Source: Candidatus Magasanikiibacteriota bacterium (lineage in GTDB: Bacteria > Patescibacteriota > Patescibacteriia > Magasanikbacterales > UBA922). Taken from it: a stretch of 64,000 nucleotides of DNA. The notes under the pieces are model-generated. The model saw nothing but the letters and a program-made list of their open reading frames with translations. It did not search any database and was not told the origin of the DNA. Of this stretch, positions 1-64,000 are shown piece after piece. The stretch is from assembly GCA_003510435.1 (NCBI GenBank), contig DOMK01000010.1:41487-105486 (forward strand), read 5' to 3'. Numbering within the stretch: position 1 is the stretch's first letter; every line of letters begins with the position of its first letter. The position numbers and the translations under genes were made by a program.

Positions 1-791
1 CTATTCACAAACTAGCTGAACGCACTCCTGGTTTTTCTGGTGCGGATTTGGAAAATTTGTTAAATGAAGCCGCGATCCTAACTGTGAGACGGGAGAAAAA
101 AATAATTGGTGAATCAGAAATTTTGGAAAGTATTGAAAAAGTTTTGCTTGGGCCAGAAAAAAGATCAAAAGTAATGACTGAGAAAGATAGAGAAATGACC
201 GCTTATCACGAAGCCGGCCATGCGATTGTGGGGCATTTTCTCAAGAACTGTGATCCAGTACGCAAGGTGTCAATTATTGGTCGAGGTATGGCTGGTGGTT
301 ATACTTTGTCTATGCCAGAAAAGGATGAGTACTACAAAACTCTGGCCAAGTTTAGAGATGATGTGGCCATGATTCTTGGTGGATATGCCACAGAAAAATT
401 AATCTATGGTGATGATCAATTATCAACCGGACCATCCAGTGATTTGAAAAAGGCGACCCAAATGGCGAGAGCCATGGTAGTGAAATATGGTATGAGTGAA
501 AAACTTGGGCCACGTCAATTTGGAGAAAACGAAGAAATGATTTTCTTAGCGCAAGAAATTCATGAAAAGAAAAATTATTCAGAAAAAGTGGCCGAAGTAA
601 TTGATGCGGAAATTGATAGAATATTGGATGAAGCTTTGCAAACTTCCGTGCGGATTATTAAAGAACATAGAAAACAAATGGATGAATTAGTTAAACATTT
701 GATGGAAAAAGAAACCATTGAACAAGAGGAATTTAGAAGGGTAATGAATGATGGTGTAGAGGAAAAAAAGGACGTGGTAGTAGAAGTGTAA
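1..791 (+). CDS. ftsH: ATP-dependent zinc metalloprotease FtsH, C-terminal part (5' end outside window)
   Basis: HEAGHAIVGH zinc-binding HEXXH motif; M41 peptidase domain architecture; ORF open to window start. Confidence 0.85.
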   Translation, partial: IHKLAERTPGFSGADLENLLNEAAILTVRREKKIIGESEILESIEKVLLGPEKRSKVMTEKDREMTAYHEAGHAIVGHFLKNCDPVRKVSIIGRGMAGGYTLSMPEKDEYYKTLAKFRDDVAMILGGYATEKLIYGDDQLSTGPSSDLKKATQMARAMVVKYGMSEKLGPRQFGENEEMIFLAQEIHEKKNYSEKVAEVIDAEIDRILDEALQTSVRIIKEHRKQMDELVKHLMEKETIEQEEFRRVMNDGVEEKKDVVVEV

Positions 792-856
792 AATGGAGAT
801 AGAAAACAAAAAAAGCTGACAAGACTTACAATGCTTGCAAGGCTTACAAAAATGAA

Positions 857-888
857 AACCACCCCGAGTACTCGGGGTGGGTTTTTGT
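857..888 (+). terminator. rho-independent terminator after ftsH
   Basis: AACCACCCCGAG-ta-CTCGGGGTGG hairpin followed by TTTTTGTTT. Confidence 0.7.
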
Positions 889-941
889 TTAGTTATTTTT
901 TGTTCAGTGAAATCTTTTAATAATCAGTGTAATCAGTGTAT

Positions 942-963
942 AAAAAAACACCTCTAAAAGGTG
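942..963 (-). terminator. rho-independent terminator for the minus-strand GC-rich cassette
   Basis: On the minus strand, CACCTTTTAGAGGTG hairpin followed by TTTTTTT; lies exactly at the GC-rich/AT-rich boundary. Confidence 0.5.
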
Positions 964-1313
964 AAATCCAAGGGAGGAGGGCAGTGAAACGATTATCACT
1001 GCCCAAGCCTCTGGCGGGGGACCTTCCCGCCCGTTGTCGTCAACTACCGCTCGCGCAATAGTCAACAAACGTTTGTCGCTTGTCTGCCCCGACAGGATGT
1101 CGAGGAGCGATGGGTCCGGTGTCTGACTCCGAGGAGGTCCACGGCAGCGCATCACCAGCCTGGCCTGGGCTTGGTGACACGCGTTGGTGTCTCGGAGTCT
1201 CTGAGTTGGAGAACTCTGTGAAGCGTGTCGTTGCCGATGTGCTTCAATACCTTGTGGTCCCCGCTCGGGTAGTGGCTTCGGTCCGTCTCTGGACCTGGCC
1301 TTACCCTTCTTCG

Positions 1314-1671
1314 CTACCGAGCGGGCTCGTCCGGGGGGTTGTCGCCCTCCACTTCGTCGACGTCGCTCCCGCCTGCGCCGTCTCCGGGGTTGTCCTCGGG
1401 GGTGACGAGGAACTCGGTTCCTTCCGGGAAGCAGTTCCCGGGGAAGAAGCGAGGCTCCATTCCCTTGCGCCCGATCGCGAAGTAGATACGTCCCCCGTCG
1501 ACTTCGACCCACGTGGTGCCACAGATGGCACCGAAGGCGGCCTTGGCCTTGCACGTGGCCGAGTACTTGAGGGACCAGTCCCCGTCGAGCAGGTTCAGGC
1601 GGAACCTACCCATCACACTTCCGACCTGGTCGAATTCCGTTTCCTCTTGGAGGACTTTCGCTCCGATCTCC
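1314..1671 (-). CDS. hypothetical protein (~119 aa) in GC-rich island; foreign-type codon usage
   Basis: ORF with very high GC3 (GAC/GTC/TTC/AAG codons); GAGGGAG SD 6 nt before the ATG at 1671 (track start GTG 1697 is also possible); own promoter upstream; no family recognised. Confidence 0.5.
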
Positions 1672-1723
1672 ATTCGGATCTCCCTCAATGCTACCACTTG
1701 TGAGTAGCGTTTCTATTGCACCA

Positions 1724-1752
1724 TTTTTATCATAAATACACAGGTTTGTCAA
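1724..1752 (-). promoter_or_regulatory. sigma70-like promoter for GC-island gene a
   Basis: Minus-sense TTGACA-N17-TAAAAA in the AT-rich flank immediately 5' of the island. Confidence 0.45.
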
Positions 1753-1908
1753 GTCTGGTTTAGTCAAGAATTTAAAAATGTGGTATAATGTAAAATGCTT
1801 GCAAGGCTTACAACGCCTACAAAGCTTACAAAGAAAATATTTAATTTATTGTCTTGTCAGCCTTGTTGGCTTTTTAAGCTTTTATTTTATACTTTTAACT
1901 TCTGTAAT

Positions 1909-2889
1909 ATGAAAACTCCACTCTATCGCGAGGCCATAACTCATAGTTGGCAACTCGTTTGGAAACATAAAATGTTATGGTTATTTGGTTTGTTTGCGGC
2001 TTTTTTGGGTCAGATGGGACTCATGGATTTATTAACCAAAGTAAGTTTTGCTTCGAGCAAATATACTTATCCTAGTTGGGTTTCCTGGCCACAAGTAATG
2101 CAGGATTTGGTTAGTGGTATGGGATTTTTTTCCTTATCTATTGATGGCTGGACTTGGCTAGTTTGGCTTATTCTTATTTTGCTCGGACTGTGTATTACCA
2201 CAGTAGTGGTGGCAGTAGTATCTCAAGGTGCTTTGATTGATGCTTGTGCTCAATCTGCCAAAGATAAAGGTTTGCCCAGTGTTAGTCAGGCTTGGCATGT
2301 GGGTGTAAAACATTTTTGGCCTTTATTTGTTTTGAACTTGTTGAAAAAAATAGTTATGGCGGGTTTGGCTGGAGCGGTTGGGTATTCAGTTTTAAATTTT
2401 GTCTTACAATCTTCTGGCTGGGGTTTTTTGTTATTCCTGGTTTTATTTTTACTCTCGGTTTTGGTTGGTCTAGTTTTATCATTTTTGGTAGTTTACGCAG
2501 CTGGTTATGTGGTAATTGAAAAATATAATTTTAAAGAGGCAGTTGAGGCGGCTTGGATGTTGTTTATTGAACACTGGCTAGTATCAATTGAAGTTGGTTT
2601 GCTAGTTTTATTTTTAAATATTTTATTGGGAATTGTAGTGTTTCTTGGTTTTTGGATATTATTTTTACCAGTAGCTGTGGTTTGGTTTATTTCTGTCTTT
2701 ACTGCCAACTCAGCCTTGTGGATATCTGGCCTACTCGCTGGTATATTAATTTTCTTAGTATTTGTGGTTTGGGTAGGATCAATTTTTTCTGCATTTGTTA
2801 CTTCAATTTGGACTTACTTATTTATGAAAATGCATAAACATGGTATCAAGAGTAGATTATTGCATTGGTCTGGTCATCATAGAATTTAA
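1909..2889 (+). CDS. polytopic membrane protein (DUF975/YciC-like?)
   Basis: Multiple hydrophobic helices; the track start 1795 runs through a repeat element, so an internal ATG at 1909 (MKTPLYREA) was chosen; promoter TAGTCAAG..TGTGGTATAAT at ~1760-1790. Confidence 0.5.
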   Translation: MKTPLYREAITHSWQLVWKHKMLWLFGLFAAFLGQMGLMDLLTKVSFASSKYTYPSWVSWPQVMQDLVSGMGFFSLSIDGWTWLVWLILILLGLCITTVVVAVVSQGALIDACAQSAKDKGLPSVSQAWHVGVKHFWPLFVLNLLKKIVMAGLAGAVGYSVLNFVLQSSGWGFLLFLVLFLLSVLVGLVLSFLVVYAAGYVVIEKYNFKEAVEAAWMLFIEHWLVSIEVGLLVLFLNILLGIVVFLGFWILFLPVAVVWFISVFTANSALWISGLLAGILIFLVFVVWVGSIFSAFVTSIWTYLFMKMHKHGIKSRLLHWSGHHRI

Positions 2890-2905
2890 TTTAGTTTTTT
2901 AAGTT

Positions 2906-4648
2906 ATGTCGGATTTGCCTTCAATCAGTAGTTTGCTTAAACCAAAAAAAGATGAAGAAATGGATGGACAAAATGTTCATCCTAGTTTACATATATCTTC
3001 ATCAGAAGTGGAAGAAAAATTTTCTAAGAAAATGACTCAAGTTGGTCTTAAACAAAAAGAAGAAGAAGCCCAAAGATTGGCTCAGTCTTTAGGTTATCCG
3101 CATATTGATTTGGCCAAGTTTCCTGTGAGTCACGAAGCCTTGCGTCAAGTGCCAAAAGAGGTGGCCGATGAATTGGGTGTAGTGTGTTTTTTTGCTACGT
3201 CAGATGAAGTCCGTCTTGGGGCTCTGGACCCCTCTATGTCAGAGGTACAGGAATTATTACATGAAGTTGAAGAAGATAATCATAGTAATGGGGCAATTTA
3301 TGTGATTTCAGAAAATAGTTTGGATAGTGTTTTAAAATTATATGCCAATTTGCCCGATGTAAAACCCATAAATAAAGATATAGAAGTCAAAGCCGAAGAT
3401 TTGGAAGCCGTACAATCTAATGTAAATGATTTTGCTTCTTTACAAGAGGCTTTAAATAAAAAATCAGCTAGTGATTTATTTATTTTGCTTTTAGGCGCGG
3501 CTCTAAAACTAGAAGCATCAGATCTTCATATTGAAGCTGAGGCAGACAACATTGCTGCTCGGTTACGTTTGGATGGAATGTTGCATGATGCCGCTAATTT
3601 GCCGAGAGAAGATTACAAAAAATTAATCAATCGGATAAAATTAGTTTCTGGTTTAAAGATTAATATAGTTGATAAACCACAAGATGGTCGGTTTACAATT
3701 AATTTGCCCGAAGGTGATGTAGACGTGCGTGTTTCTACCATGCCCACAGTTTATGGTGAAAGTGTTGTCATGCGTTTATTAAGGCAATCTTTATCAGGTT
3801 TGGATTTGGATAAACTAGGTTTGTCTGATGAAGACCGTGAAAAGTTGAAAATTCAAATTGTTCGTCCGACTGGGATGATTATAACCACTGGTCCGACTGG
3901 TTCTGGTAAGACAACAACCATGTATGCAATTTTGAAAATTTTAAATAAACCAGATGTAAAAATAATTACTTTGGAAGATCCAGTAGAATATAAAATGGAA
4001 GGGGTAAATCAAAGCCAAGTGGATGAAAAGAAAGGCTATACTTTTGCCAAGGGCTTAAAATCAATTTTGCGCCAGGATCCAGATATTGCCATGGTGGGAG
4101 AAATTCGTGATTTGGATACAGCTAGTACAGCTGTCCAAGGCGCTCTTACTGGCCATTTGATTTTATCCACTGTTCATACCAACAGTGCAGCTGGTTCGGT
4201 TTCTCGGTTTTTATCTTTTGGTGTAGAAACATTTTATTTAGCCCATGCACTCAATTGTGTAATTGGTCAGAGATTGGTGCGTAAAATTTGTCAGTCTTGT
4301 AAAAAAGTACATGAATTGACTGATAAAGAAAATCAAAGAGTAAAAGATATTATTGCCAATATGCCAGAAGACAAAAAGAAGATTGCGGAGAGTAAATCTT
4401 TTAATTTTTTTGAAAAAGTTGGTTGTGAAAAATGTAATGGTATTGGGTATAAGGGGCAGATAGGTATCTATGAAATTTTGCTTGTGACTCAAGATATAAA
4501 AGACAAAATTTTAGCGCGTAATGTTGCCGAGTATGAAATAGAAAAGACAGCTATCAGCCAGGGTATGAGTACTATGGTTCAGGATGGAGTTTTAAAAGCC
4601 TTGGATGGAATGACTTCTTTGGAAGAAATTTTTAGAGTGATTGAATAA
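2906..4648 (+). CDS. pilB: type IV pilus/type II secretion assembly ATPase (PilB/GspE family)
   Basis: Walker A GPTGSGKTT; T2SSE N-terminal domain; C-terminal CxxC..CxxC zinc motif; 580 aa. Confidence 0.85.
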   Translation: MSDLPSISSLLKPKKDEEMDGQNVHPSLHISSSEVEEKFSKKMTQVGLKQKEEEAQRLAQSLGYPHIDLAKFPVSHEALRQVPKEVADELGVVCFFATSDEVRLGALDPSMSEVQELLHEVEEDNHSNGAIYVISENSLDSVLKLYANLPDVKPINKDIEVKAEDLEAVQSNVNDFASLQEALNKKSASDLFILLLGAALKLEASDLHIEAEADNIAARLRLDGMLHDAANLPREDYKKLINRIKLVSGLKINIVDKPQDGRFTINLPEGDVDVRVSTMPTVYGESVVMRLLRQSLSGLDLDKLGLSDEDREKLKIQIVRPTGMIITTGPTGSGKTTTMYAILKILNKPDVKIITLEDPVEYKMEGVNQSQVDEKKGYTFAKGLKSILRQDPDIAMVGEIRDLDTASTAVQGALTGHLILSTVHTNSAAGSVSRFLSFGVETFYLAHALNCVIGQRLVRKICQSCKKVHELTDKENQRVKDIIANMPEDKKKIAESKSFNFFEKVGCEKCNGIGYKGQIGIYEILLVTQDIKDKILARNVAEYEIEKTAISQGMSTMVQDGVLKALDGMTSLEEIFRVIE

Positions 4649-4684
4649 AATAATTAATTTTTTAAATATTTATTTTTTTATAAT

Positions 4685-5821
4685 ATGACACCAATGAGAA
4701 AAGAAACAAATCTTGGTAATAATCAACCGGTTCGGCTTTATAAATTTATTGCTCTGACTTTTTTGTTGATTACAATTGCTCTGTTTTGTTTAATTGTCTT
4801 TATGTCTTCCAAAGAAGCTGTAATTACAATCACAACCAAGTCGGATCCAATTGATGCTAACAAGTATGTGGTGGTTGGTCCGAGGGGAGAATGGTCTGGG
4901 GTTGTAACTTCTACAATCGTAATGATGGAAAAAGATTTTAATCCAACTGGTAATCGAGAAGAACCAGCCGTGGCGACTGGAGTGGTGACTTTGTTAAATG
5001 AATCAAATGAAAATCAACCGTTGGTTGCTACCACCAGACTTTTGACTCCAGAAGGGATTTTATTTCGCTTAAAAGACAGAGTATTGGTACCAGCTGGTGG
5101 TACAGTGGAGGCCAATGTTTATGCTGACCAACCTGGAGCTGGTGGAAATATTGGTCCAGTGGAAAAATTTACTATCCCTGGGCTACGCGAAGATACTCAA
5201 AAAGTAATTTATGCTAAGAGTGTGTCGCCAATGTCTGGCGGGGTAAAGGTAATTGGAGTTTTGAGTGAGGTTGATGTAAAAAAATCTGAGGAAGTAATGC
5301 TTGCAACTTTGGAAGAACAAGGAAAAGCATTTTTATCAAAATTAAATATTAGTACTAATACAGTTTATAAAGTTATTGAGAGTAAATTTGAAAACAGTGC
5401 CACAGTCGGTACCGAAGTAGCAGGTTTTAAATTGAAGGGGCAAGCAACTGTTTTGGCAGTATTTTTTGATAATGCTAACGTGGAGACAGAAGCCACCACT
5501 TTACTCAGTAAACGTCTGGTGGATGAAGCAGAAAATTTATCTGAAGAAGGGGCTTCCCATTCAATTGTGTTGGATAGTTATGATCTGGCCAAAGGTACAG
5601 CGGTTTTACAGATTTTTTCCAATGGCAAGGTGAAATTAGATCCAGGTAGTAAACAATTAGATAAAATGGTTTTTTATGGTAAAACAAAAGATGAAGTCAG
5701 ACGCTATTTATTATCTTTAGATCATGTTCAGAGTGTGGATATCAGTTTCAAACCAGCGTGGATGAGGACTGTGCCCCATGTGGCTGACCATGTACAGGTA
5801 ATTGTGAAAGAGGTGGAGTAA
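4685..5821 (+). CDS. hypothetical membrane-anchored protein
   Basis: Single N-terminal TM helix, then a soluble domain; downstream of pilB, so possibly pilus-associated; no motif recognised. Confidence 0.45.
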   Translation: MTPMRKETNLGNNQPVRLYKFIALTFLLITIALFCLIVFMSSKEAVITITTKSDPIDANKYVVVGPRGEWSGVVTSTIVMMEKDFNPTGNREEPAVATGVVTLLNESNENQPLVATTRLLTPEGILFRLKDRVLVPAGGTVEANVYADQPGAGGNIGPVEKFTIPGLREDTQKVIYAKSVSPMSGGVKVIGVLSEVDVKKSEEVMLATLEEQGKAFLSKLNISTNTVYKVIESKFENSATVGTEVAGFKLKGQATVLAVFFDNANVETEATTLLSKRLVDEAENLSEEGASHSIVLDSYDLAKGTAVLQIFSNGKVKLDPGSKQLDKMVFYGKTKDEVRRYLLSLDHVQSVDISFKPAWMRTVPHVADHVQVIVKEVE

Positions 5822-5964
5822 TATCATTTAATTTCGAAGGAACATAGTGGCTGAGAAATCCCTTGTGTTAAATAAATGATTTATAAATTGAGATAAAATA
5901 GAGATATTGAAATATATAAAATATTGGTTATTGACAATTTTTTGATAATATAATACTATATAAA

Positions 5965-6168
5965 TAAGCGATTGATGTGGCTACCAACCATATTCTGCCT
6001 CTCCGGCAGATCCTGTTCAAAGGACTAAGCTTATAAATCGAGTTAAACTTTCGGGTGGAACCGTCCTAATAAAACACAGATGACGCGGATTTCTATGCGA
6101 ATGACGCAGATAACGCGAATTGTGATATTATTGAGACCCCGATACTACTAGTTAGTGTTGGGGTTTTT
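5965..6168 (+). ncRNA. candidate small transcript (promoter-to-terminator unit without long ORF)
   Basis: TTGACA-N17-TACTAT at 5931-5959, internal hairpin TCTGCCTCTCCGGCAGA, three ATGACGC(G/A)GAT-like direct repeats, strong terminator hairpin plus T-run at 6133-6168. Confidence 0.25.
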
Positions 6169-6172
6169 TAAT

Positions 6173-6291
6173 ACACTGATTTCACTGATTTTGTGAGCCT
6201 GCCTGTGGGCAGGGATTTCACAGATTATAATAATCAGTGAAATCAATTTATAAATCAGTGCCTGCCTGCGCAGGCAGGTAATCAATGTTAT
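6173..6291. repeat. MITE-like repeat family A (TIR AACATTGATTACACTGATT), two units with GCCTGCC hairpins; ends at the GNAT start codon
   Basis: CACTGATTTCACTGATT .. AATCAGTGAAATCAAT .. AATCAATGTTAT-ATG; copies at 905-941, 13416-13504, 24317-24384, 33034-33085, 39037-39152. Confidence 0.7.
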
Positions 6292-6837
6292 ATGAAAGGA
6301 CCAATTTTAAAAGGACCAAGAGTAACTTTGCGTCCAATGAAAGTTAGTGATGCGCCAAATTATGTGCGTTGGTTTAAGGATAAAGAAGTAATGAAATATT
6401 TTAATAATAACGTGTGGGGAATTAGTTTGGAAAAAGAAAAAAGCGCTATTAGATCTTTGCAAAGAAAAGTAAATAGTTTAAATTGGGCTGTAGAAGTGGA
6501 TGGATATCACATTGGTGGTACAGGAATAGTTTTGGATAAAAAGGCTGGTACAGGACGTTGGGGCATAGTGATTGGCGAAAAAAAAGAGTGGGGGAAAGGT
6601 TATGCTGTTGAAATTATTTATCTGTGTGCAGATTATTTTTTCAAAAAATTAAAAGGTGAAAGATTTGATTTAATGGTTGAAATGAAAAACGAAAAAGCTT
6701 TAAAAGCTTATAAAAAAGCTGGTTTTAAATTGGAAGGTGTAATGAGAAGTGCTGGTTATAATCCAAGGTTGAAAAAGAGAATAGATTCTGGTGTTATGAG
6801 TATTCTCCGTTCAGAATGGTTAAAATATAAAAAATAA
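6292..6837 (+). CDS. GNAT family N-acetyltransferase
   Basis: 181 aa; acetyl-CoA binding-like segment (GIVIGEKKEWGKGYA); RimL-like. Confidence 0.7.
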   Translation: MKGPILKGPRVTLRPMKVSDAPNYVRWFKDKEVMKYFNNNVWGISLEKEKSAIRSLQRKVNSLNWAVEVDGYHIGGTGIVLDKKAGTGRWGIVIGEKKEWGKGYAVEIIYLCADYFFKKLKGERFDLMVEMKNEKALKAYKKAGFKLEGVMRSAGYNPRLKKRIDSGVMSILRSEWLKYKK

Positions 6838-6841
6838 TTAT

Positions 6842-7387
6842 ATGAAAATAATTAAAGGTAAAAAAATATTATTGCGTCCACGTGAAATGAAGGACGTGTC
6901 GTATATTGTAAAGTGGTACGGAAATAAGGATCTTATGATGTATTATGGTCATGAAAAATATCGTGTAACAGAAGAACAAGAAAAGAAACATGTACTTGGT
7001 TTGAAGAAAAAAGATTGTGAGGAAGAAAGTTTTATGATTGTAACAGATGATGACCGTGTTATCGGGACGATTGGATTTGATAAAAATGAATGTAATCGGT
7101 ATGTTGGATTGTATATTATGATTGGTGATAAAAAATTTCAAGACAAAGGTTATGCACGCATGGCCATTAATCTAATGTTGGAATATATTTTTAAAGAGAA
7201 AACTTTTTTTAGGGTTGAATTGAATGTAAGCGAGCCTTATAAAAAAGCCCTTCATTTGTATGAGAGTATTGGATTTAAAAAAGAGGGTGTGCGCAGGAAA
7301 GCTGGGTGGAATAAAATTGCTAAAAATTATGAGAATGTTGTAGTTATGGGTATGTTGAAAGATGAATGGTTGAAGAACAAAAATTAA
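6842..7387 (+). CDS. GNAT family N-acetyltransferase (tandem paralog)
   Basis: 181 aa, same length and architecture as the upstream gene. Confidence 0.7.
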   Translation: MKIIKGKKILLRPREMKDVSYIVKWYGNKDLMMYYGHEKYRVTEEQEKKHVLGLKKKDCEEESFMIVTDDDRVIGTIGFDKNECNRYVGLYIMIGDKKFQDKGYARMAINLMLEYIFKEKTFFRVELNVSEPYKKALHLYESIGFKKEGVRRKAGWNKIAKNYENVVVMGMLKDEWLKNKN

Positions 7388-7489
7388 TTTTACATTTATA
7401 ATAAATAACACCCTCGAAAAGGGATCCACCCTTACGGGTATCTTCGACCTCACCGTCTCATCGGCGGGTTCGGGATTAAGTTAAAAAAT

Positions 7490-9268
7490 ATGGAAAAAGA
7501 ACAATTGGAGGCCATGCGTCATTCATGCGAACATGCCTTAACAATGGCCATGATGCGTTTGTGGCCGGGGAAAATTAAAGCCGCTATGGGTCCAGCCACG
7601 GATGATGGATTTTATTTTGATTTTGATTCAGAAGTAAAAATTTCTGAAGCGGATTTTGATAAAATAGAAAAAGAAATGGCCAAGATTATCAAAGATAATT
7701 TGCCAATGATAAAAGACGAAATGACAGTGGCAGAAGCGAGAGAATTTTTTAGTCGTAATACTTATGAGGGCAATGAATATAAACATGAATGGTTAGATGA
7801 GATAGAAGGTAGAGGAGAAAAAGTCAGTGTATACTGGATGGGAGAAAAGGGTGGAGATATGCCAAATACTTTTGTGGATATTTGTTCTGGTCCTCATGTA
7901 GAATCTACTGGTAAAATTGGCGCTTTCAAATTATTAAAAGTCGCGGGAGCTTATTGGCATGGTGATGAAAAAAATAAAATGTTACAAAGAGTTTATGGCA
8001 CAGCTTTTGCTACCCAAGAAGATTTGGACAAGTATTTAACAATGATGGAAGAAGCCAAAAATCGTGATCATCGTAAATTGGGAGTAGAATTAGATTTGTT
8101 TACTTTTTCAGATTTGGTTGGTCCGGGTTTGGCTTTGTGGACGCCAAAAGGAACATTACTGCGCAATACTTTGGATGAATATGTGTGGCAACTTCGTAAA
8201 GAACGTGGTTATACCAAAGTGACTATTCCTCATATTACCAAAAAAGCTCTTTATGAAAAGAGTGGTCATTGGGATAAGTTTGCGACCGAATTATTTCACA
8301 TCACTACTCGCGAAGGCCATGAGTTTGCCATGAAGCCAATGAATTGTCCACACCATACGCAAATTTATGATCATGTCCGTCGGAGTTATCGTGAATTGCC
8401 CCAACGTTATGCTGAGACTACCATGGTTTATCGTGATGAACAAACTGGAGAACTGTCTGGTTTATCTCGTGTGCGTTGTATTACTCAGGACGATGCCCAT
8501 GTATTTTTGCGTGAATCACAAGTAAAAGAAGAAATTTTTAAGATTTGGGATATTATTGAAATTTTTTATAAAGCGACTGGCTTTGGCAAGATGCGCGTGC
8601 GTTTGTCATTTCATGATCCAGATCATTTTGAAAAATATCTTGGTGAAAAAGAAGTTTGGGAACGAACAGAAAATCAATTGCGCGAACTGGCTCAAGAGCG
8701 CGGAGTAGAAGTGTTTGAAGCCAAGGGAGAAGCCGCTATGTATGGACCAAAAGTAGACTTTATTGCGGTTGATTCTATTGGTCGTGAATGGCAAGTAGCC
8801 ACAGTTCAGCTAGATCGCAATTTGCCAGAACGATTTGATCTAAATTGTATAAATGAAAAAGGTGAACAAGAAAGAATTGTGATGCTCCATGCTGCAATTA
8901 TGGGTTCGATTGAACGTTTTCTATCTATTTTAATAGAACATCACGCCGGAGCTTTTCCAGTTTGGATGGCGCCTGTACAAATACAATTGGTACCAGTCTC
9001 AGCTAAGCATGTTGAGGGGGCAAAAAATTTACTAACAGAATTGGTAGAGCTGGGAATTAGAGTAGATATAGATGAGGCGGACGAAACTGTAGGAAATAAA
9101 GTGCGTAAAGCTGTAGGACAAAAAATTCCTTACATTGTCGTAGTGGGGGATAAAGAATTGGCTGGTGAAGATTGGATGATTCGCGTGCGTGGGCAAGAGA
9201 ACCAAGAAAAAATGAAGAAAGAAGAATTTGTAGAAAAAGTTTTAGATGAAACAAGAGAGAGGAAGTAA
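7490..9268 (+). CDS. thrS: threonyl-tRNA synthetase
   Basis: Class II aaRS motifs, NRDHRKLG, C-terminal anticodon-binding domain; 592 aa. Confidence 0.9.
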   Translation: MEKEQLEAMRHSCEHALTMAMMRLWPGKIKAAMGPATDDGFYFDFDSEVKISEADFDKIEKEMAKIIKDNLPMIKDEMTVAEAREFFSRNTYEGNEYKHEWLDEIEGRGEKVSVYWMGEKGGDMPNTFVDICSGPHVESTGKIGAFKLLKVAGAYWHGDEKNKMLQRVYGTAFATQEDLDKYLTMMEEAKNRDHRKLGVELDLFTFSDLVGPGLALWTPKGTLLRNTLDEYVWQLRKERGYTKVTIPHITKKALYEKSGHWDKFATELFHITTREGHEFAMKPMNCPHHTQIYDHVRRSYRELPQRYAETTMVYRDEQTGELSGLSRVRCITQDDAHVFLRESQVKEEIFKIWDIIEIFYKATGFGKMRVRLSFHDPDHFEKYLGEKEVWERTENQLRELAQERGVEVFEAKGEAAMYGPKVDFIAVDSIGREWQVATVQLDRNLPERFDLNCINEKGEQERIVMLHAAIMGSIERFLSILIEHHAGAFPVWMAPVQIQLVPVSAKHVEGAKNLLTELVELGIRVDIDEADETVGNKVRKAVGQKIPYIVVVGDKELAGEDWMIRVRGQENQEKMKKEEFVEKVLDETRERK

Positions 9269-9404
9269 AAAAAGAGAAAATTAAAAATCCCCAACTTCGC
9301 TAAAGCTTCGCTGGGTAAACTAATCATAATATGTCTCAAAAATTATATTAGTTTGCCCTGCGTAGTCTGAAAGACGTAGCATGGGGATTTTTTTATCAAA
9401 TTAT

Positions 9405-11336
9405 TTAGTCACCCCTATCTGTTTCGCCTTCGGCAACTCGTGCATCATCGGAGTTGAAGAATTCCTTTTCTGCTGGTGTAGTTTCTAACCAGTTTTTTTT
9501 GTCAATATATTTACCAAGTTGTTTGTATACTTGTCCAAGTCGGTGTTCGTAAAATTGTTTTGGAAAACCAGCTTCGGTTATACCTAACATAGTTTTTGCT
9601 TCTCTGCTAGTTTTGTTTAGAACATCAAATATTTGACCATACCATTCCCTAGCATTTTCAATTGAAAGTGTTTGCTTGGCCATTTGCATAGCAATATCAT
9701 TTATATCAATAGCATTGGCTGTATAAACAGCTCGGTCAAGTAAAAGGTCAATTGCGATAGCTTGTTCGTCTGGCGTTAATTCAAGCGGTTGAGATTTAGT
9801 TTCGCCTTTTTTTGTTTTGCCGATTCTTTTGGTGGCGTCATAATTAAGAATTTTGCTTCTAACGCCTTCAATTTTTTGTTGGTCAATAATATGGCCACTG
9901 TCTTTAACTTTTTCTGGTTTTTCTACTTGGGTTGTGTCTTGGTCTCTTTCATCATCTTGTGTTACATCTCTATCAGGTTCATCAGTATTGTCGGATGTAG
10001 CTGTATGGTATAAAGGATTGTCTTTTTCTTCTACAAGGAATCCTTGTGGTAATTCTGCTGGTTTTGTTGGATGTTTTTGTGTTATTTCTGGTGTTGTACC
10101 AAGGTTTTTTCCAAACGTTTGTGGTTTACTGACATTGAAAGCTATTTGTTCTCCCCCATGTGTTGGTATTACATTTTTACCAGTTTGGGAATCAAAATAT
10201 CTTGGTTTGGGAGTTTGTTTTTGTGGAGTAGGTTCAGGGTTTGTTTTTCCTTCCAAAGTTGAAAGACCTAAATTTGTATCTAAATTTTCAAGAGAAACTT
10301 TATCGTGTTCTGGTGTAGCTTCTCCATTATGGTTTTCTGTTGGGTTGCCGTGTTTTTCAACAGTTCCGTCGTCATGAAAAAATAATTCTTCGCCAGAGTG
10401 TACTACAAGATCACTATATCTTCCCCAATATTTATTAATGGCATTTTGTTCAATACCATTTTTGTTATCAGCTGGGAATTTTTTTTGTAAAATACCCCAA
10501 AAAGTATCACCTGGTTGTACAGTGTAAGGTAATAAAGTTTCGTCTTCTGTATCTAAATTTGTATTTGTGTCAGCAATTTGTTTATTTTCAGTGTGTGTTT
10601 GTCTGGCTAGTTCCTTCACTTGTTGAATTGCTTGCTTAAATTCCTGATCACGTTGCTCTACTACTTGTAAATCTGGATTGTCAGCCAAGTCAGGTTGAGA
10701 TTGAACATTTTTTTGTTTTTCTGGTTCTGGAATTTCTGGAGCTTCGTGTTTTTTAAAGGCATTAAAGGCCGCCATAATAGCCAGGCCAGCTGCTACCCAT
10801 CTAGAAACCGACTTAACTTGTTTTTTTATGTCTGGTTTTTCACCTTTAGGTAGTTGAGTTTTTTCATCGATTTCCACGATCTGCTGTCTTAGTATTTCTG
10901 CTTTTCTGGCTTCTTCATCTAGTTTTTCTTTATAAGCCAATAAAGCATTGTCCAAGTCTGCTGGTTTTGGTCTAGCAACTTGTTGTAATTCATCATACTT
11001 TTTTATTTTTTCGTATATATAGTTTGTCAGATGTTTTTGGGGAATTTCGGTAGTATTACCTGTTGGGCTCTGCAGTCTTTTAATTACAGGTTCAAGATTA
11101 GAATCAACAATATAGCCCGATTCTGCTTCTTGTCCAATTTGTCTTTGTAGATCTTCAATAATAAAATTAATAACATTTTGTTTGTCTTTTCGTCTTTCTA
11201 CCAATGGATTATTGTTAATTGCATCGGCCAATGGAGAATACCACCTGGCCCAAAATTCTTGTCCACCCTCAATCTTCCTGAGTCCTCCTCTTCCCTTAGA
11301 TGTGGCAGAGTCAATTTTTGGCGCATTTTCTTTCAT
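9405..11336 (-). CDS. large hypothetical membrane-anchored protein with LysM-like segment
   Basis: 643 aa; one TM helix (AAGLAIMAAFNAF); coiled-coil-like charged region; YTVQPGDTFWGIL LysM-like motif. Confidence 0.5.
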   Translation of the reverse strand: MKENAPKIDSATSKGRGGLRKIEGGQEFWARWYSPLADAINNNPLVERRKDKQNVINFIIEDLQRQIGQEAESGYIVDSNLEPVIKRLQSPTGNTTEIPQKHLTNYIYEKIKKYDELQQVARPKPADLDNALLAYKEKLDEEARKAEILRQQIVEIDEKTQLPKGEKPDIKKQVKSVSRWVAAGLAIMAAFNAFKKHEAPEIPEPEKQKNVQSQPDLADNPDLQVVEQRDQEFKQAIQQVKELARQTHTENKQIADTNTNLDTEDETLLPYTVQPGDTFWGILQKKFPADNKNGIEQNAINKYWGRYSDLVVHSGEELFFHDDGTVEKHGNPTENHNGEATPEHDKVSLENLDTNLGLSTLEGKTNPEPTPQKQTPKPRYFDSQTGKNVIPTHGGEQIAFNVSKPQTFGKNLGTTPEITQKHPTKPAELPQGFLVEEKDNPLYHTATSDNTDEPDRDVTQDDERDQDTTQVEKPEKVKDSGHIIDQQKIEGVRSKILNYDATKRIGKTKKGETKSQPLELTPDEQAIAIDLLLDRAVYTANAIDINDIAMQMAKQTLSIENAREWYGQIFDVLNKTSREAKTMLGITEAGFPKQFYEHRLGQVYKQLGKYIDKKNWLETTPAEKEFFNSDDARVAEGETDRGD

Positions 11337-11361
11337 ATGTTTTAAATTAAAGAATAATTTG

Positions 11362-11883
11362 TTATAGCAAGAATTGTTTTAAATCAATACTGTGTTTTTT
11401 AGCAATCGCTTCTATCATATTTATGAGTATTTTGCTGGCAGTGGTAGCATCCCTACCTTCAAGAGCTCTTTTTTCGGCTTGAACATATAAATTTTCTATC
11501 ATATTAGCATCTGGAATTGCATTTATTTTTCGTAAAATGATAAGTAAAGGATCAATAACAGTTATTTTTATATCCACACTCAATCCTACAGAGTTTTCTA
11601 CACTAACTGTAACTCGTTTTTTTAATTCTGGTGGGGAATCTTTTTCTGGTTGTTGTGTGGTGCTAGGTAAATCAGGTACTGTATAGTGGTCAGGTTTTGT
11701 ATTAGCGTTTGGTACAGTAGCATTTGCTACTGTTTTATCTGGTCTTTCAGCCTCTACTATCTTTGTAGGCTCTTCAGCCTTAAGGTCTTCACATGTTGGC
11801 CATCTTACATTATCGTATCGGCTTTTTTCTGCTGAAGGTTTTTCACTACCAAAAATTGTTCTAAAAGAAAATGGCATAATCAA
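11362..11883 (-). CDS. hypothetical protein
   Basis: 173 aa ORF co-oriented and adjacent to the 643 aa gene. Confidence 0.4.
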   Translation of the reverse strand: MIMPFSFRTIFGSEKPSAEKSRYDNVRWPTCEDLKAEEPTKIVEAERPDKTVANATVPNANTKPDHYTVPDLPSTTQQPEKDSPPELKKRVTVSVENSVGLSVDIKITVIDPLLIILRKINAIPDANMIENLYVQAEKRALEGRDATTASKILINMIEAIAKKHSIDLKQFLL

Positions 11884-11936
11884 AATTAATTATAATAAAA
11901 TTATAGCATATTTTAGCGGAAAAGTCAAGTTTGGAA

Positions 11937-11965
11937 TTGACAAATTTGGCTTATTTTAGTACAAT
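11937..11965 (+). promoter_or_regulatory. sigma70-like promoter of miaB
   Basis: TTGACA-N17-TACAAT. Confidence 0.5.
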
Positions 11966-12089
11966 TCATGTCCAATATGATTCAATATTATTATCACATT
12001 ATCACTTTTGGCTGTCACCCCGTACATAAAATGGCAGACTCGTTATCACTTCGTCTGTCCATTTATTACGGGGCGGGAATGAATAAATT

Positions 12090-13412
12090 ATGCAATATAA
12101 GTATCACATAACAACTTATGGGTGTCAAATGAATAAGAATGATTCAGAACGGATAGAGGTGGTTTTGAATAAAATGGGTTTGCAGAGTACAGGTGATGTG
12201 GAGTCAGCTGATGTTGTTATCCTTAATACTTGTAGCGTTCGTGATTCAGCTGAAGCGAGAATTTTTGGCCAAGGGGCCAACTTTGCCAAGCTGAAACAAA
12301 AGAAGCCAAATTTAATTGTCGCGGTCACTGGTTGTATGCCTGGCAGAGACAAAACCAAGGAATTAAAAAAGCGTATACCGTGGGTAGATTTGTATTTTGC
12401 GAATGAAGAAATGATTCATTTACCCAAGTGGTTAGCAGAATTAAATCCAGATTTTCGTGTGATGGAAGATTTGGAAACTGATTATCTCAATATCCATCCT
12501 AATTATCATAGTAAATTTCAAGCCTTTGTTAGTATCCAGACAGGATGTAATCATTTTTGTACTTATTGTGTCGTACCCTTTGCCCGTGGTACTGAAGGTA
12601 ATCGATCATTAAAAAGTATTTTGGCTGAAATAGATGATTTGGATAATAAAGGTTATAAAGAAATAACTTTGTTGGGACAAATTGTGAATCATTATATTGC
12701 ACCCGATCCAGAATTTTTTTCTAAAGATAATATTTATAAGAAAAATGATTTTGCTAAGTTGCTGTGGGAAATAAACAAAATGAAAAGTATTGAACGCGTG
12801 CATTGGACTGCTCCGCATCCGATTTATATGGATGAAGAAATGATTGATGCTCTAACTTTACCAAAGCAGGTGAATTTTATTCATTTGCCAGTGCAATCTG
12901 GTAATGACGAAATTCTAAATAAAATGAATCGTCGGCATGATAGACAATTTTATCTGGATATAATTAAAAAGATTAGAGCCAAGCGTCCAGACATGGCAAT
13001 TGGTACAGATATTATTGTTGGTTTTTGTGGGGAAACAGAAGAACAATTTCAAGATACAGTTAGTCTGTTTAAAATTTGTGATTTTGATATTTCTTATCAT
13101 GCTAAATATTCCACTCGGTCAGGCACAGTCGCTGATAAAATGTTTAAAGATGATGTGTCAAAAACAGAAAAGAAAAGACGTTGGCAGATATTACAAGATT
13201 TAATGGAAGAAATTACTTATGCCAAAAATCAAAAATATGTTGGTCAAAAAGTCTCAGTCTTGGTAGAACGTTGCAATGATAGTTGGTGTGAGGGTAATTC
13301 TAATGAAATGAAATTGACTAGATTTAAAGGTAATGAATCAATGATCGGAACGATTCAGACACCAGAAATTTATAAAGCTGGTACCTGGCTTTTGTGGGGA
13401 CGTGTGGTATAA
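12090..13412 (+). CDS. miaB: tRNA methylthiotransferase (MiaB/RimO family radical SAM)
   Basis: N-terminal MTTase cysteines; CNHFCTYC radical-SAM motif; TRAM-like C-terminus. Confidence 0.8.
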   Translation: MQYKYHITTYGCQMNKNDSERIEVVLNKMGLQSTGDVESADVVILNTCSVRDSAEARIFGQGANFAKLKQKKPNLIVAVTGCMPGRDKTKELKKRIPWVDLYFANEEMIHLPKWLAELNPDFRVMEDLETDYLNIHPNYHSKFQAFVSIQTGCNHFCTYCVVPFARGTEGNRSLKSILAEIDDLDNKGYKEITLLGQIVNHYIAPDPEFFSKDNIYKKNDFAKLLWEINKMKSIERVHWTAPHPIYMDEEMIDALTLPKQVNFIHLPVQSGNDEILNKMNRRHDRQFYLDIIKKIRAKRPDMAIGTDIIVGFCGETEEQFQDTVSLFKICDFDISYHAKYSTRSGTVADKMFKDDVSKTEKKRRWQILQDLMEEITYAKNQKYVGQKVSVLVERCNDSWCEGNSNEMKLTRFKGNESMIGTIQTPEIYKAGTWLLWGRVV

Positions 13413-13415
13413 TAG

Positions 13416-13504
13416 ACATTGATTCCATTGATTATTTACTGATTTCGCTGAGTATATCAATTACAATCTGTGTAATCTTTAGTAATCAGTGAAATCAATG
13501 TTAT
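13416..13504. repeat. family A MITE-like element abutting the miaA start
   Basis: GACATTGATTCCATTGATT ... AATCAGTGAAATCAATGTTAT inverted termini; miaB stop TAA lies inside the upstream TGTGGTATAAT -10. Confidence 0.7.
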
Positions 13505-14446
13505 ATGAGAGAAGAAACAAAAAAATTACAAAAATTAATTGTGGTAGTTGGTCCAACTGCTAGTGGCAAGACTAACTGGGCTTTGCGTTTGGCCAAGAAA
13601 TTTAATGGCGATATTATTTCCGCTGATTCAAGGCAAATCTATAAAAAAATGGATATTGGCACAGCCAAAGAGCCTGGTGAATGGCGAAGAAATGGTTTGC
13701 GCAAAACTTACTATATCGAAGATATTCCCCATCATCTAGTTGATTTTCTGGATCCAGGCAAAGCTTTTACAGTGGCAGAATTTAGAGACAAGGCAGTAAA
13801 GTATGTAAAAATGGCGCATGAAGATGGTAAAATGCCGTTGATGGTAGGTGGAACAGGTTTGTATGTTCATTCTTTGGTAGAAAATTTGCAAATTCCTCGC
13901 GTACCGCCAAATAAAAAATTACGTGATAGTTTAGAAGAAAAAAATAATGAAGAATTGATGACTTGGATTACTAGTCTTGACCCAAAGACTGCCGAAACAG
14001 TTGATCCTAATAATAAACGTAGATTAATCCGAGCGCTTGAAGTGTGTATTCTTAGTGGGGTGCCTTTTTCTGAACAACAAATTAAAGGTGATCCATTGTT
14101 TGATATTTTAGAAATTGGGATTGAAGTGGAAAGAGAAACACTTTATGAAAGAATTGATAATCGTGTCCAGAAAATGTTTGATCTTGGTTTGGTAAAAGAA
14201 GTAGAAATTTTATTAAAACAAAAATATTCATGGGAATTACCTTCCATGAGCGGAATTGGTTATCGTCAGTTTAAAGAATATTTTGAAAAGAAAATTTCTT
14301 TGGACGAAGTGAAAGAAAATCTTAAACACGATACCAGAAGATATGCCAAACGACAATTGACTTGGTTTAGGCGAGATGAAAAAATAAAGTGGTGCAAGGA
14401 ATATGAAGAAGCAGAAAAATTGGTAGAAGATTTTTTAAAAAAATAG
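13505..14446 (+). CDS. miaA: tRNA dimethylallyltransferase
   Basis: VVVGPTASGKT P-loop; DSRQIYKKMDIGTAKP motif. Confidence 0.9.
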   Translation: MREETKKLQKLIVVVGPTASGKTNWALRLAKKFNGDIISADSRQIYKKMDIGTAKEPGEWRRNGLRKTYYIEDIPHHLVDFLDPGKAFTVAEFRDKAVKYVKMAHEDGKMPLMVGGTGLYVHSLVENLQIPRVPPNKKLRDSLEEKNNEELMTWITSLDPKTAETVDPNNKRRLIRALEVCILSGVPFSEQQIKGDPLFDILEIGIEVERETLYERIDNRVQKMFDLGLVKEVEILLKQKYSWELPSMSGIGYRQFKEYFEKKISLDEVKENLKHDTRRYAKRQLTWFRRDEKIKWCKEYEEAEKLVEDFLKK

Positions 14447-14447
14447 T

Positions 14448-15143
14448 ATGGCTTTAGATTTAGGAAAAAATTTGCCAATCGCCTCATCAGCCGGATTGGG
14501 GAGTAAAATAAGCAAGACACCCAGTTTGTATTCTAGTAGTTCTGATAATTTAAAAAAGAATAATGCTAAAACTTCTGTATTTAGTAATAAAAGTGAGGCA
14601 GTAATATCAGTTAGTCGTTTAAACAATGCGTTGTCAGCTCCGACTAGTTCAATTAGTCGGGTAAATAATAATGATAGTAGACCCACTACTTCAGTCAATC
14701 GGATGGCAGTAGCCCAAGTTGAGGCAGAAGATGTTTATAGTCAAGAAGCGGATGATAGACGTTATAATTATGTAAGACGACTGATAAAAGCGCGACAAGA
14801 AAAAGCGGTGGAGAAGGTTGTAAAAGAAGGTGGTTCGGCTTATGATTTTAGCGTCCACACTGGTAAGGGTTTCCGTCTTCATGGCCGGCATGGTTTGATG
14901 AGAAAAATTTATAAGATGAAAAAAGAAAATCCTTTGGCTTATAAACATTGGGGTGATACAGAAAAGAAATATTTGGCTGATATGCTTAAGAAACATGTGG
15001 AGGGGGTATCACGGGGTACAAGCATTGGCTATGCCATGCGAAGAAGAATGAAATATCAGATTGACCAAGATCGAAAAAGTCACAAAATTAATATTTATGC
15101 AGCCAAGGATATGAAAAAGATTGTGGATGAATTGCCAGGTTAA
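14448..15143 (+). CDS. hypothetical Ser-rich protein
   Basis: 231 aa ORF directly following miaA. Confidence 0.4.
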   Translation: MALDLGKNLPIASSAGLGSKISKTPSLYSSSSDNLKKNNAKTSVFSNKSEAVISVSRLNNALSAPTSSISRVNNNDSRPTTSVNRMAVAQVEAEDVYSQEADDRRYNYVRRLIKARQEKAVEKVVKEGGSAYDFSVHTGKGFRLHGRHGLMRKIYKMKKENPLAYKHWGDTEKKYLADMLKKHVEGVSRGTSIGYAMRRRMKYQIDQDRKSHKINIYAAKDMKKIVDELPG

Positions 15144-15176
15144 ATTAAGGAATAAGGAGTAAGGAATAAAGAATAA

Positions 15177-15201
15177 AAAAGAACACTGGCGTGTTCTTTT
15201 T
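15177..15201. terminator. bidirectional rho-independent terminator
   Basis: AAGAACAC-tggc-GTGTTCTT hairpin flanked by A-run/T-run between convergent genes. Confidence 0.7.
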
Positions 15202-15225
15202 AGTATAGTTTTTAGTTGTTATTGG

Positions 15226-15993
15226 TTATTTTATTTTTTCTTGATACGCTTGCCAACCAGCTTCGCGATATTTTTTAGCTTCGGTCAAAGGATTTTCGGC
15301 TTCATAAATTCCTCTGCCAACGATAATTACATCAGAATTATTTTTTTTGATAACTTTTTCAGGGGTATTGTATTGTTGTCCTAGGGTATCACCACCTTGA
15401 GCTAATTGTACACCTGGTGTCATGTTTACAAAACATGGGTTATCTAATAATTTTTTCATGGTGATAAAACCAATCACAAAATCCTTATTTTCTTCGGCCA
15501 TTTTTAGTGTTTCCTCAGTATACGTACCTTTGGCTAACGTACCTTTGGAACTCATTTCTGCCAAGAGTAATAAGCCTCGGCCTTTGGGTAAACCAATTTC
15601 TTTTAATCCTTGAATAATCCCAGGCCCTGGCACAGTGTGGGCATTGGTAATATGAGACCAATCAGCAATATTATAAATACCATTTTGATATTGATACTTT
15701 ACGGTGTTACCAATATCGGCAAATTTTCTATCTTCAAAAATTAAGAAATTATGTTCTTCTGCTAGTCTTTGTAATTGGATAATTAAATCAGCATCAAAAT
15801 CTTCGATAATATCAATATGGGTTTTTAATACGCAAATTTCTGGACCAAGTTCTTCTGCAATTTTTAATAATTTTTCTTTGGTGACTACATCCGCAGCAAT
15901 GGCCAAATTTGTTTGTTTGGTCTCCATTATTTTAAAAAGCTTTTTGGCGGTGGGATTGGTGCAAAGGTCAGCGCGTTGTTGGTATGTGAACAT
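15226..15993 (-). CDS. pyrF: orotidine 5'-phosphate decarboxylase
   Basis: KTHID and [12 protein letters not shown] motifs. Confidence 0.8.
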
Positions 15994-16003
15994 AATATTT
16001 TGT

Positions 16004-16130
16004 TAATCCCGACCCCGATTCGCATCGGGGAGGGATCCCTTTTAGTGTTTCTAACAAGGGTATTAAAAATACATTTGTTAGTGTGTTGAAAAGGGATTCC
16101 TCGTCGCCCTTTGGGCTCACTCGGAATGAC
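16004..16130. repeat. palindromic repeat family B (ATTCCGAG..GAGGAATCCCTTTT .. AAAAGGGATCCCTC..GGTTCGGGATTA)
   Basis: ~130 nt long imperfect palindrome; full copies at 30265-30392, 31887-32016, 39701-39847; half copies at 7411-7470, 26812-26900, 5832-5873, 51353-51400. Confidence 0.7.
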
Positions 16131-16135
16131 AAGAA

Positions 16136-16768
16136 TTAAACTTGCTTAGATTCAAGAAATTTTTTTCCGTGACCAATTTTGGTATTTATTGGTACATTGT
16201 TTTTGCAGAGAGGACACTCTTCAGCTGAATAATTGGGAATTGTCATTTCTGCTAGTGAAGAGAATGGAACGCCGTACATCTCTGTGTTTATGGTTTGTGG
16301 ATTTTTATTAACCATCACACTAGCCTGAACCACTTCGCCACCTGCTTCTTTTATGGCGTCGACTAATTTTTTTAATGATGACCCTGTTTGTGTAAGATCC
16401 TCAAGTGCCAAGACCTTTTTACCTCTTACGAGATTGTTGTAGTTGCGTCTGGTAAAAAAGGTCAATTTATCATCTTCTTTTTCAGCATAGACACCGAGAA
16501 TTTCTTTGCCTTTGATTTGAGAAAGATGGTAAGCTGTCCATTGAGATAATATTATACCACCCAAAGCCGGGCCAGCTACTACATCAATATCTAAATCTTT
16601 GTATTTCTCTGCAAAAAGTTTACAAACGGCCGATGTCTCTTCAGTGTGGGGGTAGAGAGCATCTTTGTTTACATAAGTATCAAAATGGCCACCAGAAGTT
16701 CCGACAAAATGATCATTATCCAACACAGCTCCAACTTTTTTTAAAATTTCCAAGATATTATTTTCCAT
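16136..16768 (-). CDS. pyrE: orotate phosphoribosyltransferase (type I PRTase) with C-terminal CxxC
   Basis: PRPP-binding motif VLALEDLTQTGSS; position in pyr cluster. Confidence 0.7.
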   Translation of the reverse strand: MENNILEILKKVGAVLDNDHFVGTSGGHFDTYVNKDALYPHTEETSAVCKLFAEKYKDLDIDVVAGPALGGIILSQWTAYHLSQIKGKEILGVYAEKEDDKLTFFTRRNYNNLVRGKKVLALEDLTQTGSSLKKLVDAIKEAGGEVVQASVMVNKNPQTINTEMYGVPFSSLAEMTIPNYSAEECPLCKNNVPINTKIGHGKKFLESKQV

Positions 16769-16819
16769 ATATTTTAAATTAAAAATTAATTATTTTTTTG
16801 AAGGGATTCTCCATTGCGT

Positions 16820-17602
16820 TCAGAATGATACGACAGCACCAGACTTATCTCTGTGATATTTTCCAAATTCAAAAATTTTATTAGCTAATTCACGATTAAC
16901 GACTGGTCCTTCTTTACACATACAAATTCCTAGGTCATCTACTACGCATTGGCCACAAATACCCACACCACATTTCATATAGCGTTCAATACTAACTTCG
17001 CAATCAACATTATATTCATTGCAAATATCTAAAACTTTTTTTTGCATTAGTTCTGGACCACAGGTTACCACTAATTTTTGACACGAATCTGCACTAATAA
17101 TACTTGGTATAAGGTCTGTGACATAACCTTTGTGTCCACGACTGCCATCATCAGTAGCAAGATGTAGAATTAGATTTGGTATTTTTGATAATTTTTCTTC
17201 AAATAATAAATTGTCTTTGGTACGACCGCCAGCGAGGAAATCTATTTTTGCACCGTTTGTCCTTTGAGCCAGTAGACTAAGAGGGGCGGCTCCATAACCA
17301 CCAGCGACCATAATGTAGTGTAAATTTTGGTCAACGGTAAAAGCTGTACCATAAGGTCCAGAAATACCCACGCGGTCGCCAATATTCATTTCAAATAATT
17401 TATTGGTTAATGGACCACGTTTGAAAATTGTTAAACCAAATGTTTGTCCATCGTCAGAAGAAATGGAAAATGGTTTTTGATCAATTCCAGGAATCCAGAG
17501 CATGACGAATTGACCAGGTTTACTTCCCAAATTGAAATTAAAGTAAAAGGTTTTTACAAAAGGATTTTCTTGTTCAATTTTTGAGATTTTTAGAAAGTTC
17601 AT
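16820..17602 (-). CDS. pyrK: dihydroorotate dehydrogenase electron-transfer subunit
   Basis: FAD/NAD-binding fold, C-terminal Cys cluster CGVGICGQC. Confidence 0.8.
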   Translation of the reverse strand: MNFLKISKIEQENPFVKTFYFNFNLGSKPGQFVMLWIPGIDQKPFSISSDDGQTFGLTIFKRGPLTNKLFEMNIGDRVGISGPYGTAFTVDQNLHYIMVAGGYGAAPLSLLAQRTNGAKIDFLAGGRTKDNLLFEEKLSKIPNLILHLATDDGSRGHKGYVTDLIPSIISADSCQKLVVTCGPELMQKKVLDICNEYNVDCEVSIERYMKCGVGICGQCVVDDLGICMCKEGPVVNRELANKIFEFGKYHRDKSGAVVSF

Positions 17603-17719
17603 AAAATTATATACAAATATACGAATTTACGAATTATACGGATGCTATACAAATGTGTATTGCCGAAGTATGTTCGTATAGCATTTGTATAATTCGTATT
17701 GTTAGTATATTCGTATATT

Positions 17720-18628
17720 TTATAAATGAGCAGATCCTCTAATTTCATCTAAATTTTTGATTCCTTCTTCTTTCATAATCACTTCCATTTCATCAGTAAT
17801 TTTTTTGAAAGCGTCAGCACCACGGAAATAGACAGCTGAACCAACACCGAGTAGGGTAGCACCGGCCATAATCATCGCGAGAGCATCTTCGCCAGTCGTG
17901 ATTCCTCCTGTGCCGATAATCGGAATTTTAACTGACTTGTAAATATCATAAACGCATTTAAGGGCAATGGGAAATAAAGCTGGACCAGAGACACCGCCTT
18001 GTTTATTATGAAGAATTGGCCGGCGCGCACGGACATCAATCATCATACCACTAACAGTGTTTACAGCCGTAATAGCATCGGCTCCGCTAGCTTCGGCTGC
18101 CTTGGCAATGGTATCAATATTCCAAGCATTGGGTGAAAGTTTTATAGAAATTGGTACGGTAGATTTCTCTTTTACCGCTTTGGTAATTTTTTCTACCGCT
18201 GAAATGGAATAAGCAAAGGGATCGCCGAATTCTTTACTAACATTGGGACAAGAAATATCAATTTCCAAAAAATCAATTGGCGCTTCACAAATCCGCTCGG
18301 CCATTTCGCCGAATTCTTCTGGTGTACCAGCAAAAATGCTCCCTAAAAGAGGAACATCAGATAATTCTTTAAATTTCTTTAATTCTTCAATGGCTTTATC
18401 AATTCCAGGATTAGATAGTCCGACAGCATTGATAAAAAAATGTTCATAGCCATTCATAGTTGGATTGGGGTGGCCAGTACGCGGTTCTTTGGAAATTGAT
18501 TTGACAGTCACGCCACCACAGCCATTTTTTATAGCATTATTAAGACTGGCACCAGTGACACCGAGAATGCCAGAGGCGACGACAATGGGGTTGGTGAATG
18601 ATTTGCCTAAAAAATTAGTTGTTAACAT
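17720..18628 (-). CDS. pyrD: dihydroorotate dehydrogenase catalytic subunit (class 1B)
   Basis: TIM-barrel DHOD motifs; adjacent to pyrK. Confidence 0.85.
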   Translation of the reverse strand: MLTTNFLGKSFTNPIVVASGILGVTGASLNNAIKNGCGGVTVKSISKEPRTGHPNPTMNGYEHFFINAVGLSNPGIDKAIEELKKFKELSDVPLLGSIFAGTPEEFGEMAERICEAPIDFLEIDISCPNVSKEFGDPFAYSISAVEKITKAVKEKSTVPISIKLSPNAWNIDTIAKAAEASGADAITAVNTVSGMMIDVRARRPILHNKQGGVSGPALFPIALKCVYDIYKSVKIPIIGTGGITTGEDALAMIMAGATLLGVGSAVYFRGADAFKKITDEMEVIMKEEGIKNLDEIRGSAHL

Positions 18629-18740
18629 AATTCCTAATTCACCTAATTTCTAATTCACCTAATAAAATTTCTAATACCCAATTAGTAATTTGATATTGGG
18701 ATTTTTATTAGAAATTAGGTGAATTAGATAATTAGAAATT
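18629..18740. repeat. palindromic repeat family C (CTAATTCACCTAATTTCTAAT) directly 5' of pyrD
   Basis: Inverted copies of TAATTCACCTAATTTCTAAT around an AT-rich centre; second copy at 30878-30986, directly 5' of folA. Confidence 0.65.
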
Positions 18741-18742
18741 TA

Positions 18743-19696
18743 TTATATTTTATTTTCCAGTTCTAATAGCCAAATAATAATCGCTTTTTGAATATGCATT
18801 CTATTTTCTGCTTGATCAAAGATTACAGAATTTTTGTGATCAATGGCTTCACGAGAAATTTCATAACCAATATGACAAGGCATGCAGTGCATAATACCAG
18901 CTTTTGGAGAATAGGTATCAACCAATTCAGCACTCAATTGAAATGGTTTGAAAGTAGCTAAGCGACGATCATATTCAGCCTGGTATTCTGGAATAACTTT
19001 ACCATCTTTGAAAAATTCCATATCAATCCAAGTGTCAGTGTGGACATAATCTGTGTTAGTCATAGCCTCGGCCAAATCAGTCGTGCGTTTTATAAGGCCT
19101 GTGGCATTAGCCAGGTCATTTAATTCTGTATCAACACTTGGTGGATTGGCTTCGGGAGCAGCGATAGCGACTTCAATTCCAAGTTTAGCACAAGCTAATT
19201 GCAAAGTATTGGAAACGTTATTTTCAATTCCTAACCAGGTAACTTTTTTAATATTTTCTAAACCATTAGAATGTTCCATCATAGTCAAGATGTCACCTAG
19301 AGCTTGGCAAGGATGATATTTTTCTGAGCAAGCATCAATTACTGGAATTTTATTTAAGCTAGCAGCAGTCATGACGTCTTCAGCTTTTAAGGCGCGGAAC
19401 ATAAGGACAGCTCCATAACGCATGACGGCTTGAATTTCATCTTTGAAAGCAGTGAGAGCAAATTGTGTATTGCGTGCGTCTAGATATATTCCGTGTCCAC
19501 CCAGTTCTGTCATGCCAGCTTCAAAAGATAGACGAGTACGAGTAGAAGTTTTTTGAAAAAGCATTATTAAAGTTTGATTGTGTAACACATCCACGCTTTC
19601 TCCGGCTTTTCTTTTGGCTTTTAATTTTTGAGCAATATTTAAAATGTCTAACAAATCCTGTTTGGATTGTTCTTTGAGTGAGATGAGGTGACGCAT
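18743..19696 (-). CDS. argF: ornithine (or putrescine) carbamoyltransferase
   Basis: STRTRLSFE carbamoyl-phosphate motif; HCMPC (HCLP-type) rather than the HPLP of ATCase. Confidence 0.75.
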   Translation of the reverse strand: MRHLISLKEQSKQDLLDILNIAQKLKAKRKAGESVDVLHNQTLIMLFQKTSTRTRLSFEAGMTELGGHGIYLDARNTQFALTAFKDEIQAVMRYGAVLMFRALKAEDVMTAASLNKIPVIDACSEKYHPCQALGDILTMMEHSNGLENIKKVTWLGIENNVSNTLQLACAKLGIEVAIAAPEANPPSVDTELNDLANATGLIKRTTDLAEAMTNTDYVHTDTWIDMEFFKDGKVIPEYQAEYDRRLATFKPFQLSAELVDTYSPKAGIMHCMPCHIGYEISREAIDHKNSVIFDQAENRMHIQKAIIIWLLELENKI

Positions 19697-19730
19697 AGGT
19701 TTTGATTTAAAGATTTAATAGATTTAAAAA

Positions 19731-20615
19731 TTAATTTGTCACTACCATTGTTGTTTGTCTTTGTTTAATTTCAGATATTATCATGGCTATAAAAATTAGC
19801 AGGCCACCAATCAAAGTGTGTGAGGTTATTTGTTCATTTAAATATAGATAAGCTACTAAAACTGCAAATAGTGGTTCAAAAGAAAAAATAATAGCGGTTT
19901 TGAGCTCGGTAATATAGCGTTGCATATAGGCTTGAGTAGTATACATATAAGCACTGGCAAAAATTGCACAAAATAAAATAGCTTTCCAAACATTCCAATC
20001 TCCAGAAATTGTTATTCTGTAGTTTGTTATTAGCCCTACTATACCGGTAATTATTCCTACAGTAAATAATTGTGTTATGACAAATAAAGAGGCATTGATG
20101 TTTTTAACTAATTTAGTTATCAAAATTAAATGGGTTGCTAAAGCAAAAGTTGCTAATAATACCCAGACATCACCAATGTTTATGGAAAATTTATTTTTTA
20201 AAGTTAATAAAGCCAAACCTCCTAATGCTAATACTATGGCTATAATCTGGTTTACTTTTGGTAATTTTTTATTGATTACAGAAATAATAATTGGAACTAA
20301 AATTACTACTAAGCCAGTAATAAAACCAGCGTTAGAAGCAGTAGTATATTTTATTCCAGTAGTCTGCAATATAAATCCAGCAGAGAGGATTGTGCCAAGT
20401 AAAATTCCTTTCCACAAAATTTCTTTTGTATATAATTTAAATTTATTTGCAAAGATGATAGCCAACAGAATTGAAGCAATAATAAATCTGATTGAGAGAA
20501 AAGAATAAACGTCAACAATACCCACCGCTTGTTTGGTAAATGAAAAAGTGGCACCCCAAAATAACACGCCCAAGAGTATCATCCAAGTTGCTAGTTTTGA
20601 CTTTTCTATCGTCAT
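19731..20615 (-). CDS. EamA/DMT family transporter
   Basis: ~10 TM helices in two EamA-like repeats; start at MTIEKS gives an ATGA overlap with pyrC. Confidence 0.6.
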   Translation of the reverse strand: MTIEKSKLATWMILLGVLFWGATFSFTKQAVGIVDVYSFLSIRFIIASILLAIIFANKFKLYTKEILWKGILLGTILSAGFILQTTGIKYTTASNAGFITGLVVILVPIIISVINKKLPKVNQIIAIVLALGGLALLTLKNKFSINIGDVWVLLATFALATHLILITKLVKNINASLFVITQLFTVGIITGIVGLITNYRITISGDWNVWKAILFCAIFASAYMYTTQAYMQRYITELKTAIIFSFEPLFAVLVAYLYLNEQITSHTLIGGLLIFIAMIISEIKQRQTTMVVTN

Positions 20616-21796
20616 AAAATAATTACTCTTTGATTTAAAATAGTGGCGATGGGCCAGCCGCGGAGTGATAATCCAACAAATGGACTCCAACCGCATTTAG
20701 TTTTTAAATTTTCATTGGTTACTTCTTTTTCTAGATCCAGATCAATTATAACCAAGTCGTTTGTCTCAGGAATGTTAAAGATTTTTTGGATGTTGAAATG
20801 CGTTAATTCAGTAATTTTTTCTAAGGTAATTTTACCGTTTTTAAACTCATTTAGCAAGAGGGGTAAAGTAGTTTCTAATCCTGGTACGCCTGATGGGGAA
20901 TTGGGATATGGCTTAGCTTTTTCTTCTAGGGTATGTGGGGCATGGTCTGTTCCAATAGTATCAATTGTACCGTCTAAAATGGCTTGCCAGAGGGCTTTTT
21001 GATCGTTTTTGGTACGAAGGGGCGGATTCATCTGCCCCAGGGTCCCTAGGTGATTATAATCATCTTCTGATAGAAATAAATGGTGAGGGGTGACTTCAGC
21101 ATAGATCTTAATACTCTCTAATTTGGCTTGTTTAATCAATTCAATTTCTTCTTTAGTACTGACATGACAGATATAGAGTTTGGTGTTGTATTTTTGAGCA
21201 AGTTTGATGGCTTGAGAAACGGCTGTAATAGCAGCATCTCGTGAGCGTATTTTCGAATGATCTTTTACATTGTTACATTGTCCCATTGTTACATTGTTGT
21301 TTTTAATGACAGCTTCGCTCTCTGCATGTACTGCCACAATCAAATTTAACTCTGCACAGGTTTTAAAAATATTTTCTTGATCTTCAATTTTATCAACTAA
21401 TAAATCACCAGTACTGGCACCCATGAAAAGTTTTACACCAATAATTTCGTTTTTACATTTGGCAAATTCAGTATAATTATTTGGCGTTGCTCCAAGATAT
21501 AAATAATAATTCAAAGGAATATTTATTTCGTCCAATTGTTTATCAATTATTTTTTTCTTGTGCTCAAGTGCTAAGGTGCTTATAGTGCTTGGTGAGTTAT
21601 TAGGCATGTCAAATACTGTAGTGTAACCACCTGCCATGGCAGCTTGCGCACCAGTCTGCCAATTTTCTTTGTGTTCAGATCCTGGAGTACGAAAGTGAAC
21701 GTGAGGATCAATTAAGGCTGGTAATGCTAAGAGATTGCCTTTGATTTCGGGTAAGTCTAATTCAAGAGTCTGATTGTTCCAGGTTTTGATTAACAT
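20612..21796 (-). CDS. pyrC: dihydroorotase
   Basis: DPHVHFR metal-binding motif, amidohydrolase fold. Confidence 0.8.
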   Translation of the reverse strand: MLIKTWNNQTLELDLPEIKGNLLALPALIDPHVHFRTPGSEHKENWQTGAQAAMAGGYTTVFDMPNNSPSTISTLALEHKKKIIDKQLDEINIPLNYYLYLGATPNNYTEFAKCKNEIIGVKLFMGASTGDLLVDKIEDQENIFKTCAELNLIVAVHAESEAVIKNNNVTMGQCNNVKDHSKIRSRDAAITAVSQAIKLAQKYNTKLYICHVSTKEEIELIKQAKLESIKIYAEVTPHHLFLSEDDYNHLGTLGQMNPPLRTKNDQKALWQAILDGTIDTIGTDHAPHTLEEKAKPYPNSPSGVPGLETTLPLLLNEFKNGKITLEKITELTHFNIQKIFNIPETNDLVIIDLDLEKEVTNENLKTKCGWSPFVGLSLRGWPIATILNQRVIIL

Positions 21797-21869
21797 TTTT
21801 CACATATCACGTATCACATATCACGTATCACAGTTGTTATGTGTTACGTGTTTTATGTTACGTGAAAAA
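21797..21869. repeat. palindromic repeat family D (ATCACGTATCACAT) directly 5' of pyrC
   Basis: TCACGTATCACATATCACGTATCAC // GTGTTACGTGTTTTATGTTACGTGA; related copy at 55606-55690, directly 5' of prfA. Confidence 0.6.
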
Positions 21870-22814
21870 TTAATTTGTAATTCGCGTTCCTGATTTACCT
21901 TCTAGTGCACTAGCAAGTTTATTCGGTGAAGTAATGATGGCTTCTTTCCCACCGTTTTCTAAAAAATTAATTACCGCCTGAATTTTTGGTAACATAGAAC
22001 CTTTGGCAAAATGATTTTGTTCAATGTACTTTTTTAATTCCTGAATATTTATTTTTTCTAATTTTTTCTGATCTGGTTTGCCAAAATTTATATAAACATT
22101 ATCCACGGCGGTGGCAATGACAAGAGTGTCGGCTTTTATTTGATTGGCAAGAAGGGCAGAAGCAAAATCTTTATCAATTACTGCTTCGACACCTTTTAAT
22201 TTTCCTCTTTCCTCTACAACTGGAATACCACCGCCACCGCAAGCAATAACAATGGTATTATTTTTTATTAATTCTTGCACAATATCTTTTTCAATTACAT
22301 CAATTGGTTTGGGAGAAGCCACAACTCGACGCCAGCCTCGACCAGCGTCTTCTTCTACTGCCCAGCCATATTTTTTGTACAAAGTTTTGGCTTGAGCTTT
22401 GGTATAAAAAGAGCCAATCGGTTTGGTTGGGTTGTTAAAAGCAGGATCATTTTTGTCCACCAAAACCTGGGTGACAACAGTCACGGCTTTTTTGTTCAAT
22501 TTTTTCTTGGTAATAATATTATCCAAGCTTTGTTGAAGATAAAAACCAATTGCACCTTGAGTTTCTGCATCAGCCGTGTCCAAAGGCACACGATGTAATT
22601 TTAATTGATTAAAACCCAATTCAGATCTTTGCATAATAAAACCAACCTGTGGTCCGTTGCCATGGGTAATAACAATTTCTAAATTTTTGCTGAATAGTGG
22701 AAGCAAAGCTTCGCAAGTTTTTTTTACTTGGAAATATTGGTCTTTTTCGGTTTGGTGTTCTTTATCTTTGATAAGAGCATTACCACCAACAGCGATGACG
22801 ATTCTTTTTGACAT
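21870..22814 (-). CDS. arcC: carbamate kinase
   Basis: N-terminal IVIAVGGNAL, amino-acid kinase fold, ~314 aa. Confidence 0.8.
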   Translation of the reverse strand: MSKRIVIAVGGNALIKDKEHQTEKDQYFQVKKTCEALLPLFSKNLEIVITHGNGPQVGFIMQRSELGFNQLKLHRVPLDTADAETQGAIGFYLQQSLDNIITKKKLNKKAVTVVTQVLVDKNDPAFNNPTKPIGSFYTKAQAKTLYKKYGWAVEEDAGRGWRRVVASPKPIDVIEKDIVQELIKNNTIVIACGGGGIPVVEERGKLKGVEAVIDKDFASALLANQIKADTLVIATAVDNVYINFGKPDQKKLEKINIQELKKYIEQNHFAKGSMLPKIQAVINFLENGGKEAIITSPNKLASALEGKSGTRITN

Positions 22815-22816
22815 AA

Positions 22817-23299
22817 TTAGTTATGTTTGTATTCTTTTATTTCTGTTTGATGAAAAGTTTTTTCACAATAATGGCATCTTAGTTTTATTTCTTCTTTGGA
22901 TTTTATGGTAAGAAATTTACTACTCATGGTTTCGTTATTAGTTATGCATTTTGGATTGGGGCAGACAACGACATATTCAATAATGTCTGGTAAAGTGACA
23001 TGAAATTTTTTGACCACTTCATAATTTTTGATAATATTAATTGTACCATCTGGCGCCAAAATTGCAATCCGATTAATTTGTTCCGGAGTTAGTTCCAAGT
23101 CTTCAACTTTTATTAAATCTTTGAACTTCATAGCCTTGCTGGGTAAGTTCAAACCAACAGTGACGAGCTTGTTGTGATCTGCTAAATTGAGCAAACGGAT
23201 AATTTTCAAGGCATGGCCAGCGGTAATGTGGTCAATGACTGTGCCGTCTTTGATGGCGGTGACCAGGAGCTGTTTGGAATTTTCAGTTTTTTGTGGCAT
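22817..23299 (-). CDS. pyrI: aspartate carbamoyltransferase regulatory subunit
   Basis: C-terminal zinc domain CPNPKC..CHYC. Confidence 0.85.
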   Translation of the reverse strand: MPQKTENSKQLLVTAIKDGTVIDHITAGHALKIIRLLNLADHNKLVTVGLNLPSKAMKFKDLIKVEDLELTPEQINRIAILAPDGTINIIKNYEVVKKFHVTLPDIIEYVVVCPNPKCITNNETMSSKFLTIKSKEEIKLRCHYCEKTFHQTEIKEYKHN

Positions 23300-23395
23300 A
23301 TAAAATAGGTTATTTATTTAAAGTAATTTTATTCGACCGATAACCCGTTTTTGTAATTGTTGTAGGTGTATGGTTATTGGCGTCAGGAGTCAGGA

Positions 23396-24316
23396 TTAAA
23401 GTTTTCCCAATACTAATCCAAGTAACGCTTGTCTCACATACAAACCATTTTCCGCTTGTTCAAAATAATAGGCATGTTTGGTCGCATCAACATCAGTCGT
23501 GATTTCATTGACGCGTGGCAAGGGATGCATGATGCGTAAATTTGGTTTGGCTTTGTCGAGCATTTTGGCTTTGAGAATAAAAACATTTTTTACCCGTTCA
23601 TATTCCATCGGGTCGGCAAATCTTTCACCTTGAATTCTGGTCATGTACAAAATATCTACTTTGTTAACTACTTCTTCTATTTTTTTGTGTAATGAAAATT
23701 TAACTTTTTTGGCTTTTAATTCATCACAAATATATTCTGGCATTTGTAAATTATCTGGAGCCACAAAATATAATTTAGCATTGAAATGAACTAGAGCTTG
23801 AGCTAGAGAATGAGTAGTCCGACCATATTTCAAATCGCCAACTAAGGCAATTTCCAAACCTTCAAGTTTTTTCTGACATTCTTGGATAGTAAATAAATCT
23901 AATAGAGTTTGCGTTGGATGTTGGTTGGCACCATCACCGCCATTTAAAATTGGTTTGTCGGTCGCTTCACTAGCGCGTCTAGCTGCACCCTCAATCGGAT
24001 GACGCATGGCAACTACATCTACATATTGGCCAATGATTTTAATGGCATCGTAAAGGGTTTCACCTTTTTTGGCCGAAGTGACGCCAGGATCTGCAAAGCC
24101 AACGACTTTTCCACCCAAGCGATTCATAGCGGTTTCAAAAGATAAGCGAGTTCTAGTAGATGGTTCAAAAAAACAACTGCCCATGACTTTGTTTTCCAAT
24201 AATTTTGGTTGAGGTTTTTGTTTTAGTTCGCGCGCGATTTTTAAAATATGCAACATTTCTGGTTTGGTTAACTCAGAAATGGAGATGATGTCCCTACCTT
24301 TGAAGTTTAATGCCAT
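23396..24316 (-). CDS. pyrB: aspartate carbamoyltransferase catalytic subunit
   Basis: STRTRLSFE and HPLPR motifs. Confidence 0.9.
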
Positions 24317-24515
24317 ATAACATTGATTACACTGATTTAATACTTGCCTGAGGGCAAGGATTTCACAGATTGTGATTGAATAAATTTTTTTAATATAATT
24401 CTGTTTTAATCCGTTTGTATCTGTTTAATCTGCTGTTTCTAATTCGTTTGGTTGTAATTGTTTACAGCAGATTGAACAGATTATAACAAATTATAATGGA
24501 GCAAAATAAATTAAT

Positions 24516-25439
24516 TTAAGTATAAATTTCATTAGTTAGACAGTGATATGAACCACCAGCAAAACGGAAATAGGTCAGGGGGGCAGAATAGCGTTTTATT
24601 TTCAAAGCTTTTAGTTTATTTTCTACACCAGGAGTAGAAAATTTACCACAGTTCATCATTAGTCCTGGGGCAGTAAAGGTATTTACCGTGTAATTACCTA
24701 GGATATTGCCATGACCCGACGAGTCCATAGAGTTTACATAGATTATTGTACCACCTAGCTTTTTTAAAGCCAAGAGGCTATTTTTACTAATCATATTTTT
24801 GGCCACTATAAAGGCTGTTAGATTATTATTTTTATCCACCACAGGGCTAAAAACCGTATCGAGGTGATAGCCATTAGATTTTATTAGACAATAATGATCA
24901 GGTTTTATAATGCTTCTAACAAAGTCATGACCTTTCTTATTTGATCTAGATAAACCGCCAAAATAATATGTACCATAATTAGTTTCTAAGAAAAAAGCTT
25001 CGCCAAATTCTATATACGCGTCTTTGGGTGGAGTAATGATTTGTTTTTTGAATTTTTTGGCAATAATCGGTGCCCAGACATCAGCTTCTGGTTGTCTGAC
25101 CCGTGCGCTAAAACTGGCTTTGATCCAATAATTCTTGTACATCATACCAACATCGCGAATAAAAATTCCATCATGGTGTAGGCTGTCAATTTGGTTAAGT
25201 TCATTTGGAAAAGGTAATAAATGAATTTTTAAACCAGCGGTTTTAAAATTAGAAATAAATTTGTTATATTCACGTCGCATTACTTTTTGATCAGGAATAA
25301 CATGATGATTATGGGCGTAGACAGTAGCGTAATTTAGACTGTTCTTCGTACGGCCTTTGTGGACAGGGTAGCCACTGTACCAAGCGCCAGTTATTTCTCC
25401 ATGAGCTTTTGGCAGATCAACTAGGATGATTTCGTTCAT
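24516..25439 (-). CDS. amidinotransferase-superfamily enzyme (agmatine/arginine deiminase or DDAH-like)
   Basis: C-terminal GGSYHCLTNE catalytic-Cys signature of guanidino-group modifying enzymes; sits beside carbamate kinase and OTC genes. Confidence 0.5.
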   Translation of the reverse strand: MNEIILVDLPKAHGEITGAWYSGYPVHKGRTKNSLNYATVYAHNHHVIPDQKVMRREYNKFISNFKTAGLKIHLLPFPNELNQIDSLHHDGIFIRDVGMMYKNYWIKASFSARVRQPEADVWAPIIAKKFKKQIITPPKDAYIEFGEAFFLETNYGTYYFGGLSRSNKKGHDFVRSIIKPDHYCLIKSNGYHLDTVFSPVVDKNNNLTAFIVAKNMISKNSLLALKKLGGTIIYVNSMDSSGHGNILGNYTVNTFTAPGLMMNCGKFSTPGVENKLKALKIKRYSAPLTYFRFAGGSYHCLTNEIYT

Positions 25440-25755
25440 AGTTTGTTGAAAGTAAATTTAAATTAAAAGTAAAAATATTTTCTGTTTATTTCTGTTCAAT
25501 TCCGTTTTCTCTGTTGTTAATTTTACAACAGAATAAACAGAACTAACGGAATAAAACAGAGGCTATCTTTAAAAAATAAATCACTACCTAATGGTAGTGA
25601 TAAAATTAATAATGAATTGAGAAACAAATGCCCCTGATTTTAGTTTGAACAAATCGTGGTTTGGGATAGGGGATTGGTGTTTCATATTGGCAATATTTTA
25701 TCATTTCTCGGTTATTTTTGCAAGAATCGGGGTTGGGGATATTTTTAAAGCTGGT

Positions 25756-26136
25756 TTAAAGTAATTTTTTAATTTTTAGAAAGAAATTTTTATCTTCATC
25801 ATAACTTAATATATCAGCTACTTTGTCAATTGGAATCCATTTTGCTTCAGGATTATCCGGGTCAGTTGCTTGTAGGTTTGTTTCAGTAGTTGTAAAATGT
25901 AACATGGTGATTTTTTTCTTAATATCCAAATCTTTTTTAGTTCCACGAGTATATAAACCTAACTCCTTAATAAAAATTAAGTCTTTAATTCCAGATTCTT
26001 CGTAGATTTCTCTTCTAGCCGTTTCCTCTACGGATTCATTATTATCAATATGTCCTTTTGGTAAAGTCCAAGTCTTAGTTTTATTTTGAAATACAATAAG
26101 AACATTACCATTGTTAATAATAACTCCCCCCCGCAC
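25756..26136 (-). CDS. NUDIX hydrolase
   Basis: Nudix box GHIDNNESVEETARREIYEESGI. Confidence 0.75.
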   Translation of the reverse strand: MRGGVIINNGNVLIVFQNKTKTWTLPKGHIDNNESVEETARREIYEESGIKDLIFIKELGLYTRGTKKDLDIKKKITMLHFTTTETNLQATDPDNPEAKWIPIDKVADILSYDEDKNFFLKIKKLL

Positions 26137-26176
26137 TTACTTCTTCGATCATAAGATAAAATTTTTAATTGTTCAT

Positions 26177-26446
26177 CTATTTTTTAACCACCACAACTGT
26201 CACTTTTGTGACTAAGGCGGCAAGAGCACCGACAGCGGCTAAAACCGGAGCCAAAATAATACTAGCTGTACCTATAGCAACACCAGCATTTAAAGGAATT
26301 TCTAAAAGCGTTTCGCCTTTATTATTATTTATAAGAATTTTTCTAGCCTTGCCTTTTTTTATAAGGTCTTTGACTTTGGCGAGTAATTCATCGCCACTAA
26401 TTTTGAATTCTTCATTTGATGGGGTTTTCATATGATTATTAATCAA
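26177..26446 (-). CDS. small membrane-associated protein (DUF4342-like)
   Basis: C-terminal GVAIGTASIILAPVLAAVGALAALV motif. Confidence 0.4.
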   Translation of the reverse strand: MINNHMKTPSNEEFKISGDELLAKVKDLIKKGKARKILINNNKGETLLEIPLNAGVAIGTASIILAPVLAAVGALAALVTKVTVVVVKK

Positions 26447-26798
26447 ATTTAAGTGTTATATAAAACATTCCCAATATTGACAAGATAATGGCTGAAGTAT
26501 TAATTATTTTAAGTATTTTTTTGTCTTCTGTTTTTTTGCCTAAAATTAGGGAAATAATTAAACCAATAATAATCCAAACGCCTAGATTAAGAAAAAAAGT
26601 TGGCCAAGTGTCAGTGGGTGGCCAATCGTTTCCCATTGGCGGAACTGGGTATTCAAAAATTTTAAGAGGAAATCCTCCGGTTGCGATTGGTTCGTTTATA
26701 TTTTCGTAAGCATTTGGTAGTTTTTTGTAAGAAAAAAATAAACTTAGCCAATGTAATATTGTGCCTATACTGATTATTGATAAAATTTTATTTTTCAT
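26439..26798 (-). CDS. small membrane protein
   Basis: 119 aa with 3 hydrophobic helices. Confidence 0.4.
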   Translation of the reverse strand: MKNKILSIISIGTILHWLSLFFSYKKLPNAYENINEPIATGGFPLKIFEYPVPPMGNDWPPTDTWPTFFLNLGVWIIIGLIISLILGKKTEDKKILKIINTSAIILSILGMFYITLKFD

Positions 26799-26895
26799 AT
26801 GTTTTGGTTACAAGGGATTCACCCTTTCAGGTATCTTCGGCCTCTCATCCTACGCTAACCTGCCTGCGCAGACAGGAGCTTCGGAGGATTCGGAA

Positions 26896-28518
26896 TTAAG
26901 AAAGTTTTTCTCTCAACAATTCTTCCGCCACTTTTGGATCAGCACTACCCTCAGAAGCTTTCATGACCATACCTTTGAGAAACTGTAAAACTGGTTCTTT
27001 GCCAGCTTTGTATTGGGCAACTTGCGCTGGATAGCTTTTGATAATCTCGTCAATAATTTCACCAAGTTTTCCCGTGTCACTCACTTGACCCCAGCCTTTT
27101 TCTTCCATAATATGAGTTGGGTCTTTATCCACATCAGAGCCAGCCATAATTAATAATATTTTATTAGCATTGGTAGAATTGACGCGGTCGTTGTAAATCA
27201 GAGCAATCAGTTCGGCAAAGTTTTCGGCACTAAATTTGACCTCGGAAATATCCAGATTTTTTTCTTTCAAGATTCCCATGAGTTTACTCGTAATCCAACC
27301 ACCAGCCAAACGAGCGACTTTTTGGGGAATATTTTCCGCTTTGTTTTTGCTCTCTGGCACAGAGTCTAGCCACTCAGTCAATTCGCTCATAACTTCTTCG
27401 GTAAATGTTGCCCAAGCTTTATCTTCACTTAGTAATTTGGCATCGTTATAAGAAAAATTATATTCTGCAAAAAATCTTTGCCGTTTACTCTGAGGTAATT
27501 CTGGTAAATGAATGGCACCAGCGATTTTCAAAGGATGAAATGGAGGAATATCGGGATCTGGAAAATAACGATAATCAGCGGCGTTTTCTTTTATCCGTTG
27601 TAAAACAGTTTCTTGTTTATTCTCATCCCAACCACGAGTTTGCTGAGGCCAGGGTTCATTTTTTTCTAATAATTCTGTCTGCCGTTTGATTTCAAATTCA
27701 ATGGCTTTTTCTACGGCTTTGAAAGAGTTAATATTTTTTACTTCCACTTTATTATTTAGTTTATAATCTCCCAGTGGTTTGACCACACCATCTACAATTT
27801 CAAATTTACCCGCTTCTTGCACTGATACATTGGCTTCACAGCGCATGTGGCCTTTTTCCATATCCGCATCACTCACTTCTAGAGCGCGCATAATACTACG
27901 CAATTCCTGACAATAAGTTTTGGCTTCTAAAGCAGATTTGAAATCTGGATCTGTCACAATTTCCACCAGGGGTGTACCACCACGATTAAAATCTACAAGG
28001 GTGTTTCCACCATTCTGAGGAGCCGTAGGTGACGAAGAATCTCGTTGTTTTTTGTGCGAACTAAGGGATCCTTCGACTCCCTCTGGTCGCTCAGGATTGG
28101 TGTCATGTAATAACTTAGCAGTGTCTTCTTCCAAATGGGCGCGAGTAATACCAATTTTGGCTTCGTCGCGAATATTATCTCCCAAAGGGAAAGTTAAAGT
28201 TAGACTGCCATGCTCGGCAATTGGTTCATCATATTGAGAAATCTGATAACCCTTTGGTAAATCTGGATAAAAGTAATGTTTGCGATCAAATTTGGAATAT
28301 TCGCGAATCGTACAACCAAGAGCTTTGCCAATTAAAACTGTCCAGACAATGGCTTTCTTGTTTGGTACTGGCAGAGTGCCAGGGTGGGCGAGGCAGATAG
28401 GACAGATATTAGTGTTTGGTTCAGCCAAATCAGGATCGTTTTTACACGAACAAAACATTTTGGACTTGGTTTTTAGTTCTACATGGACTTCCATGCCGAT
28501 TATTGGTGTATATTGCAT
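26896..28518 (-). CDS. gatB: Asp/Glu-tRNA amidotransferase subunit B
   Basis: N-terminal MEVHVELKTKSKMFCSC; GatB/YqeY C-terminal domain. Confidence 0.9.
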   Translation of the reverse strand: MQYTPIIGMEVHVELKTKSKMFCSCKNDPDLAEPNTNICPICLAHPGTLPVPNKKAIVWTVLIGKALGCTIREYSKFDRKHYFYPDLPKGYQISQYDEPIAEHGSLTLTFPLGDNIRDEAKIGITRAHLEEDTAKLLHDTNPERPEGVEGSLSSHKKQRDSSSPTAPQNGGNTLVDFNRGGTPLVEIVTDPDFKSALEAKTYCQELRSIMRALEVSDADMEKGHMRCEANVSVQEAGKFEIVDGVVKPLGDYKLNNKVEVKNINSFKAVEKAIEFEIKRQTELLEKNEPWPQQTRGWDENKQETVLQRIKENAADYRYFPDPDIPPFHPLKIAGAIHLPELPQSKRQRFFAEYNFSYNDAKLLSEDKAWATFTEEVMSELTEWLDSVPESKNKAENIPQKVARLAGGWITSKLMGILKEKNLDISEVKFSAENFAELIALIYNDRVNSTNANKILLIMAGSDVDKDPTHIMEEKGWGQVSDTGKLGEIIDEIIKSYPAQVAQYKAGKEPVLQFLKGMVMKASEGSADPKVAEELLREKLS

Positions 28519-28696
28519 AGTATTAATAGAAAATAAACAATAATTTGATAAAAGTTAAAATTTTTTCCTTACTCCTGACACCAATAACCAAGATTTAATA
28601 CTCACAGGGTCAGGTTATTGGAGTTTGGGGTTCGGAATCACAGGGATATTCTAGCATTTAATAGGGGATTTGAAAAGACTAATTTTAGAACAAAAA

Positions 28697-28728
28697 ATCC
28701 ACCTCTTCGGCGGATTTAGTTTTGTAAT
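28697..28728 (-). terminator. rho-independent terminator
   Basis: AATCCGCCGAAGAGGTGGATT hairpin followed by T-run on the minus strand. Confidence 0.55.
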
Positions 28729-28731
28729 TTT

Positions 28732-29517
28732 TTATTTCACTTCACTCGGCACATCAACTCTTTTTGTTATTGGGTTTTTCTTTAATTCTAGATAAAGAAT
28801 GGTTGGCGCTAGAGAAGATAGCGGAGTGATAATTAAACTAACAACTACATTAACTAGGGCAACTAGACCAACCAAAACTAAATATAGTGTGGTGGAATTT
28901 TCTGCAAGTTTTAGAATCATTCCTAATGGTAAATTTACTATCCATTGAATAATAATCATTACAAGACCAAATACAAAACCAGGAGCGAGTAAACGCCAGA
29001 AAGTGTCTCCCCAGCGTCCAGAAACCAATTGTTTGCTATGGCGCATGGCTTCTACACCACTAGTTTCTTCAATCGCTACACTATACAGAGAAAAAGTGAA
29101 CCAGATGGCGAATATTATTCCTGGCACAATTAATAATAATAAACCGCCGAAGACCGCTAATGAAGTAAGAATGGAAGCAATGATAGCGGGAATAATTAAT
29201 TTTTTGCTGTGTTCCAATTCTTCTTGATGAGTTTTTGTGGGTTGATTGTTGATAGTGTTAACCAGAGTTCTAATAAAAGCGATTGAGATCCAGATACTAA
29301 CTAATGAACTAGCGACGATGATTACAAAATATATAAGGGTGGTGGAACTAAATCCATAGACTTTTATAGCTTCTCTAAAAGAGCCGAGCATGGCTTCAGT
29401 TAAACCAAGAACACCGGCTGGTATAAAGAGTAAAATTAAATAAGGTATATAAACTTTATAATCTTTTTTATAAAGATCAATACTTTTTTGAATGATTTCT
29501 TTGGCAGAAATTAACAT
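28732..29517 (-). CDS. polytopic membrane protein (DUF975-like)
   Basis: 261 aa, 5-6 TM helices. Confidence 0.45.
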   Translation of the reverse strand: MLISAKEIIQKSIDLYKKDYKVYIPYLILLFIPAGVLGLTEAMLGSFREAIKVYGFSSTTLIYFVIIVASSLVSIWISIAFIRTLVNTINNQPTKTHQEELEHSKKLIIPAIIASILTSLAVFGGLLLLIVPGIIFAIWFTFSLYSVAIEETSGVEAMRHSKQLVSGRWGDTFWRLLAPGFVFGLVMIIIQWIVNLPLGMILKLAENSTTLYLVLVGLVALVNVVVSLIITPLSSLAPTILYLELKKNPITKRVDVPSEVK

Positions 29518-29578
29518 AGAGTTATGTAATTTAAAGATTTAAAATATTTAAGAGATTTAAAATATTGGTTATTTGTAA

Positions 29579-30259
29579 TTAGGTGGTTAGGTGTTGCTTC
29601 ACTTCACTCCAAATTATATCATGAATAGTATTTGGGGGCAATATTTTATCCTCTTTTATACATTCAATAAGTTTGAATTCATGATAGAGATTGGCAATTT
29701 GCAAATAAGCTTTTTCCGCGTCTTTCAAATGATTAATATCATCTTCGTGAATGTCACGTTTTTTTCCATGCAAATATTCACGATCGCCTTTTTTATCTAC
29801 CAATTGCTGGGAAATTTCTGGCGTGACATGTAAAATAAGATTTACATCTGGCTTAGGAATGCCAAGAATATTATATTCTAGATTATAATTCCAATCATAA
29901 TATTTTTTTCTCTCTTCATCGTCAGTAATTTTTCCACCTTGGTGGCCCATGTTGGAGGCGACATAGCGATTGGCAATCACAATTTTACCTTCATCTAGCC
30001 AAGCACGAATTTTTTTACTAGCCGAAAAACGATCCACGGCATAAAGAATTGAGGCGCGATAAGGTCCGACTTCATGGGCTGAGCCAAAACCGCCGTTTAA
30101 ATATTCTTCTACCAGAGAAGCACTGGGTTCGCCATATTGAGGAAAGCTAATTTGTTCAACTTGTTTACCCTCATTTTTTAAATGCTGAAGCAGAAGTTCG
30201 GTTTGCAAACTTTTTCCCGAGCCGTCTGTGCCTTCGAGCATTATAAATAGTCCTTTCAT
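29579..30259 (-). CDS. tmk: thymidylate kinase
   Basis: P-loop LEGTDGSGKS, DRF-like motif. Confidence 0.85.
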   Translation of the reverse strand: MKGLFIMLEGTDGSGKSLQTELLLQHLKNEGKQVEQISFPQYGEPSASLVEEYLNGGFGSAHEVGPYRASILYAVDRFSASKKIRAWLDEGKIVIANRYVASNMGHQGGKITDDEERKKYYDWNYNLEYNILGIPKPDVNLILHVTPEISQQLVDKKGDREYLHGKKRDIHEDDINHLKDAEKAYLQIANLYHEFKLIECIKEDKILPPNTIHDIIWSEVKQHLTT

Positions 30260-30367
30260 AGTGTCCGTAATTCCGAGCGTAGCGAGGAATCCCTTTCTAA
30301 CGCACGGAAAGTTGTTATAAATAAAATTAATTTCAATGCAAAGTTTAATGCATTAAAAAGGGATCCC

Positions 30368-30859
30368 TCACCCTGTGGGGTTCGGGATTACGCGAAGATA
30401 TTTAACAAACGTAAACCCTTCGTGTTCTTCTCTCCACACCTCTTGCCAAATTGCTGGGTTGATTTCCGGAAAAAAAGTATCACCATCGACTTCCATATCT
30501 ACATGAGTAATGTACAGAGTATCTACACGGTCAATGGTTTGTTTATAAATACTAGCGCCACCACAGACAAATGCGTCTTCATCTTTTAATTCATTAAAAG
30601 CTTTGTCCAAATCAGTATAGATTCTTACTCCTTCTGGTGCTTTAAAATTTGGATCTTTGGTCAGAACCACGGTTTTTCTACCTGGCAATGGTTTTCCCAA
30701 ATATCCTATGATTGATTCAAATGTAGTTTGTCCCATTAAACAAGTTTTTCCTAGAGTAGTGGTTTTGAAATACTGAAAATCTTCCGGTATATTCCACGGA
30801 ATTTTGTTCTTAATACCTATACAGTTATTTTTAGCAACGGCAGCAATTAAACTAAACAT
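30368..30859 (-). CDS. folA: dihydrofolate reductase
   Basis: N-terminal IAAVAKNNCIGIKNKIPWNIPEDFQYFK. Confidence 0.8.
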   Translation of the reverse strand: MFSLIAAVAKNNCIGIKNKIPWNIPEDFQYFKTTTLGKTCLMGQTTFESIIGYLGKPLPGRKTVVLTKDPNFKAPEGVRIYTDLDKAFNELKDEDAFVCGGASIYKQTIDRVDTLYITHVDMEVDGDTFFPEINPAIWQEVWREEHEGFTFVKYLRVIPNPTG

Positions 30860-31003
30860 AAAATTTTAAAATAATTGTTCAATTTCTAATTTTTAATTCA
30901 CCTAATTTCTAATAAAATGTCCAAATTGTTTATTTGGTATTGGAAATTTTTTAGGTGAATTAGTCATTAGGTCAATTAGAAATTTGCAATTTTTTGAAAT
31001 AAA

Positions 31004-31888
31004 TTAAATCGCTATTGAGAATTTGATACTAGGGTAACTCTGATAATTAACTAGTTGGGTGTCTCCTGCTTGCCAATCAAAAATTGATTTAAAATTATCA
31101 GTAGCAATTTGAGGTAATGGATAAATGTTCGGATCACGTGTTAGTTGTTCTTTTATTCCTTCCATATGATTAGAATAAATATGAGTATCACCCAAGAAAC
31201 CAACTAAGCGTCCTTCTTTATAACCAGTTTCTTTGCATAGTAAATGTAATAGTAGAGCATAACTAGAAATATTAAAGGGAAGTCCAAGAGCTACATCAAC
31301 AGAGCGTTGATTCCACATCAGGTTTAATTTGTCACCAGTAATCGTAATTTGAAAATTGTAATGACAAGGTGGTAGAGCCATTTCTTGGAGTTTGCTCGGA
31401 TTCCAGGCCATGACGAGCATGCGTCTGTCAGTTGGATTAGTTTTTAAGGTTTCAACTAACTTTTTTAATTGGTCTACACCTTGTCCGATATAATCAGTTT
31501 GGTAATCAATATAATCAGCTCCAAAATGTCGCCATTGAAAACCATAAATTGGCCCTAGGTCGCGTTCTTCAGCCATTTTCTTTTTGGTGTTTTCATCATG
31601 AGCATAAGGAACTTTGAGCGGTGAACACCATTCATCCCAAATATGACAGTTCCGGTCTTTGAGCCATTGCTTATCAGTAATGCCCTTGATAAAGAATTCC
31701 AATTCTGTGGCCATAACTTTGAAAGGCATTTTTTTGGTTGTAAGTAGAGGAAAGCCTTTACTCATGTCGTGTTCAAACATTACTCCTGCCACACTCAAAA
31801 TACCTGTGCCTGTGCGGTCAGCTTTTTCTACGCCGTTTTCTAAGATGTGTTTTATGATGTTGAGGTATGATTGCATAATTCGATTCAT
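31004..31888 (-). CDS. thyA: thymidylate synthase
   Basis: LPPCH active-site motif; 294 aa. Confidence 0.9.
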   Translation of the reverse strand: MNRIMQSYLNIIKHILENGVEKADRTGTGILSVAGVMFEHDMSKGFPLLTTKKMPFKVMATELEFFIKGITDKQWLKDRNCHIWDEWCSPLKVPYAHDENTKKKMAEERDLGPIYGFQWRHFGADYIDYQTDYIGQGVDQLKKLVETLKTNPTDRRMLVMAWNPSKLQEMALPPCHYNFQITITGDKLNLMWNQRSVDVALGLPFNISSYALLLHLLCKETGYKEGRLVGFLGDTHIYSNHMEGIKEQLTRDPNIYPLPQIATDNFKSIFDWQAGDTQLVNYQSYPSIKFSIAI

Positions 31889-32021
31889 TCCGAGCGAAGT
31901 CGATTCGCATCGACTGACGAGGAATCTTTTTTAAAATAAATTTTTTTAATCGAAATTTTATTGTATTAAAAAATATGTGGTAAAAAAGATCCTTCACCCC
32001 TACGGGGTTCAGGATGAATTA

Positions 32022-32453
32022 TTAAAATTCCCCTGTACTTCCATGTTGTCCAGTACCACGAGAGCTAGTATCATCCAACTCTACCACTTCTTCCAATTGA
32101 GCTATGGCCACAGGATAAATAATTAGTTGAGCAATTTTTTGTCCTTTTTTAATAATAGCAGTTTCTTGACTAAGATTTATTAATAATACATTGTATTCGC
32201 CACGAAAACCAGAATCAAACACTCCACCCATAGTGTGTAGACCATATTTCATAGGCGGACCGCCTTTATCTTTTACAATCGCAGCAAATCCTGGTTCAAA
32301 TTCTAAAGCAAATCCCAAAGCAAATAATTTTCTTTCGCCAGATTTAATTTCCGCATCTTCCAGAGAAAACAAATCTAAACCAGCGTCTTCACCTGGATGG
32401 CCATAGACTGGAAGTTTTGCTTCTGGATTTAATTTTTTAAATTTGACTCGCAT
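32022..32453 (-). CDS. dut: dUTP diphosphatase
   Basis: dUTPase motifs (GLDL, GVFDSGFRGE, C-terminal GSTG). Confidence 0.75.
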   Translation of the reverse strand: MRVKFKKLNPEAKLPVYGHPGEDAGLDLFSLEDAEIKSGERKLFALGFALEFEPGFAAIVKDKGGPPMKYGLHTMGGVFDSGFRGEYNVLLINLSQETAIIKKGQKIAQLIIYPVAIAQLEEVVELDDTSSRGTGQHGSTGEF

Positions 32454-32472
32454 AGCATTGATTTAGACAGAT

Positions 32473-33033
32473 TCAAACAGATTTGTATTTAGCAACTAAT
32501 CCATCTAATTGTTCATATAAGTCCTCTAAATTGCCATTATTATCAATATGTTCAGTGGCTTCTTTGACAATATCGTTAATTGTTAATTCTGTAGATCGTT
32601 GGTGATCAGCGAGAAATTGTTCAAAAGTTTTGTTATTATCATCGCTTTTTTCTCCGCGTTTAGTCAGTCGCTCATAACGGATTTTTGGATCAGCCGAGAT
32701 TTCTACCAAAACAAAACCAGGCAAATTTTTTAAATATTTCACATCATTAGGACGGCGGACATTGGAAATAGAAATAATTTGGTGGGTATCATTTTTTATA
32801 TCCTCGGCTAGAGTTTTTGACATAATGTCATCACCAAATTTCTCTCGAATTGATTCAGAAACTTTGACATAGTTATCCCGATTTAGTTCCAAATAAAATC
32901 TTTTTAAAATATCGGCTAACATAAAACTAAAGCTGTGGTTTTTACCACCGTATTTTTGTTCTAGGTAAGCCCCAGCCGTGTCTTTACCACTAGCCATTTG
33001 GCCAACGAAACCAAAGATGATTTTCATAAACAC
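32473..33033 (-). CDS. P-loop nucleotide/nucleoside kinase (dNMP kinase-like)
   Basis: Walker A GQMASGKDT; sits inside the thymidylate module. Confidence 0.5.
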   Translation of the reverse strand: MFMKIIFGFVGQMASGKDTAGAYLEQKYGGKNHSFSFMLADILKRFYLELNRDNYVKVSESIREKFGDDIMSKTLAEDIKNDTHQIISISNVRRPNDVKYLKNLPGFVLVEISADPKIRYERLTKRGEKSDDNNKTFEQFLADHQRSTELTINDIVKEATEHIDNNGNLEDLYEQLDGLVAKYKSV

Positions 33034-33077
33034 TGATTATACAGATTATTTGATGATTTCACAGATGATTAAAAGGA

Positions 33078-33596
33078 TTAATTTGGATTTTTACTATTGG
33101 TATAGTCTGAAATATATTGTCTATATTTTACACCAGCAGAATCCAAAATTTTACGTGAAGCGATCCAGACTTTGTCGTCATGATATTTATCATTTTCAAA
33201 AATTATTTCTTTTATACCATTTTGGACAATTGCTTTGGCGCATTCATTGCAAGGGAATAGAGTACAATAAATTTTACAGTCATGTGGTTGTTTGCTGGAA
33301 TTATAAATAGCATTTTCTTCAGCATGACAAACATAGGCGTATTTGGTATCCAAAAAATCTCCTTCTCTGTCCCAAGAAAAAGAAGAATCATCTGCACCGC
33401 GAGGAAAACCATTGTAACCTAGTCCAATAACAATATTATTTTTATCAGCGATTACTGCCCCAGCTTGGGTAGAAGGATCTTTTGATCTTTCGGCGATTAC
33501 ATGAGACATACGCATAAAGCATTCATCCCAAGAAATATAGTTTTCACGAGCTTTTTCCATATATTTATAATTGTTAAGTAAGTGGTATTTTAGCAA
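33078..33596 (-). CDS. dCMP deaminase (CMP/dCMP deaminase zinc-binding)
   Basis: HAEENAI and PCNECAKAI motifs. Confidence 0.8.
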   Translation of the reverse strand: MLKYHLLNNYKYMEKARENYISWDECFMRMSHVIAERSKDPSTQAGAVIADKNNIVIGLGYNGFPRGADDSSFSWDREGDFLDTKYAYVCHAEENAIYNSSKQPHDCKIYCTLFPCNECAKAIVQNGIKEIIFENDKYHDDKVWIASRKILDSAGVKYRQYISDYTNSKNPN

Positions 33597-33635
33597 ATAT
33601 TGTCTATTATCGCAAGTACAAAAAAATCGCTGTTT

Positions 33636-34724
33636 TTAGCGATTTTTTATGGTTATTTTACCAGTCATGGCATCCATTTCAATTTCATCACCATCTTTCA
33701 AATCAACTAATACATTTTTTACACCCACAATACAGGGTATTTTCATTTCTCGACTCACAATGGCCGCATGAGACAGAATATTTCCTTCTTCAGTAATAAT
33801 GCCACTAGCTTTTTTCATAAGTGGTACATAGTCAATCATAGTCATACGGCAGACTAGAATATCTTTATCTCCAAAAATAGTATTGGTTGGATCTAAAACA
33901 ATTTTTACTTTGCCACTAGCTATTCCAGGGCTAGCACAAATACCAGTTAATTTAATATTTTGTTCGGGAAGTTTATAATCAACATCACCAATCATGTCTG
34001 GGATCAGTCTGTTATAATCCACGAACATTTTTCTATTGCCTGGCCAGATAATATATTCAAAATAGCCTTGTAAATAATCCACGTTGGTAAATTTAGCATT
34101 AAGATTGGTTTTTAACAAATTTTGTTTGTCTTTTGGAATATGCAAAAAATCTAACATCGTTTTTATCATGTCAGCTACGGGTTCATCTGGTTTAGAAAGA
34201 ACTAGTTTATTCCAATCATACAAAAAAGAAATTGGTTCGGCCGAAAAAAAGCCTTGAGTCAATTGCCAGTGTCCGCCAGCGACAAATTCACCAATAATAC
34301 CTTTGTCTGAAATTATAAAAGTCGCTGAATATTTTGTTTCATCACTATGGGGTACAACCTCGACTTTATAATCATCCGGATTAATATCAAGAGTATTAAA
34401 CCAGTTGCCCAAATATTCATTTAGAGTTTTGCCTCGTTGACGTAATTTTGGTAAACCAGATTTGGTTGGGACTAATCTTAGGGCACAAAGTTCATTGCCT
34501 TTGCGATTGATAATGTCTTGAAATAGAGGAGTACAATCTACAATATCACGCGCTGTCATTCTCTCTGGACGATCATAAGGAATATTATAATTTTGAAATA
34601 AAAATTCCAAGCGGTCGCGCTTGGTATTATCTTCCTGTCTAAACTCATTAGTTTTGTTATAGCCAATTGCTTCAAACCATTCAGTAAAAGACGGCATGGT
34701 ATTGTTTATTTCTGTGATGGGCAT
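33636..34724 (-). CDS. PEP-utilising enzyme family protein (mobile phosphohistidine domain)
   Basis: C-terminal GIITEEGNILSHAAIVSREMKIPCIVG matches the PEP-utilisers signature. Confidence 0.6.
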   Translation of the reverse strand: MPITEINNTMPSFTEWFEAIGYNKTNEFRQEDNTKRDRLEFLFQNYNIPYDRPERMTARDIVDCTPLFQDIINRKGNELCALRLVPTKSGLPKLRQRGKTLNEYLGNWFNTLDINPDDYKVEVVPHSDETKYSATFIISDKGIIGEFVAGGHWQLTQGFFSAEPISFLYDWNKLVLSKPDEPVADMIKTMLDFLHIPKDKQNLLKTNLNAKFTNVDYLQGYFEYIIWPGNRKMFVDYNRLIPDMIGDVDYKLPEQNIKLTGICASPGIASGKVKIVLDPTNTIFGDKDILVCRMTMIDYVPLMKKASGIITEEGNILSHAAIVSREMKIPCIVGVKNVLVDLKDGDEIEMDAMTGKITIKNR

Positions 34725-34725
34725 T

Positions 34726-35742
34726 TTATTTATTTATTTTATATCTATTTTGTTTAACAGCGTTAATAATTTTTTTGGCCACGGAAATAGTATAAGCTGG
34801 ACGATTGCCCACGTCAGTTTCTTTACATAAGATTATACCATTGATACCATCCAAAACCATATTGGTCAAATCAAGTATTTCTGATTTGTGAGGAATAAAA
34901 TTATCAATTGTACTTTCTAAAATTTGCGTGGAAATAAAAACTTGTTTTTTATTTTCTCTAACTTTTTGGGTAATTAATTTTTGGGTAATACCAATTTGTT
35001 CAAATGGAGTATTAACCCCCAATTTACCTCGGTCAATTAGAATGGCATCAAAGATCGTTTCTTTGCATATTGTATCTATATCATCTATGGCTTCTTTGTT
35101 GCCAATTTTGAGCATGATTTTTTCTTTGAATTCATTTTCAGTTATTAATTTGTAAATTTTTTCTTGAGTTTTTTTATTTATATAAGGAAGAGCTAAATAA
35201 TCAATTTTTATTGTTTTAATTTTTTTAATTTCTTCTTCAATCGCTTTTAAATATTTATCCTCATTAACCATGAGATTGAAGCTACACATGGAGTAGATTG
35301 TTCCTTTGTTAAGGGCAATAGCTTTTATAGTCCCAGTGTCAATTATTTCAATGACTTCTACAGAAACTTCACCATTGGCAATAGTAATCATTTGGTTTAC
35401 TGTGACGTCCCCACCGAGTTTTTCAGCCACAACTGGGATGAAATTTTTACAAGATATAGAATTGGAAGCGGATTTGAATATTAGTTCTTCGCCTTCTTTT
35501 ACTTCAATTTTAAATTCATCAAAACTACCCAATCTAGTTTTATTACTGGGTAAATCAACTAAAATTTTGGTTGAAGAATTTAGACTGTCAATTATTTTTT
35601 GGGCTTCCAAAATATTTTTTATGTTTTCGTCAGTAATTTGATAGCCAAGATTGTATCTAATTATATCAGCTCCAGCCAAAATAATTTTTCTAACCTTATT
35701 TTCTGAAAAAGAATTTGGATTAACACTGGCAATGATTTTCAT
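34726..35742 (-). CDS. pyruvate kinase-like barrel domain protein (no C-terminal regulatory domain)
   Basis: Alignable to the PK barrel: KIIASVNP, ILAGADIIRYN, ILVDLPSNKTRLG, ATQILES...VLDGINGIIL. Confidence 0.5.
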   Translation of the reverse strand: MKIIASVNPNSFSENKVRKIILAGADIIRYNLGYQITDENIKNILEAQKIIDSLNSSTKILVDLPSNKTRLGSFDEFKIEVKEGEELIFKSASNSISCKNFIPVVAEKLGGDVTVNQMITIANGEVSVEVIEIIDTGTIKAIALNKGTIYSMCSFNLMVNEDKYLKAIEEEIKKIKTIKIDYLALPYINKKTQEKIYKLITENEFKEKIMLKIGNKEAIDDIDTICKETIFDAILIDRGKLGVNTPFEQIGITQKLITQKVRENKKQVFISTQILESTIDNFIPHKSEILDLTNMVLDGINGIILCKETDVGNRPAYTISVAKKIINAVKQNRYKINK

Positions 35743-35785
35743 ATTAAATAAAAAACACCACTCCTAAGAGAGTGGTGTTTTGAAG

Positions 35786-36463
35786 TTAAATTATTTCTAC
35801 TTTTACACTTGGGCCCATACTACTAGTCATAAAGATTGACTTGAGATAGGTGCCTTTGGCAGAATTTGGTTTGACTTTTTTTATGGCATCGAGTAAAGTT
35901 TCAAAATTTTCTTTTAATTTTTGATTATCAAAACTTACTTTGCCGATCACTTGGTGAACGATTGCACCATCATCAATTTTAAAAGTGGCTTTGCCTTTTT
36001 TGAGTTCGCCAATCATTTTTTTCAAATCAGTACTAACCGTATCAGTCTTTGGATTTGGCATCAAACCTTTTGGTCCCAAGACTTTAGCAGCAACGGCTAG
36101 CTTAGGCATCATTTCTGGGGTAGAGACGGCAATGTCAAATTCTATTTTGCCAGTATCTTTTATTTTTTTAATATCAGACTCACCATAAACGAAATCGGCG
36201 CCAGCTTCTTTGGCTGTCTTTTCATCATTGGCACCAACGAAAGCAGCTACAGTTTTGGTTTTGCCTGTGCCATGTGGTAGGACAACAGTGGAACGAATTT
36301 GTTGATCACCTTTTTTTGGATCAACACCTAGTTTAATGTGCAATTCAACCGAAGCGTCGAATTTTACATTGCTAGTTTGTTTGACCAAATTAATAGCTTC
36401 ATCCAAGCTGTAGACCTTGGTCTGGTCGATTTTTCCTTTTAGTTCTGTCATTCTTTTTGACAT
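35786..36463 (-). CDS. rplA: 50S ribosomal protein L1
   Basis: L1 family sequence throughout. Confidence 0.9.
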   Translation of the reverse strand: MSKRMTELKGKIDQTKVYSLDEAINLVKQTSNVKFDASVELHIKLGVDPKKGDQQIRSTVVLPHGTGKTKTVAAFVGANDEKTAKEAGADFVYGESDIKKIKDTGKIEFDIAVSTPEMMPKLAVAAKVLGPKGLMPNPKTDTVSTDLKKMIGELKKGKATFKIDDGAIVHQVIGKVSFDNQKLKENFETLLDAIKKVKPNSAKGTYLKSIFMTSSMGPSVKVEII

Positions 36464-36618
36464 AGATATTACTGATATCCAGATAATCCGGATCTACGGA
36501 TTATAAAGGATATAATGTGGTTCTTGCGCCTCAAGTGATTGGGGCTCCCACTTAATTATAAGTAAGTTCGAGAGTATTTATACCTGATTTTGAAAAAAAA
36601 GTCAAGAGGAGGCTGTTT

Positions 36619-37434
36619 TTAACGTCCGTCAGTCCAAATTCTAGTGCAGTTTCGACTTCTGTCTTTAGCATTGAAATAGTCTGGACATTTTTTGCTTAGA
36701 TTGTTATTAGGATAACAGACCACCTCACCATTTTGATTGTATAGGATACTAAAATAATCAGGGCTACCATTGGATTCATAATAAACCACGGTTTCACCAT
36801 ATTGGCACTGATCAATAAAGGTTTTTGGTGTTTTAGGAGATTCAGTTTGAATAAAGGAAGTTACCAATTCTAACCAATCAGGAATTTTTATTTTTTCTTT
36901 TATAAAGTTAGTTGGAGTTCCTGTTGAGGTGTTGTTAGTTACTGCGTCATTTGTAGCTTGGGTTTCTACGCACACACCTTTAAAAGCAACTTTTACTTTA
37001 TTTACACTGGCAATACAGTCATTGGAATAAGTAATTTTGTCTTCGCCACAAACTGGATCATAATTTTGGGCGCAAACTACTACAGCTTCAGTTTTTCCGT
37101 TTTCATTTTGAAAAGTTTTAGCACCATTTCCTGGGGCACATTTACCATTCATAAAATCTTCGGCCAGACATTCGGTCGTGTCAGAAAAACGACAATAGAT
37201 TTGTGAACTTTCTGTTGTTTCATCATAACGAACAATCACTTCATAATTTTTATTTTCACAAAAATCATAACTATCAGTTCTAGTATCGCGCATAACTGGT
37301 TGTTTTTTTATTAATTGTTTTGTACTGGTAGAGGAAGTTGATTGTTTTCCGGTTGGACTGGTTTGTCCGCAACCAGAAATTATTAAAACAAAAGTAATAA
37401 TAATTCCAGTAGTGAGTAGAGTAGATCTAGACAT
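36619..37434 (-). CDS. lipoprotein with Kazal-type inhibitor-like domain
   Basis: Lipobox ISGCG; CAQNYDPVCGEDKITYSNDCIA Kazal signature; Cys-rich. Confidence 0.55.
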   Translation of the reverse strand: MSRSTLLTTGIIITFVLIISGCGQTSPTGKQSTSSTSTKQLIKKQPVMRDTRTDSYDFCENKNYEVIVRYDETTESSQIYCRFSDTTECLAEDFMNGKCAPGNGAKTFQNENGKTEAVVVCAQNYDPVCGEDKITYSNDCIASVNKVKVAFKGVCVETQATNDAVTNNTSTGTPTNFIKEKIKIPDWLELVTSFIQTESPKTPKTFIDQCQYGETVVYYESNGSPDYFSILYNQNGEVVCYPNNNLSKKCPDYFNAKDRSRNCTRIWTDGR

Positions 37435-37436
37435 AA

Positions 37437-38453
37437 TTATTTTTTTCTTGGTTTAGTAACATCATTTTGCGTTTCGCCCTTAGAAAAAGCTTTTACATTG
37501 GCAATGCTGGTGTCAATAATTCTTTTGATGGCCTCAGTGGTGTTGAAGGCATTGTGCGGAGTGACGATTGTGTTTGGGTGATCAATAATAATATTTTCCA
37601 TCAAACTATCTTTAACATCTTGAGCCTGACAATTTTGTTCAAATAAAAATTCTGGATGACTTATATAGCGCTCTTCTTCCAGTACATCTATGCCGGCAGA
37701 AGCTATATGACCTGTCTCTAAACCCCAGACCAAGGCTTCTGGTTCAATCAATCCACCGCGTGAAGTATTAATAATAATTACACCGGGTTTCATTTTTTTA
37801 ATATTGCGTTTATTTATCATGTGAGTTGTTTGGGGAAGTAGAGGAACATGAAGGGAAACAATATCTGATTCGGCTAGTAGTTTATTCAAAGATACATATT
37901 TAAAATTTAATTCTTTAGCCAGTTTTGTGTTTGGAAAGGGATCATAGGCAATAATATTAACATCAAAACCAGATAACATCTTAATCATATAATAACCAAT
38001 ATGACCGGTGCCAACAATGCCAACCGTTTTATCTTTTAGATCAAAACCACATAAGCCGTGATAATCAAAATTTCCTTCCTTTACACGTTTTGTAGAAGCA
38101 AAGATTTTTTTTGATATAGCTAGTATCAATGCCATGGCATGTTGAGCCACAGTATTTTCCCCATAGGTTGGTACATTGCAAATCGGAATTTTTCTTTTTT
38201 TGGCTTCTTTTAAATCAACGTGGTCGTAGCCAGTAGAAAAAGTTGCAATCATTTTCAAATTTGGTAATTTTTGAAAGACTTTTTTATCAATTTTGGCTTC
38301 CACAAAAATTCCTAAAATTTCAGTTTTTGAATCAAGCTTTTCCAACTCAAAAGGTTTGTCAGAAATAGTCAGGTTAAAACCAGACATTTTGTTTCTGGTA
38401 TAGGTTTTTAGATCTGGCAGAATATTATAAAAAGCACAGTTTAGTTTTTTCAT
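37437..38453 (-). CDS. D-isomer-specific 2-hydroxyacid dehydrogenase
   Basis: NAD-binding GIVGTGHIGY; catalytic His region. Confidence 0.8.
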   Translation of the reverse strand: MKKLNCAFYNILPDLKTYTRNKMSGFNLTISDKPFELEKLDSKTEILGIFVEAKIDKKVFQKLPNLKMIATFSTGYDHVDLKEAKKRKIPICNVPTYGENTVAQHAMALILAISKKIFASTKRVKEGNFDYHGLCGFDLKDKTVGIVGTGHIGYYMIKMLSGFDVNIIAYDPFPNTKLAKELNFKYVSLNKLLAESDIVSLHVPLLPQTTHMINKRNIKKMKPGVIIINTSRGGLIEPEALVWGLETGHIASAGIDVLEEERYISHPEFLFEQNCQAQDVKDSLMENIIIDHPNTIVTPHNAFNTTEAIKRIIDTSIANVKAFSKGETQNDVTKPRKK

Positions 38454-38458
38454 AAAAA

Positions 38459-38546
38459 AGCTTACAATGCCAACAAGGCTTACTAGGGCTTACCAGGCTT
38501 TGTTAGCATTGTGAGCTTTGCAAGCCTTGTAAGCTTTGCAATTATA
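38459..38546. repeat. repeat family E (GCTTACAAGGCTTAC / AAGCCTTGTAAGC)
   Basis: Copies at 814-853, 1795-1832, 38459-38546, 40044-40113, each just upstream of a gene start. Confidence 0.6.
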
Positions 38547-38571
38547 TCAAATATTAGCCAATAAAAAAAGC

Positions 38572-38605
38572 CCTGAATATTTCAGAGCTTAATTTTTAGT
38601 TTTTA
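38572..38605 (-). terminator. rho-independent terminator after rplK
   Basis: Minus-sense AAGCTCTGAAATATTCAGGGCTT hairpin followed by TTTTTTT. Confidence 0.65.
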
Positions 38606-38610
38606 TTGTT

Positions 38611-39036
38611 TTAGCCTTCAATCGTAATTCCCATTTGTCTGGCTGTACCCTCAATAATCTTCATGGCACCTTCTATATCATTGGCATTCAAGTCTGGCAT
38701 TTTCTTTTCGGCAATTTCTCTAACTTGAGCTTTGGTCAATTTACCAACCTTGTCTTTCAAAGGGTTGCTTGAACCTTTGGCTAAGCCAGCGGCTTTTTTT
38801 ACCAAAGCGCTAGCGGGGGCAACCTTCATGATAAAACTAAATGTTCTATCTTCGTAAACATTGATAATGACAGGAACGATTTCGCCTTTTTTATCAGCTG
38901 TTTTAGCATTGAAGTCTGCACAAAAAGCTTGGATATTTAGACCATGTTGACCAAGAGCTGGACCGACTGGAGGAGCAGGGTTAGCAGCGCCACCAGGAAT
39001 TTGTAATTTGATTTGAGTAACTAATTTTTTTGCCAT
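38611..39036 (-). CDS. rplK: 50S ribosomal protein L11
   Basis: PPVGPALG motif. Confidence 0.9.
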
Positions 39037-39152
39037 ATTAACATTGATTACACTGATTAAAATTGATTACACTGATTTTAGACAGAAGCGTTTGATTATT
39101 ATTGGTTTCAATCTGTGAAATCTTTAATAATCAGTCTAAATCAATGTTATAT
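39037..39152. repeat. family A MITE-like element between rplK start and nusG end
   Basis: AACATTGATTACACTGATT (x2, tandem) ... AATCAGTCTAAATCAATGTT terminal inverted repeats. Confidence 0.7.
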
Positions 39153-39692
39153 TTTCTTTATTTGTAAGGCATCCAATTCGACTGGGGTCTCACGGCCAAA
39201 CATACTAACCAAGACTTTTACTTTACCACGAGCTTCGTCAACATTACTGACCTTGCCCTCAAAGTTTTTGAATGGACCATCAGTAATTCTAACTGTTTCA
39301 TCAATTTCTACATCAATTTTGTGAGTTGGCTCATCTACACCCATACGTTTTTGTAAAGCATCCATTTCTTTTGGATCAATTGGGGTTGGGGTAGTACCAG
39401 AACCAATAAAACCAGTGACGTTTGGAGTATTTCTAACCACATACCAAGAATCATCAGTTACGATCATCTCTACTAATACATAGCCAGGAAAAACTTTTTC
39501 TTCAATTGTAGTTCGTTTGCTGTTTTTAATTTTAATCTTTTTTTCTTTTGGCACCAGGACATTAAAAATTTTGTCTTGCATGTCAAAAGATTCTATCCGT
39601 TGTTCTAGATTGTGTTTTACATTTTCTTCATAGCCACTATAAGTATGAAGTACATACCAACGGCGACCAAGTTGTAACGTTTGTTTAGCCAT
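39147..39692 (-). CDS. nusG: transcription termination/antitermination factor NusG
   Basis: NGN domain (WYVLHTYSGYE) plus KOW. Confidence 0.9.
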   Translation of the reverse strand: MAKQTLQLGRRWYVLHTYSGYEENVKHNLEQRIESFDMQDKIFNVLVPKEKKIKIKNSKRTTIEEKVFPGYVLVEMIVTDDSWYVVRNTPNVTGFIGSGTTPTPIDPKEMDALQKRMGVDEPTHKIDVEIDETVRITDGPFKNFEGKVSNVDEARGKVKVLVSMFGRETPVELDALQIKKI

Positions 39693-39853
39693 AGTTTTTT
39701 ATTCCGAGCGAATGCGAGGAATCCCTTTTTAATGCACAGAAATTTGCATTAAATTAGATTAATTTTAAGCATTTTTATATGCTTGAAAAGGGATCCCTCA
39801 CTCACCTTCGTCCGTCAGCTGACGGACTACGGCGGGTTCGGGATTAAGTTGAA

Positions 39854-40039
39854 TTACTTAATAAAAATTCCTAAACCAAGATTAAAGATGTAGTCTAGAA
39901 CACCAAAAAAAACTGCAATACCAATACTCATACCAACAACAATTAAGCTGTAGGTGGTAGTTTGCTTTTTGGTTGGCCAGACGACTTTTTTCATTTCTGA
40001 AATAGAACCTTTAAAATAGTCTTTGATTTTTTCTAACAT
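39854..40039 (-). CDS. secE: preprotein translocase subunit SecE
   Basis: 61 aa single-TM protein immediately upstream of nusG. Confidence 0.7.
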   Translation of the reverse strand: MLEKIKDYFKGSISEMKKVVWPTKKQTTTYSLIVVGMSIGIAVFFGVLDYIFNLGLGIFIK

Positions 40040-40183
40040 ATAAAATGCTTATAATGCTTACGAGGCTCACTAGGCTTGGGTAAGCCTTGTCTGCCTTGTC
40101 GGCTTTGTTAGCCTTTATTTTGAAGTATCTAAAAACGGCCTTGAGCCGATTTAGTAATAATATACTAGATTAGCGTGATTTTG

Positions 40184-40966
40184 TCAAGTAATTGCAGTGG
40201 ATAAAACAGGGTCATATAATTTTGCTTGTCTCCATAATAATTCAAAATGTTCTAAATATCCTTTGGCAATGGCTTTATTTTGTATTTGAATGATGGTTAC
40301 ATCATTACTACCGGTGTATATCTCAATAGTTACCATTTCTGGAGTAATACGAGTGTAAGTAGGAGAGGATAGCCCCACTGTCATGGTTTTTAAAATATTG
40401 CCTTTTTCTTTAGCAAATTTATTTTTAAATTCTTCTGAATAATCAGCCGGTGAAATTAAATATTTAGATACCCGATTATCTTCTAAATACTTTACGTAGT
40501 TTTTATAAAGATTACCAATTACTCGATAAAAATCTATATCTTTGGCACCGCCAATAATACGCATAATGCCATCAGTTTTGGAAGCTGAACTAACCACATC
40601 TTTTAAATTATCAAAAAATCCTTTTTGTCCGTAAAAAGTTTTTACTTCAATTTTATCTATCGCTTCAATTTGTAATTTGACTAAATTTGGCAAAATTTTT
40701 CTAATTTGAGCCTCTTTATCTTCCAAAGTTTTTAGTAAAATTGAAGGTGAAGCTGCTTGAAAATATTTGCGATTGTTTTTGATTACATAAGAAACTAGAT
40801 TTTTATCTTCTAGCCTTTCTAGAGCTTCATAAACCAGCTGGCGATGAAGTTTAGTATTGGTAACAATTGGGCCCACATTTGTTGAGCCTAATTTAAGAAG
40901 TTCCAAGTATGTTTTAGCTTCGTTGGTATTTAATCCTATTTTCTCGAGGGTAGAAAGTATTTCCAT
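40184..40966 (-). CDS. TrmB-family transcriptional regulator
   Basis: N-terminal wHTH LSTLEKIGLNTNEAKTYLELLKLG. Confidence 0.6.
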   Translation of the reverse strand: MEILSTLEKIGLNTNEAKTYLELLKLGSTNVGPIVTNTKLHRQLVYEALERLEDKNLVSYVIKNNRKYFQAASPSILLKTLEDKEAQIRKILPNLVKLQIEAIDKIEVKTFYGQKGFFDNLKDVVSSASKTDGIMRIIGGAKDIDFYRVIGNLYKNYVKYLEDNRVSKYLISPADYSEEFKNKFAKEKGNILKTMTVGLSSPTYTRITPEMVTIEIYTGSNDVTIIQIQNKAIAKGYLEHFELLWRQAKLYDPVLSTAIT

Positions 40967-41042
40967 ATGTTCCTATTATAGCATAAAAGTTATATTTTGT
41001 CAAGATTTGATGACAATAATATTTTTCTGTCATCAAAAAAAC

Positions 41043-41071
41043 TTGACAATATTATAAATTTATGATATAGT
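41043..41071 (+). promoter_or_regulatory. sigma70-like promoter of the higher-GC methyltransferase gene
   Basis: TTGACA-N17-TATAGT; overlapped by a nested palindrome. Confidence 0.55.
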
Positions 41072-41154
41072 CATTTATTACACTAAGGATGAACAAGTTC
41101 ATCTAAAGTGTATAGGTGTTGCTGTTTACAATTCACAAAGAGAAGGAGAAGAAG

Positions 41155-41955
41155 ATGCTAGAGTCTACTCAGAGAACCTATTCGTGTATGAGGAGAGAAA
41201 TTATTCGCAACCCTAGTTTGATTTATTGGGCCTTGCAAATGATTTTGCAAGAACTCGAGTTGTCCTGGGAAGACAGAGTATTTGTCCATCAAGAATTTTT
41301 GAATATCCTGCAGCGTGAGGTGCTGGAGGAAAAGGCGGCGCGAGAAGTCTGGGACATTGTTTGTCCACACCAGGCAGTTTTGAAGGAAAAACTGCAGAAG
41401 AGAGCCTTGCTGATTTATTCCCAAGTAGAGTACTATCTCAGGAAGGGAAAAATTCTTGACTTTGGTTGTGGCGATGGACGCGTTGGTCAGCTAGTGGCTG
41501 ACAACACGGCTCAACAAGTCTGCTTGTATGATGTGGCAGACTACAGGAGAAGTTCTGTGCGTGATGCAAACCTGCCTTTCTTCTCAGATTGGCAAGAGGT
41601 TGGAGCCCAGCAGTTTGACACTGTCATGTCACTGTTGGTTTTCCACCATTCTGAAGACCCAGATCAGGAAGTATCCAGGTTGAGTAAGGTTTGTCAGAGA
41701 TTGGTGGTAATTGAATCGGTCATTGACGATTCAATTGTGCCCTGGTCAGCCCAAGCAACCATTGATTGGATTTATAATCGTGGTTTTCATCCTGGGGCCA
41801 TGGTTCCGGTGCCAGGGCAGTTCCGTACGTCACAAGATTGGTTAGAGACTTTCTGTCGTCATGGTTTTTCCCTAGTCGATAGTCAGGACCTTGGCATTGA
41901 TTTGCCAATTGTTCCTGAACATCATTGGCTGTTTGTTCTGGACCGTGAGGTTTAG
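41155..41955 (+). CDS. class I SAM-dependent methyltransferase (higher-GC gene)
   Basis: ILDFGCGDGRVG SAM-binding motif; GAAGGAG SD; about 47% GC versus about 30% in the flanks. Confidence 0.6.
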   Translation: MLESTQRTYSCMRREIIRNPSLIYWALQMILQELELSWEDRVFVHQEFLNILQREVLEEKAAREVWDIVCPHQAVLKEKLQKRALLIYSQVEYYLRKGKILDFGCGDGRVGQLVADNTAQQVCLYDVADYRRSSVRDANLPFFSDWQEVGAQQFDTVMSLLVFHHSEDPDQEVSRLSKVCQRLVVIESVIDDSIVPWSAQATIDWIYNRGFHPGAMVPVPGQFRTSQDWLETFCRHGFSLVDSQDLGIDLPIVPEHHWLFVLDREV

Positions 41956-42058
41956 AACAAGTCCTTTCATTTGGTTGGACAGTGGTTACAGCCACCATTG
42001 CCCAACCTCCATTCTAGTATTTTTAATTAAATTAAAAACAGTAGTGAGGAAAATTAAA

Positions 42059-42088
42059 ATATCCCGATTTTATCGGGATATTTTTTTG
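42059..42088. terminator. bidirectional terminator between methyltransferase and gyrB
   Basis: Perfect ATATCCCGAT-ttt-ATCGGGATAT hairpin with A-run/T-run. Confidence 0.8.
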
Positions 42089-42118
42089 TATCGTGTTGTG
42101 TGTATTTTGTATCTTATT

Positions 42119-44368
<2,250 letters not shown>

Positions 44369-44541
44369 TTAAATCATAAATTAAAAATCATAAATCCTAA
44401 ATAAATTAAGATTTATTGTTTTCTAGTTTAATTATGGCAATATTATAGCACGATTTATTATATTCTTACAAGGGTAAAAGATGTGGATAAAATTTGGCTA
44501 AAATAAGCGAAATAATAAAGATTAATAAAAGTGGAAAATTC

Positions 44542-44570
44542 TTGACAAAAGCATTTTTTTGTGGTATAAT
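44542..44570 (+). promoter_or_regulatory. sigma70 promoter of GC-island gene b
   Basis: TTGACA-N17-TATAAT with TGN extended -10. Confidence 0.6.
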
Positions 44571-44636
44571 ACTCGGTCCTGAAAATGGGCAATTGTTACA
44601 GAATGGAACGAACCTTACAACTCATTGGAGGGCGCT

Positions 44637-46187
44637 ATGAACTGGTTGAAGAAAGAGATCAACCGTATGGTGAGCGAAGGCGGCTGGAGCATTGGCGCTC
44701 TGGTAGTCGCTCTGGTGGCGTTCGCTGCCACCGTATTGTGCACCTCGCTCGTGGCAGGTGTGCAGATCGCTCGGGCCGTAGCCTATCTTGGCGGGCCCTT
44801 GCTCGTTCTCGCCTTTATGGCGGTGTACGTTGCCTTTAGGAAACTGCCTTGGAAAAAGGCTGTTCTCCTGCTGGTGTTGTACATCGCCGGACCTGTCGGC
44901 ACTCTGCTCGTGGCAGGTGCTGAGTTGGCAGAGATTGTGTCTCTGCTGACCCTGGGCACGGTCGTCGTCGTGGGGATCTTCCTCATGAGGAAACAACATC
45001 CTGTGATCGCCAAGGTCGTACTGTTTGGAACGGCGTGGGCGGTTGTAATGTGGAACGTCCCGCCGGAATATGAGGGCTGGGCTTGGTGGGTCACTCAGAT
45101 CCTCCTGGTCATCGTGGCTCACGGGTTGGCTCGGGCTTTCCTGTTGCCCTGGCTGGTCAAGTGGATTGAGATGGGTATCACCTGGTTCTTCGGAACCGAC
45201 AAGATGCTCAAGACTCGTCCGTATCTTCGGACGGTCCTCGATCTGATCCTACTCGCGATTGCTATCCTGTTTCTCAGCTGGGTCGTAGGGGGACGATTCC
45301 CCCAGGTCGCGACATGGATTGCTCGGGCTGCTCTAATTACCCTGGCCTATCCCATTAGGCTGGCATATAAGTGGGAGCCGGCGATCACTCGGCTCGTGGC
45401 TGGGTTTGCTGCCATCCTGGTCGCTACGTCGTATCTCGTGGACGACTCGTGGGCCACGAACCCAGTTGAGTCTTTGGTCATGGCCTTTGCGCTTTTCCTG
45501 TTCTGGTTGGAAGTGGTAAAACCGCGCCTCAAGGTGTGGGAGTACTACTCCCGGAACAACTGGGAGAAGCCTCTCTTGGTGGCTGGGATTATCATGGTGG
45601 TCGGCTGTGGAGTCAACTACATGGTAATTCATCTCTGGAACAACATGTGGTTCACCCAGGAGAATGGGTGGAGAATCCCAGAGTTGTTCTGGAAGGCCCC
45701 CGAGGTCGTAGAGATGATAGGGGAAAAGAAAGTGATGATCGTCCCGATGGGTTGGCTTAGAGCCACGCGGGTCGTCCCTATGCTCATCCTTGGCCTGGCT
45801 GTGGGTCTGGCCAACCACGGCAAACTTCCAAAGTACAAGAAAGAAGAGCGCACTGGCCTCGCGTTCTTCATCGGTCTTGGTTTGGGGGTGGCGTTCTTGC
45901 TACTCTTGAAGACCGAGATTCAACTCTCCGTTCTCCTTGGAGCGGGGTTGTTCATAGGTTTCGGCTTAGCTCTCATCGTGGGGCCGTGGCGGTGGCTCGT
46001 CTGCGTGGCCTGTTCTTGGGCCATGACAGTGGGGATGCTTTCGTCCCCGGCCTATGCCGTTCGCGCTTTGCTGTGGGCTCTGCTAACGGCTGGCATGTCG
46101 GCCTGGGCTGCCGCTTTTGTTCGGCTGATCTGGGAGAAATCCTGGGAAATGGCCGGCAAAACCAAGGCTAAGAAAAAAGGCCACTAA
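44637..46187 (+). CDS. polytopic membrane protein (~14 TM) in GC-rich island
   Basis: High GC3 codon usage; GGAGGG SD 4 nt before ATG; Trp/Leu-rich TM helices; no family recognised. Confidence 0.55.
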   Translation: MNWLKKEINRMVSEGGWSIGALVVALVAFAATVLCTSLVAGVQIARAVAYLGGPLLVLAFMAVYVAFRKLPWKKAVLLLVLYIAGPVGTLLVAGAELAEIVSLLTLGTVVVVGIFLMRKQHPVIAKVVLFGTAWAVVMWNVPPEYEGWAWWVTQILLVIVAHGLARAFLLPWLVKWIEMGITWFFGTDKMLKTRPYLRTVLDLILLAIAILFLSWVVGGRFPQVATWIARAALITLAYPIRLAYKWEPAITRLVAGFAAILVATSYLVDDSWATNPVESLVMAFALFLFWLEVVKPRLKVWEYYSRNNWEKPLLVAGIIMVVGCGVNYMVIHLWNNMWFTQENGWRIPELFWKAPEVVEMIGEKKVMIVPMGWLRATRVVPMLILGLAVGLANHGKLPKYKKEERTGLAFFIGLGLGVAFLLLLKTEIQLSVLLGAGLFIGFGLALIVGPWRWLVCVACSWAMTVGMLSSPAYAVRALLWALLTAGMSAWAAAFVRLIWEKSWEMAGKTKAKKKGH

Positions 46188-46444
46188 CCCGCTAGCCAGT
46201 CGGTAAACACTGGTCGGGTCTATGATTGGACCCTTTCGTCTCCAACCGGGAGGCGAGAAAAGAGCGCAAGCTCAGATTGATTTCGTTCCAGACAGTCAAA
46301 TGTCTGATGGACGATGAAGAAATGGCAGGCCGTTGGCTCGAAACCCAACGTACCTGCCCTCCGTTTACTTACTAAATATTATTTTGGTGGGTGAACAGAG
46401 AATATAACACGATACAAAATACACATAGCAAAATACAAGAACTT

Positions 46445-46476
46445 CACCTCTACCTGTGCAAGGTGGAGGTTTTTTA
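46445..46476 (+). terminator. rho-independent terminator after island b
   Basis: CACCTCTACC..GGTGGAGGT hairpin followed by TTTTTT. Confidence 0.6.
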
Positions 46477-46583
46477 TTTATCTTTCTGTAAGCGCGCCCT
46501 AGTGATTGTGGTGATTGATTAATTATTTTTTAATTTTGTGGTATAATAATATAAAGTATTTTTGATTAAATTATTTTGGATTT

Positions 46584-47489
46584 ATGTTTAGTAAAAGTGA
46601 AGAAGAAAAACAATTGAAACGTTATGAAGACCCAACTGGGCAATTTAGTAATCAGCAATTAAAATTGGCTGATTGGTATGTAAAACATAAAATATTGCTG
46701 AAAAAAATTGGCCTAGGTATTATTGCTGGTTGGTGTGTAATTTCAGTTGGTTATAGTTTAATTTATTTTGCTTATTATTTGGTTTTTGGTTATAATCAGG
46801 ATCAAAAGATGTATGCACGTCAAACAGTGGAATTTGAAAATTATGAAGCATTGCAACCTCTTTATAAACCACAAGAATTGGAAATAAAAGATGTGCGAAT
46901 TTTTAAAAGTGCCGAAAAGAAATATGATTTTGTCGCGCAGGTATTTAATCCCAATGAAAGATGGGTAGGAGAATTAAGTTATTATTTTTTTTATAAAGGT
47001 GGACAGACAGAAACCATGACCACAGTTTTGCTGCCGGGTGAACAAAGACCAGTAATTTATTTTGGAGAAGAATTAGAATATAACCCAGGTGAAACAGAAA
47101 TGGTTTTGGAAAATTTAAGTTGGCATCACATTAGTCCACATGCCATAGTTAATGTAGAGGATTTTGTGACAGCGAGAAAGAAATTTAATATTAGTGATTT
47201 TAAATTTACCAAAGCCAATAAGGTGGATGGTGCTTTATCCAATATAATTGAATTTGATTTGTATAATGAAAGTGCTTATAGTTTTTGGCAACCAGAGTTT
47301 TATATTGAATTGTATGATGGTAGAGCAGTGGGGTATTTGTATGTCGTAGAACAAAAATTTAAAAATGGAGAGAAACGTCATATGGAATTGAGATTTTTGC
47401 CAGATAATATTGATGTGAAAGATATAAAAGTTTATCCAGTGATTGATGTATTCAACTATGCTTTGTTTATGAAACCAGGAGAAGAATAA
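46584..47489 (+). CDS. hypothetical membrane-anchored protein
   Basis: 301 aa, N-terminal TM helix. Confidence 0.45.
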   Translation: MFSKSEEEKQLKRYEDPTGQFSNQQLKLADWYVKHKILLKKIGLGIIAGWCVISVGYSLIYFAYYLVFGYNQDQKMYARQTVEFENYEALQPLYKPQELEIKDVRIFKSAEKKYDFVAQVFNPNERWVGELSYYFFYKGGQTETMTTVLLPGEQRPVIYFGEELEYNPGETEMVLENLSWHHISPHAIVNVEDFVTARKKFNISDFKFTKANKVDGALSNIIEFDLYNESAYSFWQPEFYIELYDGRAVGYLYVVEQKFKNGEKRHMELRFLPDNIDVKDIKVYPVIDVFNYALFMKPGEE

Positions 47490-47626
47490 GAGACAAAATA
47501 TAATTTTTAAAAACCGCCTTTAAAAGGTGGTTTTTTATTTAAAGATAATGTTTTGGTTGTTTTTTTATGTTTTAGAAAAAGTTTGCTTTTTGCAATTAAA
47601 ATGGTAAACTAAGGTAAAGATTTTTT

Positions 47627-48721
47627 ATGAGTTTGTTAAGTTTAAATTTTCAAGGTTTTAAAAAAATTGACTGGTTCTTGGTTGTAATTGTTTTTGTTTT
47701 GGTGGCTTTTGGTTTGGCAGCGATTTATAGTGTAGATTTGTCACGCGGTGAAGATTTAAATTATTTTCCTACCCAAGTCATAGCTTTGATAATTGGTTTT
47801 GGCTTGATGTTATCAGCTTGTTTTTTGCATATAAGTTTTTATCGGGTTTCGGCTCGGGCGATTTATATTTTGGCATTAATATTATTAATTTTAGTTTTGT
47901 TTTTTGGTATTAGTGTTCGAGGAACGACGGGTTGGTTTAGATTAGTTGGTTTTTCTTTTCAACCGGCTGAATTTGCCAAAGTTGGTTTGGTATTATTATT
48001 AGCTTGGATAATCAGTCGTTATGGACGGAGATTTGATAAATGGAAATTTGTATTTGTGACTGGGGGAATTACGATGTTATTAGCTGGTATTATTATTTTG
48101 CAACCAGACCTGGGTTCAGCCTTGGTTTTGCTTGGGGTGTGGTTTGGAATGATGTTTTTGACTGGGACAAAAAAAAGATATATCGCTGGCTTAATAATAA
48201 TTTTTATAACAGTATTTTTAGTATCATGGTTGTTTATTTTTAAAGATTATCAAAAAGATAGAATTTTTACTTTTATTGATCCCGGTCGAGATCCTCTGGG
48301 AGCAGGATATAATGTGACCCAATCAATAATTGCTATTGGGTCGGGTGGATTTTTTGGTCGAGGTTTGGGATTTGGTTCTCAGAGTCAATTACATTTTTTA
48401 CCTGAGGCACAAACTGACTTTATTTTTTCTGTGATATGTGAAGAACTGGGTTTTGTGGGAGTGTTTATTTTGATAGTGGTATATTTTTTGTTGTTGTGGC
48501 GATTATTACAAATAACCAAAAAATCCAATGATGATTTTTCGGTTTATCTGATTTTGGGTATTTTGCTGTTGTTTTTTGTGCAAATGATCGTAAATATAGG
48601 TGGAGCAGTAGGGTTTTTGCCAGTTACTGGTGTTACTTTGCCCTTTGTTAGTTATGGTGGTTCATCTCTAATAATCAATTTTTTACTTATTGGTATGGCT
48701 TTGTCAGCGGCTAGGAGTTAA
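47627..48721 (+). CDS. SEDS family peptidoglycan polymerase (RodA/FtsW)
   Basis: 10-TM SEDS architecture; conserved FQPAEFAK and PVTGVTLPFVSYGGSS. Confidence 0.85.
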   Translation: MSLLSLNFQGFKKIDWFLVVIVFVLVAFGLAAIYSVDLSRGEDLNYFPTQVIALIIGFGLMLSACFLHISFYRVSARAIYILALILLILVLFFGISVRGTTGWFRLVGFSFQPAEFAKVGLVLLLAWIISRYGRRFDKWKFVFVTGGITMLLAGIIILQPDLGSALVLLGVWFGMMFLTGTKKRYIAGLIIIFITVFLVSWLFIFKDYQKDRIFTFIDPGRDPLGAGYNVTQSIIAIGSGGFFGRGLGFGSQSQLHFLPEAQTDFIFSVICEELGFVGVFILIVVYFLLLWRLLQITKKSNDDFSVYLILGILLLFFVQMIVNIGGAVGFLPVTGVTLPFVSYGGSSLIINFLLIGMALSAARS

Positions 48722-48771
48722 TTTGATAAAATGGTAGGCACAAATACTTGACATTGCGGTTTCATAATACC

Positions 48772-48800
48772 TTGACAAAAAATTTTAATAATGGTATATT
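48772..48800 (+). promoter_or_regulatory. sigma70-like promoter
   Basis: TTGACA-N17-TATATT with TGG upstream. Confidence 0.5.
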
Positions 48801-48809
48801 GTTGTCCAC

Positions 48810-49151
48810 TTGAATATGAATAATAATCAATCAAAAAATAACCCTATTCAAGAGCAGATTAAGCTTTTACAGCAGTGCCCAATTTGTAAAGGGCAGTATG
48901 ATGCTAAACAAGCAAAAGTAGTAGAAGAAAGAGGAGAAGCTAATCTAATACACATTACCTGTCCGCATTGTTCCAACTCGATTTTGGCAGTGGTCGTGAT
49001 TAGCCAGATTGGTATGAGCTCGGTGGGAATGATGACAGACTTGGGTGAAAATGATGTAAAAAGACTGCGAAACAAAAATTCAATTTCTGAAGATGAATTA
49101 TTGGATTTTCATAGTTTGCTCCAATCAAATCAATTAAATTTTTCAAAATAA
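48810..49151 (+). CDS. small zinc-ribbon protein
   Basis: CPICKG...CPHCSN. Confidence 0.45.
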   Translation: MNMNNNQSKNNPIQEQIKLLQQCPICKGQYDAKQAKVVEERGEANLIHITCPHCSNSILAVVVISQIGMSSVGMMTDLGENDVKRLRNKNSISEDELLDFHSLLQSNQLNFSK

Positions 49152-49188
49152 TCTTTAATTTAAACATTTTTTATAACATATTAAAAAT

Positions 49189-49875
49189 ATGACATTAATT
49201 TTATCGGCAAAGAAGCGCGAATCAGAAAAAGCTGATAGCGTAAGAGAACAAGGTTTAATTCCTGGTGTAGTATATGGACCAGAAATTGAACCAGTGTCTG
49301 TGGCTTTTCAATACAATGTTTTTGAAAAGTTGTACAAAGAAGCAGGTGAATCAACTCTGATTGATTTTTCTGTGGAAGGGGCAAAAGAACCGACAAAAGT
49401 TTTGATCCAAGCTGTACAATATGATCCAGTTTCTAGACGAGTGACTCATGTTGATTTACGTCAAATTAGAATGAATGAAGAAATGCATGCTACAGTAGAA
49501 TTGCATTTTGTTGGTGAAGCTCCAGCTGTTAAATCTTTGGGTGGTACTTTGGTCAAGGCTCACAATCATTTGAATATAAAATGTTTACCAAAAGATTCAG
49601 TTTCTTTTATCGAAGTTAGTTTGTCAGGACTAGAAACTTTTGAAAATATGATCCATGTAAAAGATTTACAAATGCCAGCTGGCGTGATTTCCACTGATTC
49701 TCCAGATATGGTGATTGTGAAAGTAAGTGCTCCTCTAACTGAAGAACAGTTGAAAGCGATGGAAGATCAAGGACCTAAGGGTGTTGAAGAAGTTAAGGTG
49801 GAAGAGAAAGCCAAAGAAGGTGAAGCAGAAAAAGGTGTAGCTGATGATGCTAAAGCAAAAGATGCAAAGAAATAA
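49189..49875 (+). CDS. rplY: 50S ribosomal protein L25/general stress protein Ctc
   Basis: L25 N-terminal barrel plus charged C-terminal tail. Confidence 0.8.
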   Translation: MTLILSAKKRESEKADSVREQGLIPGVVYGPEIEPVSVAFQYNVFEKLYKEAGESTLIDFSVEGAKEPTKVLIQAVQYDPVSRRVTHVDLRQIRMNEEMHATVELHFVGEAPAVKSLGGTLVKAHNHLNIKCLPKDSVSFIEVSLSGLETFENMIHVKDLQMPAGVISTDSPDMVIVKVSAPLTEEQLKAMEDQGPKGVEEVKVEEKAKEGEAEKGVADDAKAKDAKK

Positions 49876-49917
49876 TATAAAGGAATAATGTAAAGGAATA
49901 AGGAGTAAGGAATAATA

Positions 49918-49947
49918 AACCCCGCATTATCGTAATGTGGGGTTTTG
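49918..49947 (+). terminator. rho-independent terminator after rplY
   Basis: CCCCGCATTA-tcg-TAATGTGGGG followed by TTTT. Confidence 0.7.
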
Positions 49948-50230
49948 ATTTAAGATTTCTTTTTTTACAAATTTATTTTTAATAAACACAAAATTTTTCA
50001 AATTAACATTGTGATTGTTTTTACTTTTTGTAACCCGCCTGCCATGCCTGGCACTGGCGGGCAGGCCAAAAAGTAACAAAAAGTTCCGGGGGCGAAAAAC
50101 TCGTGTTTAATCCATAGATGTAAAATTAGGTTAGACAGCGAAGTACACTCAAACAGTTTCGCCCCCGGACCCCCCCATGATGTGTTTGTGTCATTTTTAA
50201 CAAGTAATTATTTTTGATTTAAAACATTTT

Positions 50231-51379
50231 TTGGTGTATTATATGGCTATGAAAATTAATTTTAAAAATTTTATAAATAAAATTAAACCAGGTGAGCCAG
50301 GGTTTGTTTATGCTTTGGCTAGTTTGGTATTTGTGGTTGGTTTGTCTTTAATAATTTTTTTTGGTTATCAATATTTTTCTCATAAAAATTTTGGTACAGC
50401 GATTATTAATCTAGATAATCAAACCACTACTTCTACTCCGGCCAATTGTAATTATAGAAGAATTCTGGATGGGGTGTGTGTGGCCATGCAAACTGATATT
50501 AATCCAAAATTAGTCGCGGTAATGATAGAAAATCATTCGGAAGCTCGACCTCAGTCTGGTTTGGTGGATGCGAGTATTGTTTATGAAGCGCCAGTCGAAG
50601 CTAACTATACTAGATTTTTGGCAATTTATCCGGCAGACATGATCGTGAAAAAGATTGGACCAGTCCGCAGTGCTCGGCCATATTATCTAGATTGGCTAGG
50701 GGAATATGGTACACCAATGTATATGCATGTAGGTGGTTCGCCAGAGGCTTTGGATATTATAAAAGCGAGAAATATTTTTGATCTAAATGAATTTTATCGT
50801 GGGTGGTATTATTGGCGGAGTGAAGATAGAAGTGCTCCACACAATGCTTATACTTCAAATGAATTGTGGGGGAAAGCCGTTGGAGTTTATGGCGAAGAAA
50901 ATTATTTGAATGACATATATGGTGGATGGAAATTTGGGACTACAATAGAACAACAGAACAACAGAACAACACAAGATTTGGTTGAAGAAATCACAGTGTC
51001 GTTTTTGCCACCAGTGTATGAAGCAGTGTGGAAATATAGTAGTACCACTAATCAGTACGAAAGATATCAGATGAACAAACCCCATGTGGACCAAGATGGT
51101 CGGCAGATCGTGGCAGATAATGTGATTGTCCAAAAAGTTCAAGCCAAAGTGTTGGATGAAATTGGTCGGCAAGAAATTACAACTGTGGGAAAAGGTGATT
51201 TGTTAGTCTTTAAAAATGGTGAAGTAATAACTGGTTATTGGCAAAAAAATAGTTCTAGTTCACGGACAAAGTTTTTTGATAATAATGGTGAAGAAATAAA
51301 ATTAAATTCTGGGAAGATTTGGGTGGAGGTGGTGAGTCAGATGAATTCACTGTCATTCCGAACGAACGATAGTGAGTGA
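50231..51379 (+). CDS. DUF3048-like (YerB-type) membrane-anchored protein
   Basis: N-terminal TM; ARPQSGLVDASIVYEAPVEANYTRFLAIY resembles the DUF3048 core. Confidence 0.45.
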   Translation: MVYYMAMKINFKNFINKIKPGEPGFVYALASLVFVVGLSLIIFFGYQYFSHKNFGTAIINLDNQTTTSTPANCNYRRILDGVCVAMQTDINPKLVAVMIENHSEARPQSGLVDASIVYEAPVEANYTRFLAIYPADMIVKKIGPVRSARPYYLDWLGEYGTPMYMHVGGSPEALDIIKARNIFDLNEFYRGWYYWRSEDRSAPHNAYTSNELWGKAVGVYGEENYLNDIYGGWKFGTTIEQQNNRTTQDLVEEITVSFLPPVYEAVWKYSSTTNQYERYQMNKPHVDQDGRQIVADNVIVQKVQAKVLDEIGRQEITTVGKGDLLVFKNGEVITGYWQKNSSSSRTKFFDNNGEEIKLNSGKIWVEVVSQMNSLSFRTNDSE

Positions 51380-51516
51380 GGAATCCCTTGTGTTAAAATA
51401 TAATTGTTGGTTTGAACATAAATTTGGACGGAAATTTAACAAAAATAAAACGAAAATTAAATTATTATAGTAAATAGAGATAAGATTGAGATAATTGGAG
51501 ATAAAAAACAACAAAT

Positions 51517-51548
51517 AAAAATCTGCCGAAGAGGCAGATTTTTATTTT
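51517..51548. terminator. bidirectional terminator
   Basis: ATCTGCC-gaaga-GGCAGAT hairpin flanked by A-run and T-run. Confidence 0.65.
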
Positions 51549-51695
51549 CTGAATTATTATAATAATTTTATAATCATTCGGAATTTGGGCACTGAAACGC
51601 ACCCAGTGGCTTCCGGCCTTGGCCACTGGTTAAGGGTGGTTACAGCACGAACTAGAAGAAAGAGCGCGGGGATGGAACGGGGAGGAAGTAGCCAC

Positions 51696-52079
51696 CTAGC
51701 CGAGCAGGAGCTGCGTGAGCGCCTCGATCATGGGGATAGGCTTCTCCATGGAGTAGCCCTTCTCCCGATCCCACGAGTGGAACCGATCCTCGACGGAGTG
51801 GTCCGGGCCGTTCGAGCACGGCACGAACATCCCCATCCCCACATCCTCGACCTTGAAGCCGAAGGACACGAGGAAGTCCTGGACGAGACGTCCCGTCTCG
51901 TAGTCGCCCCGGAGGAAGGGGCAACCACCAGTGATGTAGCCGAACAGCCACGCGCGACTGTCGGCCTCGCCTACGACGTCGGTCGGGGTCTCGACCAGGC
52001 TCTTGGCCCGGCCGGTCGACGTCGGCCGAATGGCCAGCGTCCCATTGTTCATGCACACGGTGAAATCGCACGGCCTCAT
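51696..52079 (-). CDS. hypothetical protein (~128 aa) in GC-rich island
   Basis: High GC3 ORF MRPCDFTVCMNNG...; AGGTGA SD 4 nt upstream; consensus promoter; no family recognised. Confidence 0.5.
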   Translation of the reverse strand: MRPCDFTVCMNNGTLAIRPTSTGRAKSLVETPTDVVGEADSRAWLFGYITGGCPFLRGDYETGRLVQDFLVSFGFKVEDVGMGMFVPCSNGPDHSVEDRFHSWDREKGYSMEKPIPMIEALTQLLLG

Positions 52080-52137
52080 CTGATCACCTGATGTGGTTCG
52101 ACGTCCAGTATGGTCCCCGACCATCTGGAACAATACT

Positions 52138-52165
52138 TTATACCATAAAAAAACCAGCCTGTCAA
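52138..52165 (-). promoter_or_regulatory. sigma70 promoter of GC-island gene c
   Basis: Minus-sense TTGACA-N17-TATAAA with TGG extended -10. Confidence 0.55.
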
Positions 52166-52195
52166 GAGGACGGTCTGTTTATTGGCTAAAATAAG

Positions 52196-53104
52196 CTAGA
52201 ATTTCATCTCTACTATTCTATCTAATCCAGCTAAATCTTTGTGAATAGTTGTTTTGGCTTGGGGAAGATATTTTTTTATAAGTTGTTTGATGGTTTTGGT
52301 TTGGCGAGGATCTATTTCAATAAAAAGGAGTAAGGAGTAAGGAGTAAGCCTGCCTGCGCAGGCAGGGAGTAATTGACGAATTTGTTTAAAAAGTTTTTCG
52401 TAGAGTTCGTGGCCGTTTTTGCCAGCAACGAGAGCTGATTTTGGTTCGTGCTGAATAGATGATTCAGATTTGAATTGTTGTGGTGTGAGGTAGGGGAGGT
52501 TGGCGGTGATAATGATTGATGAATAATGATTGATGAATGATGAATTAAGAATTGGTGAGAGAAGATCGCCGTGGAGGAATTTTATTTTTACGTTGTGTAA
52601 TTTTGCATTACGGCGAGCGACAGATAATGCTGGTTTGGAAATATCGATAGCGAATGATTTAAAGATTGAATGATTTAAAGATTGAATAATTGAAATTGGT
52701 ATACAACCAGTTCCAGTGCCAACGTCAATCATAATAATCTTCGAATCTTTCAATCTTTCAATTTCGTCGAGCACCAGCGAGACCATCAATTCCGTATCTG
52801 GTCTTGGTATGAGAGTATATTTATTTACAATAAAATCCAAACCATAAAATTCTTTATGACCAGTGAGATAGGCTAGAGGAATACCTTGAACGCGTTTTTT
52901 AATTAATTTATTAATTGTATTTTGTTGTGTGTATGTTGTATTTTGTTCGGGGTGGGCAAGTACAAACTCACGTGGTTTTTTTAACACGTGGGCAATAATT
53001 AATTCTGCATCTAAAATTGGCAGATTATTTTTTTGTGCTAATTGTAGAAGTTGTTGAATAGTTTGGAGCATGGAATTCAAATAAATATAAATCCACATAA
53101 CCAT
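52196..53104 (-). CDS. prmC: release factor glutamine N5-methyltransferase PrmC/HemK
   Basis: DVGTGTGCI SAM motif, NLPY (NPPY-type) motif; start may be the internal MLQTIQQ (53071); contains an in-frame repeat insertion. Confidence 0.8.
   Translation of the reverse strand: MVMWIYIYLNSMLQTIQQLLQLAQKNNLPILDAELIIAHVLKKPREFVLAHPEQNTTYTQQNTINKLIKKRVQGIPLAYLTGHKEFYGLDFIVNKYTLIPRPDTELMVSLVLDEIERLKDSKIIMIDVGTGTGCIPISIIQSLNHSIFKSFAIDISKPALSVARRNAKLHNVKIKFLHGDLLSPILNSSFINHYSSIIITANLPYLTPQQFKSESSIQHEPKSALVAGKNGHELYEKLFKQIRQLLPACAGRLTPYSLLLFIEIDPRQTKTIKQLIKKYLPQAKTTIHKDLAGLDRIVEMKF
52325..52372. repeat. GGAGTAAGG x3 plus GCCTGCCTGCGCAGGCAGG hairpin repeat inside prmC coding sequence
   Basis: The same GCCTGCCTGCGCAGGCAGG unit occurs at 6263-6284; related hairpins at 6196-6212, 24343-24360, 26849-26868, 50037-50066, 62417-62438; AAGGAGTAAGGAATAA copies at 15146-15175, 49885-49915, 62440-62470. 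Confidence 0.7.
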
Positions 53105-54566
53105 TGGCTCTCTGTTTATGTTCTAGAGTCCAGCCATGTTCAACAAAAATTTGGTGCATCCAATCAAAATTATCAGTATATTGGATATAAAAAATTTTGT
53201 CAGCGGTTTTTAAATATTGCTCTAGCCACTTGGTTAGTTCAGGTTTGTCAGTGATTTGTTGATTCCAGTTATAGCGGACAATTCTTTCTTCTAGACTAAA
53301 ATTATCTTCCCGTAAATATATACCAACAATTGGCCGTTGGCCATGATAATATTTTTGTAATGGTAAAACCTCGTTGAATGGTGTAATAATAGTAAAACTA
53401 TTTTTAGTTTCGTTTGTTTCTATATAATTGATTAATTTTGTCCAGGAAAAAATACCAGAATTTGACACGGTGTAAGCCCCAGGAGTAATTAATAATATTA
53501 TAAAGATGATAATGGCATAAAATATTTTTGTGTTTTTAACTGCTCGAGAAACACTATAACCAAGTATAATATACAAAGGAAGAGAAGATATTACATAAAA
53601 TTTGGTGACAAAGACTCCTATGATTGATCCGGAAAAAATAAGTAAAAAAGCCCAAAGCTGTAAAAAAATTAAAAGCCTTTTTTGTTTAAGATCTGTTTCG
53701 TTTTTGGTTTTTAAAATTGTAAAAACAATTGCGCCAATTAAAATTATTCCAAAAGTAGTAAAGACAAAAGGTGTTAAGTCTTCATTCATGAAAATACTTA
53801 CCAATAAGGTGAGAACATTGGCATAGGCCGTAGTGACTGGCCTAAAATACCAAGCACTAAGACTATTTTGGTTTAATTTTGAGAGTAGAGAGGGGACAAA
53901 CCAAATTAACCAGCTGGCACCAATTAAAACATGACCAAAAAACCAATATCTAAATTCTTTTTTTTCTACATTTAATAAAAATAATGATAAAAATTGCGTT
54001 ACAAAGATGGACAGAGCGGTGAGATGAGAATAGATTAGGAGTAAATTTATAAAAAAGTAAATTAACCAAACACTAAGTTTATTTTTTCCATTAAAAAAGA
54101 TTTGATAAAATAAGAAATAAGATAGAAGCGTTAAGAAAATCATTAAACTATAGACCCTAGCTTCACTGTTTATAAAAATGTGCACTCCAGAGAGAGTAAG
54201 AGTCAAACTACTTATAATGGCAGCTTTTTTATTAATTATTTTATAAGTAAAGTAATACAAGAGGACGATTGTGGCAAGACCTAAAATAGTAGACGGTAAT
54301 CTAATTAAAAGTTCATTATTAATTCCCACGATTGATGTCCAACCGCGTAAAAATAAAGTATAGAGTGGTGGATTGGTTTCTAGGGTCCAGTATTTTATGG
54401 CATCAGCCCAGGGTAAATTGGCAAAGTGGACACTAAACATTTCATCAAACCAAAAAGTGTCTCTAAGTAGTAAAAGATGAAGACGAAGAAATGAGGCAAA
54501 AATAAAAATTAGGTATAGAGGTAACCACTCTTTTAAATGAGTAATAATTTTATTCTGCTTCAGCAT
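53025..54566 (-). CDS. GT-C family glycosyltransferase (ArnT/PMT-like)
   Basis: 513 aa, ~12 TM; first-loop FDEMFS DE-type motif. Confidence 0.5.
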
Positions 54567-55605
54567 AATCTGCTTTTCTTAGAGCTTCAATTACATTTTC
54601 CAAATTGCCGTTTAAAATCGTATTGATATTATTCCAACTTTCATGAATGCGGTGGTCAGTAATTCTGTCTTGAGGAAAGTTGTATGTGCGGATTTTTTCA
54701 CTGCGATCAGCCGTACCAATTTGTTTTTTTCTTTTGGCATCAAGTGCGGCGGTTTGTTTGGCTCTTTCAATTTCATAAATTCTGGCTCTAAGAACATTCA
54801 TAGCTTTTTCTCGGTTTTGAATTTGGGATCTTTCATCTTGGGATTGAGCCACTACCCCAGTCGGGATATGAGTAATTCTCACCGCGCTATAAGTAGTGTT
54901 TACACTCTGGCCACCATGTCCGCCAGCACAAAAAGTATCAATTCTAAGATCATTGGCATTGATTTCCAATTCAGTCTCTTCAATTTCTGGTAAGACAGCT
55001 ACACTGGCAGTAGAAGTATGAATGCGACCAGATTTTTCTGTTTCGGGAATTCTCTGTACACGGTGCACGCCCATTTCATATTTCATATCTTTGTACACAT
55101 TTTTTCCGGTAATAGAAAAGATTACTTCTTTGTAGCCACCAATGCCAATTTTATTTTCATCAATTAGCGTGGTTTTCCATTTGTGGGTTTCGGCATACTT
55201 CATATACATGCGCATGAGATCACCAGCAAACAGAGCTGATTCATCACCACCAGCTCCAGCCCGGATTTCCACAATTACATCTTTACCATCGAGTGGGTCG
55301 GTTGGTAATGTTAAAACATTTAATTCGTTTTCTAATTCATTTTTTTTATCGCGCAGTTCTAATAATTCAATTTCTGCTAGTTCTTTGAATTCGCCATCAG
55401 CTTCGTTTGTAATAATAATTTCATTGTCTGTAATATTTTTTTCAATACTTTCTAGAATAATAATTTTTTCAGCCGTGGGTTTGAGATCGTCATATTCCTG
55501 AGCCGCGGCTTTTAATTTATTTTGGTCAGCAATAATTACTGGATTTTGTAGGTCCAATTCTAATTTGGAATATTTATTTTTAATATCTATATATTTTTGA
55601 AGCAT
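54550..55605 (-). CDS. prfA: peptide chain release factor 1
   Basis: GGQ motif ([12 protein letters not shown]), RITHIPTG. Confidence 0.9.
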
Positions 55606-55748
55606 AATTTTTCACGTATCATGAGACACATATCACGTAACAATTATTATACCACGTTTTTTGATATGTGGTATGTGATGTGTGTGGGTTAATTTATTTA
55701 AAATAAAAGACAGACTATAATCAAGTCTGCCTTTGAAATTGTGGACAG

Positions 55749-56030
55749 CTATTTTGCTTCTTCCTTGGCTTTTTTAGCTTTGGATTCTTTTTTAGCTTTT
55801 TTTCCTTTGCGGACAGCAGCCGTAGCGCTGACTTTTTCCATTTTCTTTTTAAATTTGTCTACTCGACCAGCCGTGTCAATAAATTTGGCCTTGCCAGTAT
55901 AAAAAGGATGGCAATTGCTACAAAGCTCTACCCGGATTTCGTTGTCAGTAGAACCAACTTGAAAAGTGTTACCACAAGCACAGCTTACAGTAGCAGTTTC
56001 ATTGTATTTTGGATGAATACTTTTTTTCAT
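55749..56030 (-). CDS. rpmE: 50S ribosomal protein L31 with Lys-rich C-terminal tail
   Basis: MKKSIHPKY...CxCG...[11 protein letters not shown]. Confidence 0.8.
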
Positions 56031-56145
56031 ATGATTTTTAGTTTAAGTGGGATGATTATAGCATGGTGGTGGATTTGTGTCAACCCCCTTGATTTATTTT
56101 CTGGTTTATAGTATAATCTTCTTATCTTAAATATAACCTTATACT

Positions 56146-56364
56146 ATGTTAAGTAAAATTTTGGACATTGCTCAGGTAGTTTTAGCCATTTTATTGATTA
56201 TTGCTATCCTTTTACAACAGCGTGGTTCTGGCTTAGGATCAGCTTTTGGTGGTTCTTCCAATGTTTATAGTACTAAACGGGGCGTGGATAAAATCCTATT
56301 TAATGCAACCATTGTAATCTTGGTTGTCTTTTTCCTTGTCTCTTTGGCCAATTTATTGGTATAA
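56146..56364 (+). CDS. secG: preprotein translocase subunit SecG
   Basis: Two TM helices flanking a Gly-rich LLQQRGSGLGSAFGGSS loop. Confidence 0.65.
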   Translation: MLSKILDIAQVVLAILLIIAILLQQRGSGLGSAFGGSSNVYSTKRGVDKILFNATIVILVVFFLVSLANLLV

Positions 56365-56429
56365 TAGCCAATAGTCTATTCTTCTATTACTTATTTCAGG
56401 CTTCTCTAAGAGAGTAGGGATTTTCTTCT

Positions 56430-58445
56430 ATGTTAAGTTTTGTAAAAAAAATTAGTAAATTTATTCAACGTCTGCGAATAAAACAAGTTGATTCTTTTGT
56501 TAGTAAAAAGCATGATTTGAAATTGATGCGTCGGGTCCATCAGAAAAAACTCCCTCATGTTAAGCAATTGTTTCATGTGGGTCATGTTTTATCTTCAAGA
56601 GAACGGCGGATTTTTAGACTTAGTTTTTTGGTTTTATTTATTGGACTGATTTGGTATGGAGTAGAATTTGTAGCCAATAATCGCATACCAGTGCCAGCTA
56701 GGGGTGGTAAATATGTAGAAGCCGTCGTGGGTTCACCCCAATTGATCAATCCAGTGTTTGCTAGTTCCAATGATGTAGATATGGATATTACTCGTTTGGT
56801 GTTTTCTGGTTTGCTTCGCTACAATGAAAAAAATGGTTTGATAAAAGACTTGGCGGCTAGTTATGAAGTAAGTGTTGATAAAAAAGTTTATACATTTGAA
56901 CTTAGAAAAGATGTAATATGGCATGATGGCGAACCATTGACCGCGCGTGATATTTTATTTACTTTTGATACAATCCAAAACATTTTGGTTGGCAGTCCTT
57001 TGGCTGTTAGTTTTCAAGGAGTAAAAGTTTCGGCCTTGGATGATTATACAGTGCGATTTGAATTAGCCGAGCCATTTGCGCCGTTTTTATCCAGCTTGAC
57101 TGTGGGAATTTTGCCAGAGCATGTTTGGTACAATGTGGCTCCCGAACAAATGCGTTTGGCCCAAATGAATATTGAACCGGTTGGCTCTGGACCTTTCCAA
57201 TTCAAAAGATTATCAAAAGATGGCACTGGACATATTTTTACTTATGAATTAAGCCGGTTTGAAAAATTTTATAGTGAAGTAGCTTTTTTGCAAGATTTTG
57301 TTTTTCAATTTTATCCTGAATATGAAAATGATACTGGGGCAGTGCAAGCTCTAAGAGCGCAAAAAGTGACTGGTCTAAATTTTGTGCCAAAAAATTTGCG
57401 CGACCGAGTGGACAGAAAGCATATTGTTTTACATACTATGCAATTGCCACAATATTCGGCTTTATTTTTTAATCAAAGTCGGAATGAAATTTTGAAAAAT
57501 GCAGAAGTGCGCGAAGCTCTAACTTATGCCATTGATAAAGATAGAGTATTGCGTGAAGCTGTGAAAGGCGAGGGAAAAGTTATAAACAGTCCGGTTTTAC
57601 CTGGTTTTCCTGGTTATAATGTTGATTTGGAAAAAATACAATTTTCTCTTGATAAAGCCAATGAAGTGTTGGATAAAAATTGGCCAAGAATCTCGGGTGA
57701 TGAATATAAAAAATTAAGAAGAGAAAATCTAATAAAAGAATGGGAAACAGGTAATCCAGAACTTGCTAAAGTCACCAGTACCCCAGCCAATACCGCAACT
57801 GGCACAGAAAATAATTTGGCAAATTCTACTTCTACCCCCAGATCATTGGCAGAAGTCGAGATTGATAAAAAATTAGATGAAGAATTTAATAATGCCCAAA
57901 CTTTTTATCGCAAAGACAAGAGTGGAAAAATTTTAGTTTTGGATTTGGTGACATCGGATAATGAAGAGAGCAAATGGGCCGCTGAATTGGTTGCTGGTTT
58001 TTGGCAAGAGATTGGGGTAAAAACAAATTTAAAATTTGTTGCACCTCGAGATATTTTACGTGATGTTCTCAAGAATCATGAATACGATGTATTGCTTTAT
58101 GGTGTAATTATCGGTAATGACCCAGACCAGTATGCTTTTTGGCATTCTAGCCAAATTGATTATCCAGGTTTGAATTTGTCTCGCTATGTAAATAGAAATG
58201 CCGATGCTCTACTTACCAAAATTAGAGAAACAACTGATGAGACTCAACTAGCTGATTTGTACAAAAAAATGCAAGAAACGATTTTGGCTGATCGACCAGC
58301 TATCTTCCTTTATATCCCAACTTATACTTATGCCACCACTGACCAAATAAAAGGGGTTGACGTGACTAATATTTCTCATCCTTCGGATCGATTGAATGAT
58401 GTGAATACTTGGTACATGAAAACAAAAGGGGAATGGAAATGGTAG
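56430..58445 (+). CDS. ABC transporter substrate-binding protein, family 5 (peptide/nickel type)
   Basis: N-terminal TM anchor; SBP_bac_5 core (LVFSGLLRY..LAASYEVS.DKKVYTFELRKDVIWHDGEPLTARDI). Confidence 0.65.
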   Translation: MLSFVKKISKFIQRLRIKQVDSFVSKKHDLKLMRRVHQKKLPHVKQLFHVGHVLSSRERRIFRLSFLVLFIGLIWYGVEFVANNRIPVPARGGKYVEAVVGSPQLINPVFASSNDVDMDITRLVFSGLLRYNEKNGLIKDLAASYEVSVDKKVYTFELRKDVIWHDGEPLTARDILFTFDTIQNILVGSPLAVSFQGVKVSALDDYTVRFELAEPFAPFLSSLTVGILPEHVWYNVAPEQMRLAQMNIEPVGSGPFQFKRLSKDGTGHIFTYELSRFEKFYSEVAFLQDFVFQFYPEYENDTGAVQALRAQKVTGLNFVPKNLRDRVDRKHIVLHTMQLPQYSALFFNQSRNEILKNAEVREALTYAIDKDRVLREAVKGEGKVINSPVLPGFPGYNVDLEKIQFSLDKANEVLDKNWPRISGDEYKKLRRENLIKEWETGNPELAKVTSTPANTATGTENNLANSTSTPRSLAEVEIDKKLDEEFNNAQTFYRKDKSGKILVLDLVTSDNEESKWAAELVAGFWQEIGVKTNLKFVAPRDILRDVLKNHEYDVLLYGVIIGNDPDQYAFWHSSQIDYPGLNLSRYVNRNADALLTKIRETTDETQLADLYKKMQETILADRPAIFLYIPTYTYATTDQIKGVDVTNISHPSDRLNDVNTWYMKTKGEWKW

Positions 58446-58565
58446 ACAACAAACACAAAAACAGCACAACAGAACAACACTTGGACAACCATCGTTTTTG
58501 TTTTTATTATTTTAAGTTTAAAAGATGTGTTGTGCTGTTGTTCTGTTAGAGTGTTTATAGTAAAC

Positions 58566-58649
58566 GCCCAGATGGCGAAATTGGCAGACGCACTAGCTTC
58601 AGGTGCTAGCGGGAGCAATCTCATGAGGGTTCAAGTCCCTCTCTGGGCA
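58566..58649 (+). tRNA. tRNA-Leu (anticodon CAG)
   Basis: Acceptor GCCCAGA/TCTGGGC; anticodon stem CTAGC/GCTAG with loop TTCAGGT; long variable arm; T-arm AGGGTTCAAGTCCCT; 3' CCA not encoded. Confidence 0.85.
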
Positions 58650-58741
58650 CAAATTTATTCTTCATTTTAAACTTTAACTTTTGATCAAACCCAGCTTCAT
58701 TATAGGCATTTGATCATCGGAGAATTTACAATTTTAATTTT

Positions 58742-60577
58742 ATGGAAGCAACAGTAAAAAGTAATAACAACCGTAGGCGACGGAGTTATCACACAAAAAG
58801 ATCATCTTCGCCTGTCGGCAGAAACAGCGGACGTGTTTTTGCGGCTCAGCCAGTTAACAAAAATCAGTCTGATAAAACGGAAACTAAGAGTTATCCTTTT
58901 AATCCCAATGGCAATGAAAAATTGCGTATTATTCCCTTGGGTGGACAAGAAGAAGTTGGGCGCAATATGACTGTGTTTGAATATGCGGGCGATATTGTCA
59001 TTCTTGACATGGGGATTCAATTTCCTGAAGAAGACATGCCTGGGATTGATTATATTATTCCCAATACCAAATATTTAATTGGTAAAGAAAAAAATATCAA
59101 AGGCGTAATTTTTAGTCATGGTCACCTTGATCACATTGGTGCCGCGCCAATCTTACTAGAAAAATTGGGCAACCCAGTGATTGCGGGACGAGATCTGACT
59201 TTGGCCATGATCAAACACAAAATGGAAGATTATAAAAAAGGTTCAGCTAGCACTTTGAAAATTGTGCAAATAAAAGGTATTCATGATGTGATCAGAATGG
59301 GCCGATTTACGATTAAGTTTTTTCAAGTGGAACACTCAATCATGGATGCCGTGGGCGTGATTATTGAAACGCCATCGGGAACAGTTGTCCACCCGGGTGA
59401 TTGGGCTTTGGAAAGAGACAAATCTGGTCGACCAACTTTGGATTATTCTCATTTGCAAAATTTGAAAAAGCCGACTGTCCTTATGCTCGAAAGTTTGGGT
59501 TCAATTCATTTTCAACGCAGTGGTAATTATGAAGACATGCACAATAATTTGTTTAATATTTTGCAAGGTGCTGCCGGTCGGGTAATTATTGGCACTTTTT
59601 CTTCACAAATTGAAAGAATAAAGTGGATTTTGGAAGCAGCGGACAAGCTTGGCAAAAAAGTCGCTCTTGACGGCTATAGCATGAAAATGAATATTGATTT
59701 GGCAAAAGAATTGGGTTATATCAAAGTTAAAAAAGGTTTGTTAATTGAATCGAGAAAGATTGATAATTACCCTGATAATGAAATCGTGGTTATTTGTACA
59801 GGAGCGCAAGGAGAAGAGAATGCCGTTCTCACGAGAATTGTTAATCGTGAACATCGGTCAATAAAACTAAAAAAACAAGACACAGTAATTTTTTCTTCCT
59901 CAATTATCCCGGGCAATGAACGATCAATTCAACGTTTAAAAGACAATATGTATCGCCAATGTGATAATGTGATTCATGGTGAACTAATGGATGTACACGT
60001 GTCTGGCCATGCGACGAGAGACGACATTGTTGAAATGATTCGCATGATTCGGCCGACATATTTTATGCCAGTGTATGGCAATCATTATTTCCTCAAAGAA
60101 GCGGAAAAATTAGTGATTCAAAATGGTTTTGATAAAAATAAAATTTTTGTGGCAGACAATGGCAGTGTGATAGAGATTAATATCAAAGAAGGAAAGATAT
60201 TAGAAAAAAAAGTACCAAGTGATTATGTGTTTGTGGATGGTCTGGGGATTTCTGATAGCCAACATATAGTCTTGCGTGATCGCCAAGTTTTGGCCGAGGA
60301 TGGTATGGTGGTCGTGATTGTGACAGTAGATTCTCACACGGGAAAATTAATTCAAAATCCAGATATTATTTCTCGCGGGTTTGTATTTTTGAAAGATAAT
60401 AAGGAATTGATAGAAGATCTACGTCACAAAGTACGTAAGTGGGTGACAGATTCCAATCCATTATCTTGGGTTGATTCTAATGAAATTAGAAATACAGTGC
60501 GAGATAAGGTGGGGCAGTTTTTGTTTACGAAGACGGAGAAGAGACCGATGGTGTTGCCAGTGGTGATTGAAGTGTAG
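58742..60577 (+). CDS. rnj: ribonuclease J with basic N-terminal extension
   Basis: Metallo-beta-lactamase motif FSHGHLDHIGA; beta-CASP and C-terminal domain; 611 aa. Confidence 0.85.
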   Translation: MEATVKSNNNRRRRSYHTKRSSSPVGRNSGRVFAAQPVNKNQSDKTETKSYPFNPNGNEKLRIIPLGGQEEVGRNMTVFEYAGDIVILDMGIQFPEEDMPGIDYIIPNTKYLIGKEKNIKGVIFSHGHLDHIGAAPILLEKLGNPVIAGRDLTLAMIKHKMEDYKKGSASTLKIVQIKGIHDVIRMGRFTIKFFQVEHSIMDAVGVIIETPSGTVVHPGDWALERDKSGRPTLDYSHLQNLKKPTVLMLESLGSIHFQRSGNYEDMHNNLFNILQGAAGRVIIGTFSSQIERIKWILEAADKLGKKVALDGYSMKMNIDLAKELGYIKVKKGLLIESRKIDNYPDNEIVVICTGAQGEENAVLTRIVNREHRSIKLKKQDTVIFSSSIIPGNERSIQRLKDNMYRQCDNVIHGELMDVHVSGHATRDDIVEMIRMIRPTYFMPVYGNHYFLKEAEKLVIQNGFDKNKIFVADNGSVIEINIKEGKILEKKVPSDYVFVDGLGISDSQHIVLRDRQVLAEDGMVVVIVTVDSHTGKLIQNPDIISRGFVFLKDNKELIEDLRHKVRKWVTDSNPLSWVDSNEIRNTVRDKVGQFLFTKTEKRPMVLPVVIEV

Positions 60578-60677
60578 TTAGGTTTTAGGTGATAGATTTT
60601 AGGTTAAAAAAAAGAAGAGACACTCTTGTTATAGGTGCCTCTTTTGTTTTATACAAGCAGTATCAAACCAATAAAGG

Positions 60678-61682
60678 TTATGGCAAGTTCATTGGGATTG
60701 TGTCCCCATATTTAGGAGAAGCTTTGTTTAATAATTTTTGAAAATCATTCCAAGAACTGCATGCTTTCATTAGAAAAATTATATTATCAAGATGTTTTTT
60801 TAATTCTGGACTACCAAATTTAGGTGTTAGATACTGGTGATGTTTTCTTGCCCTTCGGCCTGATGGTAACACAATATTTATTTCTTTAAGTTTTTTAAGT
60901 ACGCCAGGTGCTAGACGTCTATATACTATATCATTTGTCCAATGCCCTATGTAACTAGGTTTATTCTTTGTGGCAAGTGGATAAGTCATTCCTTTTAATC
61001 TAAATAAATGTTTATAGAAATCGTCAGGAAAAGTTTTTGTCCATTTAGCCCACTCATCAGTGATATACTTTTCTAAGATTGCTTGTAAAGCTTCACGATC
61101 GCGTATATCTTGATAGCCTGTTGCTTCGTCTACCAATGCAATAATACCTACTCGAGCAAAACCGCGAACCAAAATTTCTGCTTTTTTTGCAATTTCTAAA
61201 TCTTTTTCATTATTTAAAACTTTAGCTTCGCGTGCCTTTAACCAAACGTCACAGATTTCTGGCAACAGTGTTGCTGGTACTCCATATGCTGTACGTCCAC
61301 CGTGAAGCGGTTTAAATTCAATTGGAGAAAAACCTTCTGTAGACATTTTTGATGGAATATAAGGTTTTAATGTTTTTTTAGATAAAAAAGGTGGTAAATT
61401 AGAGGTACTGTCGGAATTCCATTTTTGACTCTTTCCAAGAGCTTTGCTAACCCCACGATATGATAACACACGAGTTCCGTCTTCAAGTACTGAAGCTTCA
61501 ATAGTTAATTCACCAATATTTATTGAACCATCATGTGTGGCACGAAGAATTTTTTTCCATCGCACATTAGCTGCATCTTGTGCAATTTGTTTTCTTTTTT
61601 GTGGAGTTAATATTTGTGCTCTAGCATAACCACCCTGTGCTTTGTTTTCGTCGTATTCTTGTTTTTTTTCCTTTGTACTCAT
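60678..61682 (-). CDS. P63C domain protein (phage-derived)
   Basis: GFARVGIIALVDEATGYQDIRDREALQAILEKY ... FPDDFY core typical of P63C. Confidence 0.6.
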   Translation of the reverse strand: MSTKEKKQEYDENKAQGGYARAQILTPQKRKQIAQDAANVRWKKILRATHDGSINIGELTIEASVLEDGTRVLSYRGVSKALGKSQKWNSDSTSNLPPFLSKKTLKPYIPSKMSTEGFSPIEFKPLHGGRTAYGVPATLLPEICDVWLKAREAKVLNNEKDLEIAKKAEILVRGFARVGIIALVDEATGYQDIRDREALQAILEKYITDEWAKWTKTFPDDFYKHLFRLKGMTYPLATKNKPSYIGHWTNDIVYRRLAPGVLKKLKEINIVLPSGRRARKHHQYLTPKFGSPELKKHLDNIIFLMKACSSWNDFQKLLNKASPKYGDTIPMNLP

Positions 61683-61702
61683 ATTATTATAATTTAAACA
61701 TT

Positions 61703-61728
61703 ATGCTTGCATAATATCATGCAAGCAT
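61703..61728. promoter_or_regulatory. palindromic operator candidate overlapping P63C promoter
   Basis: Perfect ATGCTTGCAT-aatatc-ATGCAAGCAT inverted repeat inside the spacer of a minus-sense TTGACA-N16/17 promoter. Confidence 0.45.
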
Positions 61729-61783
61729 GTTATTTGTCAAGTTTTTTTGGCTATATTTTTTTAAACTTATCCACACCCACTAT

Positions 61784-61824
61784 TTGACACTTTATCCAAC
61801 ATAGTGTACTATTGTACTAGTACA
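61784..61824 (+). promoter_or_regulatory. promoter plus TrpR-type operator (GTACTAGTAC) of the TrpR-like gene
   Basis: TTGACA-N17-TACTAT, then TGTACTAttgTACTAGTACA; GTACTAGTAC is a perfect palindrome that matches the E. coli trp operator half-site. Confidence 0.5.
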
Positions 61825-61826
61825 AT

Positions 61827-62111
61827 ATGAATAAATTAGACACTTACAAAAAAGAACTAGTCAAAGTTCTAGCTAGTATAAAGGACGAGGCGACCATGAA
61901 TGATTTTTTGGTTGATTTATTGACTGGGGCGGAGATAGAGGAATTACCAAAACGGTTGCAAATTATAAAACAACTAGACAAAGGTGTGTCACAAAGAGAA
62001 GTGGCGAAGAATCTGGGAGTAGGGATTGCGACCGTCACTCGTGGCGCCAAAGAATTAAAAAATAAAAAAGGGGGATTCAGAAAGGTTCTAGATATAATGT
62101 TTGGAAGATAA
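61827..62111 (+). CDS. TrpR/YerC/YecD-family DNA-binding protein
   Basis: LLTGAEIEELPKRLQIIKQLDKGVSQREVAKNLGVGIATVTRG matches the Trp-repressor-like HTH family. Confidence 0.6.
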   Translation: MNKLDTYKKELVKVLASIKDEATMNDFLVDLLTGAEIEELPKRLQIIKQLDKGVSQREVAKNLGVGIATVTRGAKELKNKKGGFRKVLDIMFGR

Positions 62112-62469
62112 CGTTTTTATCATTATAAAAGATAAAAATAATATAAATTGTTTAAAAATTACAAATTAAAAAATCCAAATTACAAATAAATTACAAAAAA
62201 CAAAACAAAAAAATAAAATTGTAATTTGGAATTTGAGTTTTGTTTGTCATTTGGTATTTAGATTTTGGAATTTTAATTCTATGTTATTAAATAAAACAAT
62301 TTTAAAAAATCGTTGGTGGCACTACTCCTGGCGTTGAGTAGTAGTTTTGTTTACCCTGAGTGAACCGAAGGGTTTACCCATTACATACTGCTCGACCTGG
62401 GCAGTTTTTTTTACTCCCCGCCTGTGCAGACAGGTTTACTCCTTACTCCTTATTCTTTATTCCTTATTT

Positions 62470-63855
62470 ATGATTTTACCAAAAATAAATATTCCCCAAA
62501 AACCAATATATATAAATGTAGCGACTGACATTGATTTTTTGGAATTATTTAGAAAAATTGAAAAAGAGTATGACAATTGTTTTATGTTTGAATCGCTTGG
62601 GGAGAAGAGTCGATCTTCACGTTATTCTGTAATTGGTTTTGCACCTGAGCATATTATACGAGCAAAAAATAATGATTTGTACTTTGATGAACAAAAATTT
62701 ACAGTGAAAAATCCTTATGAATCTTTGCGTGAAATAGTACCCCAAGACATTATTAGCCGGCGTTATGCTGGTGGGCTGGTTGGTTATCTTAGTTATGAAG
62801 CAGTAAATTATTTTGAACCAAATCTTAATGTAAAAATTCATGACAAGTTTGACCAGTTTATGTTTGGAGTTTATACCGATGGTTTGGTTTTTGATAACGT
62901 GACAAATCAATTGTTTTATTTTTATTATTTTACCAATCGTTTGCCCGAGATAGAAATACTGATGAATAAAGAGATAAAAGATAAAGAACTTTTTGTTCAA
63001 TTTAGATCAGATTCTTTGTCAGAAACAGAACATTGCGCCCAGGTGGAAATAGTAAAAGAATATATTCGCGGGGGTTATACTTTTCAATGTGAAGTAGGTT
63101 TTAAAAGTGAATATGAGATAAGCGGAGATGCTTTTAAGATTTATGATAAACTTAGAAAAGTAAATCCGTCGCCTTATATGTATTATGTGAAATTTGGCGA
63201 CCCCGTAAAAAAGGACGGGGCAGGCATAAAATTGATTGGTGCTAGTCCAGAATTATTATTTAGTTTGACTCAGGGTGAAGTTGAGACACACCCTTTGGCT
63301 GGTACTATTAAACGGGGAAAAACTGATTTGGAAGACAGACAATTGGCTAGAAAATTATTAAATGATCCAAAAGAAATGGCTGAACACAATATGCTAGTGG
63401 ATATGCATCGTAATGATATTGGTAAAGTATCACAATTTGGCACAGTCAAAATTCGGTCTCTGATGGATATAAAAAAATTTAGCCATGTTCAGCATATTGG
63501 TAGTGAGATTAGTGGCATTATTGATTCACAACAAGATATGTTTTCTGGATTGGCCAGTTTGTTACCAGGCGGAGTATTGTGTGGTGCGCCAAAAATAGAA
63601 ACTATAAAAATTATTGATAGTATGGAAAAGCAGGCGCGCGGGCCATATGGTGGTGGGGTTGGTTTGTTTGGGTTTAATGGTGATGCGACTTTTGCTATCC
63701 CGATTCGCACTTTATTTATTGCGGACAAGTATGCCTATACCCAGACTTGTAGTGGGATAGTGTATGATTCTATTCCTTATAGAGAATATGATGAAATCCA
63801 GCGTAAACTGGCAGCGATGAAACAGACCTTAGGACAGTTTTGTTATTACATGTAA
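62470..63855 (+). CDS. anthranilate/aminodeoxychorismate synthase component I (TrpE/PabB family)
   Basis: Chorismate-binding motifs: LAGTIKRGKT, GAPK, GPYGG; track start 62347 runs through repeats, so the internal ATG at 62470 is preferred. Confidence 0.75.
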   Translation: MILPKINIPQKPIYINVATDIDFLELFRKIEKEYDNCFMFESLGEKSRSSRYSVIGFAPEHIIRAKNNDLYFDEQKFTVKNPYESLREIVPQDIISRRYAGGLVGYLSYEAVNYFEPNLNVKIHDKFDQFMFGVYTDGLVFDNVTNQLFYFYYFTNRLPEIEILMNKEIKDKELFVQFRSDSLSETEHCAQVEIVKEYIRGGYTFQCEVGFKSEYEISGDAFKIYDKLRKVNPSPYMYYVKFGDPVKKDGAGIKLIGASPELLFSLTQGEVETHPLAGTIKRGKTDLEDRQLARKLLNDPKEMAEHNMLVDMHRNDIGKVSQFGTVKIRSLMDIKKFSHVQHIGSEISGIIDSQQDMFSGLASLLPGGVLCGAPKIETIKIIDSMEKQARGPYGGGVGLFGFNGDATFAIPIRTLFIADKYAYTQTCSGIVYDSIPYREYDEIQRKLAAMKQTLGQFCYYM

Positions 63856-63859
63856 ATAT

Positions 63860-64000
63860 ATGAAAATATTAATAATAGACAATTTTGATTCTTTTACTTA
63901 CAACCTTTATCAATATGTGGGTGAATTGTTGCAGGCTAGAAAGATTAATTTTCAATTGGATGTAAAAAGAAATAATGAAATAAGTTTGGTTGAAATAAAA
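63860..64000 (+). CDS. glutamine amidotransferase component II (TrpG/PabA), N-terminal part; runs off window
   Basis: MKILIIDNFDSFTYNLYQYVGEL class-I GATase N-terminus, 4 nt after the component-I stop. Confidence 0.6.
   Translation, partial: MKILIIDNFDSFTYNLYQYVGELLQARKINFQLDVKRNNEISLVEIK

Follow-up and report, generated by a model that had tools for sequence, protein, structure and literature searches.

A GC-rich transcription unit with a conserved, structured RNA tail, probably inherited vertically in Magasanikbacteria-type bacteria

Positions 942 to 1752 of the stretch of DNA analysed here (the window, 64 kb or 64,000 nucleotides in full) probably constitute one lineage-specific transcription unit, inherited vertically in Magasanikbacteria-type members of the Candidate Phyla Radiation (CPR) and not imported. 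Our best guess is that this unit, cassette a, gives an mRNA whose 3' RNA domain is either cis-acting or processed, and that it belongs to an expression class that depends on the Shine-Dalgarno (SD) sequence. Judged by sequence comparison, its 119-codon open reading frame (ORF) is a real gene, and the tail that follows (966 to 1313) is a conserved structured RNA, previously undescribed, that matches none of the families in Rfam. That the two are co-transcribed, that the ORF is translated and that the tail has a role we infer from the sequence. Our searches of the literature on Magasanikbacteria and Parcubacteria turned up neither GC-rich cassettes nor the tail RNA.

The unit stands out first by composition. 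The block at 966 to 1700 is 61.8% GC, compared with 36.4% for the whole window; 100-nt intervals from about 950 to 1700 range between 0.53 and 0.70, and both flanks fall to about 0.3. The first-pass annotation had thus gauged the block correctly at about 60% GC, but its figure of about 30% for the genome is below the value of the window, and its third-position GC (GC3) of nearly 100% for the ORF was too high. The ORF has GC1, GC2 and GC3 of 0.64, 0.46 and 0.83, this last value lying 14 standard deviations above the mean of 44 host genes (0.27 +/- 0.04); the range of host GC3 set against the orthologues is 0.17 to 0.36. The features of the unit and its immediate surroundings are as follows.

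1909 to 2889: gene for a fast-evolving, 326-aa multi-pass membrane protein (context, outside cassette a)
1761 to 1789, plus strand: divergent promoter TAGTCA-17-TGGTATAAT, found by scan, predicted to drive the adjacent membrane-protein gene
1723 to 1752, minus strand: sigma-70-type promoter, -35 TTGACA at 1752-1747, spacer of 17-18 nt, extended -10 TATGATAAAAAT at 1734-1723
1674 to 1716, minus strand: predicted 5' UTR, its start placed about 7 nt past the -10, where the GC-rich sequence begins
1680 to 1686, minus strand: SD GAGGGAG, 6 nt ahead of the ATG, read directly from the sequence
1314 to 1673, minus strand: protein-coding gene of 119 aa with ATG start, stop codon included, GC 64%, GC3 0.83
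966 to 1313, minus strand: structured RNA domain of about 345 nt, GC 60%, about 12 helices, a 3' UTR or processed non-coding RNA (ncRNA)
978 to 1003, minus strand: 3'-terminal hairpin GGGCAGUGA-uaaucgu-UCACUGCCC, followed by a C/U-rich, CCUCC-type stretch at 966-977
942 to 963, minus strand: intrinsic terminator, stem CACCU-UUUAG-AGGUG (963-949) then U7, in AT-rich DNA

The SD, the host-style TTGACA promoter in the AT-rich flank and the terminator had all been called in the first pass; the SD is present as described, a consensus scan returns the promoter with its extended -10, and a terminator scan returns the stem and its T-run. The promoter of cassette a lies back-to-back with that of the membrane-protein gene at a distance of 8 bp, an arrangement kept in all related loci, and its sequence, CTTGACAAA..TATGrTAAAAAT, is shared by L003, L004, L007, L133 and L137. 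The 5' UTR holds a small hairpin (GCTAC..GTAGC). Orthologous genes are preceded by AGGAGG or GAGGAGG, with the exception of the L133 lineage, which has a weak GGGG alone. The terminator is conserved in L003, L004, L009 and L137.

Downstream of the ORF, the earlier description of about 350 nt of GC-rich non-coding sequence with perfect hairpins holds as far as it goes, in that the tail, the hairpin at 978 to 1003 and the ACAAACGTTTGT palindrome are present, but it under-reads what is a covarying structured RNA. Conserved features include a hairpin GGUCC-AGAGAY-GGACC, a long covarying hairpin (ACGCGUGUCA...UGAUGCGC) and the further hairpins CCYCGAC..GUCGGGG, GNRA-capped (GCGA/GCAA), and GGCGGG..CCCGCC. 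The fold z-score of the tail is -7.0 in the sense direction versus -4.9 in the antisense, that of the L003 tail is -6.0 and that of the ORF alone is -0.4. RNAalifold reports 17-22 tail pairs with compensatory changes, and 90% of tail cells are paired as against 34-48% in slid-partner controls. Pairs changed on both sides number 18, versus 7.3 +/- 1.9 after shuffling (0 of 500 shuffles reach 18), a count that rests on six distinct tail sequences and is to be read in the knowledge that related sequences can exceed shuffles; with six sequences, the covariation statistics are modest. Many of the G-U pairs in the tail are possible on the ORF strand only. All five full-length tails have the terminal hairpin at 978 to 1003 either unchanged or with A-U replaced by G-U.

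Conservation of the tail depends on the allele. Between the window and L004 no element of the locus is better conserved, the tail having 94.2% identity compared with 88.5% for ftsH and 65.8% for the ORF. In the pair L009 and L137 it is the least conserved, at 68% (ORF, 90%), and in L007, the deepest lineage, the tail is different, less GC-rich and not recognised by the covariance model. That model, R1, matches the window at 957-1316 with 321 bits and has no other match there. A scan of the whole window at Rfam gathering thresholds returned a single tRNA and nothing on the tail, a permissive scan of 850-1850 (E up to 10) gave sub-threshold chance matches with none covering the tail, and ARAGORN found no tmRNA; the identities RNase P, tmRNA and 6S were rejected on these grounds. 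A pattern search of genome contigs for the terminal hairpin recovered only unrelated hairpins from many phyla, in agreement with R1, and a metagenome scan re-found only L007 and L008. Complements of two conserved unpaired tail segments are no commoner in the window than expected by chance, and targets of a trans-acting small RNA were rejected accordingly. The CCUCC-type stretch at 966-977 is predicted to be able to pair with the SD, with a probability of 0.85-1.0 in the window, 0.2-0.6 in L003, 0.3-0.4 in L004 and 0 in L137 and L007; the interaction is thus a possible one, and a conserved pairing of SD and 3' end, strong in the window only, was rejected.

Among known RNAs, the closest parallels are the large structured ncRNAs found in GC-rich intergenic regions of AT-rich bacteria, namely OLE, GOLLD, ROOL, HEARO and raiA. 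The tail resembles them in its length of hundreds of nucleotides, its GC-richness relative to the genome, its covarying helices, its GNRA loop and its narrow lineage. It differs in matching none of the 4227 models of Rfam 15 (E up to 10), and in being fused 3' of a protein-coding mRNA: it lacks a separate promoter, and the coding part is equally GC-rich. Dual-function and 3'-UTR RNAs, such as RNAIII of S. aureus, SgrS/SgrT and 3'-UTR-derived small RNAs such as CpxQ, offer a second comparison: like them, cassette a would combine a small ORF with a separately constrained structured RNA on one transcript, although at about 345 nt and about 12 helices its tail is much larger and target complementarity was not found in the window.

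Cassette a is not the only unit of this kind in the window. The same architecture had been noted at three further sites, and this stands for cassettes c and d; cassette b is only mildly GC-rich (46%).

41043 to 42084, plus strand: cassette b, with promoter TTGACA-17-TATAGT, SD AAGGAGA, a short tail and an AT-rich terminator
41155 to 41955, plus strand: cassette-b gene for a 266-aa SAM methyltransferase, GC 46%, GC3 0.47
44542 to 46475, plus strand: cassette c, with a perfect promoter TTGACA-17-TGGTATAAT, SD GGAGGG and an AT-rich terminator at 46446-46470
44637 to 46187, plus strand: cassette-c gene for a 516-aa multi-pass membrane ORFan, GC 57%, GC3 0.71
51513 to 52165, minus strand: cassette d, with promoter TTGACA-17-TGGTATAAA (by eye), SD AGGTGAT and a terminator at 51547-51513
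51696 to 52079, minus strand: cassette-d gene for a 127-aa ORFan, GC 64%, GC3 0.89, with a tail of about 110 nt

The GC-rich tail of cassette c measures about 170 nt (fold z-score -3.7). Neither blastn-short nor the covariance model found anything in common among the tails of a, b, c and d, and a shared tail was rejected. The proteins of a and d are unrelated; that of d has no homologue at all, and its exact product with the chosen start is not on record. L007 carries an extra cassette at another site.

What sets the cassettes apart, besides composition, is translation initiation. With an SD defined as GGAG, GAGG or AGGA at -20 to -5, such a motif precedes one of 44 host genes in the window, whereas all four cassettes have an SD-like motif; among related genomes, one of 13 host genes in L004 and none of seven in L007 have it, and the cassettes there do. 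The description of the genome as SD-less is therefore apt, here and in these two relatives. A similar situation exists in the Bacteroidia: their anti-SD is sequestered, and a strong SD persists for regulatory purposes on a small set of genes, rpsU among them. The likeness lies in normal genes without SD and a handful with a strong one; the difference is that the SD-led genes here are GC-rich ORFans, and in the Bacteroidia case ribosomal protein genes. The anti-SD is patchily present in Parcubacteria, its loss being linked to those that lack uL1 (PMC9297842). The gene for uL1 is present in the window; an Rfam scan found rRNA genes neither in the window nor in the loci.

The first-pass annotation called the codon usage of cassette a Streptomyces-like, which implies a gene horizontally acquired, together with its native SD, 3' UTR and hairpin terminator, from a high-GC, SD-using donor (for instance an actinobacterium or the host of the CPR cell) and placed behind a host promoter. 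Several observations favour this: the composition, the periodicity GC3 > GC1 > GC2, the GARP-rich content and the strong SD resemble those of a high-GC organism, the GC-rich segment coincides with a complete unit of 5' UTR, ORF and 3' UTR, and the cassettes differ among genomes, as the additional one of L007 illustrates. The sharp break in GC and codon usage, the ORFan content and the variable cassette content among relatives are likewise those of islands acquired by horizontal gene transfer (HGT). HGT into Patescibacteria is documented (PMC12455944), and in the amelioration model of Lawrence and Ochman, as cited there, islands of atypical composition originate in horizontal transfer.

The distribution of the family makes such an import unlikely. 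In searches covering about 15 billion proteins (5.8 billion clusters plus 1.84 billion representatives), the 119-aa protein belongs to a family of six clusters; the one member named by source is labelled Candidatus Magasanikiibacteriota, and the hosts are Magasanikbacteria-type CPR genomes throughout. All members sit at one locus, consisting of a pilus-type ATPase (T2SSE), the membrane protein, the cassette and FtsH. Cassette a lies between the membrane-protein gene and ftsH at every related locus recovered, with the proviso that these were recovered via the cassette protein, so that cassette-free relatives could have been missed. Where the cassette proteins are 59-63% identical, the flanking proteins are 53-60% identical, and the divergence of the cassette thus tracks that of its flanks. 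Donor-side homologues are absent: the cassette-a protein has no relative in high-GC taxa, and viral contigs, plasmids and phages contain no relatives of the proteins of a, c or d. Mobility genes are absent as well, with no integrase, transposase or reverse transcriptase among the Pfam domains of the 54 ORFs in the window. A 19-nt flanking repeat (copies of ATGCTTGCAAGGCTTACAA) was considered as a target-site duplication and rejected, since it belongs to a dispersed intergenic repeat family.

Composition itself runs opposite to amelioration. Between most lineages, synonymous divergence (dS) of the cassette-a ORF is about 1 or saturated, and yet the orthologous ORFs all retain 57-64% GC and a GC3 of 0.63-0.83, with tails at 50-62% GC, and have not drifted toward the host. 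Because GC-richness has been kept at saturated synonymous sites, it is best viewed as a maintained trait of the cassette-a transcript rather than as foreign DNA that has yet to ameliorate. The RNA fold z-score of the ORF is just -0.4, and excess RNA structure within the ORF was rejected as the reason for its high GC. A single ancient transfer from a high-GC donor into the ancestor of the clade, followed by maintenance, is possible, but would leave the retention of GC unexplained. On this evidence, cassette a appears to be old and vertically inherited within one group of ultra-small groundwater bacteria.

A mobile, integron-like or otherwise site-specific module, with the 3' hairpin ending in ...TGCCC as recombination site and the ORFs exchanged, is a less probable account still. 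It would explain the mosaic seen among alleles, in which the tail is shared at 94% and the ORF at 66% between the window and L004, and the ORF at 90% and the tail at 68% between L009 and L137; by eye, the GC-rich segments of a, b and c end in a hairpin whose 3' arm reads TGCCC, beside a C/U-rich stretch, and cassettes occupy different sites in different genomes. Integron gene cassettes are also compact single-ORF units with an imperfect terminal hairpin and ORFan content. Cassettes a to d, in contrast, lack IntI or any other integrase or recombinase among the 54 ORFs, are dispersed in both orientations rather than arrayed, and each have their own promoter and terminator. Inspection of the boundaries revealed no attC-type R''/L''-L'/R' sites, and the 3' boundary of cassette a reads ...UCACUGCCCUCCUCCCUUGGAUUU, without the GTTRRRY core. 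The tails of a to d are unrelated, R1 finding no second copy. The motif TGCCC..YCC has eight matches in the window, only two of them at a cassette boundary, and TGCCC with CCUCC is unconvincing as a site of recombination or processing. For the mosaicism, homologous recombination of the ordinary kind between related strains is an equally good explanation.

We regard as very improbable the further proposition that the GC-rich, SD-led ORFan cassettes (a, c, d and others in relatives) form a dedicated class, meant to work outside the normal expression regime of an AT-rich, SD-less cell, which, in its extreme form, would comprise T-DNA-like genes or RNAs for export to a GC-rich, SD-using host bacterium that carries the episymbiont. 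Selection would then hold the composition, codon usage and translation signals of the cassettes, with the structured 3' RNA as a module for stability or transfer. The locus adjoins pilus-type secretion/uptake genes.

That the entire 735-nt block is a large ncRNA and its 119-codon ORF a chance open frame is harder yet to sustain. Several frames of this GC-rich DNA do hold long ORFs, the RNA nature of the tail is clear, and the protein has no known domain: searches against Pfam, PHROGs, NCBIfam, PADLOC and PDB profiles returned no match. The ORF, however, behaves as a coding sequence. Differences between orthologues fall on the three codon positions in the ratio 34/28/61, dN/dS is 0.09-0.35 (0.09 for L009/L137, at dS 0.41), and amino-acid motifs, length and SD spacing are kept over the six clusters, down to 31% identity; the fold z-score of the ORF segment, as noted, is near zero. 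The first-pass annotation had recognised one minus-strand ORF of about 119 aa, as is confirmed with the end now at 1673, stop codon included, and had set the others aside as artefacts, rightly so, as the long alternative frames (904-1554 on the minus strand and 1080-1703 on the plus strand) are unconserved and vary freely in length across orthologues. With a pI of 4.3 the product is acidic; no signal peptide is apparent by eye, and the chain is predicted to consist of an alpha/beta core and a disordered, acidic C-terminal tail of Gly, Asp, Glu and Pro. The AF2 model, built from six sequences, has a pLDDT of 76.6 and a confident core. Nearly all of its structural neighbours have the C-type-lectin-like (CTLD)/Link-module fold, although the likeness is weak; they include the variable protein TvpA of a diversity-generating retroelement (PDB 2y3c) and the Bdellovibrio fibre tip Bd2740 (8oks). 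Like ligand-binding CTLD proteins, the 119-aa protein is fast-evolving. The ORF has no repeat, internal or nearby, that could form a TR/VR pair, no reverse transcriptase was found within the window, and a role as target of a diversity-generating retroelement was rejected.

An assembly chimera of reads from a GC-rich organism with an AT-rich contig, a possibility raised in the first pass and suggested by the sharp switch in composition at both edges and by several short contigs of one related lineage that break inside the tail, can be dismissed almost entirely, as two further assemblies from different pipelines are identical or nearly so across the junctions (an ENA contig matches window 1-1811, both junctions included, at 100%, and a JGI contig matches 1182-3032 at 99.95%), the same junction architecture is shared by five or more other lineages, which differ in sample and assembler and include an NCBI MAG and a 68.9-kb JGI contig, and the promoter and terminator fit the unit exactly.

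If cassette a is, as we consider probable, a vertically inherited transcription unit of this lineage, its operation may be pictured as follows. A strong host sigma-70 promoter would give rise to a GC-rich RNA whose first part is an SD-led mRNA for the small, acidic, fast-evolving alpha/beta protein of 119 aa, and whose last 345 nt or so form the conserved multi-helix domain, ending at a host-type intrinsic terminator. The GC content of the tail may reflect the need for stable folding in an organism that is AT-rich; the three codon positions of the ORF would have kept their high GC in the face of AT pressure, through a synonymous divergence of more than one substitution per site. A structured, GC-rich mRNA would be unable to use the A/U-rich, SD-independent initiation of host genes. 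We propose that the mRNA of cassette a consequently depends on its SD, and that cassettes a, b, c and d would, by the same token, be an expression class of their own, dependent on the SD. The 3' RNA domain probably exerts its effect on the transcript that carries it: the domain could block 3' exonucleases or attack by RNases, and its CCUCC-type 3' end could mask the SD in some alleles. Alternatively, the domain may be freed as a stable ncRNA and work together with the encoded protein. Alleles of ORF and tail reassort between strains, forming a variable locus together with the neighbouring membrane-protein gene.

To our knowledge, the ncRNAs known from the CPR hardly go beyond the universal ones, and the tail contributes a structured RNA of about 345 nt that was previously undescribed and is backed by covariation. 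Cassette a would also be a counter-example to the notion that atypical GC means recent HGT, the persistence of a GC3 of 0.63-0.83 against about 0.27 for the genome, through saturated divergence, implying selection or a local bias on composition. That SD-less host genes coexist with a small number of GC-rich genes led by strong SDs points to two initiation regimes in one reduced genome, which bears on how the SD-poor ribosomes of CPR bacteria choose their mRNAs and on whether an anti-SD may be retained for a small regulon. Should the function of this variable, recombining locus, which adjoins genes for a pilus-type ATPase and a membrane protein and encodes a protein with a predicted lectin-like fold, relate to interaction with a host, the locus would offer a handle on CPR episymbiosis.

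Cassette a, the minus-strand unit at 942-1752, differs sharply in composition from the AT-rich contig around it. The window as a whole has 36.4% GC, positions 966-1700 have 61.8%, and in 100-nt windows the GC fraction is 0.53-0.70 across approximately 950-1700 and approximately 0.3 on either side. The 119-codon ORF (1314-1673, minus strand) has GC1/2/3 of 0.64/0.46/0.83. Its GC3, placed near 100% by the first-pass annotation, was overstated, but still lies 14 standard deviations above that of the host genes (0.27 ± 0.04, range 0.19-0.36, n = 44). The promoter, Shine-Dalgarno (SD) sequence and terminator named in that annotation are all present; the unit has a single promoter and a single terminator, with no signals in between.

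1752-1747, minus strand: -35 element TTGACA, with extended -10 element TATGATAAAAAT
6 nt 5' of the cassette a ATG, minus strand: Shine-Dalgarno sequence GAGGGAG
963-942, minus strand: terminator, stem-loop with T-run

The proposed recurrence of this architecture holds for cassettes c (44542-46475, plus strand) and d (51513-52165, minus strand), which are built alike, but cassette b (41043-42084, plus strand) is merely mildly GC-rich. The promoters of cassette a and of the neighbouring membrane-protein gene stand back-to-back (1723-1789), 8 bp separating the two -35 elements. Since this layout is kept at all related loci, it is suggestive of joint regulation of both fast-evolving genes.

The 119-codon ORF is a real gene. 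Between the window and L003, a related locus from another assembly, differences by codon position number 34/28/61, and 33 of 70 identical residues are encoded by differing codons. The dN/dS ratio is 0.09 (dS 0.41) for the closest pair of related loci, L009/L137, and 0.22-0.35 for mid-range pairs, and the motifs DGDW, VGAIC-TTW, PRFFPG, FP-GT and GDGA persist down to 31% identity. Alternative long frames are unconserved in the orthologues, in keeping with their earlier description as artefacts.

The tail, a 348-nt GC-rich segment 3' of the ORF (966-1313, minus strand), is a structured RNA on the same strand as the ORF. Against dinucleotide shuffles, its fold has a z-score of -6.6 to -7.0 (window) or -6.0 (L003), compared with -0.4 for the ORF segment and a weaker -4.9 for the tail antisense. 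The consensus from a six-sequence alignment has approximately 12 helices, with standard pairs in 90% of cells versus 34-48% after partners are displaced by 1-3 columns, and with both-side changes in 18 pairs versus 7.3 ± 1.9 in column shuffles (none of 500 reaching 18). G-U pairs are numerous and would turn into A-C on the complementary strand, which places the RNA in the sense orientation of the ORF. Conserved elements include the hairpin GGUCC-AGAGAY-GGACC, a GNRA-capped hairpin (GCGA/GCAA) and a terminal hairpin (978-1003), and in a 14-bp hairpin seven pairs covary. A covariance model built from this alignment recovers all members and matches nothing but the trivial hairpin on 80 unrelated control loci; it detects neither a second copy in the window nor a match in the divergent L007 lineage. 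No matching family was found in Rfam.

Other assemblies speak against an artefact: a groundwater metagenome MEGAHIT contig from ENA equals window 1-1811 at 100% identity, crossing both composition junctions, a JGI contig matches 1182-3032 at 99.95%, and the architecture recurs in different samples and assemblers. Cassette a is also neither an integron cassette nor the target of a DGR. A 19-nt repeat flanking it on both sides is no target-site duplication but belongs to a family of short tandem intergenic repeats dispersed along the contig. No integrase, transposase or reverse transcriptase occurs among the 54 window ORFs scanned, and searches of viral contigs, plasmids and phages gave no relatives. 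The likeness to a genomic island is one of composition only: no donor homologue, no mobility gene, no patchiness among the loci recovered and no amelioration was found.

Searched by word index, 5.8 billion protein clusters yielded the cassette a protein and a single relative. An HMMER profile run exhaustively against 1.84 billion representatives yielded four proteins with E no higher than 0.001, and a profile search of the large database gave six clusters altogether; the sole cluster with a source-given name is labelled "Candidatus Magasanikiibacteriota". Every family member has the same gene order (T2SSE ATPase, membrane protein of approximately 326 aa, cassette, ftsH), the cassette being divergent from the membrane-protein gene and ftsH convergent, on contigs from several samples, including NCBI MAG GCA_049287025.1 and JGI contigs 68.9 kb and 337 kb long. 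Between L003 and the window, identity is 53% and 60% for the flanking proteins and 59-63% for the cassette protein, comparable values which indicate that the cassette diverged jointly with its neighbours. Cassette a has been inherited vertically.

All orthologous ORFs have 57-64% GC and GC3 of 0.63-0.83, and the tails have 50-62% GC; the genomes themselves have approximately 37-38% GC, and the GC3 of their other genes is 0.17-0.34. Nei-Gojobori dS is approximately 1 to saturated for most orthologue pairs and GC3 is still high; synonymous sites have therefore been replaced while staying GC-rich. The amelioration model predicts that a gene of foreign origin would have taken on host composition long before now. 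A recent "Streptomyces-like" import is rejected mainly because the composition is maintained, not residual. Either selection or local bias upholds it; excess RNA structure is excluded as the cause in the ORF by the fold z-score of -0.4.

The dichotomy extends to translation. With an SD defined as GGAG, GAGG or AGGA at -20 to -5, a single gene among the window's 44 host genes qualifies, whereas cassettes a, b, c and d carry GAGGGAG, AAGGAGA, GGAGGG and AGGTGAT, bearing out the early picture of SD-led cassettes in an SD-less genome. At the related loci L004 and L007, 1/13 and 0/7 host genes have an SD and the cassette a orthologues carry AGGAGG or GAGGAGG; the L133 lineage shows no more than a weak GGGG. 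PMC9297842 reports that roughly half of the 16S genes of Parcubacteria, chiefly those of lineages without uL1, lack the anti-SD. The window genome encodes uL1, making an anti-SD in its 16S plausible. The sole RNA gene detected in the window, tRNA-Leu(CAG) at 58566-58650, reads the GC-rich codon CUG and could be relevant to translating GC-rich cassettes in a genome of GC3 0.27.

The ORF and tail alleles and the neighbouring membrane-protein gene form a variable locus. Between the window and L004, identity is 94.2% in the tail, 88.5% in the ftsH coding sequence, 69.6% in the membrane-protein gene (1909-2889) and 65.8% in the ORF; L009 and L137 show the reverse (ORF 90%, ftsH approximately 80%, tail 68%). 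These opposite patterns indicate that alleles of the ORF and of the tail are shuffled between strains, presumably through homologous recombination. In one lineage, six short contigs (L131-L136) assembled independently of each other all break inside the tail or just past the ORF, pointing to strain-level heterogeneity, or else a coverage problem, at this GC-rich locus.

An extra GC-rich cassette (TTGACA promoter, 215-aa ORFan of GC3 0.79, short tail, AT-rich terminator) occupies L007 4730-5640, a site cassette-free in the window and L004, so that GC-rich cassettes are a variable, lineage-wide feature. Between it and ThrRS lies an intergenic stretch of approximately 150 nt, GC-richer and with hairpins (L007 4380-4530, minus strand). 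A 29-aa 'gene' was called in this stretch, which may represent a further small RNA. Short (8-9 nt) intergenic tandem repeats lie near promoters and terminators, also in a related genome (L004 8400-8444), and may be protein-binding sites:

801-858, 1792-1831, 38455-38494, 40042-40081: GCTTACAA type
915-944, 6225-6254, 13477-13506, 24318-24343, 39039-39083: AATCAGTG type
15141, 49887, 52319, 62411-62461: AAGGAGTAAGG type, often adjoining the palindrome CCTGCCTGCGCAGGCAGG (6259-6278, 52349-52366)

The remaining gene content is that of a small-genome bacterium, with housekeeping genes (FtsH, pilus-type T2SSE ATPase, ThrRS, GyrB, FtsW, ribosomal proteins, RF1, RNase J) and, among them, a P63C-domain protein (60681-61682) and a protein with Kazal-type inhibitor domain and DUF6970 (36622-37434). 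A near-complete pyrimidine and thymidylate set (15229-24316 and 29582-33596) comprises OMP decarboxylase, phosphoribosyltransferase, DHODH with Fe-S/NAD subunit, two ATCase catalytic-type genes, PyrI, amidohydrolase, thymidylate kinase, DHFR, ThyA, dUTPase and dCMP deaminase. Nucleotide synthesis is usually missing from CPR bacteria, and the set is thus unusual.

We infer that cassette a is transcribed as one GC-rich RNA which, being structured, would be barred from the SD-independent, A/U-rich type of initiation used by host genes and would depend on its SD. The 3' domain would most likely either act in cis, where it could protect the transcript or gate translation, or be processed into a stable RNA partnering with the small acidic protein. 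A CCUCC-type 3' end pairs with the SD in the window (computed probability 0.85-1.0); this pairing is not conserved. That the cassettes were made for expression beyond the cell's normal regime, at the extreme inside a GC-rich host, is very improbable. Cassette a is similar to the large GC-rich ncRNAs known from AT-rich bacteria and to dual-function RNAs, but fits no described family. Cassette a and the other cassettes would constitute a separate expression class; what is new here is a structured RNA joined to an ORFan gene, together with a maintained compositional and translational dichotomy.

Follow-up and report, generated by a model that had tools for sequence, protein, structure and literature searches.

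Core genes without and GC-rich accessory genes with Shine-Dalgarno sequences in a Candidatus Magasanikbacteria genome

Related systems

Bacteroidota such as Flavobacterium johnsoniae initiate translation independently of Shine-Dalgarno (SD) sequences, which are nearly absent from their A/U-rich, unstructured leaders; the few SD-bearing exceptions are autoregulated genes of the rpsU type. Their start signal consists of A at positions -3, -6 and -11 to -13, and their anti-SD, though present, is sequestered by bS21/bS18/bS6. The DNA analysed here, a window of 64,000 nucleotides from a groundwater Candidatus Magasanikbacteria (CPR/Patescibacteria) genome on a contig of about 36% GC, resembles the Bacteroidota in the near-absence of SDs, in its A/U-rich, unstructured leaders and in having a few exceptional SD genes. 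It differs from them in that U at -1 (85-92%) prevails as the start signal, that the lineage belongs to the CPR and that the SD minority consists of GC-rich accessory orphans.

Loss of the anti-SD has been described for reduced genomes and for part of the Parcubacteria (PMC9297842; PMC7782861). The CCUCCU anti-SD motif was detected in 48% of Parcubacteria, and its loss was associated with lineages without uL1 (PMC9297842). In the small CPR genome studied here SD pairing likewise seems dispensable for core genes. However, the earlier studies scored the 16S motif whereas the present analysis scored signals in the mRNA, and here uL1 is encoded and a subset of the genes carries conserved SDs.

A third point of reference is quadruplet initiation, in which U(-1) pairs with A37 of the initiator tRNA and a U directly before AUG promotes initiation. 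Support comes from PMC10018350, together with earlier chloroplast work cited there. Lastly, islands acquired by horizontal transfer are off-host in GC and GC3, variable among close relatives, intergenic and rich in orphans, as are the islands described below. The latter differ from typical islands in being single-gene islets of 0.6-2 kb without an integrase, a tRNA target, clear repeats or a detectable donor, and in that one of them is GC-rich across a deep species split.

Sequences and scoring

Start regions were scored as duplex energy (kcal/mol) against ACCUCCUUA and against the longer tail GAUCACCUCCUUA. The curated native list holds 58 entries; as 48..791 falls inside ftsH, 57 of them are genuine starts. 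For comparison within the clade 80 related gyrB loci with 28-60% GC were used, and 49 kb of E. coli, passed through the identical naive pipeline, served as positive control. rRNA was not found in the window, the 80 related loci or the 10 kb downstream that was covered. A tRNA-Leu gene is the sole tRNA gene within the window.

Native genes start without SD sequences

The approximately 57 native genes between 2906 and 63860 (35% GC, GC3 0.26-0.30) start without an SD, behind an A/U-rich stretch at -12 to -1 with T at -1. A contiguous, well-spaced GGAGG-type SD was found at 0 of the ~57 native starts of the window; one possible AGGTGA, part of a tandem repeat, lies before the gene at 17720-18628. 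Against ACCUCCUUA, -4.5 kcal/mol was reached by 3 of the 58 listed starts and by 12% of random native 20-mers. Against GAUCACCUCCUUA, 4 of the 58 reached -7 kcal/mol, three of them as bulged duplexes in hairpin remnants and the fourth through the AGGTGA just mentioned. With the naive pipeline, genes at or below -6 amounted to 4% in the window, 6% in random sequence and 42% in E. coli. The frequency of SDs upstream of native starts is at or below background, as is characteristic of SD-independent initiation, and SD use is at background level in all 80 related loci. The first-pass annotation had described the upstream regions of native genes as consisting of A/T only and as devoid of GGAGG-like elements. 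The second part held, while the first was too strict since only 12% of the -15 to -1 stretches are without any G or C and their mean G+C is 19%.

The native start context contains a modestly raised A at -11, -7 and -5, and T at -1 is the single strong position. In the window T(-1) precedes 92% of the ATG-called genes and 50 of the 58 starts of the curated list (86%); in the Magasanikbacteria loci it precedes 85% of 433 typical ATG genes, compared with 15% in the E. coli control. This is the enrichment of U at -1 that quadruplet initiation by U(-1):A37 pairing requires. E. coli shows just a small effect and a slight genomic bias, whereas here the bias is near-universal throughout the clade, -1 being the one strongly conserved position at native starts.

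Leaderless mRNAs were considered for the native genes and rejected. A -10 box 6-9 nt upstream of the start fits few genes (e.g. 40184-40966, 8 nt); other recognisable native promoters specify leaders of 14-124 nt, and operon-internal genes have an identical start context.

Four GC-rich islands with SD sequences

Four genes of 46-64% GC, compared with 36% for the contig, and with a GC3 of 0.47-0.89, compared with 0.26-0.30 for native genes, all carry a canonical SD 4-6 nt before the ATG (in island 4 the AGG lies at 7 nt and the 8-mer at 2 nt). The four motifs named by the first-pass annotation, GAGGGAG, GAAGGAG, GGAGGG and AGGTGA, could be located exactly. Each has at least 4-6 nt of complementarity to either the CCUCC core or GAUCACCUCCUUA, and its distance from the start codon falls in the usual range of about 4-9 nt. 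The duplex energies of islands 1 to 4 against ACCUCCUUA are -8.5, -8.8, -9.8 and -3.8 kcal/mol, and against GAUCACCUCCUUA they range from -9.0 to -13.3 kcal/mol. The scan of upstream regions for anti-SD complementarity that had been suggested for the contig bore out the split between native and GC-rich genes (Fisher p = 1.3e-4). The island genes lack the native U(-1) mark, and each has a leader of 45-80 nt behind a host-type sigma-70 promoter in the flanking A/T-rich DNA.

Island 1 encodes an orphan protein of 119 residues (1314..1673, minus strand; GC1/2/3 = 0.64/0.46/0.82). Its SD, GAGGGAG (1680..1686, minus strand), lies 6 nt before the ATG at 1673, and its sigma-70-type promoter, TTGACA ... 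TGaTAAAAA (1723..1752, minus strand), is situated in A/T-rich DNA and is conserved in a related genome, L015. The GC-rich region 3' of the coding sequence (960..1313, minus strand) shows block conservation with L015 without codon periodicity and contains predicted hairpins with compensatory changes. Island 2 encodes a class I SAM methyltransferase of 266 residues (41155..41955, plus strand; 46-47% GC, GC3 0.47) preceded by the promoter TTGACA-17-TATAGT with TG (41043..41071) and by GAAGGAG (41142..41148), 6 nt before the ATG at 41155.

The coding sequence of island 3 (44637..46187, plus strand; 516 residues, 57% GC) follows a perfect TTGACA-17-TATAAT promoter with TG (44542..44570) and GGAGGG (44627..44632), 4 nt before the ATG at 44637; its GC-rich 3' tail extends from 46188 to 46470 and includes an intrinsic terminator (46446-46470). 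By inspection the hydrophobic, Trp-rich product looks like a multi-pass membrane protein. Island 4 (51696..52079, minus strand) encodes an orphan protein of 127 residues with a GC3 of 0.89. Its SD, AGGTGA(TC) at 52082..52089, corresponds to AGGTGATC, the 8-nt complement of GAUCACCU, with the AGG 7 nt before the ATG at 52079; the promoter is TTGACA-17-TATAAA with TG (52137..52165), and a GC-rich 3' tail (51585..51695) abuts a bidirectional terminator at 51513-51547. From their sequences the island genes are real and functional, as follows from GC3 values of 0.71-0.89, a 520-codon open frame and a dN/dS of 0.23 for island 1.

Assembly chimaeras or contaminants, or chance SD-like motifs in G-rich sequence, are a very improbable source of this pattern. 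Several short contigs do break at island borders, and about 20% of the start-like triplets within the islands follow a duplex at or below -7 kcal/mol. However, the island junctions are identical in independent assemblies from several samples (ENA, with MEGAHIT- and SPAdes-style names, JGI and Logan), island 1 is syntenic in L015, four SDs in four genes have a chance of 1.7e-3 given the island composition, and the clade-wide dose-response described below lies far above the composition controls.

The SDs might also be unrelated to any donor, having evolved or been kept because GC-rich mRNAs fold at the start and need an SD to recruit the 30S subunit, whatever their origin. The initiation regions of three islands fold at -10.8 to -11.9 kcal/mol, compared with -5.3 for native genes, and the island interiors fold at -22 to -26 kcal/mol; the retention of SDs between orthologues agrees with such a need as well. 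Yet the initiation region of island 2 is unstructured (-4.6 kcal/mol) and has a strong SD, in GC-rich members of the clade (49-60% GC) the native genes do without SDs, and the loss of U(-1) in the islands is left over. We regard this explanation as rather unlikely. GC-richness alone does not yield SDs, as L039 (56% GC) illustrates for the GC-rich members of the clade: 0 of its 22 native genes have one.

Relatives and origin of the islands

The closest relative found, L016 (GyrB 93% identical in amino acids, about 88% in nucleotides), lacks island 3 as well as island 2 together with the neighbouring TrmB-like gene. At the site of island 4 it carries another GC-rich ORF with an SD, which is unrelated and points the other way. 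Thus the islands show the variable presence among close relatives and the atypical base and codon composition of genomic islands, although island 1 is conserved in L015. Many genomes have diverse GC-rich ORFs directly downstream of gyrB. In the 80 gyrB loci strong SDs precede 3-4% of genes of typical composition and 23% of those whose GC exceeds that of their own genome by +0.10-0.15. Above +0.15 the share is 42% if the first start is taken and 65% if the best of three starts is taken. T(-1) falls with GC excess from 62-65% in typical genes, or 68-71% among those of Magasanikbacteria, to 15-20%. The view of the first-pass annotation that the GC-rich genes are foreign is hence strengthened by evidence independent of the SDs: the presence/absence pattern in L016, the clade trend and the loss of U(-1). 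Together with L039, the presence/absence pattern and the clade trend argue for imports rather than core genes.

Island 1 has one orthologue, in L015, at the same locus and 59% identical in amino acids, with a TAGGAGG 5 nt before its GTG start codon. Because it is syntenic there, with a flanking protein of 53% identity, is under purifying selection (dN/dS 0.23) and is still GC-rich, the sequences indicate that the import of island 1 is not recent. Its GC3 of 0.82, and of 0.63 in the orthologue, despite saturated dS is not predicted by simple amelioration after an old transfer.

The GC-rich, SD-led genes could instead be a native, separately regulated class, the two modes of initiation being deliberate and, for example, the availability of the anti-SD switching accessory genes. 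The clade-wide recurrence of the association between SDs and GC-richness, the strong host-type promoter on every island and the long residence of the constrained, still GC-rich island 1 fit such a class, as do conserved SDs on some A/T-rich genes of more distant Parcubacteria. Nevertheless, we consider it improbable since the cassettes differ between close relatives and the island proteins are mostly unrelated orphans without a common family.

Direction and source of the transfer are deduced indirectly. Island 3 has no homologue among 1.84 billion representatives, the search with the island 4 protein matched only itself, and island 1 yielded its one orthologue within the lineage and no others; islands 1, 3 and 4 have no match in viral and plasmid collections, PDB, Pfam, NCBIfam or PHROGs. 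These searches revealed no donor, and three of the four island proteins are without relatives outside the lineage. There is no integrase or transposase among the neighbours and no tRNA target or convincing target-site duplication flanking the islands; the sole repeat found beside them, a match of 15 nt, falls on the promoter consensus. Integron gene cassettes were rejected as a model: the islands are scattered single genes with their own promoters, and the Pfam lists of the neighbours contain no integrase.

A model of initiation

We favour, at somewhat better than even weight, a model in which core genes start SD-independently at U(-1)AUG and the four GC-rich genes are imports from an SD-using source that are probably read by SD pairing. 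Ribosomes would start core genes without SD:anti-SD pairing on a weakly structured, A/U-rich leader in which a U nearly always precedes the start codon and would probably lengthen the codon-anticodon helix as far as A37 in the initiator tRNA. The accessory genes, derived from a GC-rich, SD-using source, would have been placed in intergenic spaces and be transcribed from the host-type sigma-70 promoters in the flanking A/T-rich DNA. Their mRNAs have a leader of 45-80 nt, an initiation region with more structure and an optimally spaced canonical SD. The SDs would be donor-type signals, apparently selected because the ribosome of the lineage can still pair with them.

SDs are kept at orthologous starts in three pairs (island 1/L015, L028/L052 and L026/L044), which suggests that the ribosome is still able to use SD pairing, and the conservation of SDs in part of the genes argues that the anti-SD is retained. 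If the anti-SD were lost, the SDs would be dead relics and the island genes poorly or SD-independently translated. The detection of the motif in just 48% of Parcubacteria (PMC9297842) and the complete lack of SD use among native genes speak for such a loss. It is slightly less probable still than a separately regulated native class because SDs persist at orthologous starts despite saturated dS, the island 1 protein is under purifying selection, and anti-SD loss is tied to lineages without uL1 (PMC9297842), which is encoded here.

A broader reading, advanced tentatively and thought rather doubtful, is that Magasanikbacteria and allied Parcubacteria maintain two regimes side by side. In the core, a nearly obligatory U(-1)AUG quadruplet on SD-free, unstructured A/U-rich leaders would mark the start, whereas SD pairing and structured, GC-rich mRNAs would stay under selection in a rapidly changing pool of GC-rich orphans, perhaps taken from the host or another unsampled partner. 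If true, this would provide a separate expression handle on accessory genes.

Implications for gene identification

With its near-universal U(-1) the lineage lends itself naturally to testing whether quadruplet pairing with the initiator tRNA serves as a primary signal of start selection. The presence of an SD combined with the loss of U(-1) provides a composition-independent marker of imported genes where homology searches fail, and the donor of the GC-rich orphans, if identified, could point to the hosts of these episymbionts. For gene calling in CPR genomes the start context supplies a sequence-level rule, as start callers that were trained on SD sequences get native starts wrong. Public gene calls on the long contigs chose the wrong strand at both minus-strand islands, where GC3 values of 0.82 and 0.89 support the minus frames.

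Shine-Dalgarno sequences of the GC-rich genes

The window comes from a groundwater Candidatus Magasanikbacteria (CPR/Patescibacteria) genome, has about 36% GC and one tRNA, and its gene order recurs in independent assemblies that were made from several samples with several pipelines. Composition delimits four GC-rich single-gene islands, at ~960-1700 (island 1, 64% GC), ~41200-42000 (island 2, 46-47%), ~44600-46400 (island 3, 57%) and ~51590-52140 (island 4, 63%). Their true reading frames were picked by codon-position GC: 1314-1673 on the minus strand (GC3 0.82), 41155-41955 on the plus strand (0.47), 44637-46187 on the plus strand (0.71) and 51696-52079 on the minus strand (0.89), compared with a GC3 of 0.26-0.30 in the remaining, native genes. 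Public gene calls on long contigs place antisense ORFs at 1080-1703 (+, 197 aa) and 51585-52091 (+, 168 aa); GC3 and the starts led by Shine-Dalgarno (SD) sequences support the minus-strand genes in islands 1 and 4 over these calls.

The SD motifs of islands 1 to 4 (GAGGGAG, GAAGGAG, GGAGGG and AGGTGA) were all found where the first-pass annotation had placed them, 4-6 nt before the ATG. A duplex-energy scan for anti-SD complementarity at -20..-1 yielded -8.5, -8.8, -9.8 and -3.8 kcal/mol for islands 1-4 against ACCUCCUUA and -9.0 to -13.3 kcal/mol against the longer tail GAUCACCUCCUUA, to which AGGTGATC of island 4 is an 8-nt match. Native starts showed no SD excess in the same scan. With the short tail, -4.5 was reached by 3 of the 58 curated native starts (57 in truth, as 48..791 lies in the interior of ftsH), which is below the 12% rate of random native 20-mers. 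With the long tail, four native starts reached -7, three through bulged duplexes in the remnants of hairpins, the fourth through an AGGTGA in a tandem repeat. The split between island and native starts is significant (Fisher p = 1.3e-4), and the probability that all four islands are SD-led given their composition is 1.7e-3. The same naive pipeline detected SDs at 42% of genes in the E. coli control. Fourteen more native genes, from the same genome outside the window, likewise lacked SDs. The SD observation is real and stronger than first stated. The description of the native upstream regions as A/T-only was an overstatement: the mean G+C content of -15..-1 is 19%, and just 12% of these regions are free of G or C. 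No rRNA that would provide the 16S 3' end was present in the window, in 95 loci or in the 10 kb that follow.

The A/T-rich DNA flanking each island gene contains a strong sigma-70-type promoter that has an extended -10, and two of these promoters are the top matches of a 13 kb scan. The initiation regions of three of the four islands are markedly more structured than those of native genes, which provides a reason for SD retention. Structure alone is insufficient to explain the SDs, since the native genes of GC-rich clade members do without them.

Initiation of the native genes

The sole strongly conserved position of native starts is a T at -1, found in 92% of the ATG-called genes of the window, in 50/58 starts of the curated list and in 85% of 433 typical genes of Magasanikbacteria loci (G, 1%), as opposed to 15% in the E. 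coli control. From -12 to -2, A/T predominates and G is scarce, and the 60-nt initiation regions fold weakly (mean -5.3 kcal/mol). U(-1) is known to favor initiation and to pair with A37 in the initiator tRNA (PMC10018350); we infer that the native genes rely heavily on this contact. Leaderless mRNA was considered as the general native mode. The leaders implied by recognizable promoters are ~8 to 124 nt long and operon-internal genes have the same start context, which rules out this possibility and leaves leaderless initiation as a minority mode at most. The start called at 1795, which would be leaderless, is wrong, as alignment to the homologue in L015, a locus of another species, puts the start of the membrane protein at 1909. 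At the longest-ORF starts 11362, 32473 and 48810 (TTG/GTG), a T-preceded ATG follows 6 nt further on. Several longest-ORF starts are probably wrong, and the U(-1)AUG rule could sharpen start calls.

SD frequency and GC excess across the clade

A GyrB genome scan provided 80 loci of Magasanikbacteria and neighboring Parcubacteria with 28-60% GC. SD frequency upstream of called genes matches background in nearly every locus, those of GC-rich members included. When genes were binned by their GC excess over their own locus, the frequency of strong SDs (-8 kcal/mol or stronger, at the first start) rose from 3-4% in typical genes to 14% at an excess of +0.05 to +0.10, 23% at +0.10 to +0.15 and 42% above +0.15, or 65% there when the best of three starts is counted. 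Composition does not explain this rise, as just ~5% of the 20-mers inside the islands of the window reach -8. T(-1) drops to 15-20% over the same bins, starting at 62-65% overall and at 68-71% in the Magasanikbacteria subset. Most of the 79 GC-deviant ORFs have no match in Pfam, PHROG or NCBIfam, and a single common protein family is ruled out, because they are mutually unrelated apart from a few orthologous pairs. SD-poor lineages and compositional islands are already known, and the situation described here is a variant of these; a specialist would be surprised to find U(-1) near-universal, and to find GC excess coupled with SD presence and orphan status throughout the clade.

Many of the GC-deviant ORFs lie directly 3' of gyrB. 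This position (~12100-13700) carries diverse, mutually unrelated GC-rich ORFs in the loci L017, L021, L030, L032, L034, L039, L045, L052, L065, L076, L077, L085 and L092. The island 2 methyltransferase occupies this position in the window. The spot looks like an insertion hot spot.

Probable import and turnover of the GC-rich genes

The first-pass annotation had regarded the GC-rich genes as foreign on account of their SDs, and independent evidence supports this view. The closest relative found (L016; GyrB 93% identical, nucleotides ~88%) lacks island 3, and it also lacks island 2 together with the adjoining TrmB-like gene. At the island 4 site, which is flanked by the DUF3048 gene and prmC (L016 4030-5030, window 51585-52140), it carries an unrelated GC-rich SD-led ORF of 188 aa with a signal-peptide-like N-terminus, its own TTGACA-17-TATAGT promoter and GCGGAGGAccccGTG. 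This ORF is oriented opposite to the island 4 gene. Taken together, these differences indicate separate insertions into the same intergenic site in two close relatives.

Island 1 has an orthologue in L015 that is 59% identical and lies between the same two neighbors; the flanking native protein is 53% identical. The pair has a dN/dS of 0.23, with dS saturated near 1.5, both copies are still GC-rich, and each keeps an SD (GAGGGAG and TAGGAGG, respectively) behind a conserved A/T-rich promoter. SDs are also kept at the homologous starts of two more orthologous GC-rich gene pairs from other genomes, and more distant Parcubacteria have conserved strong SDs on some A/T-rich genes. On the basis of this sequence conservation, we argue that the ribosomes of the group can still use SD pairing. 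A published survey detected the CCUCCU motif in just 48% of Parcubacteria, its absences being mostly in lineages without uL1 (PMC9297842); the genome studied here encodes uL1.

Searches for a source were negative. Islands 1, 3 and 4 had no match in Pfam, NCBIfam or the PDB. A full HMMER search of 1.84 billion representative proteins with the 516 aa island 3 protein returned only itself, and a word-indexed protein search returned only self matches for islands 3 and 4 and itself plus one orthologue for island 1. No match was obtained by tblastn of island 3 against phage and plasmid collections, by scans of IMG/VR with islands 1 and 4, or by metagenome scans for island homologues. The AlphaFold models of islands 1 and 4 (pLDDT 35 and 43) were too poor for a fold search. 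No integrase or tRNA target was seen at the islands. Island 3 lies between two identical 15-nt direct copies of TTTTGTGGTATAATA (44557-44571 and 46534-46548), both of which are promoter -10 regions. As a target-site duplication it is not convincing; because the window contains TGTGGTATAAT four times, the repeat is probably promoter consensus.

In the most likely reading, the core genes would initiate independently of SDs via U(-1)AUG, and the GC-rich SD-led accessory orphans would form a turnover-prone set imported from an unsampled source, whose SDs would still be read by SD pairing.

Further elements

A GC-rich stretch of ~350 nt 3' of the island 1 gene (window 960-1313 (-); L015 1085-1440) is conserved in blocks between the two species and contains predicted hairpins with compensatory changes, such as a 14-bp stem with four double changes. 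A second ORF is ruled out, as the conservation lacks codon periodicity. Rfam gave only sub-threshold matches on island 1 and no established RNA family. The stretch may act as a structured 3' UTR or be an RNA of its own.

A 9-nt tandem unit (GCTTACAAR / GCTTGCAAG) forms intergenic arrays, often inverted (18 matches, 0.5 expected by chance), at 801-859, 1774-1879, 38460-38543 and 40047-40112 in the window and at 5095-5137 and 9960-9993 in L016. Two of the arrays flank island 1, and those of L016 adjoin the island 3 and island 4 sites. Several unrelated native genes, among them miaA and the L11 gene, have a 21-nt motif, AATCAGTGTAATCAATGTTAT, right next to their ATG (four matches, 0 expected by chance), at 13484-13504 (+), 24317-24337 (-) and 39038-39077 (-, two copies), and also at 6271-6291. 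Other elements recur directly 5' of starts, namely those of 20612-21796, 54550-55605, 29579-30259, 39147-39692 and 31004-31888, all on the minus strand. Among them are GTGATAYGTGA repeats as well as hairpins, short and GC-rich, of the form TTCCTCGC..GCTCGGAAT, which stop a few nt short of the ATG. At window 61827-63855 and L097 3038-15066, a Trp repressor gene precedes a complete trpEGDC(F)BA operon and genes of the shikimate pathway; for a CPR genome, this is a large share of aromatic amino-acid synthesis.

Follow-up and report, generated by a model that had tools for sequence, protein, structure and literature searches.

The Correia/NEMIS elements of Neisseria are bacterial MITEs with outward-facing functions. 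REPs are GC-rich palindromes that usually lie 3' of genes. Free-standing homing endonuclease genes include PD-(D/E)xK types (for example, I-Ssp6803I); such genes typically lack flanking 40-nt inverted unit arrays and are not known to leave multi-copy derivatives devoid of the open reading frame (ORF). Direct repeats of a heptamer, TAACTGA, have been described in Beggiatoaceae, Cyanobacteria, and Bacteroidetes (MacGregor, 2015; PMC4679880). The repeats considered here, termed family A, resemble each of these systems in some respects and depart from each in others.

The DNA analyzed (the window) is a stretch of 64 kb from the MAG of a Candidatus Magasanikbacteria (CPR) member; contigs L117, L119, L120, and L124, from the same population, match it at 100% identity and so show no insertion polymorphism. 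Family A consists of clusters of a 9–10-nt unit, AATCWRTGW, and is represented in the window by seven copies of 37–120 nt, none of which contains an ORF. An arm measures approximately 40–45 nt and is composed of CACTGATT-type units on the left and AATCAGTG-type units on the right. In relatives, and on another contig of the same MAG, such arms flank a gene for a 126–135-aa protein of the GxxExxY/PDDEXK_3 family (PF13366/TIGR04256), and the window copies are therefore best read as ORF-less, MITE-like derivatives. That family A represents the terminal inverted arms of a GxxExxY cassette of approximately 0.5 kb is, in our judgment, probable, although well short of certain.

Family A shares with MITEs a short length (<600 bp), the lack of coding sequence, multiple copies, and insertion polymorphism between relatives. 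A partner gene bounded by the same ends exists as well (GxxExxY, HBU06745.1), which encodes no recognized transposase. No target-site duplication was found at any junction read, nor in a comparison of filled and empty sites for a sister family, and family A departs from MITEs in this respect. Likeness to the Correia/NEMIS elements includes a size of 90–160 bp, non-coding sequence, terminal inverted repeats in some of the copies, and many intergenic copies near gene starts that would be co-transcribed and are able to form hairpins. Unlike those elements, family A lacks a TA or other target-site duplication, has arms of tandem 9–10-nt units instead of a unique inverted repeat, varies in internal sequence between copies (many of them one-armed), and keeps its junction fixed at stop and start codons with no promoter evident. 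Its partner, moreover, is a predicted PD-(D/E)xK nuclease and not a DDE transposase.

A preliminary description of this DNA had listed six MITE-like loci, and motif clusters were recovered at all six; the seventh copy precedes dut, where a family A arm also occurs in another Magasanikbacteria MAG (L100). With up to three mismatches, the 19-mer had 9 matches against 0.07 expected. Seven matches to AATCAATGTTAT with at most one mismatch compare with 1.63 expected, and 12 matches to AATCAGTG with 2.23 expected, 11 of these 12 falling within the six loci. All matches to an nhmmer profile of the arm with E < 0.05 fall in five of these loci. The existence of a dispersed, non-coding, inverted-repeat family is thus upheld by seven ORF-less copies, three of them with paired arms (Table 1). 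Terminal inverted repeats had, however, been ascribed to every copy, and they are confined to the GNAT, miaB-miaA, and nusG-rplK copies; the loci at 905–941, pyrB, and the kinase are one-armed forward arrays, so that, with the dut copy, four of the seven are forward half-arrays without an inverted repeat. The internal GC hairpins described for the family hold for the GNAT copy, which has two, and, as a variant (CTTGCC..GGCAAG), for the pyrB copy, but not for the others. Searches with Rfam covariance models gave no family for the element, and only one tRNA reached the gathering score in the window; sub-threshold matches at 6169–6277 were at chance level. Rfam likewise contained no family for the GC-rich stretch at 960–1700 or for a candidate sRNA at 5931–6170. 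A DnaA box, an IHF site (WATCAANNNNTTR), and complementarity to the anti-Shine-Dalgarno sequence were considered as identities of the arm and set aside, each being a poor match by eye.

Table 1. Family A copies in the window and gene contexts of GxxExxY genes with the arms.
Feature	Coordinates	Strand	Details
One-armed copy	905–941	+	TTCAGTGAAATC, spacer, then AATCAGTGTAATCAGTGTAT; adjoins no gene, lies between two convergent intrinsic terminators
Full copy before GNAT	6172–6291	+	Left arm 6172–6230 (CACTGATT units) adjoins T-run of terminator; right arm 6231–6291 ends AATCAATGTTAT directly before GNAT ATG (6292); inserted GC hairpins at 6198–6213 and 6261–6278; fold z = -5.3
Full copy, entire miaB-miaA spacer	13413–13504	+	TAG/ACATTGATT begins 0–3 nt past miaB stop (13410–13412); AATCAATGTTAT ends at miaA ATG (13505); fold z = -4.05
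One-armed forward copy before pyrB	24317–24384	-	AATCTGTGAAATC, GC hairpin 24343–24358, then AATCAGTGTAATCAATGTTAT; adjoins pyrB ATG (24316)
Seventh, diverged one-armed copy (AATCTGTTTGAATCTGTCTAAATCAATGCT)	32454–32495	-	Ends AATCAATGCT followed by dut ATG (32453); array contains kinase TGA stop (32473–32475)
One-armed forward copy, whole deaminase-kinase spacer	33028–33077	-	Ends AATCAGTGTTT before kinase ATG (33027); kinase gene call of 184 aa
Full copy, whole nusG-rplK spacer	39037–39152	-	Right arm 39037–39080 ends AATCAATGTTAAT before rplK ATG (39036); left arm 39110–39152 overlaps nusG TAA (39147–39149); fold z = -4.5
GxxExxY context L208			Between miaB and miaA
GxxExxY context L209			Between mannose-P isomerase and GT2
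GxxExxY contexts L211 and L213			Between GT2 and NTP_transferase
GxxExxY context L216			Between HAD and cofD
GxxExxY contexts L219 and L224			Between aaRS and CTP_transf
GxxExxY context L223			Bacteroidia MAG, right arm only

The position of these arrays is highly constrained. In six of the seven copies, the array ends 2–5 nt upstream of a start codon (gene identities in the window having been checked with Pfam) and in sense orientation, an outcome with P ~3e-11 for at least six of seven ends under a model that scatters them at random over 8.5 kb of intergenic DNA. Family A does, therefore, supply the sequence directly 5' of start codons. That five copies end in one and the same string before ATG is accurate for GNAT, miaA, and pyrB, which have AATCAATGTTAT exactly; rplK and the kinase have their own endings, and the AATCAATGTTAT at 39139–39150 belongs to the left arm over the nusG stop codon and not to a start. 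Such placement could be read as a host translation signal, in which AAUCAGUGWAAUCAAUG-N2-5-AUG serves as the initiation context (a standby site for the ribosome or S1, or a factor-binding site) and is kept by selection on host expression, the nuclease gene being a mere passenger. The genome uses no Shine-Dalgarno sites, an SD-like tetramer preceding only 1 of 54 window genes, and each of the six half copies that adjoin an ATG has forward orientation. The terminal 21 nt of the element are also nearly invariant (20/21 identical where the flanking genes are 66–74% identical, and with orthologous proteins at 66–81% identity), and at some loci (cofD, L216) translation may begin at the ATG within the motif itself. 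Terminal conservation of this degree is harder to square with a passive relic than with a host-level function or frequent gene conversion.

In Beggiatoaceae, arrays of TAACTGA heptamers flush with start codons are proposed to act as translational signals (PMC4679880). Like these and the cyanobacterial STRR arrays, family A comprises short units, repeated two to six times in forward orientation a few nucleotides from the starts of genes that lack SD sites and include ribosomal-protein genes, with a phyletic distribution suggestive of horizontal transfer (PMC4679880). The unit sequence differs, however, as does the period (9–10 nt vs 7 nt), and neither inverted arms nor an associated nuclease gene is reported for TAACTGA (PMC4679880). 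A connection of TAACTGA/STRR arrays to GxxExxY genes, drawn by analogy, is only a lead. Several observations speak against a translation signal, which we consider unlikely. Family A is carried by only about 12% of genes, and the others bear unrelated unit families or none. Its downstream genes form no coherent regulon, and the copy at 905–941 precedes no gene. The GxxExxY ORF itself begins behind an arm in reverse orientation. In a sister genome whose shared genes are 87–94% identical in nucleotide sequence, corresponding slots hold different families or are empty, with no visible change in the genes.

The preliminary description had also suggested that the element carries promoter function, which was not borne out: consensus scans for -35 and -10 hexamers at 16–18-nt spacing gave no match common to the arms, and no sigma-70-like site is conserved within them. 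In the gyrB and rplA leaders, a canonical promoter and the proximal leader are conserved between sister genomes, upstream of ATG-proximal arrays of other unit families that have been swapped; for these analogous families, a position downstream of conserved promoters is a direct observation. The promoter reading was rejected on these two grounds. Its remaining form, a non-canonical promoter (for example, one for an alternative sigma factor) made of a bipartite box1/box2 and giving leaderless or near-leaderless mRNAs, would accord with a gap of approximately 20 nt between the boxes, an end 2–8 nt before the ATG, and the situation of the GNAT gene, which comes straight after a terminator and lacks any other obvious promoter. 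Nevertheless, the best -10-like string would take in the ATG itself, the spacing from motif to ATG ranges from -3 to 15 nt, and the motif also occurs inverted beside stop codons. Canonical TTGACA-17-TATAAT promoters are present elsewhere in the genome, and family A copies lie inside ribosomal-protein operons, before rplB and rplE in other MAGs (L073 and L088) as well as between nusG and rplK here. Such a promoter is thus very hard to credit.

The GxxExxY gene offers a more specific connection. Arms accompany it in 8/8 contexts read, all eight having been picked from homologues of a single protein, and they fall into six distinct gene contexts, of which five are from Magasanikbacteria. All ORF-bearing copies from Magasanikbacteria have terminal inverted repeats, and the layout runs from the upstream stop through the left arm, the ORF, and the right arm ending in AATCAATGTTAT to the ATG of the next gene. 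One copy of this gene, a candidate autonomous partner of family A, is located in the same MAG as the window, since its protein (HBU06745.1, context L211) falls in the accession series of the window proteins. The ends of the unit are discrete. Between the sister genomes L209 and L211, identity is 89.8% over 499 bp, exactly from upstream stop to downstream ATG; homology is confined to this unit of approximately 495 bp, and both the flanks and the gene contexts are unrelated. Furthermore, the ORF runs into the right arm, whose first unit supplies its last codons and its stop, and 6 of 20 aligned homologues, the Bacteroidia one included, end in ...SV*, matching TCTGTnTAA. The arm therefore belongs to the unit of the gene.

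This arrangement recalls integron cassettes, in which a promoterless ORF with an imperfect inverted repeat is inserted co-directionally and the ORF stop falls in the repeat; the GxxExxY cassette termini (..AAC and GTT..) also resemble attC core sites. In contrast to integrons, where a single attC lies 3' of the ORF, the cassette has one arm on either side of it; the core sites RYYYAAC and GTTRRRY are matched with one mismatch each, and there is neither an integrase nor a cassette array. The split arms and the missing integrase led us to reject an attC identity.

The GxxExxY protein is, by its structural model, a predicted PD-(D/E)xK nuclease of the Cas4/RecB-like type with an intact active site. 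Residues D67, E77, and K79 are invariant in the alignment, as is the GxxExxY motif, and the AF2 model (pLDDT 92) has Cas4 SSO0001, MGME1, and lambda exonuclease as its best PDB matches; the predicted enzyme looks catalytically active. A sequence search of the PDB found no relative, and a 130-aa PD-(D/E)xK protein is no known transposase. More than 1,000 close homologues of the family were recovered, which a survey of PD-(D/E)xK proteins classes as 'unknown' (PMC3424549). The GxxExxY/PDDEXK_3 family is scarcely mentioned in the literature searched. No match to 120 GxxExxY proteins came up by tblastn, either in the window or across approximately 0.8 Mb of rplK loci. A homologue from Acidobacteriota lacks the arms, and a search of IMG/VR returned only one match, to an unrelated giant virus. 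Similarity to homing endonuclease genes is evident in the small nuclease ORF, inserted co-directionally between host genes without its own promoter, and in the lack of target-site duplication, the patchy occurrence among relatives, and the scar that follows loss of the ORF. Unlike homing genes, the GxxExxY cassette has inverted unit arrays and ORF-less copies, and its nuclease is predicted from sequence and structural modeling.

The two arms vary together, and arm type may also follow the protein lineage. At an orthologous slot, the arms change on both sides, from CACAGATT/AATCTGTG with protein P0153 to CACGGAAG/TTCCGTG with P0205. Across the approximately four arm types sampled, AATCAGTG arms go with proteins 73–85% identical to P0121, variant arms of the AATCAGT and AATCTGT types with P0171 and P0153 (64–65% identical), and TTCCGT arms with a paralogue at 55%; this diverged paralogue has co-varying ACGGAA/TTCCGT arms. 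REP/REPIN sequences and their RAYT (Y1 HUH) partners have in common with family A hairpin-forming inverted doublets between genes, one or few coding partners per genome flanked by the same repeats, and long vertical persistence, and their co-variation of repeat with protein lineage may have a counterpart here. The family A partner is, however, a GxxExxY nuclease of predicted PD-(D/E)xK type (PF13366/TIGR04256), and neither a RAYT/Y1 (IS200/IS605-like) nor any other transposase was found among the window ORFs. Family A also differs from REPs in forming AT-rich unit arrays flush with start codons.

Among relatives, the miaB-miaA slot occurs in four states: ORF-less family A (the window and L207), arms with the GxxExxY ORF (L208), a member of a different family (L205), and, from gene coordinates, a 7-nt spacer (the P0003 contig). 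The thrS slot is filled in L208 and unfilled in the window. These two slots, with the 495-bp unit in unrelated contexts, document insertion polymorphism. Long vertical persistence is seen as well, at miaB-miaA (the window, L207, and L208), nusG-rplK (the window, L125, L131, L139, and L141), and GT2-NTP_transferase (L211 and L213). In the closest sister lineage, AAGCC-type arms replace family A at two slots although the flanking genes are about 94% identical, a replacement that simple transposition does not explain. A scan for the 17-mer over 596 Gb of contigs gave mostly chance matches because the sequence is too short for that volume, yet Magasanikbacteria were enriched; L207 and L208 are further relatives with the 17–21-mer, from metagenome contigs.

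Family A is one among many unit-array families of like build in these genomes. Arrays with a period of 6–11 nt are about 10 times denser in intergenic DNA (28 of 45 in 13% of the sequence), and those nearest to the ATG are replaced at a rate well above that of point substitution. These features would be expected of a neutral by-product, whereby slippage and template switching in a repair-poor genome build arrays and quasi-palindromes in unconstrained spacers, and gene conversion homogenizes family A, which would have no mobility of its own. Against such an origin, one 17–21-mer is present in a Bacteroidia MAG and at least five further MAGs of Magasanikbacteria, at many slots that are unrelated, the unit has a defined end sequence, the link is specific to one protein family, and a discrete 495-bp unit is common to unrelated contexts. 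We regard this origin as very improbable.

The inverted arms may alternatively act in the mRNA, as a stem that couples termination at the stop to reinitiation at the start or as a site for RNase III or stability. The full copies form hairpins of 90–120 nt (z -4 to -5), the stem reaching from 0–3 nt past the upstream stop to 2–5 nt before the ATG, and the same layout recurs with different sequence in other families at orthologous slots. Folding of the leader does not extend to the four one-armed copies of the window, which lack significant structure (z -0.4 to -2.2), and in ORF-bearing copies the arms are approximately 400 nt apart. Neither strand folds clearly better than the other across 17 full elements: the antisense is as good as or better than the sense in 11/17, and G-U pairs show no bias between strands. 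Because the sense strand is not favored, the structure is better described as an inverted repeat at the DNA level than as a stem selected in RNA, and the latter is weakened to the point of being improbable.

On the cassette reading, which we continue to favor, the unit would occupy the gap between a pair of co-directional host genes, with a left end that begins at, or supplies, the upstream stop codon and a right end (...AATCAGTGWAATCAATGTTAT) that halts 2–5 nt before the downstream ATG. The three full window copies would be internal-deletion derivatives and the half copies further-decayed right arms. The nusG-rplK copy is not a simple deletion derivative, as its center keeps a GCTTCTG motif of the rplK leader (39083–39089), conserved across the lineage, inside the element. 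The nuclease may recognize the arms, or the hairpin or cruciform that they form, and may drive insertion or copying through break repair. Stop-start junctions would be tolerated landing sites, since the genome needs no Shine-Dalgarno sequence and the inverted arms, once folded back, can hold the stop near the start. The arms would be co-transcribed as a 5' leader or intercistronic spacer and would not be promoters. The data fit alike a cassette in which arms and ORF move as one and an ORF that homes into family A hairpins already in place.

More broadly, we tentatively propose, as a single joint reading that is possible but doubtful, that GxxExxY (PF13366) nucleases and their arms constitute a class of mobile element undescribed in the literature searched, the 'operon-junction cassette'. 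Such a cassette would land exactly between a stop and the next start in SD-independent phyla (Patescibacteria and Bacteroidota), its arms would co-evolve with the nuclease, and its ORF-less progeny, in several arm families, would have become the usual ATG-proximal leader for a sizeable share of genes. If true, this would account for the many short-unit arrays flush with starts in these genomes and possibly for TAACTGA-type arrays elsewhere. The association with the arms gives GxxExxY/PDDEXK_3, a large protein family of unknown function, a first concrete genomic role, and it offers an origin, open to testing, for the short-unit arrays in the leaders of these genomes. In annotation, the arrays account for odd start-codon contexts and for upstream genes whose C-terminal tails come from repeat units. 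A streamlined CPR genome would tolerate selfish or semi-domesticated elements exactly at its gene junctions, likely because translation there is independent of a Shine-Dalgarno sequence.

In a relative of the Candidatus Magasanikbacteria (CPR/Patescibacteria; about 35% GC) MAG from which the window derives, the element between miaB and miaA (L208) holds a 130-aa ORF between a left and a right arm, and the encoded protein is PF13366/TIGR04256, 'GxxExxY protein'. With seven further homologues, 53-84% identical to P0121 in the protein alignment (56-85% in the homologue table), eight contexts were examined, and arms were found in all eight. The layout runs from the upstream stop through (G)ACATTGATTWCACTGATT...TTTCACAGAYYT, the ORF from ATG to stop and AATCAGTGAAATC...AATCAGTGGAATCAATGTTAT to the ATG of the next gene, the ORF always being co-directional with its neighbours. 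There are six gene contexts, five in Magasanikbacteria (miaB/miaA; mannose-P isomerase/GT2; GT2/NTP_transferase, two genomes; HAD/cofD; aaRS/CTP_transf, two genomes) and one in a Bacteroidia MAG, which has the right arm only, after nuoD. To judge from its GxxExxY protein, HBU06745.1, set against HBU06974, HBU06980 and HBU07009 from the window, contig L211 comes from the same MAG. Over 499 bp it is 89.8% identical to a sister-genome contig (L209), and the alignment is confined to the stretch between the upstream stop and the downstream ATG.

The GxxExxY motif, E49, D67, E77 and K79 are invariant in the alignment of this protein. No PDB relative was found by sequence; the closest structures to its AF2 model (mean pLDDT 92) are Cas4 SSO0001, MGME1 and lambda-type exonucleases. 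From residues and model together it looks like an active nuclease. PF13366 was entered as 'unknown' in a survey of PD-(D/E)xK proteins (PMC3424549), and in the literature searched three papers mention GxxExxY and no paper joins MITEs and CPR.

The arms and the gene for this predicted nuclease are linked, and the unit ends discretely at stop and start codons and lies in different slots (spacers between two host genes) in different genomes. The right arm's first unit contains the last codons and stop of the ORF, and a tail '...SV*' (from TCTGTnTAA) is shared by 6 of 20 homologues in the alignment, that from the Bacteroidia MAG among them. The arms also co-vary: at aaRS/CTP_transf, one genome has CACAGATT/AATCTGTG and another CACGGAAG/TTCCGTG, both arms having changed together. 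Pure slippage, by which short-unit arrays would simply expand in place, is ranked last among the readings, jointly with a promoter role.

Within the window, family A consists of clusters of a 9-10-nt unit, AATC[A/T][A/G]TG plus one base or its complement CACTGATT. Motif searches and nhmmer confirmed the clusters of the preliminary description: the 19-mer (up to 3 mismatches) matches 9 times against 0.07 expected by chance, AATCAGTG 12 times against 2.2, and AATCAATGTTAT (up to 1 mismatch) 7 times against 1.6, while all nhmmer arm-profile matches with E<0.05 fall within five of the six loci. Other parts of that description apply more narrowly. Inverted pairs make up three copies and not the rest, and the GC hairpin is seen in two. 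The junction with ATG, reported five times, occurs in its exact form, AATCAATGTTAT followed by ATG, three times. In six of the seven arrays the end lies 2-5 nt 5' of a start codon, in sense orientation (p ~3e-11 for random placement in intergenic DNA). Pfam supports the flanking genes (GNAT, MiaA, aspartate carbamoyltransferase, P-loop kinase, L11 and NusG). The window copies match the outer ~40 nt (left arm) and ~45 nt (right arm) of the cassette, with the units in the same order. Neither a GxxExxY gene nor a transposase was found in the window, and, on this resemblance, the three full copies are read as probable ORF-less derivatives and the one-armed copies as right arms reduced further.

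Repeat arrays, hairpins and neighbouring features in window coordinates
Feature	Position	Strand	Remark
Family A cluster	905-941		between two terminators; adjoins no gene
Family A cluster	6172-6291
Family A cluster	13413-13504
Family A cluster	24317-24384
Family A cluster	33028-33077
Family A cluster	39037-39152
Seventh family A array	32454-32495		diverged; before dut
Start-flush array	38454-38545
Start-flush array	21797-21864
Start-flush array	55606-55690
Start-flush array	18629-18691
Start-flush array	17603-17719
Start-flush array	44366-44405
Start-flush array	24385-24480
GTAAGC-family palindrome	40041-40121	minus	85 nt; flush with secE ATG
Family B hairpin	7410-7489
Family B hairpin	39693-39853
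Family B hairpins	upstream of 30259, 31888, 39692
Hairpin with bulged GCTTCTC/GCTTCTG	39083-39089	minus	nusG-rplK spacer
rplA leader structure	about 36520-36590	minus	GGGAGCCCC..GGCGCAAG; conserved vs L118
Segment of ~950 bp	829-1814		between 19-bp direct repeats ATGCTTGCAAGGCTTACAA (829-847, 1796-1814)
GC-rich stretch in segment	960-1700		~60% GC; genome 35%
ORF in segment	1314-1697	minus	127 aa; no Pfam match
Promoter in segment	directly before ATG at 1795		TGgTATAAT
Promoter-terminator unit	5931-6170		TTGACA-17-TACTAT (sigma-70-like); intrinsic terminator ~200 nt on
Insert in this unit	about 6080-6140		~60 nt; ATGACGCGGATT/ATGCGAAT units; extra in window copy
ORF	44637-46187		516 aa; no Pfam match; locally GC-richer (~42%)

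Two neighbouring loci deserve separate mention. The segment at 829-1814 may have been inserted from a foreign source, or it may be a chimera of the assembly. The sister lineage (L205) retains the promoter-terminator unit, with compensatory changes in the stem. Since it also matches no Rfam family, the unit is a candidate for a new small RNA.

Family A was compared across 80 rplK loci from metagenomes and contigs encoding identical or related proteins. Diverged arms occur between nusG and rplK in L125, L131, L139 and L141, and family A lies between miaB and miaA in L207 and L208 (MiaA 81% and 75% identical), with the AATCAATGTTAT-ATG end unaltered; at some slots the family is thus old and vertically inherited. 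The slots also turn over between relatives. In the closest sister lineage (L118, L205), with coding DNA 87-94% identical and NusG and L11 proteins identical, AAGCC-type arms fill nusG-rplK and miaB-miaA and a GC-hairpin pair fills the GNAT slot; in a more distant relative miaB and miaA are only 7 nt apart. The spacer centre ACCAAT..GCTTCTG..TAAAAT between nusG and rplK is kept in the sister lineage despite the different arms. Its small hairpin, kept at most of the 80 Patescibacteria loci (L125-L204), is a candidate L11-operon leader.

Short-unit arrays (period 6-11) are about 10 times denser in intergenic DNA, with 28 of 45 in 13% of the sequence, 11 of them within 12 nt of a start. Several families exist (AATCAGTG, GTAAGC/AAGCC, ATTCGTA, GATACGT, ATTAGGTGA and others), and family A thus belongs to a wider class. 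The further start-flush arrays have GTAAGC/AAGCC, GATACGT/GATATGT, ATTAGGTGA, ATTCGTA and ATTTATGATT units or an AATCTGYT palindrome, several being inverted pairs. A copy of the secE palindrome, 89% identical, is flush with the nusG ATG in L118 (9227-9321), where the corresponding site before secE is empty; movement between start-codon slots is thus seen in a second array family. GC-rich hairpins of a 'family B' (GGGATYCC..GCTCGGRAT) are likewise found repeatedly before start codons, fill the GNAT slot in the sister lineage and occur at distant Patescibacteria loci (L148, L159, L187).

The promoter role proposed in the preliminary description bears on what precedes these arrays. Canonical TTGACA-17-TATAAT promoters are present in the genome. 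For gyrB and rplA, the sister genomes agree in the promoter and the proximal leader and differ only in the array downstream, next to the ATG; arrays of other families, and family A by analogy at most, thus lie in predicted transcribed leaders. An RNA-stem role is ranked third. Full copies can fold back (z-scores -4 to -5), and the pairing is strand-neutral: in 11 of 17 elements the antisense strand equals or exceeds the sense strand in folding.

In the cassette reading, the nuclease would recognise the arms, or a hairpin or cruciform formed by them, and, given the lack of a target-site duplication, would promote insertion or copying via break repair. An insertion at a stop-start junction would be survivable because translation can do without an SD, a stop is provided or preserved by the left end (TAA or TAG inside ATAAC/ATAGAC) and the ATG stays untouched at the right end; folding back would keep stop and start close. 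An SD-like tetramer (GGAG/GAGG/AGGA) at -20 to -5 precedes only 1 of 54 genes, starts are preceded by 20 nt of ~79% A+T, and the genome seems to do without Shine-Dalgarno sites. Four observations fit this reading poorly. The terminal 21 nt of the arm are conserved above coding DNA (20/21 positions match, against 66-74% identity in the flanks), all half copies adjoining an ATG have the forward orientation, a host leader lies inside the nusG-rplK copy, and arm families are swapped at two slots in the sister lineage. They would accommodate a host-level signal in translation initiation, the reading ranked second, or gene conversion driven by the nuclease.

Among known kinds of element, the cassette comes closest to MITEs, REPIN/RAYT pairs and free-standing homing endonuclease genes, and it has features in common with each. 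However, it lacks the target-site duplication that defines MITEs and the RAYT that defines REPIN/RAYT pairs, whereas homing genes lack its arms of inverted unit arrays and its ORF-less derivatives in multiple copies. The GxxExxY cassette stands a fair chance of being a new class of element. Arm repeat units encode the last codons and stop of upstream host genes, namely a HAD hydrolase (L216, 1480-1500), an aaRS (L219 and L224, 1450-1500) and a kinase (window, 32473-32495), so the element has altered the C-termini of host proteins.

Follow-up and report, generated by a model that had tools for sequence, protein, structure and literature searches.

Where does a pyrimidine pathway obtain its carbamoyl phosphate (CP) when the operon encoding it carries carbamate kinase (CK) and a gene of the ornithine carbamoyltransferase (OTC) family, with no classical carbamoyl-phosphate synthetase (CPSase) in view? 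This question is raised by an eleven-gene operon in the window that we analysed, a 64-kb stretch of DNA from a groundwater ultra-small bacterium, Candidatus Magasanikbacteria, of the candidate phyla radiation (CPR). Searches against NCBIfam and Pfam, joined for the pentein gene by a structural model, confirmed all eleven genes that a sequence-only reading had placed here, on the minus strand and at the same coordinates. The gene order given in that reading is correct as rising coordinate, but not as the order of transcription, which from 5' to 3' is GME (a pentein-fold guanidino-group-modifying enzyme), pyrB, pyrI, CK, pyrC, EamA, OTCl (an OTC-family carbamoyltransferase), pyrD, pyrK, pyrE and pyrF, with the pentein gene first, upstream of pyrB. 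As no classical CPSase is in view, enzymes of the operon probably make the first substrate of the pathway. We tentatively propose, with a confidence slightly short of even, that this is a de novo UMP operon in which arc-type enzymes would take the place of CPSase in supplying CP, arginine or citrulline being converted to CP via GME and OTCl.

The catalytic chain of aspartate carbamoyltransferase (ATCase) is encoded by pyrB (23396..24316; TIGR00670, 379 bits, cutoff 237) and the regulatory chain with its Zn domain by pyrI (22817..23299; TIGR00240, 185 bits, cutoff 149; PF02748), a combination that identifies an allosteric ATCase of the PyrB6PyrI6 type. Dihydroorotase (pyrC, 20612..21796; TIGR00857, 334 bits, cutoff 279), the catalytic subunit of class 1B dihydroorotate dehydrogenase (pyrD, 17720..18628; NF005574, 331 bits, cutoff 269), its electron-transfer subunit (pyrK, 16820..17602; NF000796, 279 bits, cutoff 224) and OMP decarboxylase (pyrF, 15226..15927; TIGR01740, 210 bits, cutoff 92) all scored above their cutoffs. 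The product of 16136..16768 is probably orotate phosphoribosyltransferase (pyrE), as judged from a PRTase domain and a TIGR01367 score of 127 bits, below the cutoff of 150; this pyrE differs in type from the one occupying the position in most relatives. Two start sites of the earlier reading were corrected according to the gene callers, namely, those of EamA (20615) and pyrF (15927, with the reading frame open back to 15993).

The absence of carAB from the 64-kb window, claimed before, was borne out by a tblastn search with CPR CarA and CarB (best E-value 3.4; the longest ORF of the window has 748 aa), and neither gene was among those called in the 8 kb past the window start. Only two proteins out of 5.8 billion come close to the CarB of a Magasanik relative (84% and 80%), and the next matches are about 70% identical, the few named ones coming from Chlamydiota or Verrucomicrobia. 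Therefore, carAB looks sporadic in this group. Our proposal presumes that the remainder of the genome lacks it too. One could argue for an ordinary co-location, in which carAB elsewhere supplies CP, while CK and OTCl, perhaps with GME, make up an ATP-yielding module of arginine catabolism, or one of arginine salvage, whose only ties to the pyr genes are the CP node and a common place on the chromosome. The roughly 72 kb examined of a genome of about 1 Mb, the presence of carAB in some relatives and the arginine deiminase system documented in Saccharibacteria (PMC8764695) would accommodate this explanation; however, we judge it unlikely, given the great rarity of Magasanik-type CarB in the protein database and the tight coupling of CK and OTCl to the pyr cistrons.

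CK begins only 2 nt past the pyrI stop, EamA overlaps the pyrC stop by 4 nt, and OTCl follows EamA after 34 nt; CK and OTCl share a strand and lie within one 4-kb stretch. These tight gaps argue strongly against separate promoters for CK and OTCl, and contradict a separate transcription of the two genes, which the sequence-only reading had named, in combination with carAB elsewhere, as grounds for abandoning its proposal. Both genes thus appear translationally coupled to pyr cistrons, with no unit of their own, which counts against mere co-location. Terminator-like sites on the minus strand are found only before GME and after pyrF. The leader of the pentein gene (25470..25601) contains a terminator-like hairpin closing the NUDIX unit (25601-25580; 9-bp stem and T-run), followed by a palindrome of about 100 nt at 25571-25470, between this hairpin and GME; the 261-nt leader before GME is predicted to fold with -63 kcal/mol (z -7.2), and matched no family in an Rfam search. 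The 199-nt spacer between GME and pyrB (24317..24515; repeats D1, I1 and I8; fold z -5.7) contains a repeat/palindrome element akin to that upstream of GME, and is only 24 nt long in the closest relative (L011). At the other end, a bidirectional terminator-like hairpin (15176..15201; 11-bp stem, T-runs on both strands) lies just past pyrF. On the other hand, there are strong hairpins between several cistrons, so that a single 10-kb transcript is not assured, which speaks against our preferred reading. Taken with the lack of carAB in 64 kb and in the genes called in the adjoining 8 kb, the tight gaps are consistent with a pyr operon bearing its own non-CPSase CP enzymes, as are all other tests.

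OTCl, rather than CK, is the conserved member of the operon across relatives. Among 80 CPR loci, one per species, which carry an ascertainment bias since they were picked by OTCl similarity, OTCl adjoins pyr genes in 31 species, and lies directly between pyrC and pyrD in 23 of them, a recurrence that counts against ordinary co-location. CK and GME are found in the pyr cluster only in the window and L011, and both were gained only in this lineage; EamA occurs in the cluster only in the window, being missing even from L011. Six relatives have the order carA-carB-pyrB-pyrI-pyrC-OTCl, with carAB directly upstream of pyrB and without CK, whereas neither carAB nor CK is present within the fetched flanks of 24 of the 31 loci with a pyr-adjacent OTCl. 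In 13 loci, a member of the OTCl family (66-97% identical, with a shared loop motif) lies downstream of CK at a distance of at most 2.7 kb, and a candidate ArcE is present as well in five of these loci; this indicates that OTCl acts there as ArcB, within clusters for arginine catabolism. CK-OTCl pairs unaccompanied by pyr genes also occur in the same syntenic slot as the pyr cluster, e.g., gatB-CK-OTCl in L026, as co-location would have it. In four loci (L022, L060, L071 and L081) OTCl adjoins argG-argH, which, together with its position downstream of carAB in the six relatives, fits an anabolic, CP-consuming role and weighs against our proposal.

The OTCl protein (18743..19696) belongs to a non-canonical subfamily, and scores slightly under the cutoffs of the curated OTC models (NF001986, 289 bits, cutoff 306; TIGR00658, 276.3 bits, cutoff 280.85). 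Its CP-binding motifs STRTR, HPCQ and AENR are intact, and the side-chain motifs are as in OTC, with the Lys of FQKTSTRT, the Asn of ENNV and the Cys of HCMP. The ornithine-binding loop DxxxSMG, which defines OTC (Shi et al. 2015, PMC4581275), is lacking, and DTWIDMEFF with a 10-aa insertion stands in its place, a departure that again tells against our proposal. Compared with canonical OTCs (ArgF/ArgI/ArcB), the family thus shares STRTR, HPxQ, ENR, the FxKxSxRT Lys, the NNV Asn and the HCxP Cys, but differs in having DTW[IM][DN]MEFF, kept in at least 76 of the 79 aligned sequences, with an insertion of about 10 aa for DxxxSMG, and HCMP for HCLP (Leu to Met). The sequence-only reading had wavered between OTC and putrescine carbamoyltransferase (PTC). 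A PTC is characterized by a (Y/W)(G/W)(V/L/I) loop, a Gln within FxQxSxRT, a C-terminus longer by about 20 residues and a score above the TIGR04384 cutoff; OTCl carries Lys at the Gln position, lacks the C-terminal extension and reaches 213 bits where the cutoff is 500, which rules out PTC, and the canonical OTC motif failed as well.

It is conceivable that the (D/N)ME-loop subfamily acts on another amine or ureido compound, by carbamoylation or phosphorolysis, and that EamA would move this compound, since the specificity motif is replaced family-wide, the curated models fall short, and the nearest 50%-identity representatives include xME-loop proteins with HDMP, whose Asp is the state of diaminopropionate and diaminobutyrate transcarbamylases. 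We consider this highly improbable, because the Lys, Asn and Cys are kept, every one of the best solved relatives is an OTC (P. furiosus OTC at an E-value of 1e-56), and the neighbours elsewhere, namely, argG-argH, CK, candidate ArcE and an Orn/DAP-type decarboxylase, belong to ornithine/citrulline metabolism. Since OTCl elsewhere neighbours CK, an ArcE-like gene or argG-argH, ornithine/citrulline is its likeliest substrate.

CK (21870..22814) is of the arcC type, and matches TIGR00746 over its full length with 409 bits (cutoff 358). Its best PDB match, P. furiosus CK 1e19 (310 bits, E-value 9e-92, residues 1-312), has the amino-acid-kinase fold. The idea that CK supplies CP to ATCase was part of the earlier reading, and can be extended to an anabolic CP synthase that makes CP from carbamate (NH3 and CO2), replaces the carAB that precedes pyrB in some relatives, and provides CP to ATCase as well as to an OTCl working anabolically (from ornithine via citrulline to arginine). 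Six relatives have carAB without CK, and the window and L011 CK without carAB, which looks like a non-orthologous displacement in situ; CK is co-expressed with ATCase from its position behind pyrI, suiting an anabolic more than an energy-yielding role; its closest solved structure is the Pyrococcus enzyme; and argG-argH stand beside OTCl in some CPR genomes. P. furiosus CK is cited in PMC13260591 as rescuing a CPS-less E. coli at 20-50 mM ammonium bicarbonate. However, CP formation by CK has been seen only at very high concentrations of ammonium and bicarbonate, and recent genetics (2026) in Thermococcus kodakarensis, which lacks CPS, found that deletion of arcB (OTC) or arcE leads to pyrimidine auxotrophy, while deletion of arcC (CK) scarcely affects pyrimidine prototrophy (PMC13260591), a pattern that our proposal mirrors. 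The archaeal precedent for CP synthesis by CK is therefore weakened. Moreover, the 24 pyr-adjacent loci without nearby CK or carAB argue that CK is not the general solution, GME and EamA are left unexplained, and neither argG nor argH was found in the window, so that we regard an anabolic CK, the main rival of our proposal, as unlikely. What agrees with all tests in the earlier claim is that the operon would encode its own non-CPSase CP enzymes; CK itself recurs in the pyr cluster of one other locus only.

GME (24516..25439; 307 aa) is the candidate for the arginine step. By sequence, it matched DDAH_eukar (PF19420) alone, and below threshold (E-value 4e-4, 20.1 bits, cutoff 23); no NCBIfam entry matched, and no pentein member family reached its Pfam gathering threshold. 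Its AlphaFold model (pLDDT 93.6) shows the five-fold beta/alpha propeller of the penteins, and Foldseek matched it to the arginine dihydrolase ArgZ/AgrE, DDAH, amidinotransferases (AGAT among them) and arginine deiminase (E-value 3e-14, TM 0.72-0.83, probability 1.00). Thus the 'amidinotransferase-type' gene of the sequence-only reading does have a guanidino-modifying pentein fold, but fits no specific family above the Pfam threshold. The catalytic residues Cys300 (GGSYHCLT), His192 and Asp194 (YHLDT) and the putative guanidinium-binding Asp96 (FIRD) are invariant across 37 homologues, as are Arg115, Glu118 and Arg165. Cys300 and His192 align with C264 and H168 of ArgZ, and the conserved Arg residues of GME with ArgZ-conserved residues, while Asp96 sits where ArgZ has Asn71; Asp at this position is the arginine deiminase/amidinotransferase state. 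With the ArgZ/AgrE N-domain and DDAH, GME shares the fold, the YHLDT and GGxxxCLT motifs and the conserved Arg residues, but it is only 14-17% identical to them, and stands alone. The structural model makes GME a candidate arginine-to-citrulline (or arginine-to-ornithine) hydrolase; it could instead be a dihydrolase converting arginine to ornithine without citrulline, a DDAH or an amidinotransferase. None of its homologues in six further genomes lies beside pyr, arc or OTC genes, and the link of GME to the pathway therefore rests on two genomes.

A Pfam scan of 55 window ORFs, comprising all those of at least 250 aa and most shorter ones, did not reveal any canonical domain of arginine or agmatine deiminases, including ArcA (PF02274 type, about 410 aa), and no homologue of the candidate ArcE was found in the window. 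Hence, for the deiminase pathway that the earlier reading offered as its alternative, ArcB and ArcC are encoded together, and the arginine step has no candidate other than the 307-aa pentein protein; pentein enzyme, CK and OTCl look like a full deiminase-type route, although no canonical deiminase turned up among the 55 ORFs scanned. Since OTCl is conserved, the CK precedent is weakened and the three enzymes look complete, the balance should shift toward such a route, whose CP can feed ATCase. In our preferred reading, GME would form citrulline from arginine or from a similar guanidino amino acid, and OTCl would run in the direction of phosphorolysis, splitting citrulline into ornithine and CP, which ATCase would draw into the pyrimidine pathway. 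The OTC equilibrium lies strongly toward citrulline synthesis, and this tells against the reading. CK, translationally coupled to pyrI, may balance the CP pool, yielding ATP from surplus CP or CP from carbamate, its direction being presumed. EamA (19731..20615; 294 aa, EamA/DMT family, two copies of PF00892), coupled to pyrC and OTCl, would move one amino-acid substrate or product, and the substrates named here for GME, OTCl and EamA are likewise presumptive.

In the Bacillus-type pyr operon, pyrB-pyrC-pyrAA-pyrAB-pyrK-pyrD-pyrF-pyrE, the CP-supply genes are located between pyrC and pyrK/pyrD, a slot filled by OTCl in most CPR relatives; however, the genes inserted here are arc-type (OTC family, CK) and not CPSase subunits, and the positional analogy is only suggestive. 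The closest known system is the ArcE-ArcB-ArcC route of T. kodakarensis, in which arginine synthetase/arginine deiminase is the CP source for pyrimidines (PMC13260591, PMC11032458). Both have a CPS-less context (here within the stretch searched), the full pyr pathway and ArcB plus ArcC, in both the phosphorolysis of citrulline can provide CP for ATCase, and the best solved relatives of OTCl and CK are Pyrococcus furiosus enzymes. They differ in that the arc-type genes here are embedded in the pyr operon of a CPR bacterium, no ArcE/ArcA is in view, the pentein-fold protein being the arginine-to-citrulline candidate, and OTCl has a non-canonical 240's loop. The anabolic CK ('CK-like CPS') of P. 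furiosus and P. abyssi, put forward as the source of CP in the absence of CPSase (PMC6022934) and now doubted in vivo in Thermococcales (PMC13260591), likewise has an ordinary CK sequence and fold, but here CK is operon-coupled to pyrI, and the absence of CPSase covers 64 kb and the called genes of 8 kb. Further upstream, on the strand of the pyr operon, lie other pyrimidine-nucleotide genes (29579..33596), namely, those for dCMP deaminase (33078-33596), a P-loop kinase (32473-33033), dUTPase (32022-32453), thyA (31004-31888), DHFR (30368-30859) and tmk (29579-30259).

We found the pyrimidine cluster at 15226-25439 of the window to be transcribed in the order GME, pyrB, pyrI, CK, pyrC, EamA, OTCl, pyrD, pyrK, pyrE and pyrF, where CK is a carbamate kinase, OTCl (18743-19696, minus strand) an ornithine carbamoyltransferase (OTC)-like protein, and GME (24516-25439, minus strand) a 307-aa guanidino-modifying enzyme of the pentein fold. 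Searches against NCBIfam and Pfam confirmed every gene assignment of an earlier sequence-only reading: pyrF, pyrK, pyrD (class 1B), pyrC, pyrI, pyrB and CK exceed the curated cutoffs, pyrE is a PRTase-domain protein under the pyrE cutoff, and the transporter belongs to the EamA/DMT family in Pfam. That reading had also noted the lack of carAB, the genes of carbamoyl phosphate (CP) synthetase (CPSase), in the window, and tblastn with CarA and CarB from the candidate phyla radiation (CPR) indeed returned zero matches there, as did tblastn with argG, argH, aspA, an ornithine-decarboxylase-like gene and a candidate arginine synthetase ArcE (described below). A Pfam scan of 55 window ORFs detected no canonical domain of an arginine or agmatine deiminase, and an 8-kb extension beyond the window encodes FtsH, S1, GyrA and RuvA and nothing relevant. 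Upstream of the cluster on the same strand lie genes for dCMP deaminase, a P-loop kinase, dUTPase, thyA, DHFR, tmk and gatB, so pyrimidine nucleotides are the main theme of an 18-kb stretch that ends with the pyr cluster. The GatB protein of this stretch (26896-28518) has 540 aa versus about 480 positions in the profiles; since the match to its N-terminal catalytic domain spans about 50 residues beyond the profile, it has an insertion.

The gaps between consecutive cistrons are 199 nt (GME-pyrB), 96 nt (pyrB-pyrI), 2 nt (pyrI-CK), 73 nt (CK-pyrC), -4 nt (pyrC-EamA), 34 nt (EamA-OTCl), 114 nt (OTCl-pyrD), 117 nt (pyrD-pyrK), 51 nt (pyrK-pyrE) and 208 nt (pyrE-pyrF). CK must share its transcript with pyrI, and a transcript carrying OTCl without pyrC and EamA is hardly conceivable; the separate transcription of the CK and OTC genes, which the sequence-only reading had named, together with carAB elsewhere, as refuting its own proposal, is thus contradicted by the junctions of 2, -4 and 34 nt. 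On the cluster strand, canonical terminator-like sites are confined to the positions before GME and after pyrF. As a caveat on transcriptional coupling, the longer spacers of the cluster fold into long near-perfect hairpins with z between -3.8 and -8.5; strong folding is a genome-wide property according to the window data, with z < -3 in 25 of 38 spacers versus one of 43 coding controls.

We scanned one genome per species and found an OTCl relative in 212 species; for the 80 best loci, we retrieved the sequence and assigned genes with tblastn, ORF clustering and HMMs. These loci were picked by OTCl similarity, which introduces an ascertainment bias, and the taxon labels of many bins are unreliable (e.g., 'Gammaproteobacteria' from co-assembly bins). 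The loci closest to the window are L011 (JBAQFA010000055) and L012 (GW2011_GWA2_37_8), with OTCl identities of 97% and 92%, respectively. OTCl adjoins pyr genes in 31 of the best 80 loci and lies directly between pyrC and pyrD in 23, the usual order in the pyr-linked loci being pyrB-pyrI-pyrC-OTCl-pyrD-pyrK-pyrE-pyrF. In Bacillus pyr operons, the CPSase genes are located between pyrC and pyrD, in the slot that OTCl fills in these 23 loci. Only in the window and L011 are CK and GME part of the cluster, L012 has pyrB-pyrI-pyrC-OTCl without CK or GME, and EamA is in the cluster in the window alone. The window (16136-16768) and L011 (10936-12248) carry non-orthologous pyrE types in the same place of the operon, and the identity of pyrC between the two is just 77%, versus 90-97% for its neighbours. 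The different pyrE, the window-only EamA and the divergent pyrC indicate that parts of the operon were locally recombined or replaced.

Among the 31 pyr-linked loci, carA-carB lies immediately upstream of pyrB in six, CK is present in one (L011), and 24 have neither carAB nor CK in the fetched flanks. This pattern of carAB versus CK at the same operon, together with the coupling of CK to pyrI, supports the proposal that CK is an anabolic source of CP replacing carAB, a role that we consider rather unlikely. In Thermococcus kodakarensis, which lacks CPS, arcE and arcB (OTC) are needed for pyrimidine prototrophy, and arcC (CK) is dispensable (PMC13260591). Another explanation, that carAB resides elsewhere in the genome and the arc-type genes are merely co-located with pyr, seems to us quite unlikely. 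CarB of a relative from the Magasanik group (L037, 140-3331) has two close homologues among 5.8 billion proteins, beyond which identity is about 70% and the few named homologues are from Chlamydiota or Verrucomicrobia. This pattern suggests that carAB was sporadically and laterally acquired in this group, and the search is suggestive of carAB rarity in near relatives, short of proof of absence.

OTCl falls slightly short of both OTC cutoffs (289 versus 306, and 276.3 versus 280.85) and far short of the cutoff for putrescine carbamoyltransferase (PTC; 213 versus 500), and a PTC/agmatine route for it was ruled out by its motifs and HMM score. It keeps all the motifs that bind CP, as well as the Lys typical of OTC (FQKTSTRT), the NNV Asn and the HCxP Cys. 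Instead of the DxxxSMG loop that defines ornithine recognition (PMC4581275), it carries DTWIDMEFF and a 10-residue insertion, and the pattern DTW[IM][DN]MEFF is kept in at least 76 of the 79 aligned OTCl sequences, whatever their neighbours. Judging from its sequence, we do not class OTCl as a canonical OTC. In a set of 1.84 billion representatives at 50% identity, a single full-length entry (513 bits) stands for the whole OTCl family, and the following full-length entry scores 280 bits; the representatives nearest to OTCl likewise have an xME loop, several of them together with HDMP, and the bulk of the aligned representatives (79 of 123) carry SMG and HCLP. The conservation of OTCl also clearly exceeds that of the genes around it: the identities to the window of OTCl, pyrB, pyrC and gatB are 71%, 60%, 47% and 42% in L041, and 72%, 61%, 44% and 42% in L042, two of the fetched loci. 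This difference suggests very strong constraint or lateral spread of OTCl. Across L011-L090, OTCl is 66-97% identical to that of the window, these loci covering many CPR classes and bins labelled Woesearchaeota or Nanoarchaeota.

In 13 other loci, which have no pyr genes, CK precedes OTCl at a distance of up to 2.7 kb. In five of these 13 (L030, L038, L044 at 6860-8182, L049 and L061), a 440-aa P-loop protein adjoins CK-OTCl, with a weak match to cobW/HypB and another to the cyclic 2,3-diphosphoglycerate synthetase 9sxb; the latter similarity agrees with the published description of ArcE (2024). Likened to ArcE through that description, this candidate is probably an ArcE encoded in CPR bins. 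Moreover, four loci (L022, L060, L071 and L081) have argG, with or without argH, in a cluster with OTCl, and an Orn/DAP-type decarboxylase or aspartate ammonia-lyase gene adjoins OTCl in others. Given these neighbours, namely CK, the candidate ArcE, argG-argH and a decarboxylase, ornithine/citrulline is most likely the substrate pair of OTCl; a specificity other than ornithine, which would overlap with the other alternatives, appears improbable. A gene for a YgeW-like carbamoyltransferase of about 400 aa, recognized by motifs only, is located directly upstream of CK-OTCl in L055 (1021-2247) and L077 (7816-9021), so that two different transcarbamylases flank one CK. In L060, argG-argH immediately precedes pyrB, and neither carAB nor CK is in view; it is pure speculation that ArgH and ArgG running in reverse might convert arginine and fumarate to citrulline and aspartate, the sources of both substrates of aspartate carbamoyltransferase (ATCase, PyrB/PyrI).

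The sequence of GME has only a sub-threshold match to DDAH. Its AlphaFold model (pLDDT 93.6) has a pentein fold, the closest structures being the ArgZ/AgrE arginine dihydrolase, DDAH and amidinotransferases. The profile of the GME family places its invariant residues opposite those of ArgZ: FIRD96 corresponds to FTAN71, YH192LD194T to YHLDT (H168), and GGSxHC300LT to GGAAKC264LT; Arg115, Glu118 and Arg165 are also conserved in the family. GME is therefore predicted to act, probably, on a guanidino amino acid. The family is widespread in CPR and Marinimicrobia; at least one Elusimicrobia bin and one or more archaeal-looking loci also carry it. A conserved neighbourhood for GME was sought in six contexts, including Marinimicrobia, two further CPR-type contigs, one contig without assigned origin and one archaeal-looking contig, and none of the six has pyr, arc or OTC genes, so the link of GME to the pathway comes only from the window and L011. 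On the archaeal-looking contig, L093, the GME homologue lies beside Sec61-beta and NAC.

As the best-supported model, which we favour only tentatively, arginine or citrulline would be converted to CP by GME and OTCl, the CP from OTCl would be consumed by ATCase, CK would balance the CP pool, and EamA would handle transport. This model is based on three observations that agree with the T. kodakarensis genetics: the retention of OTCl beside pyr genes in relatives, the use of the same OTCl family in CK/ArcE-type catabolic clusters, and the joint gain of CK and the pentein hydrolase in this lineage. More broadly, and rather doubtfully, many CPR might make pyrimidines without CPSase, an unrecognised (D/N)ME-loop OTC branch fixed in the pyr operon phosphorolysing citrulline to CP, and in this lineage a new short pentein family might supply the missing arginine deiminase, so that the ring would be built from scavenged arginine.

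CPR bacteria are thought to scavenge most of their building blocks, and for those keeping de novo pyrimidine synthesis we know of no established CP source. An operon that joins ATCase to CK and an enzyme of the OTC family suggests a way into the pathway without CPSase, which would draw on arginine or citrulline from the host or environment. A parallel entry in Thermococcus was shown genetically only in 2026. A CK-like CPS (PMC6022934), a catabolic OTC as CP source (PMC13260591) and an arginine deiminase system in Saccharibacteria (PMC8764695) were already known. Our literature search found no paper that connects CK or OTC with the pyr operons of CPR or Magasanikbacteria; what appears to be new is the embedding of CK and OTC enzymes in a pyr operon, together with a non-canonical OTC subfamily and a pentein candidate. 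The (D/N)ME-loop transcarbamylases and the 307-aa pentein family are both of interest for enzyme specificity.

The window spacers consist of 7-10 nt tandem repeats followed by inverted copies, giving long hairpins each with its own sequence (for example, 15986-16135, 17603-17719, 18629-18742, 21797-21869 and 25470-25571), most of them with no U-tract after them; 40 of 80 tandem-repeat arrays fall in the non-coding 14% of the window. Related repeat/palindrome elements (24382-24436 and 25470-25571) lie on either side of GME; their direct copies are 74% identical and their inverted arms up to 89% complementary, and they may represent either a common operator or what a cassette insertion left behind. 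In L011, the spacer downstream of GME is only 24 nt. Around GME and pyrB, no riboswitch, PyrR site or guanidine riboswitch matched Rfam at gathering score, and E-values up to 5 added solely spurious miRNA-like hairpin matches. The GC content is 34-37% over most of the window. The stretch at 44625-46187, with 50% GC in a genome of 35% GC, encodes a very hydrophobic multi-pass protein of 520 aa that has no match in Pfam; an RNA gene was rejected for this 44-46 kb stretch, which has no Rfam match and carries this ORF, and it may be foreign DNA. Proteins identical to those of the window occur in groundwater metagenomes (ENA ERZ909580 and SRR2177986; JGI 3300009031).
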